A stretch of DNA of 64,000 bases from Mantamonas sphyraenae STR306 (GCA_026936335.1 JAPMXV010000025.1:1-64000), one strand, 5' to 3'; counted from the first letter of the stretch, positions 1-64,000 are shown. The notes: generated by a model not told the origin, from the letters alone. Program-made: numbers and translations.

Positions 1-125
1 CCTAACCCTAACCCTAACCCTAACCCTAACCCTAACCCTAACCCTAACCCTAACCCTAACCCTAACCCTAACCCTAACCCTAACCCTAACCCTAGCCCTA
101 GCCCTAACCCTAACCCTAACCCTAA
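1..125 (+). repeat. Telomeric repeat array (CCCTAA)n, i.e. TTAGGG on the minus strand; chromosome end
   Basis: Uninterrupted CCCTAA hexamers from base 1, with two CCCTAG variant units near 90-101, then an abrupt switch to unique sequence. Confidence 0.98.
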
Positions 126-498
126 ATCCCGCATCCTGACCCATACCGCGTTTCCGGTCTAGCCCCCCTGTTGCGTTCATCAGGGTGAACGTTTCCAAAG
201 TCTGGGTTTTCGTCAAAGTCTATCCTTCTTAAGTGTTGTTCGATTGTTGATGTGATGAGTCCGGTCTAGGTCAGGTGAGTTGTGCTTGTGTCTGCTGGCG
301 GGGTGGCTGAGTTGGGTGGTGATATGGGGCAGTGGGCAATGGGTGGGAGTGGAAATGTCGCAGGTGAGTGGCCGTCGTCTTGCAACGCCACGCAGTCAGC
401 ACTGCCCATCCGCCTTCAACCAAAATATCACCAACACCCACAACACCCTCCAGCTGTCCAACACAATCCACATACACTCCAGTTCCACCACCACCACC

Positions 499-3400
499 AT
501 GGACAAAGACTACTCAAGCACTCCGAAGCAACAACACACACCCAACACCTACCCATCGTGCGTTCTGCCTTCCACTCCGTTTTCTGACTGCCCGCTGTTC
601 CCGCTTCCTTGCCTCCTCCATGCCTCCGGCGCTTCCCTGCACTCCTCCCCTGCATCTCCACTTCCCCATCACCACCGCTGCTGCATTCTCCGCCCTTCTC
701 CGATCCCCTCTCCCCTGTCACTGCCCTCCCCGTTGCCAGTTTTCCGGTCTGCCAATCTCCTCCGTTTTCCCTCTTTGCTCGTTCCAGCCTCCCTTCACCC
801 TGCTTCTGCCCTGACTGCGTCCATTCCGCCTTCCGCTCACCGTTCCAATCCCACCCCCCCCCTCCCCGTCTTCCACACAGCTACGGGTTCATGGTCCCTC
901 CCATGGCTGCCCAGCCGTTTCCGAACACGCTGCCCGTCTCTGGCGTACAAATCCCGTACCAGCACCCACAGCCACCCATCATCTGGGTCCCTGTCAACAC
1001 CCATCCCCAGCAGCACCACGCATATGCTTCTCAGGGCCACCCATACTACGCCTACCCTCCTCCGCCGCCTCCGCAGCCGCGACAAACCGCCCAGATGCAC
1101 TTCGCTCAGCCTCCGTTTCACCCTCCGCCTGCTCAAACCGCCACAAATCACAACGGCGTCCCCAAACGCATCAGCCCTGCCTTTATCGGCATCACACGGA
1201 CCACATCGACCACCACATCGTCGTCCTCCACCCACCAGGCCACACGGCAGACTGGAGACAGCGACGACAACGACGCAGACCAAGACACACCCACACATGA
1301 CACCGGCGACGTGGAGGACCTGATGTTCCTGAACTTTGGCCACCGTGAACCACGGTCAATCACCAGCAGCTCAGAGTGGATGACCAGCTCAAGGATGGAG
1401 GCGTACAACGAAGACGGCGAGGCAAACGACGCAACCCAGCAGCAAGTGGACGACGAGGTGGAAACTCAGGGCTCACTCAGCCTTGCAGACACTGGTGATG
1501 CCATGAATGAGGAGTACATGCCGCCAGACGACTGCGACGACGACACAGACGACATGCAGGAGAATACGGACGAATGGCAGCCGGGACGCACAAGTAGAGG
1601 CCACATACGGCGTCGCAGAGGCCACCTCAACCGTCATGCTGGTCCACAGAAGATGGAAGGCAACGGACGCAGGCTCAGGGTCACGGCTGGCAGTGGCACC
1701 GAGACAGGAACGTCGAGCACACGGGCAAGGATGGCTAGGAATGGAGACACCGGCGCACGGAAGAAAGCAGGTGTGGACAAGACGAATAAGTTGCCAGATG
1801 GTGTTGTGCGCAAAGGGTGGACAACGGGACACAGTGACGAGCGCAGCCACAGCAACAAGAAGGAGCACACGGCACTGCTTAACCACATGCGCACTCTGGC
1901 CAATGAGCATCCCATCGACGACATCCCCGACCTCATGACCCTGCAGGCGCGTGTTGTGGTCTGCCATGGCACCCTGTTGACGCTTGTCCGACAGATCCGG
2001 CTCGCTCTGGGCAACATTCCCCTCTCCCAGGGTGACATGGCCTTCTGCCTCACCCTTGTCGGCCGTGACATGGATCAGAGCGGATGCTGCCTTGCCATCC
2101 ACGACGCTGGTCTGGCCATGGGTGTGACAAAGACTGGGTTGAAGGTGTGCTGGCTGGAGGAGCCACACGATCACGGCGACCCCAACTACGCCCTCCTCCA
2201 CCTGCTCATGACAGAGATGGACACCCTTGGCAACAGGCCCCATCCCACCACCTGGAAGGATCACGAGCAGACCCAGCTGTGGCTGCAGAAGGCACGACAC
2301 CCTGCTGACAACGACAGCGACCCACACTGGACACAGTGCGACTACGACCACCACCTCACCACCACCACGGTGGACAGGTGGCATCCTGAGTCTGAGCGCA
2401 GTGGCTGGAACAGGGGCAATCACAACGACGAGCGTGGCAGCTGCACGGCGCGGGAGTTCCAGACGCTGCTGGCACACATGAAGGCACGCGCAGCCAGGCA
2501 CCCTCCCCATCTGCACGCACACGAGCACCATGCTCTGCGTGAGCTGATCAACAACGGCAGCCTGCTGTCCCTGCTGCGACACATCATCCTGGCGCTGGGC
2601 AACGTTGGCGTGCCCCCTGTCGACCTGGCATTCTTTGTCCGCCTCCTCAGACCACAGCTCACCTACAAGAAGGTGCAAAATGCCATCAGCAACATCCTCA
2701 CCCGCGGTGTCACCTCCCTCTCCCTCAAGATCGCCTGGCTCGACAACCCCCAACCCAGCGACGCCACACTGCACACCCTCCTGCACACCCTCATCGACCG
2801 CATCACACCCCACATCACCACCCGCCCCACCACCGTCGACGCCGTCAACACCCTCGACATCCCAGAGCTCGTTCTGACCAAGCCAACGAAGGAGGAGAAG
2901 ATGGCCGTGGAGGATGGACTGCCAGATGGCGTCGCGCGCAGTGGCTGGACATGCTGGCGGAAGAGCGAGCGCAGCCACAGCAACAAGAAGGAGCACTCGA
3001 CACTACTGAAACACATGCACAGCCTGGCGAACGAGCATCCCATCGACGACATCACTGACCTCATGAACCTGCAGGCGCGTGTTGTGGTCTGTCATGGCAC
3101 CCTGTTGACGCTGGTCCGACAGATTCAACTCGCTCTGGGCAACATTCCCCTCTCCCAGGGCGACATGGCCTTCTTTCTCACCCTTCTCGGCCGTGACATG
3201 GATCAACAGGCGTGCAGATTGGCCATCCACGACGCTGGTCTGGCCATGGGTGTGACAAAGACTGGGTTGAAGGTGTGCTGGCTGGAGGAACCACACGACC
3301 ACGGCGACCCCAACTACGCCCTCCTCCACCTGCTCATGACAGAGATGGACACTCTCGGCGACAGGCCCCATCCCACCACCTGGAAGCAGCACAAGCAGAC

Positions 3401-4073
3401 CCAGGTGTGGCTGCAGGAAGCACGACGCCCTGCTGACAACGACAGCGACCCACACTGGACACAATGCGACTACGACCTCCACCTCACCACCATCAAGGTG
3501 GACAAGTGGCTTCCCGACTCTGTGCGCAGTGGCTGGAGCACCAACCGGCACAACGACGAGCGTGGCAGCTGCACGGCACGGGAGTTTCAGACGCTGCTGG
3601 CACACATGAAGGCACGCGCAGCCAAGTACCCCCGCCATCAGCACACACACGAGAACCATGCACTGCGTGAGCTGATCAACAACGGCAGCCTGAACTCCCT
3701 GGTGCGACACATCATCCTGGCGCTGGGCAACGTTGGCGTGCCCCCTGTCGACCTGGCCTTCTTCGTCCGCCTCCTCAGGCCACGCCTCACCTACAAGAAT
3801 GTGCAAATTGCCATCAAGGACACCCTCACCCGCGGCGTCACCTCCCTCTCCCTCAAGATCGCCTGGCTCGACAACCGCCAACCCAGCGACGCCACACTGC
3901 ACACCCTCCTGCACACCCTCATCGACCGCATCACACCCCACATCACCACACGCCCCACCACCATCGCACTCGTCAACGCCTACCCCATCCCCTCCTTCAC
4001 CCTTCCCAAGCGCAAAGACCCTTCCTCCTCCTCCTCCTCTTCCTCCTCCTCCAAACGCCAACGCCTCGAATGA
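499..4073 (+). CDS. Orphan subtelomeric protein (~1083 aa): Pro/Gln-rich and acidic N-terminus, four copies of an unrecognised ~185-aa domain, C-terminal NLS-like KRK..KRQR. Model join(499..557,881..4073)
   Basis: Long ORF 609..4073. The ATG at 499 joins it in frame through a GTGCGT...CTCAC...ACAG intron (558..880, phase 2). An alternative start is ATG 891. Confidence 0.8.
1791..4000 (+). repeat. Intragenic tandem duplication with a 1128-nt (376-aa) period; each unit is itself an older A/B duplication
   Basis: LPDGV.R.GW starts at 1791 and again at 2919, and long near-identical DNA stretches follow (e.g. ...ctgcaggcgcgtgttgtggtctg...). Confidence 0.95.
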
Positions 4074-4102
4074 ACCCTTTCCCCCACTCGACCCCTATCC
4101 CT

Positions 4103-4900
4103 TCAAAAGGACGGCCATTCCTCCTTGCTGATCACACTCCACTGTTCACTCCTCTTCCACACGTTGCCTCTCCTCCTCCTCCGCTCCCTCCTCCTCTTCC
4201 TCCTCAAATCTCTCTCGCTTCTTCGTCTCCCCTGACCTCCCGACAGCGACCCTCGCCGGAGCAGCTCCCCTCCCCTCCCCCCAATCACCGTCTCCATCAC
4301 CTCATCTGGCAGTGTCACCCACTGTGCAGTCGGTTCGTACGCCTCCATCCCTCCACGCTCAAACATCGCCTCCCTCTCCTCCCCATTCATCACCAAGGCC
4401 ACCTCCATCGCCCCATCCACTTGCCCTCCCCATCCGATCCAATGCCACGCTTTCCTCCACCCTTCCTCCCTCACCATGTCCACCGTTTCCATCTTCGGCT
4501 TTGCACCCCACCCCCTCAACACCTCCACAATCCTCTCATCCCCTCCCTTCACCCCTCTCTCCAGCGCAGTCTCCTTCCCTCCATCCCTTGCAAACGTGTC
4601 CACAGGCACACCCCACTCCCACAACTCTCTCATCGTCTCCACATCCCCACACTCCACAAACTCCACATGCTGCTTCTGGTTTCTCTCCAACAGCGACTGC
4701 AACGCGACCTTGCAACGCCCTCAATCTTCCAGCAGGACCGATTGCCATTCATCGCCTGAGCAAGCGCTGCTGCACCTTCTGTCCTGATGCTGGTGTTCCC
4801 GAAGTCAAGTATCTGCAAGCTGTTGCTCTCACTCAGTGCCTGAGCCAGTGCTACTGCTCCTTCGTCCCCGGTACGAAAGGAAGCTGCCCTGCCCAGCCAA
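4103..4900 (-). pseudogene. 5'-truncated, frameshifted copy of the LRR-ankyrin-C-terminal-F-box-like gene family
   Basis: GDEGAVALAQAL...NRSCWKIEGV (frame of ORF 4630..5055) continues after a 1-nt shift near 4705 into LQSLLERN...GWRKAWHWIGWGGQVD...WVTLPDEVME (ORF 4103..4702). It is collinear with the 6790..8119 gene. It has no usable upstream ATG and its family stop is lost (read-on tail). Confidence 0.7.
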
Positions 4901-4919
4901 TCCAAGCCAACCACCGCAC

Positions 4920-6707
4920 ATGTCCAAGTCGTCAGAGGTGATGGACGTTTTGCGAAAAGGCAACAAGGCAAAGGCGCGTGCATTCTTTCGCACGCAATGT
5001 GGCATGGTCTTAAGTCAGCAGCACCTGACAGTGGAGGACCTGGACCTGCTGGCAAGCGTTTTCCTTGGTGACTCGTCGATCCCTTTCAAGCGCCTCGAAC
5101 TGAGCTACATCACCACAGAGTCCACCTCATCCCTGTTTGAATTCCTTGCCACCACAGTTGCCGCTTCCTCCTCCTTGTGCCACATGACCTTGCACGTGAA
5201 AGTCGAGGAGGACGACGGCGACGGGGAAGCCGCGCAAGAGGCCCTCCAACGCCTCGCCACAGCCTTGGAGCAGCAGCGGCCGGGCATCTGGATTCTTTCT
5301 CTGCTCAATATGCCCATAGTGAACACACAGGTATTTACGCGGCTGGTCACAGGGCTGACGAATGCCAAGTTCAAGCGCCTTGGCCAGCTCCACCTTCAAA
5401 CGCTGCCGTTGGGAGACGAGAGCGTGCCTGCACTCTGCAATCTCATCCAATCCATGCCCAACCTGTCTTATCTCAGCATGCACTCGTGTGGGTTCTCCCT
5501 GGCCGGCTTGGTCGACGTTGCACAGGCAATCGGGGGCAGCACTTCGATCACAGGGCTCACCTTGTCTCTCCAATGCGACAAACGCCGCGACCAATACGCA
5601 TCGTCGTCGTCGGGAGAAGAAGAATCTCTTGATGATGGCATCCAAAAGGTGGTGGAAGGCATTCTCCAATCTTCGACGATTGAGAATCTCGACCTTTGCG
5701 ACATCCCTCGCACACGCCACGATGAACAGGGTGTGGCGAATGCCATGTCTGTGTTTGGTCACACCCCAAGGATTCTGAAGGTCGGAAACTTGAGCAGAGG
5801 AGTGCATCGGACCACGAGCAACCAAGGCAAAGGGAACCAAATCGTCTTGGGATTTCCCCATCTCACCAAACTCTTCGCCCTCCACCTCGACGACGGCCTC
5901 CAGTGGTCTCTGGATGCCTCCATTGCACTAGCCGATGCCCTTGGGGACATGAAGGAGCTGCGCAGTCTCACCTGGAAGCACATTGTCCATCCCGACGCTC
6001 TGGTCGCCCTCGCAGACGCCGTGCGTGTGCACCCGACACTTAAGTTTGTCCACGGCGACTTTCTCGATACATCTGCGTGGCGTGATGACGTGGCACAGGC
6101 CGTCAACCGCATGCTGGTGGACAACACCCGCTTGGAACGCGTCACCCTTGGCAAACGGTGCAATCCTTCCCCGTCCGAGACGCAAGCCTTGCTGCAGAAC
6201 GTCCACAGTGTCAATCTGCAATCGTTGTTCGACTCCTCGCCCCAACCGCAGCTCATCGAGGACAATGCCAAGCATGTGCGCAAAATATTCTCGGCTCTCG
6301 GCAGGCAGGACACAGACGACATGCGTGCCATCCTCGACTCGGGCGTGTCTGTGAATCCGCGCAAGAACCTTCACATGGCTTTGTGCGACAACGCGCTTGT
6401 GCGACGGAGTGTGCAAGGTTGGCAAGTATTGGAGGAGTACGGCCTTTGCGACGATCTCACCACATTCGAACGCACCTTGTGTCAGAGGAGAATCAGGTCC
6501 ATGCGCCGTTGGCACCGTGTGTGGCATTGGGTGGTGGAACAACACGTGGATGAGGCCGTGGAGACCTCCGTGATGATCAATTCCCACGAACGCGACCTGC
6601 TCTTTGACGCAGGTGACATGGACCACTACACACCATCGGCTCTGTGGTCGACACTGCCAGACGAAGTGATGGACAGGGTGCTGGGCTGGTTGGCATGCAT
6701 CCACTAG
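4920..6707 (+). CDS. RNI-like LRR protein (~595 aa) with degenerate ankyrin repeats and a C-terminal F-box-like motif (WSTLPDEVMDRVLGWL)
   Basis: ATG at 4920 within ORF 4836..6707. LRR motifs include LGQLHLQTLPLGDESV, LSYLSMHSCGFS and IENLDLCD. The C-terminal ~70 aa align with the 6790 and 8764 genes. Confidence 0.85.
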   Translation: MSKSSEVMDVLRKGNKAKARAFFRTQCGMVLSQQHLTVEDLDLLASVFLGDSSIPFKRLELSYITTESTSSLFEFLATTVAASSSLCHMTLHVKVEEDDGDGEAAQEALQRLATALEQQRPGIWILSLLNMPIVNTQVFTRLVTGLTNAKFKRLGQLHLQTLPLGDESVPALCNLIQSMPNLSYLSMHSCGFSLAGLVDVAQAIGGSTSITGLTLSLQCDKRRDQYASSSSGEEESLDDGIQKVVEGILQSSTIENLDLCDIPRTRHDEQGVANAMSVFGHTPRILKVGNLSRGVHRTTSNQGKGNQIVLGFPHLTKLFALHLDDGLQWSLDASIALADALGDMKELRSLTWKHIVHPDALVALADAVRVHPTLKFVHGDFLDTSAWRDDVAQAVNRMLVDNTRLERVTLGKRCNPSPSETQALLQNVHSVNLQSLFDSSPQPQLIEDNAKHVRKIFSALGRQDTDDMRAILDSGVSVNPRKNLHMALCDNALVRRSVQGWQVLEEYGLCDDLTTFERTLCQRRIRSMRRWHRVWHWVVEQHVDEAVETSVMINSHERDLLFDAGDMDHYTPSALWSTLPDEVMDRVLGWLACIH

Positions 6708-6715
6708 CGGAGGAG

Positions 6716-6770
6716 TCCTCCTCCTCCTCCTCCTCCAAACGCCAACGCCAACGCCTCGATGAACCCTTTC
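6716..6770 (+). repeat. Orphan copy of the 3' end of the 499..4073 gene (matches ~4030-4081)
   Basis: (tcc)n-aaacgccaacgcc..tcga.tgaacccttt occurs at both 4030-4081 and 6716-6770. Both are followed by the 3' end of a minus-strand LRR-ANK family copy. Confidence 0.9.
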
Positions 6771-6789
6771 ATTCCCACACCCTGCCCTC

Positions 6790-8119
6790 TCACCCTCCTC
6801 CCCTCCCCACCCACCCACTCACCCTCTCCATCACCTCATCTGGCAGTGTCATCCACTGTGCAGTCGGTTCATACGCCTCCATCCCACCACACGCAAACAT
6901 CGCCTCCCTCTCCTCCCCATTCATCACCAACGCCACCTCCATCGCCTCATCCACCTGTCCACCCCACCCAATCCAATGCCACGCCTTCCTCCACCCTTCC
7001 TTCCTCACCATCTCCACCGTAGCCCTTCTCAACCTCACACCTCTCCACCTCAACAACTCCACAGCCTCTTCCTTCCCAGCCCCCACCGCCACCTCCAGCG
7101 CCGTCTCCGTTCCCGTCAAGTACCCCGGACGCCAAGCATCCACACTCACCCCCCAACCCAACAGCTCCTCCATCTTCTCCCGGTCGCCGTTTTCCGCAGC
7201 GCGCACAAACGCTCGCCCTGCAGCCTCGTTGCGCCGCAGCAGAGACGCCACATCGTTCCCATACACCCCGTCCACCATCCAACATGCTCTGTTCTCCTCC
7301 AGTGCCTCTGCAACAGCCTTCGCCCCCAGATCTGCCACCCCGGAGTTTGCCAAGTCCACTTTCTGCAACGTAGCGCACTTTCCCAACGCCTTGGCCAGTG
7401 CAACCCCTCCCTCGTCACCAAACTCATTGTTCCGCACAGAAAGAAACTGCAGTGACCCACTCGCTGACACGCCTTTCGCCAGCTCCACCGCCCCTCGTTC
7501 TCCGATCTCGTTCTCCACCAGAAACAGCACCTTCAACGTCTTGTTCTGCCCCACACCAAACCCCAGCCCCTGTGCGCCCTCATCGCCGATTCCATTGTCG
7601 TTCAAAAGCAGCTTCTCCAACGTCCTGTTCTTCGAAAGCGCGAGGCCCAACGCCACCGCGCCCTTTCCTCCCACACGGTTCATCCCAATCACCAGTTCCA
7701 CCAATGTCGTGTTCCTCTCAAGCCCCTGCGCTATTGCCACGGCCCCATCCGCCCCTATTCGATTCTGCCCGAGCCTGAGCACCTCCAACGCAGCGTTCGC
7801 CATCAACATGTCACCCAGCGCGCTCGCCCCGTCATCTCCAATCTCATTTGTCGACAGATCCAGCTCTCTCATCACCTGACTCAAGATCATTCCCTGTCCC
7901 AGCAACGTAGCCCCGCCATCCCCCACGCTGGCGCCGTCCAGATCCACAACCTTCACTCCGCTGTTTGTCAGCCCTCCCGTTGCCCTCCGACCCACCCCGA
8001 CAACATACCGACCCTGCTCTTTCCAGCACCTTCACCACCTCATCCAACGTCGCCCCTCCTTCAAGCCTTGCCTTGATCTGCCCCCTCCAAAACGTTTTGA
8101 GCCCTTCTCTGCCAAACAT
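6790..8119 (-). CDS. NLRC3/RNI-like LRR + ~2 ankyrin repeats + C-terminal F-box-like motif (~425 aa). Model complement(join(6790..7960,8013..8119))
   Basis: About eight 28-aa LRRs (LDLSTNEIGDDGASALG, LRLGQNRIGADGAVAIA, LLLNDNGIGDEGAQGLG). Ankyrin-like AAENGDREKMEELLGWGVSVD...TALEVAVGAG. A 52-nt intron GTCGGT...CTGACAAACAG (7961..8012) joins ORF 7844..8119 in frame. Confidence 0.85.
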
Positions 8120-8217
8120 TCCTCCTGCGTACCCATGTCAGTCCCCCCTCCTCCTTCCCACCTTCACCCACCCACTCACACAAAAACTCTTGGCCCCGAA
8201 AGCGCGTTTCATTCCCT

Positions 8218-8724
8218 TCACGGCTCAAACTCTTTCCTCAACCCTTCCAGCTCCTCTTTCTTCCTCTCCACCTCCTCCACCACCTCCTCCCTCCTCTCCT
8301 CCAGCTCTCCAACTTTCCCATGCCCGTGTTCCCCATCCACAGCCTCTTCCAGCTGCTCCAGCACCTTGCTGGCCTGATCCAACTCCCCCACCACTGCCAC
8401 GACCCGCTCCTCCAACGCCGCCCGCTCCTCATCCTTCTCCTCCACCCTCAACACAACCCCTCCGTCCCCATCCCCATCCACAACCTCTTCCGCCAAACCC
8501 CCAAATCCCTTGTCCACGCTTCCCTTCCCTTCCATTTCTGCGTCCAAATCCGCCAATTGCCTCCGAAGCGTTCCCATCCTCTCCAACAGCTCGCTTCTCC
8601 TGTCCATCACCTCTTGGTGCACCTCTCCGTCCTCCCGAATACTCTCCAGCTCACTCTCCACTTCCTGCAATTCTGCAAACGCTTTGTTTTTCTCTTCCGC
8701 CACCACAGCTCGCGACCGCGACAT
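8218..8724 (-). CDS. Small Glu-rich coiled-coil protein (~168 aa), unknown function
   Basis: ATG at 8724 in AAAAATG context, with heptad-like helical segments on either side of a Gly-rich linker. No family recognised. Confidence 0.6.
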   Translation of the reverse strand: MSRSRAVVAEEKNKAFAELQEVESELESIREDGEVHQEVMDRRSELLERMGTLRRQLADLDAEMEGKGSVDKGFGGLAEEVVDGDGDGGVVLRVEEKDEERAALEERVVAVVGELDQASKVLEQLEEAVDGEHGHGKVGELEERREEVVEEVERKKEELEGLRKEFEP

Positions 8725-8763
8725 TTTTCTGCCTCCTCCGCCGCACACACACACCCTCCTCAC

Positions 8764-9567
8764 TCAAACTCCCCTCCCCACCCACCCAATCACCCTTTCC
8801 ATCACCTCATCCGGCAACGTCACCCACCCTACCCACCCTCCCTCCTCCAAATACCCCTCCATCCCACCTCGCGCAAACATCGCCTCCCTCTCCTCGCCAT
8901 TCATCGCCAGCGCCACCTCCATCGCCTCGTCCACTGTCCCTTCCATCATCCAATGCCACTCCCTCCTCCAACCCTTCTCCCGCACCACATCCGACGCAGA
9001 CGACTTGGGCCCCACCACATCGCCTCGCGCCCCGAGACGCCGCAGCTCCTCCACCCCCTCCCACCACTCTCCCTGCAACGCCATCCCCAGCGCCGTGCTC
9101 TCCTCGTCATCCCACGCATCCACCAACGCCCCACGCTCCACCGCACGACCCAACCCTCGCACATTTCTCTCCACCACCGCGTCCAACAGGTCCCACGTCA
9201 CGTCTGCCCTTGTGTCCAACACCTCGCTCACTGCACCCACGCCTGCGCCCCGAAACACCCGCACGCTCTTGCTTTCCTGCTCCACCGCCCACACCAACTC
9301 GCCAAACCCGTTGCTCCACGCCTCCGCCCCGCCCTCCACCACAACTTCCTGCAGCACCTTGTTTTCTCCAATCACCTTTGCCAACGCCGCGCTCACTTCC
9401 TGGCCCGCCGCCTCCTTCACCACCAGCTTCCGCACACGCGTACGCACAAACTCTTCCCGCAACGCCTCCAACGCCCTCTCCTCACCCGTCACCTCCAGCC
9501 ACTGCACCCTATCTCTGTCCAACCCCTCCTCTCCCCATACTCCCTTTCGTGCATCGCCTACGTCCAT
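8764..9567 (-). CDS. Short member of the LRR-ankyrin-C-terminal-F-box-like family (~267 aa) with degenerate LRRs
   Basis: Ankyrin-like AVERGALVDAWDDEESTALGMAL, and the family C-terminus GWRREWHW..VDEAMEVALAMNGEEREAMF...WVTLPDEVMERVIGWV. First ATG is at 9567. Confidence 0.8.
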   Translation of the reverse strand: MDVGDARKGVWGEEGLDRDRVQWLEVTGEERALEALREEFVRTRVRKLVVKEAAGQEVSAALAKVIGENKVLQEVVVEGGAEAWSNGFGELVWAVEQESKSVRVFRGAGVGAVSEVLDTRADVTWDLLDAVVERNVRGLGRAVERGALVDAWDDEESTALGMALQGEWWEGVEELRRLGARGDVVGPKSSASDVVREKGWRREWHWMMEGTVDEAMEVALAMNGEEREAMFARGGMEGYLEEGGWVGWVTLPDEVMERVIGWVGRGV

Positions 9568-9630
9568 GCCCAATGTTCTCAAACACTCGTTTTGTTGCGC
9601 AACCTCACGCACGTCTCTCTCACGCCTTCC

Positions 9631-11874
9631 TCATGCATCCACGCTCGCCATCAGCTCGTCCACCAGTCCCTTGATCTCCACGTTGCTCGCGTCCAGATCC
9701 TTCGACAGCTCCTTGATCTTCTTTGCGTTCTTTGCGCTCTTGGCCTGTCCGATGCTGCGAACAATCGCCAGCTTCTTCGACTCGGCCACCTTGATCGCCG
9801 TCGCCGTCGCGGCCACGCCTGCGTCCAGCTCCTCCAGCGACGCAATGATCTCCGTGTGTTCCTTGACCAGCTCGTCCACCGACGCCGCCTTGCCCTCCTG
9901 CACCTCCTCCACCGCCGCGTCGCGACGCTCCAGCAGGTCCACCAGCTGGAACACCAGATCCTGGCGCTTCACCTTGCTTTCGTACGCGCTCAGCTCCTTG
10001 TTCTCGCCAATGCTAAACTCCAGACGCACCCACACCATGCACAGCACGAAAAACACAAAGTACGCAGAAATCAGCAGCAGCGGTTCCACAATCAGGTTCG
10101 ACCCAGAGAAGCGGTACGTCACCTGGAAGTAGCGTGCGTGTTCAGGCACCAGGTTGCTCGCCTTGAGCACGAGCACAGGGCGGCCCACCGTGTCCAGGTA
10201 CGTGTAGTGCGTCTCCGACTCCACCTGCTTCACGCCCGCAAACGGGGTGTGCACCTCAAAGTCCGACGCTCCCTCGGGCAGGATCACCTTGACCTCCAGC
10301 TCGTCCACCACCAGCTGCTGCAGCGACGTCGTCAGCGACACGTTCAGCATGTGCACAGACGCGTCCTCCATCGACGTGCTCAGGTACAGCGACGCCGGCA
10401 GCGTGTAGCCAAAGTAGTTCGACACCTTCCAGCCACCAAACAGCGGGAAGCGCGGCACCATCTGGAACACCACGCCCTCGTTCGCCTCGTAGTTCACGTG
10501 GCTCGTCGACACGTTGCCAATCTCGTCGCGGTAGTACACGTCCGCCGCGCCCTCTGGCAGCACGCCCACAAGCCCTCGCACAGCGTGGCGTGCAGAGTTG
10601 CCCTGGCGCTGGTAGTCGAAGCGCGAGAACCCGCTCTTCAGCTCGGCGCCGTTGTGGCGCAGCTCGTGGTACTCTTCCACGCTCACCGCGCCCCAGTGCG
10701 ACACCTCCACCAGGCGCGTCATGCTCGTCGACACAAACGGCGTGTTGTTCTCCGAGTGCACGTGCATCTTTGCGTAGCTGTACGGCGCCACGTCCGAGTA
10801 CGGGCCGTGCGTGATGCGACGCCCGTCCTTTGCCGTAGCCTGGTGCTCCGAGTACGACTGGATCGTCTCGCTTGCCAGCTCCATCACCGTCGTCTGCGCA
10901 CGCCGTGTCAGCCTCCCCTTTTCACCCGCCCTTCCCTCCACACGTCCTCCCTCTTTTGCGCACGCCCGCCTCCATCCCGCGCGCATGACACGTGGCACAC
11001 ACGCTGCCCCCAAAACCGGCTCCTGCACGCCCATCCCTGCCCCTCCCATGTCCTTTGCACGCCCACGCCCGCATGCATGCCATGTACATCTCCCTATTCC
11101 CGCACGCACTGCCTGTGCGCCCTTGCTACGCTTCTGCGCACGCTCCAACGTCCCGCGCTCCGCGCTGCATTTCCCCTCTCTCGCTCGCCGCCCTCTCGCT
11201 CCAGCCCACTGTGTGCCTCGTGCCACGCTGTCCATCTCTCTCGCGCGTCCGCATACGCTCCACACGCCCTCTCTGTGCAAAACTCACCATGCTCTGTGCA
11301 GGGTATGCCAGGTACAGGTAGTGGTTCTGCTCAAACAGCACCAGTTGGCTATCTGCCTGCTCGATCTTCCTCGGCTTCGGCACCAAGCTGTGCGTGTACA
11401 TCGTACCCACAGTCACCGTCACCTGCGCCTGGCTTGCCAGCTCCTGGCCCAGTGCCACGCGGTAGTACACGTCGTCGCTGCATGTCCCGTTCCGGTGTCA
11501 GCCAAAACATGCGCTCCCAAGCCCCAAAATCGCTCTCGCCCTCTCTTCTGCCCGCTCCCCGGCCCCTACCTGCTTGCTCCTGCGCCACCCTCCACCTTGC
11601 CCTCCACGCGCTCCACACTAAGCTCCTTGCTGTCCACCATGGCCCACACCATGCTGATCTTCTCAGCCTGCTCGGCCCTGTACACAAGGTGGAACGACGT
11701 CACCGCATCGCTTCCCGCGTTTGCCAGCACCAGCCGGCTGTACTCGCGCACCACCTGCGAGTTCAGGTACAGGTTTCGCTCAGCGCTTCGGATCTCCACA
11801 TCGCCCGACACACTTTCGCCTGCCACGGCACACGCCACCAACAGCAGCGTCACAAGCAAAGCAGTACGCCTCAT
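9631..11874 (-). CDS. RPN1: Ribophorin I, oligosaccharyltransferase subunit 1 (~585 aa). Model complement(join(9631..10893,11288..11477,11570..11874))
   Basis: Signal peptide MRRTALLVTLLLVACAVAG and hallmark motifs VEVSHWG, FSRFDYQ, YYRDEIGNVSTS, PRFPLFGGWK, YTYLDTVGRP, plus a TM helix after EPLLL. Two phase-compatible GT-AG introns have CTGAC branch points. Confidence 0.95.
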
Positions 11875-12010
11875 CGTCGTTTCGTGTTGCCACCGCCGTC
11901 GCAACGCACATTCCCTGCCCCCTTCCCCCCTCCCTCCTCTCCTGCCCCCTCAACCCTCATCTCAACCTTCAATCTCCAATCTCCATTCTCCATTCATTCC
12001 CTCCCGTCAC

Positions 12011-13947
12011 TCACTGCCTTCCGCCGCGCCTCCCTCCGCGCCCACGCCTTCCGCGCTGTCCACCCTGTCCACCCTGTCCACCCTGTCGCGCCTTGCCCTT
12101 TCCATTGCTGCTGCTCCCTCCTTGCACCTGCCTCCCTCCACCTCCACCGCCACCCACACGCTGCCGCTTCTGCCCGTTCCCGCTGTTCCCTGCGTTGTTG
12201 TTCCCCGATCCCGCCTTGCGCTTGTCTCCAACATTCCCCTTGCCCTTGCCCTTTCCTCCCTCCTTCCCTTTGCCCTTCCCCTTTCCTCCCTCCTTCCCTT
12301 TCCCCTTGCCTCCCTCCTTCCCCTTGCCTCCCCCCTTCCCCTTCCCTCCCTCCTTCCTCCCTCCGTCCCCTCCACCAAACGACAACGACACACCACTGAC
12401 CCCGTCTCCCACGCCTGCCCCACTCCTCTTCAACAGCCCTGGCACCAGCGCAATCACATTCCTCACCGCCCTCAACTCCACACGCGCCCCCTTCACCTTG
12501 GCCCGCAGCTCATCCAGCGCCCCCTTGAACCCTTCCACCGTCGCATCTCCGCCCACACTGCTGCTCGACGACGACGACGCAAGCGCCTTTTGTGCGCTCT
12601 CTGCCGCCTTCAACGCACGCGTCGTCTCTCGCTGCGCGTTGGCAAGGTTCCCCTCCGCCTCCGCCAGAGTCCCCGCCGCCTTCTTCCCGCCCAGCAGCAG
12701 CGCCTCCAGCCCTCCGTGCCACTCCTCCCACACCGCGTCCGTGTCTTCGTTCAGATGGTCCGACGGTTGCCCTGTCGACACACGGTACCCGCAGCTGCTG
12801 TTCAGGATGTTCTTCACCTTTCCTGCCATCGTGTGCAGCGCATACAGCAGCGCCTCCACAACCTCCCACCGCGTCTCCTCCGCCCCAAACTCTCCCTTCA
12901 GCAACAGCACAACCTGCGGCATCGTGCGTCGCACGTCCAGCCCGCTCGCAAACGGCGCCAGCCTCGCAAGCGACTGCACCGCAGACACCTGTGCCTCCCC
13001 TTCCAGCGACGGCAGCTGCGCAAGCATCTCCTCGCTCAGGTACTTCAGGAACGGCGTCGCCTTTGCTCCCCGATGGAACAGCGAGCTCGCGGCACGCACA
13101 CACACGCCAAACGTCTCTGCATCCTTCTCCGTCTCCAAACGCGACCCAATCAGCTTCACCAGCTCCCCGCTCTCCGCCTCTCCCTGCTTGATCGGCAGAC
13201 GCTTCAGCACGCCCACAAGACCCACATACGTCTCCGCATCCGCTCCCACCAGCGCCTTTTCAATCGCCTCGGCCAGCGCCTCCTGTGTCTCTGCGTCCAC
13301 AGAGTGCACCAGACGACCCAGCGGGCCCGTCACAATCTTCACACTCCGTGCTGCCAGCCCTGCGTCTTCTCCGCTCATGTTTTCAAACAGCACCTGCATG
13401 CACGCTGTCCCGCTCCTTCGTGTCAGCGCGCGCGCAAAACCCTCCCTCCCGAAAAAGCTCCACCGCACACCCTACCTTTCACGTCCATCCGCAGCACCAC
13501 GTTGACCCCCTTCCGCACCTTCTGCACAAGTGCCTTCTCCTCTGCGCTCGCCTCCCCTTCCCCTACATCCAGCTGCACCAGCAGCTGCACAAGCGTGTCA
13601 AACACACGGCCCGTCGCAGCCGGAAGCGCTCCTGCAACCGCGGGCAGGCTCTCCACAACCTGCTCCCGCACCTCACTGTCTCCGTTCTCGCACATCTCCA
13701 CCAGCGCATCCACCGTCTCTTCCGCGCGCCCTTCAAAGAACCCGCAGTACTTCACCACATACGGCACCAGCGCCGCAACAACCTCGCTCGACGCACCCCG
13801 CTGTTCCAGCAGCTTCCCGTACGCTCCCTGGATCTCCTCGTTCCCCTCTGCCTCCTTTGCCGCTGCCTCCTTGTCCTCCACACTCAGCAGAGGATCCAGG
13901 TCGTATGCTGCCAGATAGATCGGCTTCAAGGCCTCGTTCGTCGTCAT
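12011..13947 (-). CDS. API5: Apoptosis inhibitor 5 (API5/AAC-11)-like ARM/HEAT protein (~621 aa) with a Gly/Lys/Arg-rich tail. Model complement(join(12011..13404,13476..13947))
   Basis: API5-like segments KYCGFF...ETVDALVEMCENGDSEVREQVVESLP, FDTLVQLL, VEALLYALHTM and CGYRVSTGQPSD. A 71-nt intron GTAGGG...CTGAC...ACAG restores the frame. Confidence 0.8.
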
Positions 13948-14025
13948 TGCTGCAGGCTGTTCCCGTGCCCCTCCCACGCTCGCACCAACCCTATCCATAC
14001 CAAACCCAACCACACCCCACTCCCC
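13948..14025. promoter_or_regulatory. Putative bidirectional promoter between the API5-like and Hobbit-like genes (78 bp ATG to ATG)
   Basis: Divergent start codons at 13947 (-) and 14026 (+). Inferred from position only; no motif identified. Confidence 0.55.
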
Positions 14026-17000
14026 ATGCACCTCCTCCTCATCCTCTCCATCCTCCTCTCCACCCTCCTCATCGCCGCATACCTGGCTCTGCGCACCCTC
14101 ACCTCCCGCTACAACCTCTCCTACTCCTCCCTCTCCCCGTTCCACATCCACAACCTCGCCTTCTCCGCAACCTTTCCCGTCTGGGACCTCGCCTACAACC
14201 CAGACGCTCCCACAAACCTCGAGCCCACACGCGCTCTCGTCACCCTCTCCCTGCACTGCAACTCCATCAACCTCTCCTTCCTCCCGCGCCTACCCCACTG
14301 GCGCCCCTTTGCAATCACCATCCGCGGCGTCACCCTCGCCCTCGACCCGCTCGATGACCACGCCGCCCTCGACGCCCTCACTCCCCCTCCCTCCACCCCA
14401 GACACACCCAACGACCACCTTGCAGCACAACCCGCCCCGGCAAAGCCCGCCACCACCCGCACCACGCCCTCCACCCTTCACCGTCTCCTCTCCTACCTCC
14501 TTCGCGTCTTTCTCTGCTCCATCCACGATGTCAGGATACGTCTCGCAGACCACGTCGTCCACGCACACATCCACGCCCCGTCCGCCACCCTCACTCTCGA
14601 CCTCGACTCCCGTACGGCCCACCCGCGCCTCTACCTACACACACAGCCCATCACCCTCTCCCTCTGCGACCCCGACCACGACCAACACGACAACCACGAC
14701 CCCTGCCGAACCCTCACCCTCCACCCAATCACCGCTCGCTACGACGCACGCGGCTCCCTCCACCTCGACGCAGACGCCCTCCGCGTCAACCTCTGCCCCA
14801 CCCGCATACGTCGCCTCCTCGACCTCGCCTGCCTGTACAAGTGCACCCTGCCCTACATCCGGCCCCGCTCAAACGCAAACCCCTCGCCCCTCGCCCTCCT
14901 CCACGCCATACCCCACTCCCTCCACCTCCACCTCCACTCCCTCTCCTTTCGATTCTATGACAAGGCCGCCCAGCACATACACTTTGCCTGGACAGACATC
15001 CTCCTCGCCGCAAACGCCTCCCACACAGACTCCATTGAACTCGCCGCCTCTCTCGACTTCAACGGCCCCACCATCTCCTGCTCAGACATGCCCCAGCACT
15101 CCCCGTCCCCAAACATCCTCGACGCTCGCTGCTCCGCCGCCCTCGCCCTCCTCGTACGCACACACTCCCCCAAAACAGACCACGAGCGCCTCGCACGCTC
15201 CATCTTTGATCCTCACCATCTCAACACCCAAGACCACCTCCCCGACCCGGCACGCTACTCCATACACTCCCTCAACCTACGTGTAGACGTCCACGACGTA
15301 CGCATCCTCCAGGGCGGGCCTGCCTCCTTCGACTGGGCTCTCTATCTCCTCAAGACACACCTCAACGCTCGCCGCCGCCTTTGGAACGTCCACCAGCTCC
15401 TTCATTCAGTCGCCTGGCAGTGGCCCCGCCTCTCCAACCCGTCCCCTTCTTCACACAACGCCTCCTCCCTCCGCACCCTCCTCGACCGCTCCCCCATCAT
15501 CCTCCGCATGCAAGTCCACGGCGTCCATGTCCTCGCCTCAGACCCGCTCGGACAATCCCAGTGGCAGATCGCCTCCGAGGGACTCCTTCTCACCGCAAGC
15601 TCCACCTACGACCACCTTGCCAGCCCCTCCTCTGCCGCAGACCCCTACACAGGCCCTGCCGGCCCACGCACCCACAATTCCCTCAACTTTCAGCTCACCA
15701 TGGATTCTCTCTCCCTTTCCCTCCTCGGCGTCTCTCCCTCTCTCGACGGTCTGCCCAACGGCGACCTCACAAGCCCCCTCGCACACAAGCACGTCAGCGG
15801 CCGCCTCATGCTCGTCGAAAACTGCCTCCTCGCTGCCTCCTACGACATTGCCGCCCATTCCCTCGACACCCTCTCCTGTAACATGAGCCACTGCATCGTC
15901 GAGCTCTCCCATCAGGCCTTTCTCGCCATGCAAAGCGTCGCCCAATGCTACCCGCTCGCTCCCAAGCGCATCCGCCGCCTCCTCCGCAAGTTTTCCCGCT
16001 TCGCTGCTCTCCGCCGCGACTCCACTCTCCAAGACCACTCCCCCCTCCACATCCACTACCCGGTCAGCGTCCTCCTCGAAGACCTCACCGTCTTTCTCCT
16101 CGACGACGTCCACTCCTGGAACGATACCGGCATCCTCTACTGCCAGCTCGAACTCGTCTCTGCCCTCATCGACCTCGACACTGCCACCCTCGCCAGTGCC
16201 ATGCAGGAAATGACCGTCCGCTGCATCCTCCCGCAGAAGAGCCCCACAGACCTGGCCCTCATCCAGCGTGTCAACCTCCAACACGGCACCCTCAACGTCG
16301 ACACTGCCTCCTGCAACTGGGACCTCCACTCACACCACTACATTGCACGCCTCTACGCACGCGCTCGCAAAACCCTCCTCCCCTCCTCGACAACCCCGCC
16401 ACCTCCGCCTCTCGCACGCACCCGCTCAGACTCCATCGATCTCGACGCTTCCCTCGACATAGACCCCTCCACAGAACTCGACCCCTCCTCCTACCTTCAC
16501 ACCATCAACATGCACCAGGTCCACCTCCACGCAGCCCTCTCCGACGCACGCCTCCACGCCCACGTGCCCATCATCACAATCTCCCCCCAGGCTCGCTCCC
16601 TCACCTGTACAGACCTCGCTCTCCACGCAAACGACGCACCCATCCTCACCTGTGCTTCTGCGACCGTCACCCGCGACCCATCCACCCTCCATCTCTCCCT
16701 CGACGCACCCCATTTCCGACTGCCGCACAACTCAGATCTCAGCCCGCTCGTCGACGAGCTCCAGTGGACCGCAAAAGCCCTCGCCACCGCAGTCGCAGAC
16801 CCCAACCCCTCCTCCCCATCCACCACAAACCTTCTCCTACGCATCTCCGATCTTCGCCTCGTCATCTGCGACGACCCCTTCCAGCGCAAACTCCGCCAGG
16901 ACTTTCACGCCCGAATGGAGGAGCAGCTCGAGGGCGAAATGCGCAAGATGGTCATGATGGAGGGCATGGACGTGGCCGCCTCCGCCATCACCGAGGACGA

Positions 17001-20000
17001 GTACCAGAAGCTCTTTGGCGAGGCCGAAGCCGAACAGTACGTCCGCAAGATGCACCAGCGTCGCACGGGCGCCTCCTCAGCACCACACACACAGGTCGAG
17101 CTTCTCCTCCTCACCGTCGAATCTCTCCAACTCGTTGCAGACCACGATCCGCGCCTCGCAGAACCCCGTGCCCAGCAAGCAATCATCAACGCAGGCGACC
17201 AGGGGCTCTCCAAACGCCTCGGCATCTCCCTCCACACCTGGTCCCGCTTCATCCGCTTCTCCCTCGACAACGCCTCCCTCTGCCTCCGTGACTACAACAC
17301 AGACGACGACCCACTCCTTTCTGTCGCTAGCCTCACCCTCAAGGGACCCCTCGTCGGCGCCACCCAACAGCCCGACCACCACCACGACACCGACAACGAC
17401 AACGACAACGACAATGACAAGGATGACAATGACCCTTCCACGCAGCGCACCATGCTCGGTGTCACCGTCAAACGCTCCCTCCACGCCCTCAAGCTCTTCC
17501 ACGAGCTCACTCTCGAGCTTCACCAGCCCACCATGGCCTACTCCCCGGCCTACGCAGGCGTCCTTGCTGACGTCTCTGCCTCCCTTCGTCGTCTTCTCCC
17601 TCCATCCCCAGACCCCAGTGCCCCGCTCCCGTGGTGGGACAAGCTGCGCCTCCAACTCCTCGGCCCGCTCACCATTGTCTCCCACTCTGCACGCCTCACC
17701 CTCTACGCCTCCCTCCAGGCCTACGACCGCACCCGCGCCCTCGTCCTCCACACCCACCATGCAAATCTCCTCCTCGGCCCGGGCCTTGGCGGCCTAGCCC
17801 TTTCCGTCTCCGACCTCGACCTTCGTACCATCGACCAGTTTGCCGTCCGTGCCACCTCCAACCAGGTGCTTCACCTGCCCACCCTCGAACTCAAGCTCGG
17901 CATCCAGTGGGTCAACCACCGCGCCGTCGACGCCATCAAGGCCGGCGTCCATCGCGGCATCTACGTGCGTCCACGCGACAAGATCCCAGACAGCGATTTC
18001 GACCAGCCGGGCGTCATCGACACCTACCAACACTTCCGCACCCATTCCATCAACGTCGAACTCGCCGCAAACGACGCTGGCTCACAGTCCACCCTCCGCC
18101 TCAACGCAGACAGCGCTCGCCTCCTGCGAATCCTCCGTGACCAGTACGCCTCTGCCTCCCTCAGCCAACACAAGCGCGGCACCTCTCCAGGCCTCTCCTC
18201 CCTCCTCGACTCTGTCAGCATGCGCATCTCCTTCACCTCCCCCGTCTTCGAAGGCTGGCGCACCCCAGAGTTTGGCTTCCGCTTTGACATCCACTCCCTC
18301 GACGTTGCCCTCGTCGCCCTCCAACACACCGAATGGCTCCCCGGAGGCAGACGCACACGCCGCGACTGGTCTCTCGACACCGCCTCCGCCGCCCTCGCCT
18401 CTCTCTCCATCGTCCTCACCCAGCTGGGCGCACGCCACACCCTCCTCGACACCTCAAACGTCTCTATGCAACACATCGGCGACGCAGGCTCCTCCTTTGT
18501 CGAGCGTGCCGTCGTCGACGACCTCAAGCTTGTCTGGACCCTCGCCAACCGCAAGGCCGTCGCCATCTGGATGAACATCTGGCGCCACAACGTCCTCGGT
18601 GCCGACATGGGTCTCATGCGCCACTTTGAAGAGCTCTACGAAGCCAACACCTGGCTACGCAAAGGCAAAAAGGCCACCACGAACCCTTCCTCCTCCTCCT
18701 CCTCCTCCTCCTCCTCCTCCTCCTCCAATGCCAACTCCACTCCATCCTCCCTGGCAGACGCACTCGGCTCCATGCCCCTCCTCCGCGGCATCGGCCTGAA
18801 AAATGCATCCGTCCCACAGCCTGCTTCCCACAGCGAAGAGGACAACGTCACATGGATGGACGGTGTCGCTTGGCTCCACGGCATGCTGCGCTGGCGCCAC
18901 GTCGAGTTCCGCAGGCCGCAGATCAAGTTTGGCGACCCGGATCTCGGCGCCATCCTCCTCACCGCAGAAACCTCCAGCGTCGCACATTACACCTACGAAC
19001 ACCAAGAGGGCTACAAGGTCGTCAACGACTGGGCCAACGTGCAGTGGTACACAGTGGCCGCCGACGTCCGCGACGACACCGCCTGGTCCCCGGACGTCTT
19101 CAGCAGCTCCACCTACCCTGGCCCAGGCCTCACCCTGGCCATCCAGCTGTGTCCCATGACCGTTTGCTACTCCCGTGGCAGTTCCGACAGCGCCGACGAG
19201 GCCATGGACGTCATGGGCCTCTCCTTCCCCTTTGTACCCATTGTCATGGACTCCCAGCAAGTCGGCACCGTCGTCGCCGTCATTGCCAGCGTCCTACTCA
19301 CCCGTCTGCCATCAGGCATCAGTTTCGACGACCAGCTCGCACAGGCCACCGAGCTCTACCTTGACGAGGGCGAAGAGCCAGACTTTCAGGCCCTCAAGGA
19401 CCGCGTCCGCGCCATGGGCGCCGAGGTCGTCCGCATCGAACGGCTCCTTCGCGACTGTTCCCAGATGAGCAGCAAGTTTGACCACGAAACCTTTGTCCAA
19501 CAGCTCAGTGACTGGCGCCAGAAGCTCAAGGAGACACGCAAGCGCTACGCAGACATGAAGCGCCAGATCAAGATCCTTTTGCGCGCAGCCATCAGTGAGC
19601 AGCGACGCCTCGCAAAGAACGACATGCAGCACGACTTTAAGGTCGAGTTTGTCGTCCAGCAGGGCAGCTATGAGATGGTCGGCCTCGACAACAGGGAACC
19701 CTTTTGCCGCCTCGAGTGCCGCGACCTACGCGGCGCCTTTCTCAGCAACGAAGACAACAGCAACGAGCGCCGTGTCCGCGTCGAGGCCCTCACCATGCGT
19801 GCCGTCGGATCCATGGGTGACTATGATGTCCTCCGCGACGCATCCTCCTCCGACACCTCCATGATGCTCCGCGTCCTCAGCCGCCAACGGAGCGCACACG
19901 ACTACGAATCCTTCCGCATTGACATCGGCCGTCCACTCTCCGTCGACCTCACATGGGCCATGGTCCGTCGCATCTCACTCTACTTCTTCCCCGACGCCAG

Positions 20001-20455
20001 CGACGAGCTCGAAAACGATCTCTCCTCAGACTCTGTCTCTGCCATGTCCTCCCTCCTCCACCACCACCACCACCAACAGCAACACCAACTCCACCCAATC
20101 CTCCACATCCAACCTGTCACGCACCCACAGTGACAGCCGTGCTCCCAAACCCGCAAAGGGCCCAGCCGTCCAGCTCCACTTTGACGAGTTTGGCCTCGGC
20201 GCCGTCCAGATCGACGTCCGCTACCGCTCCAAATGGCTCAAGGCCCTCGACGATGGCCTCAAGCTCGACCTGGAGCAGATTGCCTATGCCGATGTCCAAC
20301 TCACCTGGACCCAGCTCTACGTCCGCGTTTTCAAAGATGTCCGCAGCAACGTCCTGCGCATGGAGACCCTGCGCCGGATGCGTCATCGGCGCAAGGCTGG
20401 CGACTCTTCCACATCCACCACCGCCACACGCAACCGCACAAACAGCACCAGGTGA
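14026..20455 (+). CDS. BLTP2: Bridge-like lipid transfer protein, Hobbit/KIAA0100/Fmp27/SABRE family (~2140 aa); one apparent extra C near 20051-20053
   Basis: N-terminal TM anchor MHLLLILSILLSTLLIAAYLAL and family motifs DDPFQRKLR, LCLRDY, PSPDPSAPLPWWDKLR, DTYQHFRTHSIN, LKLVWTLANR and RPQIKF, then a coiled coil. The C-terminus (…LTWTQLYVRVFKD) lies in the frame of ORF 19919..20455. Confidence 0.88.
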
Positions 20456-20494
20456 CCCACACATACTCTCAAACAAAAATCCTTCCTCCATCGC

Positions 20495-23400
20495 ATGGTT
20501 CGTTCTCTCCTCCCACTCTCCCCCTCTCCCCCTCTCCCCCTCTCCGCGCGTCTAACCCACTCCACACCCCGCAGGACCTCTTTAACTGGGCGTCCACGTT
20601 GACACAGGAGCCCGTCAGCCAGGCGGACGACTTTGCCAGCGGCCTGCGTCTTTGCGAGTTGCTAAACAGCCTGTGCGAACAGCACCAGCTACCGCACTCC
20701 CTCAAGTACAATCGTCGCGCGCGCTTCCAGCTCCACAAGGTCGAAAATGTCAACCTTGCCATCGACTTTCTCGAGTCCTCGCTGGGAATCAGCGTTTACC
20801 CAGGTGTGTTCCCTCGGCCCGTCCCCTCCCCCGTCTCTACTCGCACCCCACACCCCACACCCGTTTCACTCCTGCCCAACCCGTCCCACGTACTCACGCG
20901 CCCATGCTCCTCCAGTCACCGCCATGGACGTTGTCGAAGGCGACGAAAAAAAGGTGCTCAAGGTCCTCGCGGCCATCCGCGTCAAGTTTGGCGACAACAA
21001 AGTCGCCACCACGCCTTCCACGACGACCACAACCCAGCCTGCCCCCGCATCGCCTGTCCCAACGCCTGTCGAACAGCCTTCCACAGAGCCCCAACCCTCC
21101 GTCTCCACAACCAGCACCAGCACCGAGGAGCAGCAGGCCTCACCAACCAACCGCGACGACGAGGACGGCGTCGACGACAGCCAACCGCCTGCAGACAAAC
21201 CGGCTTCGGCCATCCAGCTGCGCCAATATCTCGACGAACCCGCGGGCTCACGCAACTCCTGCTACAACTACGTCGATCAGGGCCATTTAAAACGCCTCGT
21301 GAGTTGCCCTCCCACTGCCCCCCACGCGCACTCCACCGTCCCTTTTTTGTCCGCAGCCTCATTTCACGGCCCTCCCTCCCCTCTCCATCGATGACTGACT
21401 CCTGATCCCGCCTCCTCGACACACCTTGTCCGCACATTGCCTCTCCACGCTCCGCCCCCTTCTGCCTGCCTCTACCTCCTCAGCTGGCCGGCATTGACGA
21501 GTCTTCCACAACGGCCAGCTTGCACAACTTTCTTCCTCGCGACCAATCCGGCCCCGGGCCCTCTCTCACCGCCACAGCCGCTGCCAAGCTCACCAGTCCC
21601 ACAGTTGCACCCAACGCTACCGACGACGCAGTCCTGCACATTTCCTCCTCCTCCACATCCGCACCCGCCGACGACGACCACGACGCCGACACCACCACCG
21701 ACCTCGCCCTTGTACAGCCCGAGTCTCCGTCCCTGTCACCCTCGCCATCCACCTCTCCACGCGAGTCCATCGCCATCACCTCCACCTCGTCCGACACGGA
21801 CACCACCATTTCCCTCTCCACACCTCTCATCTCCGAAGACGACGATCTCCCGGAAACCACGCCGCGCATCGACTCAAACTCCTCCACCTCAAGCACCGCC
21901 AGCAGCAGGACCCAAGACTCGACCTCCACCAGTGCCTCCATCCCCGACCGTCGCGCTTCCACAAACGACATCGACTGGGACTCCATCCAGGAACGCGGAC
22001 GCAGACTGACCCAGGTGACCCCACACATGAAACTCGAAATCACAAACAACGCCCGCAACTCCTACATCGCCTACAAGACACGACGTGAGTCCACCATTGG
22101 CCTTCGCCCAGTCTCTTCCAGTGGCATGTCCCTCCCTCAGCTCAACTCTCTCCGCACAGAGGCAAACGCAACCACCTCCTCCTCCCGTCTCTCCACCTCC
22201 CTTTCTCCCACCACCACCACCACCACGACGACTCCTCCACCTCCACCTCCAACACCTCCAACACCTCAACACCTCCACCTCCACCACCCTCATCGACACA
22301 CAACCCATCCCGGACACCACCCCCTCCGAGGACGACCACGACGACGACGACGAGCTCCCGGACTATATCCGCGACGAGGTCGACGAAGCCAAACAGGCCG
22401 GCCTCATGGCCCTTCACCACATGGAAGACAAGACTTACACTGTCAACAAGATCTTCAATGCCCTGAAAAAGGCCGAGCGCACACTCCGTGTCACCGCACG
22501 TGGCATCGAGAACGTACGCAAGAACGAAGTCACCTCCTTCCACCCCTGGGACCGCGTCGACGGCTGCTCCCTCTCAAACTCCACCACCTTTACTCTTCGC
22601 TACCGCAACGAACACGACTACAAATACTCCACCAAGGACCACGCCCCCGAAATTGTACAGGAGGTCTCCCAGCGCCTCGCCTCCTATCGCGAGGCCGTCA
22701 AGTCTGTCCGCCGCTCCCTTCTCGAAGACCTTGAGCTACGCGACACACCCACCTTCAAGCGCTCCACCTCGGTATCCTCACGCAGCACACGCTCTCGACG
22801 CATCAGCAACTACAAGGTCTCTGTCGAGCAGGAGGCCGCACGCGCACGTGCTGCCCAGCGCATGGCTGCCGCCGCCGTCGACGCCGTCGTCTTTAACCGC
22901 AAAACCGACGAGGGCAACACCATCAACGCCTTTGTGTCCAAGTATGACGCCATGGACAAGCGCAACCGCAAGGAGCCTCTGCAAACCCTTGCCGAAACAC
23001 GCCAGTTTGTCGACGGCATGCGCCAGTACCTCCTCGAGAACAGGTGGGACGAAATCCAAGCCGCCGCAGGCGATGCCCCTCTCCCGTCCTCCAACATAAG
23101 CGGCCTCATCGAGGTCTCTCTCGAAAACGCCGTCGTCGCCCCGCTCCACGACAAACTGTGCGCCACCCTGCGCCGCATCACCGCCGACGAGGACCAGCTC
23201 CTTGCCGAGAGCATTGCCAAGATCCGCTACGAGACCCAGGAGTTCTTTGGCATCCCCGAACACCTCATCAGCAAGAGCAACTGGGCAAGCGCCATATTTG
23301 AGCTAGGCGAGATCAACCACACCGTCCTTCCCTCCCAAAAGATTTCCATTATTGTCCGCGCAGCAAAGGCCATCTACCAGCTCGCCAACTACGAGAGCGA

Positions 23401-23605
23401 GAAGGACGAGGTCGTCATGGGCGCCGACGACTTTCTCCCCGTCTTTATTTACGTCCTCGTCAACAGCGACATCGAGGAGCCCTCCCTCCTCAGCGAGTAC
23501 CTCATGAACCTGTGCGACCCCACCGTCCTTCAGGGCGAGGAGGGCTACTACCTCACCACCTACCTATCTGTCCTCCACTTTCTCAAGAGCGAGGGCGAGG
23601 TCTGA
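20495..23605 (+). CDS. Calponin-homology + PH-like + VPS9 domain protein (putative Rab5-family GEF, ~910 aa). Model join(20495..20497,20575..20803,20916..21298,21484..23605) with frame break(s) at ~22207-22270
   Basis: CH domain DLFNW...DDFASGLRLCELLNSL...KVENVNLAIDFL...AMDVVEGDEKKVL. VPS9 motifs LPSQKI, GADDFLPVFIYVLV and GEEGYYLTT. Three phase-compatible GT-AG introns. Confidence 0.85.
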
Positions 23606-23773
23606 GCCTTGATCCCGTCAACCCTCCCACACCCCGGAGCGACAGACACGACACTGCAATACACCACACGCTTCCCTCCCCCCTCCCCCATTCCCACTCC
23701 CCAAATGCAAGCCCCCCCCAACCCAAACCTTCTCTCCGCCCTCCAACCTTCCAAACTTCCCCTCCCCAAAGAC

Positions 23774-26700
23774 ATGGACGTCCCCGACGACGAAACGCAC
23801 GACGACCTCGTGCTATCAGACACGGACGACCAGCCCATGGTACACACCGCCTGCCTGCATCCCCGACACACCCGCCACGACCCGTCCTCACACCCTCCGA
23901 TCCGAAACCTTCCACACACACACAGACCACTCTCTTCCCACATGCTTCACAGATCTTCCTCCTCGCCTCCTCCTTCCGCTACATCCAACACAACCAAGTC
24001 GTCCGCTGGACCCTCACCAACCTCTTTGGCGTTGTCGAGTCCCTGGACGAGCTCGACCTCCCACGCTTGGATGCACACACACAATTGCCCCTCCACCACG
24101 CTCTCAACGTCCATTCGGTCCACACAAACCTCCCTGACGTCTTTACCTTTGCCCACGGCAGTGCACAATCCGCATCTGGCGCCTCCGTCTCTGCCTCTGC
24201 CTCCTATGCAGCGTCAGACTCGGACAGCGACTCTGGCGCCTCCAGCGACACCGACGATTCGGACGACGACGACGACCAGTCCCACACGCGCAGCTCTCAC
24301 CGCGCCTCCTCCTCCTACCTCTCCTACGACGACGACGAAACAGAACCCGCTCACATGGGCATGCTCGTCCCGTCCACCCAGGTCCACACCCTCTACACAA
24401 GCTACCGCGTCGCCATGGTCATTGATCTCAGGTCGGTGGCTCCCGCTCTCATTTTGGCTCCTGCCCTTTTCTGCTCCCCTCTTCCTCAACCCGGTTCCCA
24501 CTGACCCCGTTGTCACCCACCCCACTTGTCCATACCTTGTATCTCTCCAGTCCCATTGCCAGAGTGCCCCCCCTCCAGCAGATTGTCCACACCTTGGCTC
24601 TGATGGCCCAGCCCATGTACATTCCCGGCACGCGCACGCGTTTCATCCCCACCATTCACGTCTCCATCATTGCACAGAGTACCCACGACGTCTACGTCCT
24701 CCTCCACGACTTTCTCCTCTCTCTGGACACCCTCGACGCCACCATGGCCTCCCTGTCCACTGCCTACGACGAGCTCCAGCTCCTCCATGCACGCGAGGTG
24801 CCCAGGCTCGACGCACGCGGCAAGGACACGTCCATCATGTCCTTCCTCCAGACGGGCATCTACACAGTCAACAGGATGCCTCTCGATGCATGCCCTCATA
24901 TCGTCCTCTTTACCCCGGCCCTCACCTGCGACATTGACCAGGCCACCCTCTACGACAACGTCATCATGCAGCTCAACCGCCAGAATGCACGCGTCTCCAT
25001 TGTACACACCCTCGACGCATACACTCCCAACCAAACTCTCGGCAACATTGCAGACACAGAACTCCTCTACTTTATTGCAGAGAGCCTCGACGGCGCCATG
25101 GTCGACAAGCCCAGCCTCGAGGCCATGTACAAACGCTGCTGCGCAGACACCAGCAACCACAACGACGACGACGACCATGATGACGACGACGACGACGACG
25201 ATTCCATCTCCACTCCAACCTATCCAAACTTTCTCCAGCTCGTCATGTTTATGCCTTCCACCACAATCAACAGCAAGGGCCTGCGCGAACACTCTACAAA
25301 CGCCCTCGTCGCAGAAGACAACCTCCCTCCGGACCAGCTCTTCCTCGACAGCAGTGTCCAAGTTGCCGCTGCCGCTGTCGCCGCTGCCTCAGCGTCGACC
25401 TCCACGTCGGCCAATGCCACCCAGGACAAACAGTCATCCGCCTCCACCTCCTCCTCCACCGCCTCGGCTTCTTCGGCCTCCTCCGTCTCCTCTGCATCCA
25501 CATCTTCTTCCACCTCCTCCATCATCAACAACCTGACGCCCGAGCAGCAGCAGGCCCTCCAAAACGACCTGGCAAACAGCATCAACGCAACCCTCGCCAT
25601 CAACAACCACTACCCGTGGTACGGACGCCCTCCACCCAACGCCGTCATGGCCACTCGTGTCGACCAGTATCGCATGCGTGCGGGCCTCCTCAACCTCCTC
25701 GACTCCCGCCTTTCCGAGGGGTTCCGCCTACGCCAGATGCGCATGAAGGAGCAGGACGCACGCAGCCCCACATACAGCCTGGAACTCGTCCTTTCCATGC
25801 GCTGGCACGCTCTCGTCGACATAGAGTACGTCATCAGCTGCGCGTGGTGCCGCGCAAGCAAAGACTTTTCCAAGGACACCCTCAACCGTCTGGCCACAAC
25901 CACTGCCAACGACGTCCAGTACGTCGACGTCCGCCTCGTCGCTCCCGTCGAGTTTCTCAAACACTTTCGTCACCAGAAGCCCGTCCGCAACACAAAGGCA
26001 GGCTACGACTACGACTCTCTCGCCGCAAAGCCTGCAGTCACCTCTGAGGCCCTCGCCACACGCCTCCACGTCTTTCTGCACACCCTCAACGAAAACGACA
26101 AGCTCTTGTGCTACCTCATTGCAATGCCCTTTTCCTGGGCCGCCGCAAGCGACGACATCGACCCGCACAAGGCGCGTGCCCAATTCAAGGAGCGCTGGCA
26201 GCTCCTCAACTCTCTCCGCTCCAGCGTTTGGTCGCGATGGTTCAAAACCGTCCGCACAGAGTTTGTCCTCCATCCCTTGTGTGCAAACCCGCTGCATCGC
26301 GACTCCCCGTCCCTCACCGTCCCGGCCTCCGAAGACGACAACGACGACGACAAACGCCGCTCTACACCCTCCATCAACCTGCGCCTCGATGTCGCCCAGG
26401 CCCTCCAGCCCTTCTCCGCCTACTGCCAAGAGTGGGCCTCGTTCAAGGCCGCAAATTCACCGCAGCCCCTTTACGTCAAGATTCTCCATCACCAGACCAC
26501 AGAGGATTCCTTCCAAGCGCACGCCACCCTCCCCACCTCTTTGCCCTCCTTCGCTTTGCCATGAAGACAGACACCATGGTCGCCATCGACATGGCCTTCT
26601 TCGGCGTCCACGCTGACCGCGTCGCGCTCGAAACAAGCCTTTTCCAAGCAGATCTCCAGCGCCTCAGCATCGGTCACATGCCACCCAGGCCCATATTCAC

Positions 26701-29700
26701 CGCCCTTGTACTTACTGAGAAGGACGCACAGGCCATCAGCCCCATGCTCTCTCCCAAGGATGCCGTTGGTGTGACCCCTTCCTCCACCCCCTCCGGGGGC
26801 TCTCGCTCGCAGGCCTCCAACTCCCTCACTGCTTCCTCCTCCTCTTCATCCTCTTCATCCTCGTCTGTCGCTGGCTCCACTTCGTCGACGGGCTCTTTGT
26901 CCAACACCACGTGGGCCAACTCCGTCGCCGCCGTTCCGTCCCCTGGTGTCCGCTCCATGGTCACACACCATCAGCACCACCCAGCCACAGCTCGCTGGAA
27001 TGTATGGGGCTCAGCAGATTTGCCCTCCAGTCCAACTGGCGCCGAGCCAGGGCACGCGTATGGCGCAGCCTGGGCCACTCCTGCAGAATCCTTGAGCAGC
27101 AACGTCATATCTGGCCGCGCCACGCGTCAGCTGCGTTTCATGCACATGATGCGCTCGCAGATGGAAAAGTCGCAGCAGCGCATCGACTTGGCCATGATGC
27201 AGGTCAACGTGCTCACATCGCCCCTCATCGGCAGCTTTGCAAACTCGTGGAGCATTGTGTACACCTTTGAGCAAGAGGGCACTTGCCGTGCAGCTCTTCA
27301 GATGCTGGCTCACAAGCGCCTCCACCAGGGCTTCTACATGATCGACAGCAACCTGCACTCGTTTGAACGCACCCTGAACCTCGGCCTTCCGTCTGGGCCC
27401 TCCCTCATTCAGGCCCTCCTCTACCGCCGCGACGTCCATCTCGTCGTCAGCTACCTTGTCGAGCCGCACGTGCCGCACCGCCGCCTCGCCAAGCATCTGA
27501 GCAGCATCGACACACAGATTGTCGCCACCTTGCACACCTTTGACACCATCAGCCAGGCCAGTATGACCCAGCAGCAGCAAGGTTACGCCACACGGCTCCA
27601 CTCGGCCTCTGTGCCTCCCATTGCGCAGGACCTGCGCTCCGCCGTCATGTCTGAAGTCGGCTCCCTCACAGAGTTTGCCAACTGGTTCAACGAAATCGAG
27701 CTGCGTTTGCAAACCCGCCCGGTCATTGGAAACCGAGATGTGCGTCGCCAGTACGCGCCCGTCATCATGCACTGGATCCTCAAGCTCGCCACACACATCC
27801 GCGCCAGCTTTGCCACCCTTTCGTTGCCTTTGGCCGTGGACGACCAGGACCAAGACCACGACCACGACCACGACCAAGCACAGGACCAGGAAACAACGCC
27901 GTCAACGCCCAAGCACGACGTCCATGCAGTTTCCCTCGTCGTGCCCCAGGCCTCCATAGACAGCCTGGAACAGCGTCAAGAGCAACGGCGCACATTCGCA
28001 GCGTTACCGAGCAGCAAAAAGGCCGCCATGGTCATGTCCATGCTGCAGCACAGCATGGAACACACCGCCACCATGTTGTGTGACATGCACCTCGAGAACG
28101 GCTTGTATGGCAAGCTGATTGCGCCCGAGCGCATCGTCTTGCTTCGCATCCGCGATGACCAGTGCATGGACTTTTACGAGTGCAGACGCAGTGATTTGGG
28201 GCCTGTCATGATGCGCAAGGATGCCACGACGTTGGAGGAGGACGCACGCAACTGGCCACACGCCTCGCACGCGTACGCCGCCCCAGACGTCGATCCGCTC
28301 CAGGTGCCGTGGAACACAGACCATGTGTTTGACCAGCTCGAGGACAACCTCAGCCACACCGCTCTGGCCTTTTACAACCAGGTGCGCTTTGTGCACGCCA
28401 TGCACCACGCCACTGCCGTCTTCAACAGCCTGGTCTCTGGCCTGCCCGTCTCTGCCGACGAGTTTGCAGAGGCCCGCAACGCCTGCGTCGAGGTCGCAGT
28501 GGAAATCGACCTGCGCTTTGTTGCCCACGAACTGTCCAAGCTGCGCGAGCACATGGAAGAGCACGATGTCCACGCCGCCCACCTCAGTATCCAACAGCGC
28601 TTCCAGGACATCCTCACCTCCATGTTTGCCATCGTGCCCTGCACCAAGGACACCGACGACCCGTACTTCTACTGCACCCAGCTGGCCAGTGTCGACGACG
28701 AGCTCGACTGGGGCTCCGACTCGGCCGCTGGACGCTGGACGCCTCACCGCAACGCAAGTTCTCGCGCAGACGAGGAGGACGAAGGCAACGCCTACATCCT
28801 CGAACGCTTCGACCACCTCATGGACAACGTCGCACGCATCCTCTCGCTCCTCGAAGAGGAGGACTCGGACTGTTCCCAGCTGTGGGGCAACGCATGGGGC
28901 TCCGCACAGCCCATGTTTTTGCGCCTCGAACACCTCTACTACGACCCCCTGTCCGAGAGCTTCACCGACGAGGAGGAGCAAGGCGAGGATGCAGACGAAC
29001 ACGACGAGGAAAACCAGGACGCCGGCGACGACGCCGCTGCTGCTGTGGACCAACTTCACTCGTCACGCACACCTGACGAAGACGGCGACCAAACAGACGA
29101 CGACCAAGACGGCGAAGGCGAAGAGGACGAAGACGAGGACGAGGAGGAGGAGGAAGAAGAATACGAGTACGAGTACATCATCTACGATTACCAGGGTGAG
29201 GAATTGCCGGACGTGGTGGTGGACGAGTTTGGCGTCGAGTACGACGTTCTCAGCGACGAAGACCTCAGCGAAAGTGACTACGACTTCAACGATATGCTGG
29301 AAGACGGACGGTTCGACAGCGACCCTGAGTACGACGACGAAACAGAGGAGGAGGATTCGGACGAGTTTGTCGATTCGGACGAGTACTCCACAGACGCAAG
29401 CAGCATGGACCTGTACGACGAGGACGAGGAAGAAGGGGACGAAGACACGGCAGAGGCAGGAAACGACGACGAAGGTTCAGAGTACGACTCGGAACAGGAT
29501 GGCACGTCTGTGGACAGCGGCGAGGAAGGGCTGATTCTGGAGGCTGTGCGTGGACCACGCACGATTCAAGAGGAATCTCTGGCCACGGTGGCTGTGGATC
29601 GCATGCCAACCGATGTGGACGTCGAACAAAGCACACTGCGCATTGTGTGTCTGACGACGCCCGCCAACTTGCAGCGTTGGAGCGTGTTCAAACACGCCGT

Positions 29701-32700
29701 GCGCATCCTCAATGTGTACAACAAGGTGGAGTACGAGCCGGGCGTGCAGATTCCGGATCCTCTTTACCCGTTGCCCAGCGTGGAGCCGCTTGCCGACTCG
29801 CTGCGCTGTGTGATGAACTCGTTCGAGTCGCAGGTGCACCAACTCATTGCAGACGAGCTGCTGAACAGGCTGCTGACCACGCGTCCTGTTGGACAGGCCG
29901 TCATGCGTGAGGTGATGCAGCACATCACAACGCTGAACGACACCAAGAGCAACCGCCTGAGCCGTACCAACATCGAGTTGCGCTTCACGCAAGAGGAACA
30001 GGCTGTCAATCTGTTTCCGCAGATGCTCGCTGCACACAACGACCTCGACCTGTGTCGTGTGGGCGAATACTTTGTGCACTGTCTGCCAAGCCCGTATGCT
30101 CTGCCCACGCCGCTGCATAGCACCCATGGCGTCCCCGACCACACCTGGATCATTTCCTACTGGCTGGTGCTCATCCTCAAGGGCGACTCGGTCGACGTGT
30201 ATCTGCACAGCGGCCACCTGGACGACAACCAACGAGCCCAAATCATGGGCACCACCACCGCGGCCATCCAGTCCGTCGTCAAGCGAGTCAACCAGGTCCT
30301 TCTGCTGCAGGAGCTGTACGAAACGCGTGTCTGCCCCGAGCTCCTGGTGCCCTCGCGCAATCCTACCGACACCCAGTCAGCCATGGACAGCGCAGATGGC
30401 GAGGTTGCAGATGTGCTGGGCACACCGGGCAGCGAACGAAGCACGTCGTCCAACACGGCCACCACTGCCGGATCGCCATCGACCACGTCTGGCGCCGCCG
30501 CAGATACGAGTGCAGACACGCCGTCCTCGGAGCAAGGGGTCGACAAGGCACATGTCACTGTGGTTGCTGCAGAGACCTCCTTTGAGTGCGACCGTGTGCA
30601 TCAGTTCCGCTTGCCAATCCACCCGCGCCACCATCCGGAGCAGCTCATGGCAGTGGCACAGCAGACGCTGCAGATGATGGCCGTCAGCAACAGACCAAAC
30701 ATGTTTGTGCACCGCGAAGGCATCTCGTCAAACATCTTTTACATGACGCTGCAGACTCGGCAGCGCCAGAGCGAGGACGAGGAAACCACAGACGAGAACG
30801 GCAGCGGCAGCGGCGCGGGGCACGGCAGCACGCCTGCGTCGCCCGCAGGCACATCTACAGTTGCTGTGGACCAGGGTGCAGACGAGGACGGCGAGAATGA
30901 GCTCGTGCTGGATGTGTACGGTGTGTTTGCCCCCGGACCGGAGATCACAGAGCAGCTGTACGAGCTTCTGGAAAACCGTGTGGCTGCAGTGACGCTGAGT
31001 GTTCTGTCCACCCTGCTGCTTCGCAACGCTCGTTTGCGCCTGTTTGAGTCGGACGTACGGTTCATTGTGCCAGATGACGCACACCCAGACCAGGGTGTGC
31101 GCATGTTGCTGCCTCCCTTGGTCACGGACATGCTCATCTTCATGACGTACTACCGCGTGGTGCTCCTGGAGTTTCTCAATCCGCTCAACTACGGGTACGG
31201 CTCGGTTGCGCATTCGACGCCCGGCCATGCCAGCACGCCACAGGAGTTTGCCTTTGTGTACAACCATGTGGCCACACCCGACGCCAGTGCCATTGCAAAC
31301 ACCATTGGCACAGGGCTTGCTGTCATTTGCCTGGTCGTGCGCGACCGCCAAGGACGTGTCATCCACAACGTGGAGGCCTCGCTTGCCGACGAGACGGCCG
31401 AGCAATGGAACCGCGAATGGGATTTGTCTCCGCTGCAGCAAGCCCCGGAAGAGGAGCTTCAAGTGGAACTGGGCGACCCACACGAAGAGTTGGACGAAGC
31501 AAGGGATGCATTCAGCATCGACGCGCTGGTGTGGATGCGCGGCAGCGGACAAGCAAACGAAGTTGTGCAGGCGCTGGTACGTGAGTGCAACCGGTGTCTG
31601 TGCGAGTATGTCATTGAAACGAAGCTGCTGCTGCAGAACACGGCGTTTGAAGACACGCCGCGGCAGCTGTACGGACCGCTGGGCAAGGTGTTGGAGCGTG
31701 CACACACGCTCAAGGGCACCACTGTGTCCAGGCAACAGCACGCCCATGAACTTCCCTTCTGGGGCGTTGGGCCCTTTATCCAGGAGACGGTGGACATTGT
31801 CAGCAACGTGTATCCGTCGCTGCGCAGCAGTGCATACGTCATCGACAACGACCAGATTGCCCCGTATGCCTGGCAGCCCAACATGCCTGTCCAGGTCAAC
31901 ACGAGCAACAACAAGCGAGGCATCAGCTTTGTGGTCACAAGTGTCCAGGCCAAACTCAACTCGGACAAGCTGCGTGTCAGCCAGGAGGACCACGAAAGCG
32001 GAGAGGACGCGGCCTCGGTGCCGCCCGAGGACGGCATCGCTCCCGCTCAACAGCTCAGTGTCAAACTGCCCGGATACAACCTGGGCGATGTCACACAGGC
32101 CATCTACGAGCGCGACGCCATGTTGTACCACCTGTCGCACTCACCCAACCGACGCGTGTCCATTGCCCGACGCTCTCTCTTCTTCCTGGAGATCCAAAAC
32201 TGGAAGCTGGTGGCGTACGGATACAACTGGGCGCCGCACACGTGGCAGGCCTTCCAGGACGACTTTCAACGCATGTGGCTGTGGGTCAAGCTGCGCAAGG
32301 ACATCATGGACAACCTGCTGCTGCAAAAGATGGGCATCCTGTACCAGGCGCGCTCGTTGGAGCTGCCCAGGACCTACTCGCAGGCTCACATCAGCGCCCT
32401 GTTGCCCACACTGCCCGACGCACGCCCGGGTCAGCCTGTCACCGTGGCAATGCTTGACGCCATTGCCAACCAGGTCACCAGCCTGCCCATGCGACACCAG
32501 CAACGTCGCACGACCAACACGAAAAGGGGTAGTCCCCAGCCACACGACACCCAGCAACAACAACAACAGCAACAGCGTGACCGCACCGTCAGCGCAGGCA
32601 GCACAGGAGGCGACGCCACAGCATCCTCCGCAGCCACACCTGCATCTGCTACCACGGCTACCACGGCCTCTGCCACAGAAGGCAAGAAAGCAACCAAGGA

Positions 32701-35346
32701 GACGGAGCCGACACCTGTTGTGCCTGTGACAGTGGCCGCGCCTGCCCCTGTGGTCGTGCGTCCCTTTTCTCGCACGCTGCCCTTTAACCGCTTCAAACAG
32801 TCGCGACCCACGCCACCCAACACAGGTTCAGCCGCCGCAGACAAGGCGTCGTCGTCCTCCTCGTCGTCCTCATCCTCATCATCGTCTTCCTCACCCTCCT
32901 CGTCGTCTGCCTCGCGACGCAACCTGAACAAGGTCAACGTGACGCCGCAGAAACAACCGCGAGCGGTGGGTGCACGCAGCAAACTGAGCAGTGGCGAACA
33001 GGCGCTGTTGGATGCAGGCACGGCCTCGCGTGCCGATGGTGTGTTTCCACCGAACGAACTGCTGGTTTCGCACGCCCTCCGTGGCATCACAGTGGATAGC
33101 AGACACCGCGTGTTGGCGCTGGCGGCCTCCCACCTGCTGTACGGTGATCCTGTGCAGCGCCACACACGTGCGCTGGAGCTTGCGGTCCACAACCAGTGGA
33201 AGGAAGCCCAACGCCAGAACTATCTCAAGATGATGCGTGCTCGCCTGCAACCCACCGTCAACGTCACCCAGCCTGCCTTTGTGTCTGTCGAAGCCCTTCA
33301 GGACGTCCTTGACATGTCACGTCTCCTCCACTACCGTCGCATCCCGCTCTTTATGAACCACCTGCGCGCGATCTCTCTCGCACCGGAGGGTGCCACTGCC
33401 ACTGCCCAGTCCATGTCCTCGTCCGCCAGTGGCTCCTCGGCCTCCTCTTCTTCTTCCTCCGTCCGTCGTCGCCCTCGTCGCCCAACTCCTCCTCGTCCCT
33501 GGCTGGTTCGCCACGAGGAGTTGCAGACGAATCGTTGGAACGAAGGAAGAACGAGCTGCGTGCTCACCAGATCAAACTCTACGATCGCTTGCTCAAGGCC
33601 TTTCGCGACGAGTATCTGGTGTACCTCAAGTCGCTGGGCATCCAGCTGGTGTCTCTGAGCAAGGCCGAGAAGGAGGGCGAGTGGACCAACGAACGCACAC
33701 GCCGTGCACAGTCGCGCAACAGCAGAGAGCTGCAAACCCTGTCGTCCAGCCTGGCACCCGCGTCCCTGGGTGAGTCCATGGTCATGGTCGGTGACAAGGA
33801 GACCATCAAGCTCAACACGGGCAAGGTGTACCTGCAGAAAATCTTTCCTGGCGGCATGCTGCTCATCGAACAGGGCTTCCACGGCACCTATGCCTGCTGC
33901 AACATCTACGTCATCCCGCAGCCCACGCGTGTTGGCCTCAACGCACGCCGTGCACGCGACGGCGACCACAGCTTGCAGAAGCTGCGCGTTTTCATCGAAA
34001 AGTGTGCCAACATTCGTCACCTGATGCGTCTCAACTCGTTTGTGTACGATTTTCATGTGCGCGTCTTTCACGACTTTCTGCAGAACCCACAGGTGGCATA
34101 TCCGGCGTTTGACTTTCGCGAGTGCCTCCTGCAACTCGTCAACTTCTACCGCACCAAGCAGCCTCGCTACGTGCGCAACCGCGTGGTCAGCGAACAGCTT
34201 GCCGTCAAGTTTGAGCTCACTCGCGTGTCGGCCACCGACTTTTTCACGTACATCACCGAACACGCTCAGCGCTACCTCGGCTTTGACAACCTGCGCCACC
34301 GTGGCATCCAGAGCACCATCTTCCAGTGTGCCAACTGGGAGCAGATGCTCGAATGGGAGTCCCGTTGTGGTCCTATGCTCTCGCCCGACGGGGCTTTCTT
34401 CATGGACACCCAGGAGCGTGGCGACGTGCGCGACAACGCTCGTCGTGCCGCTCACGACCCGTTCCGGTATGCCATTGTGGCCTTTCTGGCCAAGGAAGCC
34501 AGCCAGGACGACGACTTGCAGATCCAACTGGTTGTGATGCGCACCAACGCAGAGACGGTGATGCCTCTGGTCGACCGCAAGCAGGACGAAGTGTGGAAGG
34601 GAGCCGAGAGTTCGCCCGAGGAGGGCTCACCTGAGGCTGCCTACGACGAAGGGGACTACCCCATCATCCGCGATGTGGTCGATAAGGCCAAACTCTACCT
34701 TATGGAGGTCATTGGACGCGCCAAGAAGCACTATCAACGCGACGAGTTGTGGACCAAGATCTTGACCTGCAACGCACCCAGTGCCCGAGACGACATTGTC
34801 GTGCGCAAGCGCCTGGGCCAAGGGGGCATGATGTTCCACTCGGCCACCATCATCGAAGACTACCAGGGCGAACGAGCAAAGATGCCGTCTGTGGGACCCG
34901 GAGACGCAGAGGCCGAGGAGGAGCATCGTCTGCTGGCGGATTCGGATCAAGGCCTGGAGTTGCAGGACATGCGTTCATTGCTCCATTTGTGCGACAGTCG
35001 CCCATTGGAAGACGCGGACGACCGACTCTCGGCACTCTTCCAGCTCTCCATCGACTGGCGCGCGCTCCTCGCACACATTGTGCGCATGTACAGGCAGGAC
35101 ACGCGTGTGTTCCGTTTCGAGGACAGCTGGCACTTTGCCGTGTTCCACCACACAAACACCGATGTCATGATCTACACCCAATACCAAGACGAGGACGGGG
35201 CCGTGCCGAGCATCTTCCTCTGCCGCCGCGACAACCGCAACAGCGAAGAGGAGCTTCCCGATTCCATTCTGAGCGCCTTTGAATCCAAGCACGTGTCTGA
35301 TTTCATGCAATGTGTCCTCGGATTCCTGTGGCGAGGCAGTGCGTGA
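23774..35346 (+). CDS. SZT2: KICSTOR scaffold SZT2-like protein (~3790 aa). Model join(23774..23839,23926..24431,24551..35346) with apparent indels at ~26541 and ~33460
   Basis: ASQIFLL at the N-terminus, VIDLSP after splicing, LGNIADTELLYFIA, RLSEGFRL, RLHQGF, RVNQVLLLQELYETRVCPELLVP, MAVSNRPNMFV..NIFYMTL, LDVYGV..PGPEITEQL, TLLLRNARLRL..DVRFI, SFVYDFHVR and YQRDELW. Size fits SZT2. Confidence 0.88.
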
Positions 35347-35484
35347 GCAGAGCGAGGGGGAAGAACAGATTCCATTTCGTTCCTCCACGCTGTCCCTCCC
35401 TTTTCTTCACTTCTTCACGTTCCCTCCTCTCTTGTTGCTGCCTTTGTTGTTGTTTCGTGTCGTGCCGCATGTTGTCTCCAGAGC

Positions 35485-38400
35485 TCATGCGTCCAAGGCG
35501 TGCGTTTTGCGGAATGCCGGCCAGTATTTGCTCTCAAACAGCTCGACCAGACAAGCGTCGTACAGGTCGTGTGTAACCTCCTCCTTGTCCGTCTTGTGAA
35601 TGACATCGGACATGGTGGCAAAGTCCAGTTGCTCCAGGTAGCGGTCGCCATCGTCGTCGAAAAACTCGATGGTGATCTCGTTTGCGTGCTCTTGGCGCTC
35701 CACGCCCTTGAGCGTCTCCATTTCCACCACCGCCAACACAAACGCATTGGCATGCTCGTCTTCCACGTGTTCCTTCAGATAGGCAAGCAGCATGGCGCGG
35801 CTTTCTGGGTCGGTGAGTGCGTCGCTCATGCGTGCCTCTTCGTTGTTGATCAGTTCCACGGCACGCAGTTGCTGCTCCTTCCTCTCAATCGATTCCTTCA
35901 CGTGAGCGCCTCGCATCTGCACAAACTCGTCGAACGTAGACTCGGCAAACAAGCTGATGAGGATCGGATCGAGGAGACCGCGCTCGGGTGCCGCGCCCTC
36001 GTGTGCCACCTGCATGGTCTGCACCACCAGGCCATAGTCCACTTCGTGCACAAAGTCGTCGCTGTCGTCGTCCAGGAATCGTTCGACCACCTCTTCGACG
36101 GCAGCCTCGGCCTCGGCCACGTCCATGGGCTCGCTGCTTGCGTTGTCAAACAGGTTGTCGTAGGTCATGGCCGTGTGCACCAACGCAGCCACGTTGTCTT
36201 CCACAGACTCGTTGTTCTGCACATGCGTGTCCAGCCACGCAAGCAGTTCCCTGCGCGTGTCCAGCGACTGCAACGCAGCGTTCATCGACGCCAGCGGATC
36301 CTCCTCCAACAGGCGCTCCTCCACCACGTTCACGACCATGTCCCTTCGCCCACCATCGCCACTGAAAGCTGCCAATGCTGCGCTGGCCTGGCTGCGTGCA
36401 GGCAGTGGTGATCGTGAAGGCGAACGCGACGCTGCGGGCGAAATCGCAAGGCGGTCGCGCGACCGCGACGCACGAAGGCTGTCGCCACTTCCCTGGCCCA
36501 GGCGAGTGTTGGAACGCGATGGTCGAAGGCTGCCACCACTTCCCTGGCCCAGGCGGGTGTTGGAACGCGATGGTCGAAGGCTGCCACCATTTCCAGCACT
36601 TCCCTCGCCCAACCGTGTGTTGGACCTTGATCCACGCAATGTACCCGTTTCGGGCGAGCCCAACAGTCCGGTGTTGCTGTTGCTGCTTGTGTCGCTACCA
36701 CTGCTGCTGGTGCTCGTGGTGCTGGTCGCCGTTTCCAACCCGCCTCCCTTCTCCGCGTTCTCCTTGTCCCATTGTGTCATGGCGTCGTTTTCCAGTTCCT
36801 TGCGAACCTTGGCCAGTTCGGCCTCCAACTCGGCCTCCTGCACGGTGAACAGGTTGGTGATGGCCTTGCTGGCCACCACTTGGCGCAGCGACGTGCCCAG
36901 CTTTGCCAGGCGCCCGCTCACGCGCACCGAATCTGCTTCCGTCACCTGCACTCCCAGGCGTCGCTTCTTGTCCGCCTCCTCGCTCCTGCTTTCGTCAAAC
37001 TTGGCCAGCACCATTTCACGCTGCAGCTGTGCCACCTGCTTGCGCTTCACTTCTTCGTAGTTGCGCTGTGCCTGCAGGCGCATGTCGAGAATCAACTTCT
37101 GCTTGCGTGCCAGCAGCCAGAACTGCTTGGTCAGAGTCAGGCCAAAGTAGATCATGACGGTCAGGTTGAGGATGAACAGGAACACAGAAATGGTCACTTC
37201 GTCTGTGGTCGATGTCTCCGAGCTGAAGAAGAGCATGCCCGTGAGCAGCGTCACTGCGGTTGTGCCCAGAGAGATTGTCTCCAGGTTGGTGGCGCTCTTC
37301 TTGGCAAAGGGTCGCGCGTACAGATGGGCCACAATGGCACCCATGGACATCCACAGACCTGCATACAGCTGCGTCAGCGTCGACTGCTGCCACTGCACAA
37401 TCACAAACACCACAAACAGCTTGCGTGTCATAATCACAATCTCCCAGTAGAAGCGCTTCGATGCGTAGCCGTCGTACAGGAAGCGGTAGCGCAGCATCAC
37501 CTTGGGTGTGTTCAGCTTCTTGCGGTTCTTCATGAGCAAGTACAGTCCCAGAAAGATGACGCCAAAGCAAAACACGATGACGCCTGCCACACCCAGGGTG
37601 TTGCGATACAGCAGGTACGTTTCCGTCTGGCAGCTCACACGCATGTCATCCACAAGGTAGCTGGAACCGTCGTCAAAGGACTGGCAATTGAACACCTGGA
37701 AGAGGGCCTTGGACACGATGGGATGCACAATGAACAGCGACACCAGGATGGTCACGCTGTACAGAGACAGCATGCTCTTGAACCACAGGTGCTCGTAGTT
37801 GCCGTGGTACCTCTGTGCAGCCACCGCCTGCTCGATGCGCTTGGCCATGGCCGCACGGTCTTCCACTTGGTCTTCGTCCACGCTGTTGACAATCTCCCAC
37901 TTGGGCGGATCGGGAATCTTGTGGTCGGCCCGCATCTGCGGGATCACTCGCACAATCACCTGGTAGGCAATGGTGTACAGCAGCGCAGGCGTGACCACAA
38001 GCACCACAGGGAACAGACAGTAGATTTCGTACAGCTGGAAAAAGTCCAGCTTCATGGTGCAGTCCACAGGCTGGATGCTGAGCGAGAACAGTGACAGCGA
38101 CGACGCCTGGAACAGACCCGTGATTTCGCTGGTCCAGTTGAGACGGAACTCGCCCACAAACGCAAGCACCTGCAGGTAGTTGAGCACAATCTTCAACATG
38201 ATCGACGCCTGCGACTTGGATCCCATGGCTGTGCGCACCAGGAAAGCCAGCATCAGCAGAGCCGTGGAGAAGAACACAATGACCAGTGTGTAGTCGGCCG
38301 CAGGGGAACTGCACGGGATGCAACGGATGCCGAAGCGTCCGTATCCCGGCGAACAGACGGAACACAGGGGGCCCTCGTAGCCCTCGGCACACGTGTTGTT

Positions 38401-41400
38401 GCCTCCTCCCTGGCAGGCCACAGTGTTTCTGGCAGCGGTAGAACTTGTCCGATCCGTCCTTGGCACGGTAGAAGCCCGGCTGTGGATAGATCTGCTGGCC
38501 CTGGATGCAGACGCCGCCTTCGGTGCACTTTTGGCACACGCCCTCCTTCTCAAAGGTGTTGTCCTTGCAAACACACTGCGAGATGCTGGAGGCGCCCTTG
38601 ATTCCCTGGGTGTCGCGCTGGGTGGGACATACGTCACATCGGCCCTGGCCGGGCAGCGCTTGATACTGACCCGGTTCGCACAGTTCGCATTGACGCGAGT
38701 CGGCACCCGGTGCAAAGAAACCCGGCGCACAGATGCAATTTGCAAACGAGGGTTCGGTGCCTGGGTACAAATCGCCACAGGGGCGCACGCGAAGGACGTC
38801 GGGCACAAGGAGATCACGTACAGGCTGGGCCAGGGTGGTGCCAAGGCGACCCACGGCCGAGAACTGGTAGGTGTAGGTGACACCATGGCGACCACGCATG
38901 GCAAGGTTGGCAAAGGTGACGATTCCGTGCTGCAGGTTGGCTACGTTGCCGGAGCTGGAAAACGCAGCGGGCGTAAAGTCCAACGTCACAGCCAGGGAGG
39001 ACACGTTGACAAAGTTGCCCATGTCATCCACAGATCGTAGCACGGGCGACACAAGCGTCTCTTCGTTGTCGTACACACGTGTGCCCAGCGACAACACTTC
39101 CAACGCGGCCGGCGGCCCCGGAAGCACGGACACGGTCATCTCGGCGGAGACGTACCCTGCCCGAGTGCCAAACACAAGCGTGTACTGGCCAGCCAGTGCC
39201 CTGAGACGCAGGTCGGCAAACACAGCGGTGGTGCCCACCATGGTGGCGTTCGTCTTGCCTGACGCCAATGCATCAAGCGTTGACACAGTCGTCGCCATCA
39301 CGGCAGCCTCCTCCTCCTCCATCACAACCACCGATGCAGCCACAGGCGTGGCTGCATTGGCGTCCACACGCACAATGCGTTCGAGCTCCACCACGACAGA
39401 GGCGGTGGAGGGCAATGCACGTGCGTAGTTGCCGCCTGCATCGATGATGCGGATGGTGGTGCTGCCCACAGACACTGAGCCTGCATTGAGTCCTCCATAC
39501 GTCACCTCGACGGTGGATTGGTCGGATTCGAGGCGCACAGCGGTTCCGTTGCTGACCTGCACAGAGACATCGAGGGGCAGCAGACCATTGCTCTGGAAAC
39601 GCACCACGTGAGTGCCCACACGAGCCCTGCGCAGCTCCAGACCCTGTACGAGGGCACGGCCCAGGGACGAGGGAGTGACGAGGCCAAACACAGAGGTGGA
39701 ACGCAGTTCGACGGGATTGACACTCCTGTTGTTTGCATCCAACCCTCCGGTGCTGCTCACCACCACGGGCTTGATCTGACGCTGCAAGCTGTCGAACGAT
39801 CCCAACGCGTTGCCGCCGGCATCGAGGATGCGCAGATCGAGAGTGGGCACCTGAGTCCAGTCCGAAGCGTTGGCTTGCACAAAGGCAGACCCGTCGACCA
39901 GTGACATGCGCTCGGCAATGCCCACGGTGACGCGATACCACGCCACAACATCCTTGAGCCCGGCACTGGCCACGCGCACTGCGTACACCCCAACACGCGG
40001 TCGCTGCAATTGCAGCTGCGACAGAGTGACATTGCCTGTGGATGTGGTGAGCATCTGCGCGGCAACACTGTCGCTCACGTTGACCAGGTAGGCAGAGTAG
40101 GTGCGGGATGGCACTGCGTCAATGCCCACCAATGAATTGCCGCCAGCGTCCTGCACCTGCACCACAGCCACTGGCAATTTGCTGACAACAGCAGAGGGCA
40201 CTCCCACATTCGCCTGGTAGCCACTCCACAGACGAAGGGCCTCGGCTGCACCGGGCACAACCTCCACCGTCACCTGCACTCCAGCCAGACCCGCACTGCT
40301 GAATGCCACTGTGTAGCTACCGCGTGCAGGTCGGCCCAGGGCCAAGTCGCCAAATGTGCTCATGCCCTGTGAAAGGGCGCGTGTGGTGGTGCCACTCAAG
40401 TCGACCGCAGCGCCTGCAGGCTGCGTCTGCAGCAACGCCGTCACGTTGGCTGACGAGTCTGTTGGGTTGCTGCTTGCATCCACGACCTGCAACTGCACAG
40501 CACGCACACCTGCGTGCACAGCACTTGTTACGGCCGACGTGTTGTATGCAGTCACCACCAGACGAGTGGGCGGACCAGGCACCACGATGAGGTCTGTGTG
40601 CACGCTCTCCAGCTGGGCGGTGGTCACGCACACGCGATACACACCCTGACGAGGGGTGTCCAGGGTGAGACCGGACAAAGAGACGCTGCCCGACGTGGTG
40701 TTGGGCTGCAACAGACCATGCAGGGTGGTGGGTGCGGCGGCTGCGCACAGTGACACGTCCAACGTGCGCGTCACATTGTCCATTCCGACGAGCGAGTTGT
40801 TGCCTGCATCGGCCACAATCACGGGAACGGAGGGCAACGCAGTGCTGGCCACGGCGGGAAGGACATTTGGAGTCCAGCCCGGTGTCAGCAGCAGACGCAC
40901 AGCCGGACCATGAGTCACATGCACCGTCAGCGTGGTGTTTTCCACCCCGTATGCACGTACATCCAGCACCCACGAGGCCACACGCGGAGTGTGCAGCACG
41001 GTGCTGTTGAGAACCGCCTCGCCCTCGCGCATCACGTATGCTTCGGTCGTGGCAAGGCTCAACCCTGCGGTGGTGGGTGTCACCGACATGGTGCGTGTGG
41101 CCAGTGTGTCGGCCGCGCCAACCACGTTGTTACCTGCATCGCGCAGGCTGGCCACAACCGCAGGCACGTGTGACAGGCCACGGCTGTCCACGGTCACCGA
41201 GGTCTTGTCGAGCACCAGACGAGTGGCATCGCCCACAGTGACGTTGATGGCCACAAACACCTCCTTGGCATCGACAGACACCGAGAGCTGGTAGACACCC
41301 ACAACAGGGGCGAGTAGACCGTACCCTTGCAGTGTGTCGGAGAAGCTGATCGATTCCAGCGACTCGGGGATGTCGTCCTCGGTGGCCGCAATGGTGGAGG

Positions 41401-44400
41401 GGGTAAAGACACGCTGCCCCGAAGGGAGCTGCCGGAAGATGCGCACCTCAAGGGCAAGGTCGTCGCCTTCAGTCAACTCGTTGCCACTGGCATCCAAAGC
41501 ATGCACACCCACAGGTGCAATGGTGGTCACTGCCGCACTGCGCAGGGTCTGTTTGCCTCCAGATACAATCTTCACACCGGCATAGTCGCCCGGTTGCACA
41601 AAGACATCCACACGGTGCACGCCCAGCGAGGGCAGACCCGAAAAGGAAGAAACACCGCATACGAAGTCGAGTTGGGTGCCTTGAAATGCAATCCGGTCAG
41701 AGTGGCACGTGTGCCCACACGCACAGCGGATTGCGTACCGGCTGGATTCGCACCCGACGGTTGCACGTGTGCCACCAAAGTGGGTGCGGTGCCAAAGCTC
41801 GTCGGCGTCCCACTTGCGTCTCGTGTCTCCACCGTCATTGGCGCAATCACATTTGTGGCAGAACTCGAATAGACGCCTCCATTGGTGCTGGTGATCAGCA
41901 CCGACGAACGAGCAACACCCGGTGAGACGGAAATGCTCTGCGTGATGCCACTCAGGCCTGCCGAGTCCACATGCAGTGTGTACGTTGCGGACAAGGGCGC
42001 CAGCAGGGCCAGTTGAGTCATGTTGAGCACACCCTGAGTCATGGACGCAGACGCGCCCTGCGTGCGAAGGTACGGGGAAGCAGCCACGCCTTGGGTCAGT
42101 GTGGCCGACACCGTGCGCGTCTGTGGATCATCCGACCCCAAAGAGGCACCGGTGCTATCCACAGTGCGCAACGACAGTGGTGGGAGGGCGTTGACGGTGT
42201 CACAGTTGAGCAGCCACGGGTTGCCCACACCCACGGTGTTGCCGATCATCTCCAGGGCCACAGCCACGCCAGGCACAACGCGCAGGCTGTAACTGACGGT
42301 TCCCAGCGCCCCTGCGCTGCACTGCATCACGTACACGCCGTGAGCCGGGTTGTTGAGTGCAACGCCGCTCACCACCAAAGTGTCGTTCAGGGCACTGGTG
42401 TTGATGGCACTTGCCAGCGTGCCGGCAATGACAGATGCGCTCGTGTTGGCCAGTGCACAATGCACAGTGTGCACTGTGCGCAGACTGGCGTCCACAGCCA
42501 GGCCGTTCAGGTCCTGCGTGTCCAGCACGAGATCCGGAAGCGCCACTGTGTAGTTGGCACCCACGCTTCCGAGATCCGGATTGCGAGCCACCACGCGGTA
42601 CGCCGCACCGGGCACAATGTCCACTGTGACCTGTGTGCTTGTGAGTCCCGCCGATGTGATGCCGATCGTGTGGCTGCCGTTTGTGGGTCTGGTCAGCTGC
42701 GTCGTGCCAAACGTGGCCTTGCCCGACGCCGTAAAGGCACCCGTGTCTCCCGCCAGCACCAGCGTGGGTGCGTTGAGATTCACAGACACCTGCGGCGCAT
42801 TGCTGGCAAAGTTGTTGGCCACGTCATAGATGCCCACTTCAAAGGTGCCCAGGGGTACGGTCACGGCCGCATAGTACACCGGAGTGGGTGCGGTGATGAC
42901 CAGCAGCTTCGAGGGCTGGCCTGCAAGCACGTTGACATAAAACTGTGTGGGAGTGAGGCCTGTGCTGCTCACCTGCACCGCATACACAGTCGCCTTGGGT
43001 GCAAGCAAGGTCACGTTGTCAAAGCGAACCTCGGCGGCGGTGTTGTTCACCGTGGCCACGGTCAGCACGCCCACAAACGTACTCAGTCCGGTGGCGTTGG
43101 TGGCCGTCAGATTGACCTGTCGCACGCCCAACAGACTGGGTGCAGCCAGATTCTGGCTGGCGTCACGCAGAGACACACGAATGCCACTCACGTGCACCTG
43201 TTCGGCAGTTGTGGCTGATACCACGTCTGCGCCTTCAATGCGAAGCAATGTGGGTGCACCTGCGTCCACCTGCACTGTGTACGTCACACTGCTGAGACCC
43301 GGTGTCGCCAGTGTGATGCTCATCGTTCCGTTTGCAGGCGATTCCAAGGCAAGGGCGTCAAACGCCGCTGCGCCGTGGATCATCGACACAGACGAACCCT
43401 GTGCACGCACGCTGTTCCCTGTGGCAATGATGGTACGGTTGACACTGTCGTAGGTGCCGACGGTGTTGTCGCCGCCGTCCAGGGCCAGCAGAGTGATGCG
43501 CGGCAAAGCAACCACAGCTTGTGTCACCACGCGTGCGCTGGTGCTGTCGTTCAACAACAGACGCACGGGCGTGCCTGGCACAACCGTCACATTGAGAGTG
43601 GGTGTGCCCACGAGCGAGTCGGCGCGGAACTGAAGAGTGTACGTGCCTGCCTTGGGGGTGGCCAACGCCAGATCGCCAAACAGGGCCTCTGCATTGGCGG
43701 TATTGCGTGATTGGGTGCCTGTCAGTTGCGGTGGCGGGCTTCCGTTGCTGCCATTCAGCAGCTGCGCGTGTACCGTGTAGGACACAGTGTCCACGCCAGC
43801 AACAAGGGTTTCCGAGGCATCCAGGGCGGCCACGCGCACGGTGGGGATGGCAGTGCTGGTCGATGCCGACACCTGCACTGCGGCCATCGTTTGGTTGCTG
43901 ACCACAATGTGTGTGGCCTGACCCACGGTGATTTCCACCGATGTGGTCACGTTGCGCAGACTCGGATGGCCAATTTCCACAACGTACACACCCGGCTTCC
44001 ACGCCTGCGCAACAATGCCCGTAAACGTGGCGCGTGCATTGGCCAGCGCTTGGTATCGGCTGCCGGCAGACACCGGTGTGGCTGCACTTCCGTTGACGAA
44101 GCGCATTTCCATCACGCGGCCGGTGCCCACTTCCGTCGGCGTCCCACCTGCGTCGTACGCTTCCACACGCACATCGTTCAGCGCAATGGCCGCACTTGTG
44201 GCAAAGGTGTTGAAGTCGATCAGCAGGCGAAGCTCTTCGGGTTCGCCCTGTGTCACTGTCACGTTGTATGTCACTGTCGGCACACCCGCACTGCTGAACG
44301 ACAGTGTGTGTGCACCCGTGCGAGGACGCAGTAGCTCCAGATTTACAAACGTGGCATTGCCTGAGCTGACCACCAATCCGGTGGTCCCTGCCAACGCGCC

Positions 44401-47400
44401 GTTGCCGCTGGTTGTGGCGTAGCTCACGTTGACCACACGAGTGACATCGTTGGTACCCAACAGATTTCCTCCTGCGTCGTAAGCCAGCAACTGCACCGGG
44501 GGCACAGGCACGCGTGCAGCCGACATTGCCGTGAGGGTGGACGGTGCGCCCACCCGGCGCAACTCTGTGGCAGGTCCAGGTACGATCTGCACCGTGACGT
44601 TGACTTGTGTCAGGTTGCCGCTGCTCACCAGAAGCACATACGAGCCGGTGGGTGCAGCAGCAATTGCCAGTGCACTGATGTTGGCCCGTCCTTGGACCAT
44701 CGCCACGGTGGTGCTTCCCTGAAGGTACTGCGCTGCCGATGCGCCCGAGCCTGCGTGAACAAGGGCCACCTGCACACTGGCTGTTTCGGTGTCGTTCTCA
44801 TACAGTGCCTGCAATTGGTGATTGAGCGTATGCACACTGATCCAAGGAATCGGTGTGGCTGCAGTGCTGCTCAGCACAAAGCTTGCCCCTGCGTCCACCA
44901 CCTTGGACAGATGTTTGGGGGTCACCGTAAACTCGCCGTGCACTTCCACCTCAAACAGCCAGCCGCCGTCCGTGGTGCCATTGCCCATGAATTGCAGGGT
45001 GTTGTTGAAGCGCACTCGGAAGCGATCCGACACAAGCTCCGCCCCTGCCACAAAGTCCAGGCACAACGACACATCGTTCACGTCGGCGGGCACAAAGAAG
45101 CATGGCTTCTGTGCGCCCAGGGCCGTTGCGCTTTGGAAGGTCACGCGTTTCACGGCGTTGCGCCACGTGCCCGTTTGCATGTCCACGTAGTCGACCTCGT
45201 AGTACGGCGCCTGGTTGCGGCATGGGAGGTACCATGACAACAGGAATTGGTTCACGTACGCCGTGTGCGGTAGGGTTACCATCACCGTGGCCATGTCTGC
45301 ATCTGTCCCTGTGGCACTCGCCTGCGGGAACAGCAGGCCACACTTGAACCCTTCTGTGACATTGGTGCGTCTGCAGCAACGGTCGCTGTCCACCAAGCCG
45401 CTTGCAAACACCCCAGAACCGTACCCTGGAGACGATGTGTTGACCACCACACCCGCAGCAGACGCAAGATTGCCCAAGTAAGGCAGTGACAACGAGTTGC
45501 GCTCGGTTACGCCGATGTCCAGCTCCGTGCTCTGGCGACACAGAGGCGAAAAGGTGTCCACATACCGGAACTTGGTGGTTGCTGTGGACTCTGTGCTGTA
45601 CTGTTGGCCATTGGAGGTTACCTGCACATCCACAGTCCCTGCATCTTGTGCAGGCGATTCGCACGTGACGTATGTGTCCGTGTAGAACACGGGTGCCACA
45701 AGCGATGCCACATTGCCAAAGCGACAGCCGAGCAGCGATGTGGCGAAGAAGTTGCTTCCCGTCACAGTCACCACGGTGCCGCCAAAGGTCTTGCCATTGT
45801 CCGGTGTGACCTTTGTCACCACGGGGGCGGCCACGACAGACACCAAGTTTGCAGCGCCGCTGAGAGTGGCTGTGTTTGCGCCTGCGTTGTTCGTCACCGA
45901 GACACTGACATTGGCCGCCGCCTTGGCTGGCGTCACACAGACGGCTGTGGTGCTGTCCACCACGAGGGTGCTTGTGCATTGAGTGCCATCCAGCAATGCA
46001 TACATGCCATTGCCGGCCACAAAGCTTGTGCCTGTGAGTGTCAATCGCGTGCCACCGACGGTGTAGGCCACCTTGGGTGACACTGCACTCACAGTGGCAG
46101 CGGGGAGCACGTTGACACTGTACGGCGACTGGTCGACGTTGGCCAGTGTCGTGTTGACCAGCACATCCACAGGCGTGTTGCCTGTGGCCGTGTACGACAC
46201 AGTGGCGGCATACATATTATCTGTCTGCCACACAAAGTTGCTGTACACGGTGCCACCCACCTTGAGGACAAACCCATCCGCTCCGCCGTTGATGCGCTTG
46301 TTCCCGTGTGCATCCATTGCATACACGCGCAACGTGGATGCCACCTGCAGCGCCGACGAAGTCAGTGCCGTGGTCGGGGATGCTTCCACACGCGATCGGT
46401 TGTTGTTCAGTGCCCCAGGCACCACAGACACACTCAGGCGCGTGTTGCCGCCCAACAGTGTGGTGCCGTCACGCAACACCTCCACACGCAGAGACTCGCC
46501 CGCCGGACGCTCCGCATCGGCCACGTGGTCGCCATGCACGGTGCACTGCAGTTTGCTCTTGCTACCTGCAATTACGGCGACAGCTGTGGAAGTGTTGACC
46601 ACACGCAGCACCGTTGTGCCAGAGATCACCACCGTGCGGCAGGAGTACGTCTCTGTGCCGGGGTAGTAATCCACCTGCAGTTGGCCGGTTGTGTCACGCA
46701 CCGTCACCTCCACATTCCACGTGTCTACGTCTGCGTTCTGTGTGCTCTGCACACCCGCAGCCAATGCATAGCTGCTTGTGGTTGCGTCGCTGGGTGCGTA
46801 GAACGACATGTTGGCGCGCACCAGCGTCACATCCTGGCCATTCTGCAGGTACGCAAGCTGTTTGACTTGCACCACCGGTGTCGCTGGCGTGTGCAACACG
46901 AGACGGGTGCTGCTCACCACGTCCACGGGCACCGCCTGCCACGCCGCCGTGCTGCCATTGGCCGATGTAAACACGGCAAACTGGTCGCCCGTGTTGACAA
47001 AGCCCGTGCCAGCCACGGTGATGGCCGTGCCCCCAGCCACAGGCACTACATCCGTGGATACGCCACTGATCTGTACGGGGTCGTATGCAGTCAGGTTGGC
47101 TGTGACGTATCCTGCCTCCAGATCCAAGCCCAACACCTGCACCAACACGGTGCCTGCCGACGAGACGACGGGCATGGTGCAGTTGGTTTCGGACAGGCTC
47201 ACGAGTGCACACTGCCTAAAGGTGGGTGCGTGGTCGGTGTGGTCAAACGACACTGTCGGCGTGCTGCCAACGTTGGCTGCGTTGACCGTGATCAGACGCA
47301 CCTGGTCGCCGCCTGCACGCGAGACGTAACGCGGCTGTGTGGCCACTGTGTTCTCGTTGCACTTGGCACACTCCCACCGTTCCGTGTTGAAGCACGTCGG

Positions 47401-50400
47401 TGCGCATCCGACGCCTGTCACCATGTACACCGCCCCCTTGTTGCTGTTGGCTCCCGTGGCTCCCACAAAGATGCCCGTCCACTCGATGCTCACGCTGACA
47501 CCAAACTTGTGTCCGGCAACCCCGTCGGCCGCCTCCAGCTTCTTCAGTTGGCCCCACGCATCCGCGCCGCCTTGGTTTCGTGTAAACACGTACACGGCGC
47601 CCTTGTTGTTGCCACTCGTGGGTGCACCCACCACCAACGTGTGCTTGCGCAGTGCAACTGCTGTTCCGAATCGAGCGCCCAGAGCCGCGTCCTGCGCACG
47701 CACCGTAGCACGCAATCCATACGCATTGCTGCCACCCAAGTCGCGTTCGTACAGAAACACCGCACCCTTGCTCACCTGGTCTTTGGGTGTACCCACGGCC
47801 AAAAGGTGGTTGTCTGCCACCAGCACACGACCAAACTCCTGTCCGTTGGCCGGGCTGGGCGACGACAATGTCTTGAGCAAGCCCAGGGCTCGCTGGCCCG
47901 TGTGGTGCATCCCATACACGTACACTCGTCCACGGGAACTGGTTTCCAAGGGAGCACCCACGGCCACGTGGTAGTCCTGCGGGGCATCGGCCACACTCAG
48001 CGAGGCGCCAAAACGGCCGGATTCCGCCGGCGCCGCAAGGCGAGTGAGCATGCCCCATTGTCCCGCGCCCGCGAGGCCACGCATAAACACGTACACAGCG
48101 CCCGAGCCACCACTGTACATCTCCGCGCCCACCACGCCCAGGTCCCTGTGCAGAGCGACAGCAGAGCCAAACGACACGGCGGTTGCATCTGCGCCGTCGC
48201 CCGGAAGCAGGGTTGCCACGCGTGCAAAGGAGGCGCCGTTGGAGGTGGCGTGAAGCACCGCCACGCCAGAGGCACCCACATTGGATGCCACAAGGGCGTC
48301 GCGTCCGCCATAGGCAGCTGTGATCTGTTTGCCAAACATGCCATTGGCGGCAGCGTTTACGGAATCGCTCAGTGTGGCCACACTTGCGTAGGCTTCGCTG
48401 CCAGTCTGGTCACGTTGGCGCACATACAGGGCACCCGAGTTGGTAATGCCTCCCTGGTTGCGTTCGGGGGCACTGATCAGCAACACGTCGCCACTGGCAC
48501 GCACCTGCTCGCCGTAGCGATCGACGGAGCCGCTCCCAGCGTCCACCAGCTTGCGTTGCGTGTCGATGTAGAAAAAGTTGCCTGCGTTGAGCACACGGGT
48601 GGGTGTCACCTGCAGTTGCAACGTAACCTTGCCCAGTCCCGATTGGGAAGGAGGCACGACGCAGCGCAACACAGTGCTGCTCACGTACTGTGCATGCGCC
48701 AGGTGCGCCGATCCACTGCCTCCAAAGCGACACTTGGCGCCGCTCACTGGCACAAAGCCCGTGCCGATCATGTCCAGGGACGAGCCCGCGGCGCCTGTGT
48801 ACACAGCCGAGGACGATGGGCTCATGTTGTGCATGTACAGCGAGGTATTGACGCCTGGGTGGCCCACGAGCGTCAACGAGACGGGCTGGTTGCCTCCAAT
48901 CATTCCGGCGGGAGTGTTGCAGCGCAGCTGCCAGGGGGCACCCAGGAAACAGGTGACATTGACTCGAGTGGACGCGGCGTGGTTGTGAAACTCCACCACA
49001 CGCGAAGTGCCAAAGTTGCCGCCGTACAGGGAGATCTGTGTGGTCAACTGGCCATCCACGGCCTCGGGCCACACGCTCACGATGTTGGGGCCACATTGCA
49101 CACACGCCCACAGGTCGTAGTCAAAGCAAAGGCTAGGACGACACATGGGGAACGAGTATGCGCTGCCCCCTTGTCCCTGTCCCTGCAGAAGCGCACTCGA
49201 TGCAATGAGGCCATTGCCGTACGCTGCCAATGCCACGTGGTTGCCCATCGCATCGCCGTTGGCTCCATCCGACGCCTCCAACTTGCGTCGTTCGCCCCAC
49301 GTTCCACTCTGGCGTGTCCACACACGCACATTGCCCTTCAATCCACCGCCTGTTGTCGACGGGCATCCCAACACCAGCACTGTGCCACGCAGAGACACGC
49401 TGCTGCCACAACGTTCGCCTGCGTTTGCTGTGGGAGCAATGGTAGCATCGGCCACGTACGCCGTGCCACCTGCGTTCTCCACCCACACGCGCACCTGGTT
49501 GAGTCCCGGAGCGCCAATGGCCACTGCCGCGGCTGTTTCCTGGGACCCAAACGAGATGGCTGCGCCAAACTCGCTGCCCGTGCTCAGTGTGTATGTGGCC
49601 ATGTCCACGAACGAGTCTGTGGTTGTGTCCAGACGCAGCATGCGTACACCGCCTGCACTGGCGCCGGGTTCGCCAATTGCCAATCGGTTGGAATCCTGAC
49701 GCAGCGCAAGTGCGGCGCCAGTCTTGGATGCCTCAGAGCCGCCCGTCAGCGTGCCCACCACCGTGAACGAGTTGAAGGACGTGCGGTCGCGTTCAAACAC
49801 ATACACCTTGGCCAGTGTCTTGACAGACACGACCACAAAGCGCGTGCTGACGGCCACGGCGTAGCCAAACACCTGTGTGGCACCCGCGCCGTCCTGTTCG
49901 TTGATGGTGCCGATCAAGTCCCATGTGCCGGTCACAGGCGCACGCTGGTACACAAACACGCGTCCGTTGCTGTCGCTGGGTGCGCTCACAGCAGCGGTGT
50001 CGCGGCTAAAGGCCACGGCGGCGCCAAAGTCGGTGGCTGTAGATGCGGTGAGGTTGGCTGCGGACGACCACAGGGCACTGTCTGCGCCACGCTCAAACAC
50101 GGCGGCGCCCACAACGGCCACGTACTGGTCGGCGGCCACTTGGGCGTTGTTGTGGATGGTGGGGGGCATGCGCAGTGCCTGCTCCTCCACTCGGTAGTAC
50201 AAAGAGCCGGCCGAGGTAAACTCCTGTGCGTTGAGGGCCACCTCGACGGAAACGTAGCCCTCCGAGGCACTGGCGGGTGCCACACAGGTCAACCGCGTGG
50301 CAGAGACAAAGGTGGCACGTGCAGCGACGCCACCCACACCCGAGGTGCTGCCAAAGCGAACTTCCAGATCGGCGGTGTCTGCAAACCCTGTGCCTGTGAC

Positions 50401-53400
50401 GGTGACAAGCACGCCGCCCGATTGGGGCACGCCCACGCCAGAGGCTGTTGACACAGACGTGGCTGTGAACGGTGCATAGGCTTGCAGTGTGGCCTGTGCG
50501 GTTGCGTCGCCACGCCGTTCGAGTCCAGCCAAACGCAAGGAGAGGGTCACACTGCCGGTGCCCACGTCGGGTGCATTGCAATGCAGCAAACTGGTGCTCA
50601 TGCGCACACACGCGACGGTGCGGTTGACAGTGGCACTCACAAAGTCGATGGTGGGTGGGAGGGTGGGTGGGAAGTAGCCACTGACAAGCAAAGCCGATCC
50701 ACCCGTGCTCACTGCACTGCGCGGTGTCACACTGGTCACACCGTACGCACATTGAGGCACACACTGTCCCAGAGCAAAGTCGTAGCATTGGACGCTCGGA
50801 CAGACGGGCGTCACGCTGACGACACTTCCCGAGTTGACGAGATCGCCTCGCAAGCTGCCGGCCATGGCCGCGGTGGCCAACAAGCCCACCTGCACACCCA
50901 ACGCATCGCCGGCCACGGGTGCGCTTGCACTCAGCTTGCGAACCTGGCCCCATGCGTTGGCGCCGCCCGCATTGCGTGCAAATGCATACACTGCGCCGGC
51001 GTCTGTTTGACCTGCCACATCCGCATGCGGAGCACCCACGAGCAACACGTCCTGGTTGTCTCGTGCCAAGGCCACACTGGCACCAAACAGGTCGCCCTGT
51101 GCCTTGTCGCTACTCAGCAGCTTCTTGCTTTGTGTGTACGTGTTCCCAGTGCGTGCAAACACATACACAGCGCCAAAGCGAGTCACACCATCACTCACTG
51201 CCTCGGGTGCACCCACTGCCATCCACGTCCCGGCCACGCTCACCGCAGCGCCAAACCGCGATCCCAACACAGGATCCGCAGGCGCCACACGCTGCACCTG
51301 ACCCCACGCATCCACGCCACCTTGGTCGCGTTGGAACGTGTACACCGCACCGGCCGCATTTGCTTCTTTCGGTGCACCGCTTGCAACGCTGTCTGCGTCG
51401 TCCATGGCCAACGCGCTGCCAAAATGTCCTCCGGCCGCTGCCGTGGCTCCCAGCGTCGCACGGAGCGTCCACTCGGTGCCGTTCAGAGACGTGCGTGCAT
51501 ACACATACGCACGCCCCGTGCCACTGGCGTCCAGAGGGGCACCCACCACAAGGTGGCGACCCACCACAACCACGCTCTGGCTGTAGTTTGCAGTCGCACC
51601 GAGCATGGGAGTGGGATGCTGCACAGATCCACGTGCAACCCACGCCCCATCCACCTCGCTTGCCTGGTACACAGTCACACGCCCCGGAGCAATCTGGCCC
51701 ACTGCCATCACGTGTGACCACATGGCCACGGAACGGCCAAAGCCCACCGTGCCTCCCAGTGGCGCATCCAGTGTCTGTTGCACGTACAGTCGCGCCGTGC
51801 TGTTGAAGCCAAACACGCGCACCTGTCCGGCGCCGCCTGCAGCGCCAATGCCGCCAGCAGCCAAACTGTTGCCGCCTGCGGTGCCCATGGGAAGTGTGCC
51901 CAATCGGCCGTCGACGACAGCGGGTTGCAAACCGCCACGCTGGTTGGCCGGGTAGGCAAACAGGTTGCCCACAGTGTGTGTCTGTCGCTGGTTGTGGCTC
52001 ACACTCAGTGTGACGTAGCCCGGTGTTTCCAGAGACGGTGTGTTGCATCGCAGCTGGGTGCTCGACAGCACCGTCGCCTGCGTGGGTTGGGCCCCGTCAA
52101 ACACACATTCACTGAACCCAGTGTCCACAAAGCCCACACCCGCCACCGTCAGCACCACACTCGTGTCGCCCAGTGGTACGGTTGCCTGTCCAGCAAAGCC
52201 TTGCACAGACATGGCCGTGGGAGTGGCATACGTGGTGAAGCGCACGCGAGAGGCATGTGCCGCGTGGACAACGTCGCCACCCGCGCTGAGGGACACTGTC
52301 AGGTTGCGTGCTGCATCGCCCGTGTTGGGCATGACACAGCTCAGGTGGTCGTCCGCCTGTACCGTACAGGGTGCGGTGGTGTTGATCTGTCCTCCGTGCA
52401 GCCATACCTGTGTGTGTCCCGTCAGTCCGTGGCCATACACGTGTACAGTGGTGCCGCCTGTGCCCGGACCCACACTGGGCCACACTTCCTCCACCACGCC
52501 CGTGCATCGCTCGCACGCATTGCTTGTCCAGCGGAAGCACGAGTGCAGAGGACAAAGGGCTCCGTATGTGACACGTCCCTGGCTGGTCGACGCTGCCGGG
52601 GCGCCCATCACCACGAATCCGAGATGACGAAGCACATCCATCGCAGAGCCCACCTGGCCACTTGCACCCAGCCATGACGCGCTCAGAGTTCGCAGAAGGG
52701 TGTACGGTGTCGTCGATGCCAGTGTCCCATTGTTCTGATGGCGCACATACACGTATGCCACGCCTGCCTGTGTGGCTGCCATGGGTGCACCCACCACCAT
52801 CGCCCGTCCGCCTTCCGTCACAGCCAACGATGCTCCAAACGCCACCGCGCCCACGCCTTGGCCAGGTGCCAGTAGCGTCTGCACCAGAGTCAATCGGTTG
52901 TCGCTGCTACCAATGCCATACACGTACACGGCGCCACTTGTGCTCTGCTCCGGTGCACCGATGGCCGTCACATTGTCCGTCACTGCCACTGCCGCCCCAA
53001 AGTGAGCGCCTGTCTGCAACGCTGCGGGTGCCACAGTGTCCATGGCCACCCATGCACTCAGTCCCCCACTGCCCATGTCCATCAACAACGACGCCTTGCC
53101 GCGGCCTCCGTTGTGTGACGGGTGACCCACCACCGCACGCGTCCCTTGCATGTCCACCACCGTGCCCATGCCCGCCATGCTTTGGCTCTCGCCGTACGCA
53201 TTGCGTCCGTTGCGGTCGCGCACGTGCACACGCAGCGTCCCGTCGCTGGATGCCACCAACAGTTGCGCCGCGCCCATGTCGATCGAATCCACAGAGGCTC
53301 CCGACACGCTCACTGTGCTCAGTGTGTTGAATGTGCTTCCGCCTGCGTGTGTGTACACATACACATGCGAGGCAGCCTGGCCGCCTGTCTTGCGTGTGGC

Positions 53401-56400
53401 CGAGGCAACCAGACCAAACGACGCCGCCACACTTGCGCCCATGCCCACCACTCCGGCATCCGGTGCACTCAGTTGCGCCGCATGCGCAAGTGCCTTGTTG
53501 GCACGCACAAACACAGACGTCTGCGCTGTGGTTGTGCTCGTCTCGGGTGTCGCCGTTGCTCCGCCGCCCACCACCAAGGTTGCACTTGCTGCCACACTGC
53601 CACCCAGGCGACCGGTGGCCACGGTGGGGTTTGCAGACAGCGCCCCGTTGCCTTGCACATACTCGAATGTGCCATCGCCAACCGCATACCAATGCTGCCT
53701 GTCCAGGGACACATACACGCCGCTCTCGCTGGTTGCTTGTGCCGGCGAGTCGCATTCCACTTGGGTGCTGCTCACCACACGTGCCTGTACGTACCCACTG
53801 CCACCAAAGCGACACGCTGCCATGCGCGACGAGTCGTTGTTGTTTGCCAGTCCCGCGCCGATCCCAATCACCACGCTGCCACCCTGCACAGCACCACCCA
53901 CCTGTTCCTTCGACGCCATGGTGACCGCGTACACGTCAAACACGTCGCCGCTTGTCGCACTTCCCTGTGTGGCGTGGCTCACCTCGAAGCGTGCCTGACC
54001 CACCTTGCCTCCCATGTCGGGTGTGGTGCAGTTCAGCATCTGTCCTGCGTCGCTGTGCACGCTGCACGTCAACGGACCCGTCAGTGTTCCGTCCGACAGC
54101 CGCATGCGCACCACGCTGCCTGCGTTCAATCCCGTGCCACGAAGCAGCACCGACGTGCCGCCCTGTGTGGGTCCACGCATGGGCGTGAACGAGCCGATCT
54201 GCGTCGTGCAGTTGTCACACACAAACGTGGCTGCGTTGAAGCATGCGTTGGGACACTGTGCACCCACGCGCACCAAGCGACCGCCCGAGTTGGCCGTCGT
54301 CTGACCGTACACAAACCCTTCAGCGCCAAGCGCCGCCTGCCCTGTAAGCGGCAGTTCGTTCACAGCCAACTCAAGTGTGCGTGCGAGTGCAAACGTGTCC
54401 GATGCAGACGGGTTTGCACGGAACACTTGGCTGCCAAATCCCGTGGTGACCACCAGCAGCGTGCGAGTGTCCACTGCATACACGCCGCCGTTGCCAAAGT
54501 TGCTCAGCAACGTGCGGCTGCTCTGCGACAACACCTGTCGCTGGCTCCACATCCCACTCGTCGACGACACACCATACAGGTACACCTGTCCATTGGTGCC
54601 CTCCTTGTGGCTACTCACCGCGAGCACACGCGTGGGCAACAACGCGATGTGGGTGCCGTACGCCTGACCCGCGGCTGGGGCTGCGCTCGTCAGACGCTGC
54701 ACAAAGCCCCATGCGTCGTAGCCACCCTCGTTCTGACGCATCACATACACTGCTCCACCGGCACTCTCCGACGGTGCACCCACCACCAGCCAGTCCTGGC
54801 TGGCTGCGGATGAGGCACCAAACCCTGCGCCTGCTTCCACGTGTGCATTGGGCGCCTGCACACTCGTCGTGGCCACGTATGCACTCGACGTTGCGCCACT
54901 CGTGCGCTTCAGCACTTGCACCACACCGGCCCCAGCCAAGCCGTTCACTGTCGCCGACGGAGCGCTAGCAAAAAGGAACACGTCGTACGCACACAACTGT
55001 GCGCCCAGGTCGCCTCCAGCCGGACCCGACATCCACACCTGCACCACTGCACCTGCTTGCAGGTCCACAATACTGACTGCACCCTTGCTCTGACGCTTGG
55101 GGGCACCCACGGCCACGCGCTGTGTGCCGTCCAGTGCAACCACGCTTGCCCCAAACTGCTGGGTTGCGCCTGTGTCACCGTCCGCCTGGATGGTTTTGTC
55201 CAAAGTCCATGCGCCGCCACCGTTGCGGGAATAGCTGCGCACACGGCCGCTTGTCGACTCGCTGCTCATGCCCACCACCAGCTTGCCATGTGCAAACACC
55301 AGTGGTTCCCTGCCAAGCTGCTGTGCCGCAGAGCCCGTTTCCGTCTCGCCGGCCAGCAGTTTGAACGATTCAAGCGACTCGACGTTGACAAAGTAGCTGC
55401 CATCGCTGGAATAGCTCATGGTGACCACTCCCGTCGATGCACCGGCCACAGGTGTTGCACACTGTGCATGGGTGCTGCTCATCACAATTGCATCGCGTTC
55501 CAGGCTGCCAAATCGGCACACCTGCTTTCCAGTGTGCACAAATCCACTTCCGTACACATCCACAACTCCCGGCACAGTTACATCCGCCCCGTTGCCACCC
55601 ATGTGTGTCACGCGTGTGTCAAACACGGGCAGGACGTACGGCTCGTACGAGGTGCTCGTCGCCACACTGGGCACGTACATCGCATACGACGCGGCTGGCA
55701 GTGTGTTGGGAATCGTACACGACAGCACATAGTCGCTCTTCACCGAACATGCCACACTTGTGTTGAGTGCAGACGATTTGAGTTCAATCGACGTGGCTGA
55801 GCTCAGTCGGAAGCCGTACACTGTCAGCGTTGCACTCTGGCCCTGACGCACAGCCACAGGATCGATCTCTTTGATGACGCGCACACACGCACCGCAGGAC
55901 AATGATCGATGGTCCATGCATGTGTTGGGTCCACATGGTGGCGATTGCACGCTAACACTGCCGTCGTTCTTCGAAGTGCCCACGTTCTCGAGCAACTGTC
56001 CATCCATCATCAGCGCTTCGTCACCAATGGCAATCAACTGCTGTCCCATGCGTTCTTGGTCGTGCAGCGGCAGACGCGGTTCCAGAACCCGGTCTGCCAC
56101 CCACGTGCCACCCTTGCTCAGCCATCGCTGAGCGGCGCCGGTTTGAGACAAACCAGACCCCGCCGGCGACGTGTAGGGCATCGACACGTAGAACACAGAC
56201 AAATCAGGGAGGGCACGGATGCGCCACGCGCGAGTCACGAGTGCACTGCCCTGTATCAGCGTCTCGCGAAGGTACCAGCGGTAGGAATCGGACGACGCAC
56301 GCTCGTACACGTGCACAGCTCCCGTCACAGCCGCCGACGCACCTTGGTCCACACAATAGCCATAGTGCGCCACCAGAGCTTGCCTGCCATTTTCGTGCAT

Positions 56401-59400
56401 GGACACGCTCAGCCCAAAGTACGTGTTGTCCACGTCGTACTTCACCGCACACGCCTTGGTCGGGCTGTCCACACGCTGTCGCTCAGCACGCACCTTGTTG
56501 TTCTCCAGGTGGAAGAAGTAGACAGAACCCGTGCGTTGGGTGGGCTGCGAATAGTCGCGGAATGACTCGCCCACAATCAACGCGGTGTTCGAAATGTCCA
56601 CCGCCTCGCCAAACCGTGCGTCGTCTTCAGGGTCGTTCGCAGACGTGTCACTGGCACTGAATGCCTGCAGACGTTCAATCAGACCCCAGTTGTTGGTGCC
56701 ACCCACGTGCCTTCCGTACACGTACGCCACGCCTGCGTTCAGCGAATTGTCCGTGGAAAAGTCTGCGTTCCAACCGCCAACAATCAGCATGTCGCCCCGG
56801 ATGCGGATGGCACGTCCATCGCGTCCAATCTGTGCAGCTCGCATGTCTCCCTCCAGTTCCTTCACCACAGTCCAGCTGTTGGACGCTGTCAGTGACGCAA
56901 CGGCGTGGTTGCGCTTCAGGATGTACACAAAGCCATTCGTGTTACGGAACGGCAGCGAAACCAAAAGCTCATCGTTTTGCATCTCCACCGCCATGCCCAG
57001 CTGCGTCCCATCTGCAGGTGCCGTGTTGAACACCGCGTGGTCCAGCGCATCCGTGCCCTGCACCCAGTGTGTGCCATTGTTCCAGCCAAAGAAGATGTCA
57101 CCTCTGTTGTTGCCTACTCGATCCGACAGGCGCATACCAATGCCGCACAGGCCCAACGAGCACCCGATGCCCTGTCCGTAGTAGCCTTCCACATCATCGC
57201 GCGGTGCGTACCAACGCAGGATGGGCACCAGGGTCACTGTGCCCACCACAAAGGTGTTGCCAGCCACAGACACCTGCAGCGTCTCTCCAGACAGCGCCAG
57301 CGTGTCCGGCGCCGTGCAGCGCACCTTTGTGTCGGACACAATGGACGCTGCCAGCTGCGTGCTGCCAAGCGTACAGCTTACAGCGCCCGTGCTTCCAACA
57401 GGGAACCCTGTGCCCAACACATCCATCTCTGCAGACACAGTGGCTGTGATGTTGCTCGACACCACGCTCGGAGGGTCCACAAATGTGACTTGCGGGTGAA
57501 CCGTGTAGCTTGCCACAGGAATGCGTGCCAGGCGCACGTCGTGCACACCCTTGGTAGGCACGATGGGCAGCTGGCACTCCATGCGCAGCGTGGTCATCAG
57601 TGTGCAGTTGGTCGTGTTGGCTTGCAGCACGCCGTCCTTCCACAGCTGCAGGATGGGTCCACTCTCTCCCTCCAGCTTCAGTGTGTGGTGAGACACAACC
57701 GTCACTGTCAACTGGTCTGTGCGCACTGCTGCGTTTGGCAGCACAAAGCTCAGCGGTCGACGGCACGGCACGCACTCAAACGTGGTCCCGTCAAAGCACA
57801 CTCGAGTGGGGCAGTCGCCAATAAGGCCCACATCACCCGCACCCTGTGCCATTGCGCTAGCGTATGGCCGCCCAAACCCAATGGCTTCGTTGTCCATCAG
57901 ACGCACGGAAAGCGCTGAGCCCGAACCACGCGCCATCGGCACAATCATGCGCTTGAGTTCAAACTTGCCCAGCGTCGGATTGTACGTGTAGAACAGAGGC
58001 GTGCTGTACTGGTACGTGTTGTGGCTCCAGCGCATCACAAACCGTTCCGCAAGCACCACCAGCGTCTGTCCGTCCGAGGTAAATGCCATGTCAGCGCCCC
58101 AGCGCTGCAGTGTGGCAGGGGCCTCTGCCGTGCCGCCCTGTGGCCATTCATAGTCCGACAAAGTGGACGCATCCAGCTGCTGGATCATTCCCCACTTGCG
58201 TGACCCGCCCACATCCCGTCCATACACACGCACCATGCCCATGCGGTCGTATGCCATGCCCGTGAGTGGAGTGAGTGTCCTGTTTGTCCACTCGCGTGCA
58301 CCCACGGCCGCAAACAGCTCTGTCACAGATGAACCGTACCCGAAAAAGGGCCGCCTGTCCTCCAGATACTCGTTGTCGTCGATTGTGAACACAGCTTCGT
58401 CCTTCCACAGACCATTCTCTCGACGCATCATAAACGCGCAGCCGGGAATCACGATGGATGTTGCGTTGGGGCGGCATTCGTACGAACCACCCATCACCAA
58501 TTCGTCGTTCCACACCGTGAGCCCTCCCAAACCAAAAGCGCATGTTCTGGTAGTAGAACTGCTGCGGTGCCACCAGATCGTACTCACTGAACGAGTTGAT
58601 CGACGGCTGGTGCCGCTTCATCCACATGAACCCTCCCTGGTTGGCGCCACCGATGTCCAGCAGGTTGATGGGCATGTATGCATAAAAGTCGGTGACCTTG
58701 ATGGCACGATACTGGCTTGCCAGCTGATCGGCCTTCAGTGGCTCCTTGGTGATCCCCTTGACAAACGACCACGTGCCGTTTGCTTCCCGTCGATGCACTC
58801 GCACCGCGCCCGCATTGTTCAAGGCGGCCAATTTGTCGCGCAGCGAGCTGAACATCGCCAATTCGTCATCCACCATAGACACCGACCGCAACAGCGTGTT
58901 GGCTTGGTACTGATCGGCCTCGGAGAGCGCAAAGCGTGTGTCGAAGCTCCACAGGCGCGTGTCCGGGTTGCGCCGCCACACATACACTTTGCCATACTCT
59001 GAGTTTGTCTCGGTGGCAGGTGCCATCAGTGTGTTGTGGCTGGCCGATAGGTCAAACAGACCCAGGTACATGTTTCGGAAGTCGTCGTAGTAGGCGTCCG
59101 GGATCATGTGCGACTGTGGCGTGTACTTTTGCACAGAAGCATCGGGTGCGCCACACACGGATGAAACAAGGCCGTTCAGATTGACATTCATCCAGTTTTG
59201 TCCATCCAGGGCCACCTCCATGGATTCCATGGTGTTGGTGGCCATGCTTGGCACGCACGCAAGGTGGCTGCCGTTGTTGTGAGCATGCATGTACACCTTT
59301 CCAATGCGGCACTCGGCATACCGCGACCACGGCATGTTGCCACTGCCCACCATGTGCACCATGATCGGGTTTGTGGAGGTGTAGCACGATTTGCCCTGGG

Positions 59401-62400
59401 CTGGCGCCGCCGTCAGCGACGCTGTCCACCCGCTGCTGTCGTACACCTCAATCATGGGTGCCCGGTACCACGATGCCATGGGTGTGGTGCCCACGTACAC
59501 ATGTGCCACGCCTGTTTCCGGCAGATTGGTCTGCACTGTGCAGTTCAGCCGGTTGCGGTTGTGCCGCGTACATGTGGCCGTGGCAACCGTCCCTGTGGCG
59601 TTGTACACCACACGGAGCGTCGCTGTGCTGGGATAGTCTCCAATGGCATCGCCTGTGATTACCAGTTGTTGGCCACCTGTCTTGGCCCACACTGCAGGGT
59701 GCACAGACGTGATGCCCACGTCACACTCGCCCATCGGCACACAGGTACGGTACCGCATGTTCTTGCACAACGACGTGGGACACATCGGTGACAGCACCTG
59801 TGCTCCGCCAGTGTCCTTCAGCGGCGTATCTGCTTGGGGCGAGCCGGACAAAAGATCCACGGCCGCGGTTGCTGCAACCGAGTACGAATTCAGCGTCACA
59901 GGCGTCTGGTCCACGTACGGGGTCACCTCCACGATGCGCTTCGCGTCCAGGTCGTCGTTCATGTTCAACAACAGACCCACCACCGTTTCGGATTCACTCA
60001 ACCACACGCGACGTGAGCTGGAGTACCAAAAGGCAAACGGGCCCATCAACGTGCTCGAGTAGCTGTACACAAAGGACGAACGCGAGCGACCGTACAGTGT
60101 CTTGACGTACACAAAGGGCCCAGTGCTGGGCTTTGCTCGGGTGCCGTTGCTGCGGCGCAACACGTGGACCGCGCCGTACGCAGATCCACCGTCCACCTCG
60201 CGCTGATTGTAGCAGCTCATGAACACTGTGTCCTCAATGACGGCCATTCCCCGTCCGCAGTAGGATGTGGCGATCGGATTGGGATTGTACACCACCTGCT
60301 GCGTGTATGCACCCTTCTCCATGTCAAAGTAGACCAGCAAGGCAGCACCCACCAGGTTGTTGCCGTTGTACGACGCACGCGAAATCCCAAACGCTGCCAC
60401 GTCGTGCGATACAGCCACCGAGTCACCCGGTCGCACATCCTTGTCGGCATACACAAACTCGGCCGGCAGTTCCAGCGTCATCATCTCCACAAACGGAGAC
60501 GTCATGCTTCCACGCGCAAACACAGACACCACACCGTCGCGTGTCAGCGTGCCCACATTGCCTGGGTACGGTCCGAAACGGTCGCCTCGTGTGCCATCCA
60601 GCATCAGGTACGGGCTGGCGGCAAGGAAAAGCGTGTACAGTGTCAAATCCTTGTTCGTGCGGTACACCATGTTGGTCATCTCGAATTCGCCTGTCTGCGG
60701 GTTGCGCTGGTACTGATGCATCATTGCGTTATACTGGTACGCAATAACCAGAGTGTCGTCGCCTGCAAACGTCATCACGTAGCCAAAGCGCATCTTTTCC
60801 GCGGCGACGCCGTCCTGAACCCACGGTTTGATCTCTGCGTGTGTGTTCCACGTCATGTTGCTGGCGGTATACTTGTACGTCCATGCGCGCCCGTACCGTC
60901 CGGGAGAGTTTGTCGACCACGGCGCACCCACCACCATCAAATCCGAATTGCCAGCCAGGTTTTCTCCAAAACGGGTTTCTTCCAGAGGGGTGCCCGGGTT
61001 GGTGATCACTTGACCATCCTTGAACAGAGTCAATGCGCCTGCCACCCCCTGCACTGTGTGGAATGTGCTGTTGTCCAGCGACACCTCCAATGCAGTGGGC
61101 AGCGTGGTAAGCATGTTGCGTGACACCACACACGACGCGTGTGTGCTGTTCAACACCTCCAGTGCACTCGTCACGGCGCCTCCGTTCCAGCGACACACTC
61201 CGGGCGATCCAGCGCCCGTTGCACTCAATCCCGTGCCCACAATGTCCACGGTTGTGAATCGCGACAGCGAAATGATGCGAGGTTGCATCGTCAACGTGCC
61301 CACCGTGCTTGGGTTCACGGCCACCAACGTTTGACCGGGCGTGGATTGTCCGTTGATCATGCTGACCGTAAACTGGCCCGCCTGCAGGGCTGGGAGCGTG
61401 CACAGCAGTTTGCTGCCACGCACATAGGTGCACTGCACCGTGTGTGGTCCTCCGGGACCCGTCAACCGGATGCTGTGGCGCTGAGTGTCATCGGAGAAGA
61501 AGTAGACGCCAAACACAGACAAGACCTGGCCTGCTGCGTTGTACGTCAGCGTGCGTGGTTCGATGTCACGCACACGTGTCTCGCATCGTCCGACCTTGCA
61601 GCTCCACGAGGGAGCGTCGAAGCACTCGCTCGCGGTGTCACACTTCAGACTCATCATGCGTGGGCGTCCATTGGCCACCTGCGGTGTCAACGAGTTGCCC
61701 CATCCCTGTGCGGCACCAAACCATCCGTTGTCACCCGAGATGCTCGTCACTTCGCCATCTTGGTCGCCCGAATTGACCACAGCCATCCGGTCCAGCTCCC
61801 GCCATGCGTCCACCTGTCTGTCGTCGCGCACATACATAAAGTATGCACCCGAGCTCTGTGGTCCGTATGTGTCTGAACCCACCATCACGTCGCCAAAGTC
61901 GTTGACGCTCGCACCGTTGCCGTAGTCCATGTCGAAGCCATCAAAGTGCGCGCGAAACTCCACCACCTGCGACCACAGGCCACTGCTGTTGCGTCGGAAC
62001 AGCCACACTGCACCCTGATCCACCTGTCGCGTGTCGGGATCCTGTGCAATTTCGTCGCCCACCACCAGCATCTGCGCGTGGGCGTTGTACACCATTTCGT
62101 ATCCAAACCTACCGCGCAACACATTGCCGGGCGCACGCAGGGGATGATCCAGCACCTGGTCCAGTCCATAGTTCAGTGCGCCTCCCGTGTTGCGTCCAAA
62201 CACAAACACCTTGCCCATCCCATCGTCATCGTACGCTGCCACAAACACTTGGTCCTCACTCATGCCCACACGCCAACCAAACCTACCCGCTGGCGATCCC
62301 AACGGGTTGTTCAGCACCTTGATGATGCCCCATGCGTTTGTGCTCGGTGTGTTGCGATGCATGATTGTCACAACGCCGTCGTTCTGCGTGCTCCGTTCCG

Positions 62401-64000
62401 GAAACGGTGTTCCGGCAATGATCTGCGACAGTTCCGCCGCATTCGGGTCGCCTGCAACCATCCAATCGCCAAAGCCAGCCAGGGAGTAGCACACCGTACC
62501 TGTGCCCGTGACAGGTGTCACCGTGCTGACAAAGTCGTACGAGCCGGTGGCGCCGCGAAGATAGGCCAGGCAGGCACCCACGTTTGAGTCCCAGTACCTG
62601 CCAGCACCTGCCATCATCCAATCACGCATCAAATACAGTCCCTCTTCGCCAAACTCGGTGTCTGGGCCCGGTGTGTAGGCAGGCACGGCGCCGGGGAGCA
62701 CCGTTTGCAAATGTTCAAAGCTGCCGTCCGCCTGACGTTCCCACAGGATGACTTCCCCTGTGACGTCGTCGGAGCCACGGGAGCCTGCTGCAAGTACGTT
62801 ATAGTCTGCATACAGATTTTGTCCAAGGACGTCGCTTGTGGTGGGCGGGCGCGTGAGGTTCATGGTCTGTTCGTACTGAATGTCCAGCGTGCGTGCAGGC
62901 ACGGTGGAGGATACGCCGTCGTTGTAGCTGACAGTGACAGCCACTGCACCCGCAGCGGTCTCGTCCAGCCGGTCAGCAGGGCCTGTGAAGCACACGCCCA
63001 TGGTGCTGTTGACCACACGCATCATGCCTGATGCATACACACTGTTGCTACCGTAGTTGCATCGCGGTGCTCGATGCAGTGCTGTGTCCCCTGTGGGGAA
63101 CCCTGTGCCCGTCACCGTCACCAGCGAGCCGCCCTGGATGTACGTCGCGGTCGTCAACATTCCCGTCGCACTGATGGGCGCATAGAAGTACACAGTCGCC
63201 ACATGGGTGCCATACGGCAATGCATGTGATCCCTCGGCTGGGATGAACACATCTGCATACCCTGCTGCTCCAGACGGCGACGCGGGCGCGGTACACGTGA
63301 TTATCTGCGCACTCACTCGCGTGCAAGTCACGTCCGTGTGGGCGTTGGTTTGTTGCGAGCGGAACCGCACAGTGGGTGTGGCCGCTGCAGGGAAGCGAGC
63401 ACCATACAGAGTCACTGTGGCCCCTCCTGCCTGGGGCACCGTGTCGGGACGCACCGCACGCGGTCTCCAGCTGCATTGTGTGCTGCACGACCACGTTTGT
63501 GTGTTGACACACTCATTGCTTGCACAGTTGGGACTCAGTTCTGTGTCGGGTTGGGGTGTGGGGGGCCAGGAAAGCAGTGTGTGTGAGCGCCGGAGGAATG
63601 TTTTTCTACGAATGGAAGGAAAAGATGTCCGCCCCCCGTTCATGAGCTGCCATACACACAAACTTACCAAACAGTCGTGTCACGTTGTTGTTATCTGCTG
63701 TTGTGCTCACGAGGATGCTCTGTGAGGTAAAGTGCACATGGTGAGGCGCTCCGGGCACCGATTCGCTGTGAACACGCGTCCAGGAAGTCGCGTTTGCACG
63801 TGCATAGACTGTGGTGCGGGGTGTTGAGTGTCAGTTGGGTGCGATGGTACGTTTGCGGCCCATGTTTGCACACGATGGGTGCGGTGGTGCCGTTAACAAG
63901 CGTCGCTGTGGACGTGTTTGCAGGAAAGGAAGTTTCAAACTAACCCATGACGCGAGTGTTGCTCGACACAGAAATCTGTGACAAAACGGCCACGGTGTCC
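35485..64000 (-). CDS. Giant multi-pass cell-surface receptor/adhesin, 5'-partial (>9,400 aa in window). Exons 63945..>64000, 63668..63808 and 35485..63540; single-base frame breaks at ~58535, ~41651, ~38427
   Basis: ORFs 58148..63670, 41572..58587, 37673..41620 and 35485..38913 join by 1-nt corrections with motif continuity (MRF|GLGG, YAVF|SSFSGL, FYRCQ|NTVAC). Introns 63541..63667 (GTAAGT) and 63809..63944 (GTTAGT) keep the frame open to the window end. Confidence 0.88.
35500..36285 (-). other. Two tandem RGS (regulator of G-protein signalling)-like domains: ~35915-36285 and ~35500-35829
   Basis: ALTDPESRAMLLAYLKEH...F+LAVVEM...ANEITIEFFDDDGDRYL...DLYD...LFESKYWPAF follows the RGS helix pattern. 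The upstream segment ALQSLDTRRELLAWLDTH...VVERFLDDDSDDFV...LFAESTFDEF is a diverged second copy. Confidence 0.65.
36474..36640 (-). repeat. 51-nt coding tandem repeat (LRPSRSNTRLGQGSGGS), about 3 copies
   Basis: Near-identical units gaaggctg.c.ccacttccctggcccaggcg.gtgttggaacgcgatggtc on the + strand. Confidence 0.9.
37130..38295 (-). other. Multi-pass membrane domain (~9 TM helices) of the giant protein, preceded by Cys-rich (ephrin-receptor/GCC-like) repeats
   Basis: CAEGYEGPLCSVC, KIVLNYLQV, DMRVSC, FLYDGY...FYWEIVIMTRK and RPF...NLETISL, typical of the protist TRP-C-terminal-like multi-pass family. Nine hydrophobic stretches counted. Confidence 0.8.
38800..44920 (-). repeat. 18 tandem ~110-aa Ig/invasin-like repeats (stalk)
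   Basis: Recurrent V.PG.A..L ... P.+.+...DA.GN ... A.F..L.L..P..G.Y.+...S.GL motif; 18 copies counted by eye. Confidence 0.75.
47350..63540 (-). repeat. Nine complete ~1.65-1.95 kb super-repeats: Cys linker + 2 IPT/TIG domains + FG-GAP (integrin-alpha-like) beta-propeller
   Basis: Ten 4-Cys linkers (e.g. CPTRVCFDGTTFECVPC, CPNACFNAATFVCDNC, CAPTCFNTERWECAKC). Each is followed by GG..V.+.G..F IPT motifs and then FG..VA...+VGAP...GAVYV blades. Confidence 0.85.

What the first reader, a model, noticed from the sequence alone, without database searches (positions are those of the whole stretch)
35485..64000. Giant integrin-like propeller-array receptor fused to a multi-pass membrane domain and tandem RGS domains
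Seen: after three 1-nt corrections, one reading frame of more than 9,400 aa runs off the window. In order it has at least 9 [IPT-IPT-FG-GAP propeller-Cys] modules, further IPT/filamin-like domains, a discoidin-like domain, 18 Ig-like repeats, Cys-rich repeats, ~9 TM helices, a Ser/Arg tail and two RGS-like domains. Known: 7TM-RGS proteins such as plant RGS1 control G-alpha through receptor-regulated GAP activity, and integrin alpha chains carry a single FG-GAP propeller. Inference: this may be a roughly megadalton adhesion or prey-sensing receptor that regulates heterotrimeric G proteins through RGS rather than GEF activity. I do not know of this architecture being described.
Basis: partly seen in the sequence, partly recalled or inferred. 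Interest (0 to 1): 0.88.

Follow-up and report, generated by a model that had tools for sequence, protein, structure and literature searches.

The report
Megadalton propeller receptor with RGS tail
This is one real gene, about 29.5 kb long, of the gliding flagellate Mantamonas sphyraenae, encoding a ~9,700-residue (~1 MDa) surface protein that joins ten integrin-like propellers and ~18 repeat domains to a nine-helix membrane domain and two cytoplasmic RGS-like domains; it is one of at least 16 such giant receptor genes in this genome, a lineage-specific variant of the receptor-RGS signalling known from plants and Naegleria.

Summary
The minus strand carries four overlapping open stretches (35488-63679). 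Independent short-read contigs show exactly two indels in 37201-42900, and they sit at two of the three frame breaks. Applying them gives one 7,710-codon frame, so those breaks are PacBio consensus errors. The third break lies in a C run and was not tested.

The frame does not run off the window. A stop at 63680 lies inside a predicted 404-nt intron. Exon 1 continues beyond the window to C25:65047 and adds a signal peptide and one more propeller. The model is 9,718 aa and 1,021 kDa.

Pfam confirms TIG, FG-GAP_2, Ephrin_rec_like, DUF7630 and two RGS domains. The "discoidin" call found no support, and the ~112-aa repeats have no Pfam match.

The membrane domain has nine helices and is not a GPCR. 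It belongs to a very large, uncharacterised eukaryotic family with no solved relative.

Both RGS domains lack the two conserved Gα-contact asparagines, so GAP activity is doubtful.

The gene is not unique. At least 16 loci in this genome, and Mantamonas plastica transcripts, share the 9TM-plus-RGS layout. First-stage notes of this scan describe similar giant RGS-tailed receptors elsewhere in this genome. Adhesion-type 7TM-RGS receptors are already described in Naegleria.

Verdict: a new variant of a known kind.

The parts
63945..64000 (-). 3' end of exon 1. The exon continues beyond the window to C25:65047 (or 65011). It encodes a signal peptide and an N-terminal FG-GAP propeller ('propeller 0'), and has a 1-nt frame error in a six-C run at C25:64586-64591.
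   Evidence: The module HMM and FG-GAP HMM hit minus-strand frames at C25:65056-64622 and 64581-63976. A hydrophobic signal-peptide-like stretch follows the Met. The upstream neighbour is a TIP49 gene ending at C25:65165.
63541..63944 (-). Predicted intron 1: 404 nt, GT..AG, phase 1 on both sides. It contains the in-frame stop at 63680-63682.
   Evidence: the donor G|GTTAGT and the acceptor ..ACAG|AA join the two frames without a stop, and the junction runs into the 4-Cys linker. No RNA evidence was available.
35485..63540 (-). Exon 2 (28 kb), ending with the stop codon at 35485-35487. It holds the rest of the ectodomain, the 9TM domain and the RGS tail.
58467..58470 (-). Frame break J1: a four-C run where frame 0 passes to frame 1. 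An extra base in the assembly is presumed.
   Evidence: Not checked against reads.
41646..41647 (-). Frame break J2: one base is missing from the assembly.
   Evidence: an A is put in behind 41646 in contigs of X1, X2 and X3; the frame is restored.
38423..38429 (-). Frame break J3: one extra base in the assembly. Two 13-nt alleles are seen in the reads against 14 nt in the window, which looks like a merged consensus of two haplotypes.
   Evidence: one base left out at 38426 plus G38423C in X1 and X2; one base left out at 38429 in X3; the frame is restored.
47338..63451 (-). Nine modules of TIG-TIG-seven-blade-type FG-GAP propeller-4Cys linker (C-x4-C-x7-C-x3-C). Their bounds are 61559-63451, 59702-61558, 57742-59701 (spans J1), 55864-57741, 54187-55863, 52483-54186, 50719-52482, 49084-50718 and 47338-49083.
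   Evidence: Pfam TIG and FG-GAP_2. Local HMM map. Alignment A3 has 18 invariant columns, including the four linker Cys. The AF2 model of module 7 (pLDDT 67, propeller part 75-88) matches integrin alpha headpieces at E ~1e-9.
45586..47337 (-). Two further TIG pairs without a propeller. One ~112-aa repeat lies between them.
44821..45585 (-). A Cys-containing domain of ~255 aa and unknown fold.
   Evidence: No Pfam match at E<=1. The sequence is shown.
39008..44820 (-). Seventeen tandem repeats of ~112 aa with a ..PG..(25-30 aa)..D-A-x-G-N motif. They are probably beta-sandwich stalk domains.
   Evidence: Self-similarity and iterated HMM. The only Pfam hit is a sub-threshold CarboxypepD_reg-like match.
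38305..38790 (-). Cys-rich juxtamembrane region with Ephrin_rec_like and DUF7630 matches.
   Evidence: Cysteines are invariant in family alignment A2.
37141..38304 (-). Nine-helix membrane domain. It has an extracellular beta-hairpin between TM4 and TM5 and a cytoplasmic loop of ~60 aa after TM3.
   Evidence: AF2 model on a 77-sequence alignment, pLDDT 90.7 and pTM 0.86. Hydropathy. Sub-threshold Pfam TRP PF06011 match.
36271..37140 (-). Cytoplasmic linker. A long helix continues from TM9, followed by a Ser/Arg/Gly-rich low-complexity stretch with three copies of a ~17-aa unit.
   Evidence: translation; helix 403-499.
35911..36270 (-). RGS-like domain 1.
   Evidence: Pfam RGS, two stretches. 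Genome profile search, 89.8 bits. Alignment A1.
35497..35829 (-). RGS-like domain 2.
   Evidence: Pfam RGS best stretch. Genome profile search, 104.4 bits. The A1 profile hits RGS16, RGS8, RGS2 and RGS4 at E ~1e-22.

Best explanation
ANATOMY (shown). C25:65047->35488 on the minus strand is one protein-coding gene of Mantamonas sphyraenae. It has two exons, a predicted 404-nt intron, and four single-base consensus errors in the PacBio assembly. It encodes a ~9,718-aa, ~1.02-MDa surface receptor.

A signal peptide sends the ~8,750-aa ectodomain outside the cell. That ectodomain holds ten FG-GAP propellers, nine of them in TIG-TIG-propeller-4Cys modules, then TIG pairs, an unknown domain, ~18 repeats of ~112 aa and a Cys-rich cap. 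A nine-helix domain of the Ephrin_rec_like/DUF7630-associated family anchors the protein in the membrane. The odd number of helices puts the C-terminal tail in the cytoplasm. That tail has a long helix, a Ser/Arg-rich linker and two RGS-homology domains.

MECHANISM (inferred). The ectodomain binds surfaces, prey or matrix. Engagement changes the clustering, conformation or trafficking of the 9TM domain. This sets where and when the tethered RGS domains meet the cell's few G-alpha subunits. The logic is that of the receptor-RGS systems of Arabidopsis (AtRGS1) and Naegleria (7TM RGS).

Both RGS domains of this paralogue lack the conserved G-alpha-contact asparagines. They may therefore act as weak GAPs or as G-alpha-GTP-binding scaffolds rather than efficient GAPs.

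FAMILY. The gene is one member of a Mantamonas-specific family of at least 16 giant 9TM-RGS receptors. Their ectodomains differ.

MY ODDS
- Single intact gene with this architecture: ~0.9.
- Tail acts on or binds G-alpha: ~0.45.
For: GENE INTEGRITY
- The only indels between the window and independent contigs over 5.7 kb lie at the two frame breaks, and both restore the frame.
- Paralogues carry ectodomain, 9TM and RGS in uninterrupted frames of 3,383-10,900 codons.
- M. plastica Trinity transcripts marked 'complete' encode 5,219-6,831-aa proteins with the same 9TM-plus-RGS x2 layout.
- The species' transcriptome has contigs up to 32.28 kb (PMC10492846).

IDENTITY OF THE GENOME
- 25.06 Mb, 78 contigs and 59% GC match the published FALCON assembly.

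DOMAINS
- Pfam matches.
- The module fold matches integrin alpha headpieces.
- The 9TM model is confident, pLDDT 90.7.

TOPOLOGY
- Signal peptide plus nine TM helices. The only other stretch to reach the hydropathy threshold is a marginal one (1.74 against a threshold of 1.7) at model residues 2457-2476 in the ectodomain.

G-PROTEIN CONTEXT
- About three G-alpha genes score above the Pfam cut-off.
- Of the 36 RGS profile matches in the genome, 23 lie just downstream of a 9TM domain, in 16 loci.
- The RGS profile hits bona fide RGS structures at E ~1e-22.

PRECEDENT
- Naegleria 7TM RGS proteins with adhesion-like ectodomains are G-alpha GAPs in vitro (PMC9283941).
- TM-RGS fusions are recurrent in eukaryotes (PMC3971589).
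Against: - No RNA run was available, so the intron, the 5' end and the single transcript are inferred.
- J1 and the C-run error beyond the window were not checked against reads.
- The runs used come from one study. They may be the same culture as the assembly, so they are independent of the PacBio consensus but perhaps not of the strain.
- In alignment A1 the two RGS domains carry His or an insertion, and Glu-Gln or His-Glu, where canonical RGS domains have the SxEN asparagine and the N128-type asparagine. By my recollection of the RGS4 literature, that second asparagine matters for GAP activity.
- The window's tail gave no significant hit to solved RGS structures by single-sequence search.
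- No binding prediction or assay was possible.
- The function of the 9TM domain is unknown and could be transport or channel activity.
Confidence: 0.6

Rival explanations
1. The tail domains are degenerate RGS-homology modules with nothing to do with G-alpha. They would serve as a scaffold, trafficking or dimerisation device, as in Axin, AKAP10/D-AKAP2 or SNX14-type RGS domains. The protein would then be mainly an adhesin or gliding-substrate receptor.
For: Both G-alpha-contact asparagines are missing in both domains, while the genome's free RGS proteins keep them. The Pfam scores for the tail are modest (34.5 bits). PMC3971589 notes that some RGS domains have lost GAP activity and act as scaffolds.
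Against: RGS tails persist in at least 16 paralogues and in M. plastica. At least one paralogue domain, the second RGS of C12, keeps the N128-type asparagine. Most RGS-like domains of the genome sit on these receptors although only about three G-alpha genes exist. That pattern is hard to explain if they are unrelated to G proteins.
Confidence: 0.27
2. The nine-helix domain is a channel or transporter related to the fungal TRP/FLC family (PF06011). The protein would be an adhesion- or force-gated conductance, with the RGS tail as an accessory.
For: Sub-threshold PF06011 matches recur in the window protein and in paralogues (21-24 bits against a cut-off of 28.5). ESM-Atlas clusters with the same fold carry PF06011 in 12% of members.
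Against: All PF06011 matches fall below the gathering score. No solved channel or transporter resembles the model (best Foldseek E 0.2; best VIA Z 7.5, within background for helical proteins). Family members carry signalling-type partner domains such as RCC1, TIR_2, START and RGS, which fits a receptor better.
Confidence: 0.1
3. The frame breaks are real. The locus is a decaying pseudogene or several separately expressed ORFs.
For: There are four frame discontinuities in 29.5 kb of a Racon- and Pilon-polished assembly. Two of them are unverified.
Against: Both breaks that could be tested are absent from the short-read contigs of three runs, and no other indel occurs in 5.7 kb. All four lie in homopolymers or at a heterozygous site. 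There are no in-frame stops or loss of repeat conservation across 9,700 codons.
Confidence: 0.03

Closest known systems
Naegleria fowleri 7TM RGS proteins (28 genes; PMC9283941)
   Same: These are surface receptors with a C-terminal cytoplasmic RGS domain. Some have adhesion-type ectodomains (EGF, lectin, GPS). They form a multigene family in a free-living bacterivorous protist, and GAP activity on the organism's own G-alpha subunits has been shown for several.
   Different: They have seven helices against nine here, and the membrane fold is unrelated. They carry a single RGS against a tandem pair. Their ectodomains are far smaller, with no FG-GAP propeller arrays. The Mantamonas tail domains lack the canonical contact asparagines.
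Arabidopsis AtRGS1 (7TM-RGS)
   Same: A membrane receptor tethers an RGS box next to G-alpha. An extracellular cue is thought to control GAP access.
   Different: AtRGS1 has a short N-terminus, 7TM, one canonical RGS box and ~460 aa. The protein here is ~9,700 aa with a 9TM domain of another family.
Integrin alpha subunits
   Same: Both have an FG-GAP beta-propeller. Foldseek matches to alpha4, alpha5, alphaV and alphaIIb headpieces reach E ~1e-9 with TM ~0.45.
   Different: Integrin alpha has one propeller, thigh and calf domains, a single TM helix and pairs with a beta subunit. The protein here has ten propellers in series, each preceded by TIG domains, and the blades match Pfam FG-GAP_2. 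By sequence, the closest propeller arrays are giant FG-GAP_2 proteins, mostly unnamed metagenomic ones. The few that a source names are bacterial: Planctomycetes, Candidatus Poriferisodalis and Ilumatobacter.
Ephrin_rec_like/DUF7630-associated 9TM proteins of protists (for example Stentor SteCoe_22963, and the Anaeramoeba protein annotated 'G protein-coupled receptor-related')
   Same: The Cys-rich cap plus nine-helix domain is homologous (E down to 1e-116; invariant Cys, P369, W-E and R-K motifs). Many members are also giant, up to 7,961 aa.
   Different: Among the 150 best representatives, only the Mantamonas proteins carry RGS tails. Others end right after TM9 or carry other modules, for example RCC1.
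Adhesion GPCRs (aGPCR)
   Same: Both join a very large modular adhesion ectodomain to a multi-pass membrane signalling domain.
   Different: No GAIN/GPS domain was detected. The membrane fold is not class-B 7TM. The output is a fused RGS, not GEF activity on G-alpha.

Membership tests
RGS domain (Pfam PF00615) | Sequence match above the curated gathering score | tested here: met
   34.5 bits against a cut-off of 23.9, E 3.1e-8, two stretches in the last 311 aa. A profile that includes both domains hits RGS16, RGS8, RGS2 and RGS4 at E 1e-19 to 1e-22.
RGS domain (GAP-competent R4-type) | Conserved G-alpha-contact residues: the asparagine of the S-x-E-N motif (RGS4 N88) and the asparagine equivalent to RGS4 N128 | tested here: not met
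   Alignment A1. The free RGS proteins of the genome have ..SEEN.. or similar and ..N-[IVL]-[DS]... Window RGS2 has D-E-H plus an inserted residue, and E-Q. Window RGS1 has V-E-D-N, offset by one residue, and H-E. Alignment in these loops is only moderately certain.
RGS domain (GAP-competent R4-type) | Acceleration of G-alpha GTPase, and binding to G-alpha-GDP-AlF4 | not testable with these tools
   This is a biochemical assay. The complex prediction was not run because the G-alpha genes are split by introns and cannot be given unaltered.
7TM-RGS receptors (AtRGS1 / Naegleria type) | Seven-helix GPCR-like membrane domain | tested here: not met
   The AF2 model has nine TM helices. There is no significant similarity to any GPCR (best Foldseek E 0.2, TM 0.13).
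7TM-RGS receptors (AtRGS1 / Naegleria type) | RGS domain C-terminal to the last TM helix, on the cytoplasmic side | tested here: met
   Signal peptide plus nine TM helices places the tail inside the cell. Positive residues flank the cytoplasmic ends.
Integrin alpha chain | FG-GAP beta-propeller | tested here: met
   Pfam FG-GAP_2 at E 1e-42 to 1e-43 per half. Fold match to integrin alpha headpieces (the model has only moderate confidence, pLDDT 67).
Integrin alpha chain | Single propeller followed by thigh and calf domains, one TM helix, and heterodimer with a beta chain | tested here: not met
   There are ten propellers, TIG pairs instead of thigh and calf, and nine TM helices. Beta-chain pairing was not examined.
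Ephrin_rec_like/DUF7630-associated 9TM family (no curated name for the membrane part) | Homology across the Cys-rich cap and all nine helices, with the family's invariant residues | tested here: met
   phmmer finds 8,584 representatives at E<=1e-3, the best at 8e-116. Invariant C18, C21, C32, C35, C119 and P369, and near-invariant W324-E325 and R331-K332, are present. ESM-Atlas matches reach TM 0.66-0.77.
Fungal-type TRP/FLC channel family (Pfam PF06011) | Match above the gathering score (28.5 bits) | tested here: inconclusive
   21.3-24.3 bits over profile positions ~245-410 in the window protein and a paralogue. The match recurs but stays below the threshold.
Adhesion GPCR | GAIN domain with a GPS autoproteolysis site next to the membrane domain | tested here: not met
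   No GAIN or GPS match appears in any Pfam scan of the juxtamembrane region.

The most novel reading that the evidence does not exclude
The nine-helix Ephrin_rec_like/DUF7630-associated domain is an unrecognised, eukaryote-wide receptor chassis that signals through whatever cytoplasmic module is fused to it: RGS, RCC1, TIR or START. In Mantamonas, a radiation of at least 16 giant versions carries 23 of the genome's 36 RGS-like domain matches. These would form the main sensory input to its three G-alpha proteins, so that surface contact or prey would be read out by receptor-controlled RGS action instead of GPCR-GEF action.
Probability: 0.25. Interest if true: 0.8.

Novelty: new variant of a known kind. 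Interest (0 to 1): 0.55.

Why it matters
Mantamonas belongs to the CRuMs supergroup, which branches at the base of Amorphea (PMC10492846). How its G proteins are wired therefore bears on the old question of whether early eukaryotes controlled G-alpha through receptor-RGS or receptor-GEF logic (PMC9283941, PMC3971589).

The 16 loci with a fused RGS-like tail hold 23 of the genome's 36 RGS profile matches, against about three G-alpha genes. This makes the question testable in one small genome.

The work also gives a first functional handle, a fused signalling output, on a very large and uncharacterised nine-helix membrane family with more than 8,500 cluster representatives and no solved structure.

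On the practical side, it shows that the published assembly carries homopolymer and haplotype-merge frameshifts that break giant genes in annotation.

Tried and rejected
- Single-sequence search of the tail against solved structures found nothing relevant. A profile was needed.
- The first Pfam scan of the whole 1,151-aa stretch missed RGS. The match appeared only when the tail was scanned alone.
- Foldseek and VIA-align wide of the 9TM model gave no match above background. This is not proof of a new fold.
- Word-indexed search with the RGS region of the C12 paralogue (candidates of 1,300-4,137 aa) found nothing. It says little, because the M. plastica relatives are longer than that range.
- Word-indexed search with the propeller array found only FG-GAP_2 giants, mostly unnamed metagenomic ones. 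The few named ones are bacterial, and none has the TIG-TIG-propeller-4Cys module.
- The paralogues and the M. plastica proteins do not share the window's ectodomain modules.
- No Pfam hit supports the 'discoidin-like' domain or an Ig fold for the 112-aa repeats.
- No paper mentions DUF7630.
- No RNA run was offered, so transcript structure is untested.
The co-occurrence count therefore rests on coordinates, not on read-through of each locus.
- Rejected reading: the frame switches are short introns. No sequence is lost at the switches, and the short-read contigs show 1-nt indels there.

Full report
WHERE WE ARE

The window is the first 64 kb of contig C25 of a 25,061,354-base, 78-contig assembly. 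The best relatives of the membrane domain are Mantamonas plastica transcripts in EukProt. The assembly figures (25.06 Mb, 78 primary FALCON contigs, 59.19% GC) are those of the published Mantamonas sphyraenae genome. That genome was built from PacBio reads and polished with Racon and Pilon (PMC10492846).

THE OBSERVATION

On the minus strand, four long open stretches overlap end to end:
- 58151-63679
- 41575-58617
- 37676-42127
- 35488-38940

Reading the overlaps in both frames shows that the protein sense passes from one frame to the other with no sequence lost. The switches lie at about 58467-58470 (J1, a CCCC run), 41646 (J2) and 38426 (J3).

I laid the contigs of four other public runs of the same organism on 37201-42900. 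All four come from one study and are probably short-read libraries of the same culture. Apart from about 0.3% substitutions, the only length differences in 5.7 kb were these:
- One base left out at 38426 (X1, X2) or 38429 (X3).
- An A added behind 41646 (X1-X3).

These are exactly J3 and J2, and they act in the direction needed. Applying them merges three stretches into one frame of 7,710 codons.

At J3 the two read-derived versions differ from each other at two bases, and both are one base shorter than the window. The window therefore looks like a merged consensus of two haplotypes.

Two are shown and one is presumed.

THE 5' END

The frame does not run off the window. A stop lies at 63680-63682, and the only in-frame Met after it has no signal peptide.

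The open stretch begins with the same C-x4-C-x7/8-C-x3-C linker that ends each module, so something should precede it. I fetched C25:63001-73000. Module and blade HMMs hit two further minus-strand frames, at 65056-64622 and 64581-63976.

The first of these holds a Met followed by a classic hydrophobic signal sequence and then FG-GAP blades. The two frames are joined by dropping one C from a six-C run at 64586-64591.

A donor (G|GTTAGT at 63944) and an acceptor (..ACAG| at 63541) are both in phase 1. They join the second frame to the main one without a stop, which makes a 404-nt intron.

The next gene upstream, a TIP49/RuvB-like ATPase, ends at 65165. The gene therefore starts at 65047 or 65011.

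The conceptual product is 9,718 aa and 1,021 kDa. It has 94 N-x-S/T sequons in the ectodomain. Hydrophobic segments are confined to the signal peptide and residues ~8780-9172, apart from one marginal stretch at 2457-2476 in the ectodomain that barely clears the threshold. The intron and the start codon are predictions, because no RNA run was available.

ANATOMY

Propeller modules:
- Pfam finds TIG and FG-GAP_2 repeatedly.
- Self-BLAST shows a period of 560-680 aa.
- Iterated HMMs place TIG pairs at eleven positions and up to seven blades per module.
- An alignment of eight modules has invariant Cys in the first TIG and an invariant four-Cys linker.
- An AF2 model of module 7 has mean pLDDT 67, with 75-88 in the propeller part. 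It matches the headpieces of integrins alpha4, alpha5, alphaV and alphaIIb at Foldseek E ~1e-9 and TM ~0.45. It also matches generic seven-blade propellers.
- By sequence, the closest propeller arrays are giant FG-GAP_2 proteins, mostly unnamed metagenomic ones. The few that a source names are bacterial.

After nine full modules come:
- two TIG pairs,
- a ~255-aa domain with no Pfam match (the 'discoidin-like' call is unsupported),
- 17 tandem repeats of ~112 aa, plus one earlier copy, with a D-A-x-G-N motif and only a sub-threshold CarboxypepD_reg-like hit,
- a Cys-rich cap matching Ephrin_rec_like and DUF7630.

THE MEMBRANE DOMAIN

A full HMMER search of 1.84 billion cluster representatives found 8,584 proteins at E<=1e-3. 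Many are giant, with the domain near the C-terminus. Named examples are a Stentor DUF7630 protein and an Anaeramoeba 'G protein-coupled receptor-related' protein.

A 77-sequence alignment shows invariant cysteines and W-E and R-K motifs. It gave a confident model (pLDDT 90.7, pTM 0.86) with these features:
- nine membrane helices,
- an extracellular hairpin between TM4 and TM5,
- a long cytoplasmic helix continuing from TM9.

Neither Foldseek (best E 0.2) nor an exhaustive VIA-align scan (best Z 7.5, within background for helical proteins) found a solved relative. It is therefore not recognisably a GPCR or a TRP channel. Pfam's fungal TRP/FLC model PF06011 scores 21-24 bits against a cut-off of 28.5.

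ESM-Atlas clusters with the same fold (TM 0.66-0.77) come from many eukaryotic phyla. They carry Ephrin_rec_like or DUF7630 and assorted partners such as LRR, TIR_2 and START. One hit carries RCC1 repeats after the membrane domain. The domain looks like a general receptor chassis.

THE TAIL

Scanned alone, the last 311 aa match Pfam RGS above threshold, in two stretches. A profile of these domains plus the genome's other RGS domains hits RGS16, RGS8, RGS2 and RGS4 at E 1e-19 to 1e-22.

In the alignment, the free RGS proteins of the organism keep the S-E-E-N-type motif and the N-[IVL]-[DS] asparagine. These align with 'SEENLEFW' and 'KEVNIDHE' of RGS16. Both window domains have other residues there. 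The second RGS of the C12 paralogue keeps the latter asparagine.

From my own knowledge of the RGS4-Gi-alpha1 work, these asparagines contact the switch regions, and the second is important but not strictly essential for GAP activity. GAP competence of this paralogue is therefore doubtful, not excluded.

With a signal peptide and nine helices, the tail is cytoplasmic.

CONTEXT IN THE GENOME

There are about three G-alpha genes.

The 9TM domain has about 85 loci in the genome, by my count of the 130 matches. Many sit in very long open frames, up to 10,900 codons on C26.

A profile search for RGS gives 36 matches. In 16 loci the RGS-like match lies a few hundred bases downstream of a 9TM domain, on the same strand and mostly in the same open frame:
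- C25
- C12
- C7
- C32
- C59
- C43
- C68
- C5
- C70:167-169k
- C2 (two loci)
- C26 (two loci)
- C54
- C53
- C61

Three paralogues that I read through carry Cys-rich cap, 9TM and RGS in uninterrupted frames. Their ectodomains are different: filamin/GEX2-type Ig repeats, TIG, and Laminin_G_3/pentaxin.

M. plastica transcripts P0010/P0159 (6,023 and 6,831 aa) and P0011/P0160 have the same layout on single assembled mRNAs. Among the 150 best 9TM representatives, no non-Mantamonas protein has an RGS tail.

First-stage notes of this scan describe giant RGS-tailed receptors on other pieces of this genome.

HOW IT PROBABLY WORKS

Shown:
- one gene,
- ectodomain outside and tail inside,
- RGS homology,
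- G-alpha genes present,
- a family-wide fusion.

Inferred: ligand or surface engagement of the ectodomain controls the position, clustering or turnover of the receptor. This in turn controls the access of the tethered RGS domains to G-alpha. The same logic is proposed for AtRGS1 and for the Naegleria 7TM RGS proteins. Those have adhesion-type ectodomains, and their RGS domains are G-alpha GAPs in vitro (PMC9283941).

De Mendoza et al. already noted that TM-RGS fusions recur by convergence (PMC3971589). The Mantamonas family would be another, independent case, built on a different membrane domain.

Rivals:
- A non-G-protein scaffold role for the degenerate RGS domains.
- A channel or transporter role for the 9TM domain.
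- A pseudogene, now unlikely.

NOVELTY

The kind of system, a receptor with a fused cytoplasmic RGS and an adhesion-type ectodomain, is known.

New here:
- the membrane chassis (nine helices, uncharacterised family),
- the tandem divergent RGS pair,
- the size, and the serial array of ten propellers,
- the fact that the 16 fused loci hold 23 of the genome's 36 RGS profile matches.

I found no paper describing it. Related sequences sit unannotated in EukProt.

Noticed in passing
window 26108-33655 (+) and 33535-35343 (+): A 2,516-codon open frame converges on the giant gene, and a 603-codon frame follows it. Neither has any Pfam match at E<=0.001.
   Followed up: partly
C25:65165-65977 (-), just beyond the window (L002:2165-2977): This is the C-terminal exon of a TIP49/RuvB-like AAA+ ATPase (PF06068 at E 5e-80, plus TIP49_C). 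It is the upstream neighbour on the same strand and bounds the 5' end of the giant gene.
   Followed up: yes
whole genome G000; for example C26:134659-136692 within a 10,900-codon open frame, C61 (6,812 codons) and C54 (6,823 codons): The 9TM domain family has about 85 loci in a 25-Mb genome, many in open frames of 2,000-10,900 codons. Giant receptor genes must take up a sizeable share of the coding DNA.
   Followed up: partly
G000:C70:27082-35793 (-): A 2,904-codon open frame ends in a canonical-looking RGS domain but has no match to the 9TM domain. This is a second kind of giant RGS protein.
   Followed up: no
P0144 (5,923 aa, source not looked up), residues 2506-3600: This member of the 9TM family carries RCC1 repeats after the membrane domain. 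ESM-Atlas clusters of the same fold carry TIR_2 or START. The cytoplasmic output of the family appears to be modular.
   Followed up: partly
window 38423-38429: Short-read contigs give two 13-nt alleles that differ at two bases, while the assembly has 14 nt. This looks like a haplotype-merge consensus error in a diploid genome. Similar errors may break other long genes of this assembly.
   Followed up: partly
window 1-26000: There is a strong and sustained negative GC skew (-0.2 to -0.57 in 2-kb windows) on the + strand of the telomere-proximal 26 kb. It stops abruptly near 28 kb.
   Followed up: no
window about 36400-36560 (-): The cytoplasmic linker holds three tandem copies of a ~17-aa Ser/Arg/Gly-rich unit (..SLRPSRSNTRLGQGSG..). 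These are possible phosphorylation or binding sites.
   Followed up: no
G000:C54:237922-238782 (+): A small 337-codon frame holds two canonical RGS domains in tandem, with the SEEN-type motif and the asparagine present. It would be a useful positive control for assays on the receptor tails.
   Followed up: no
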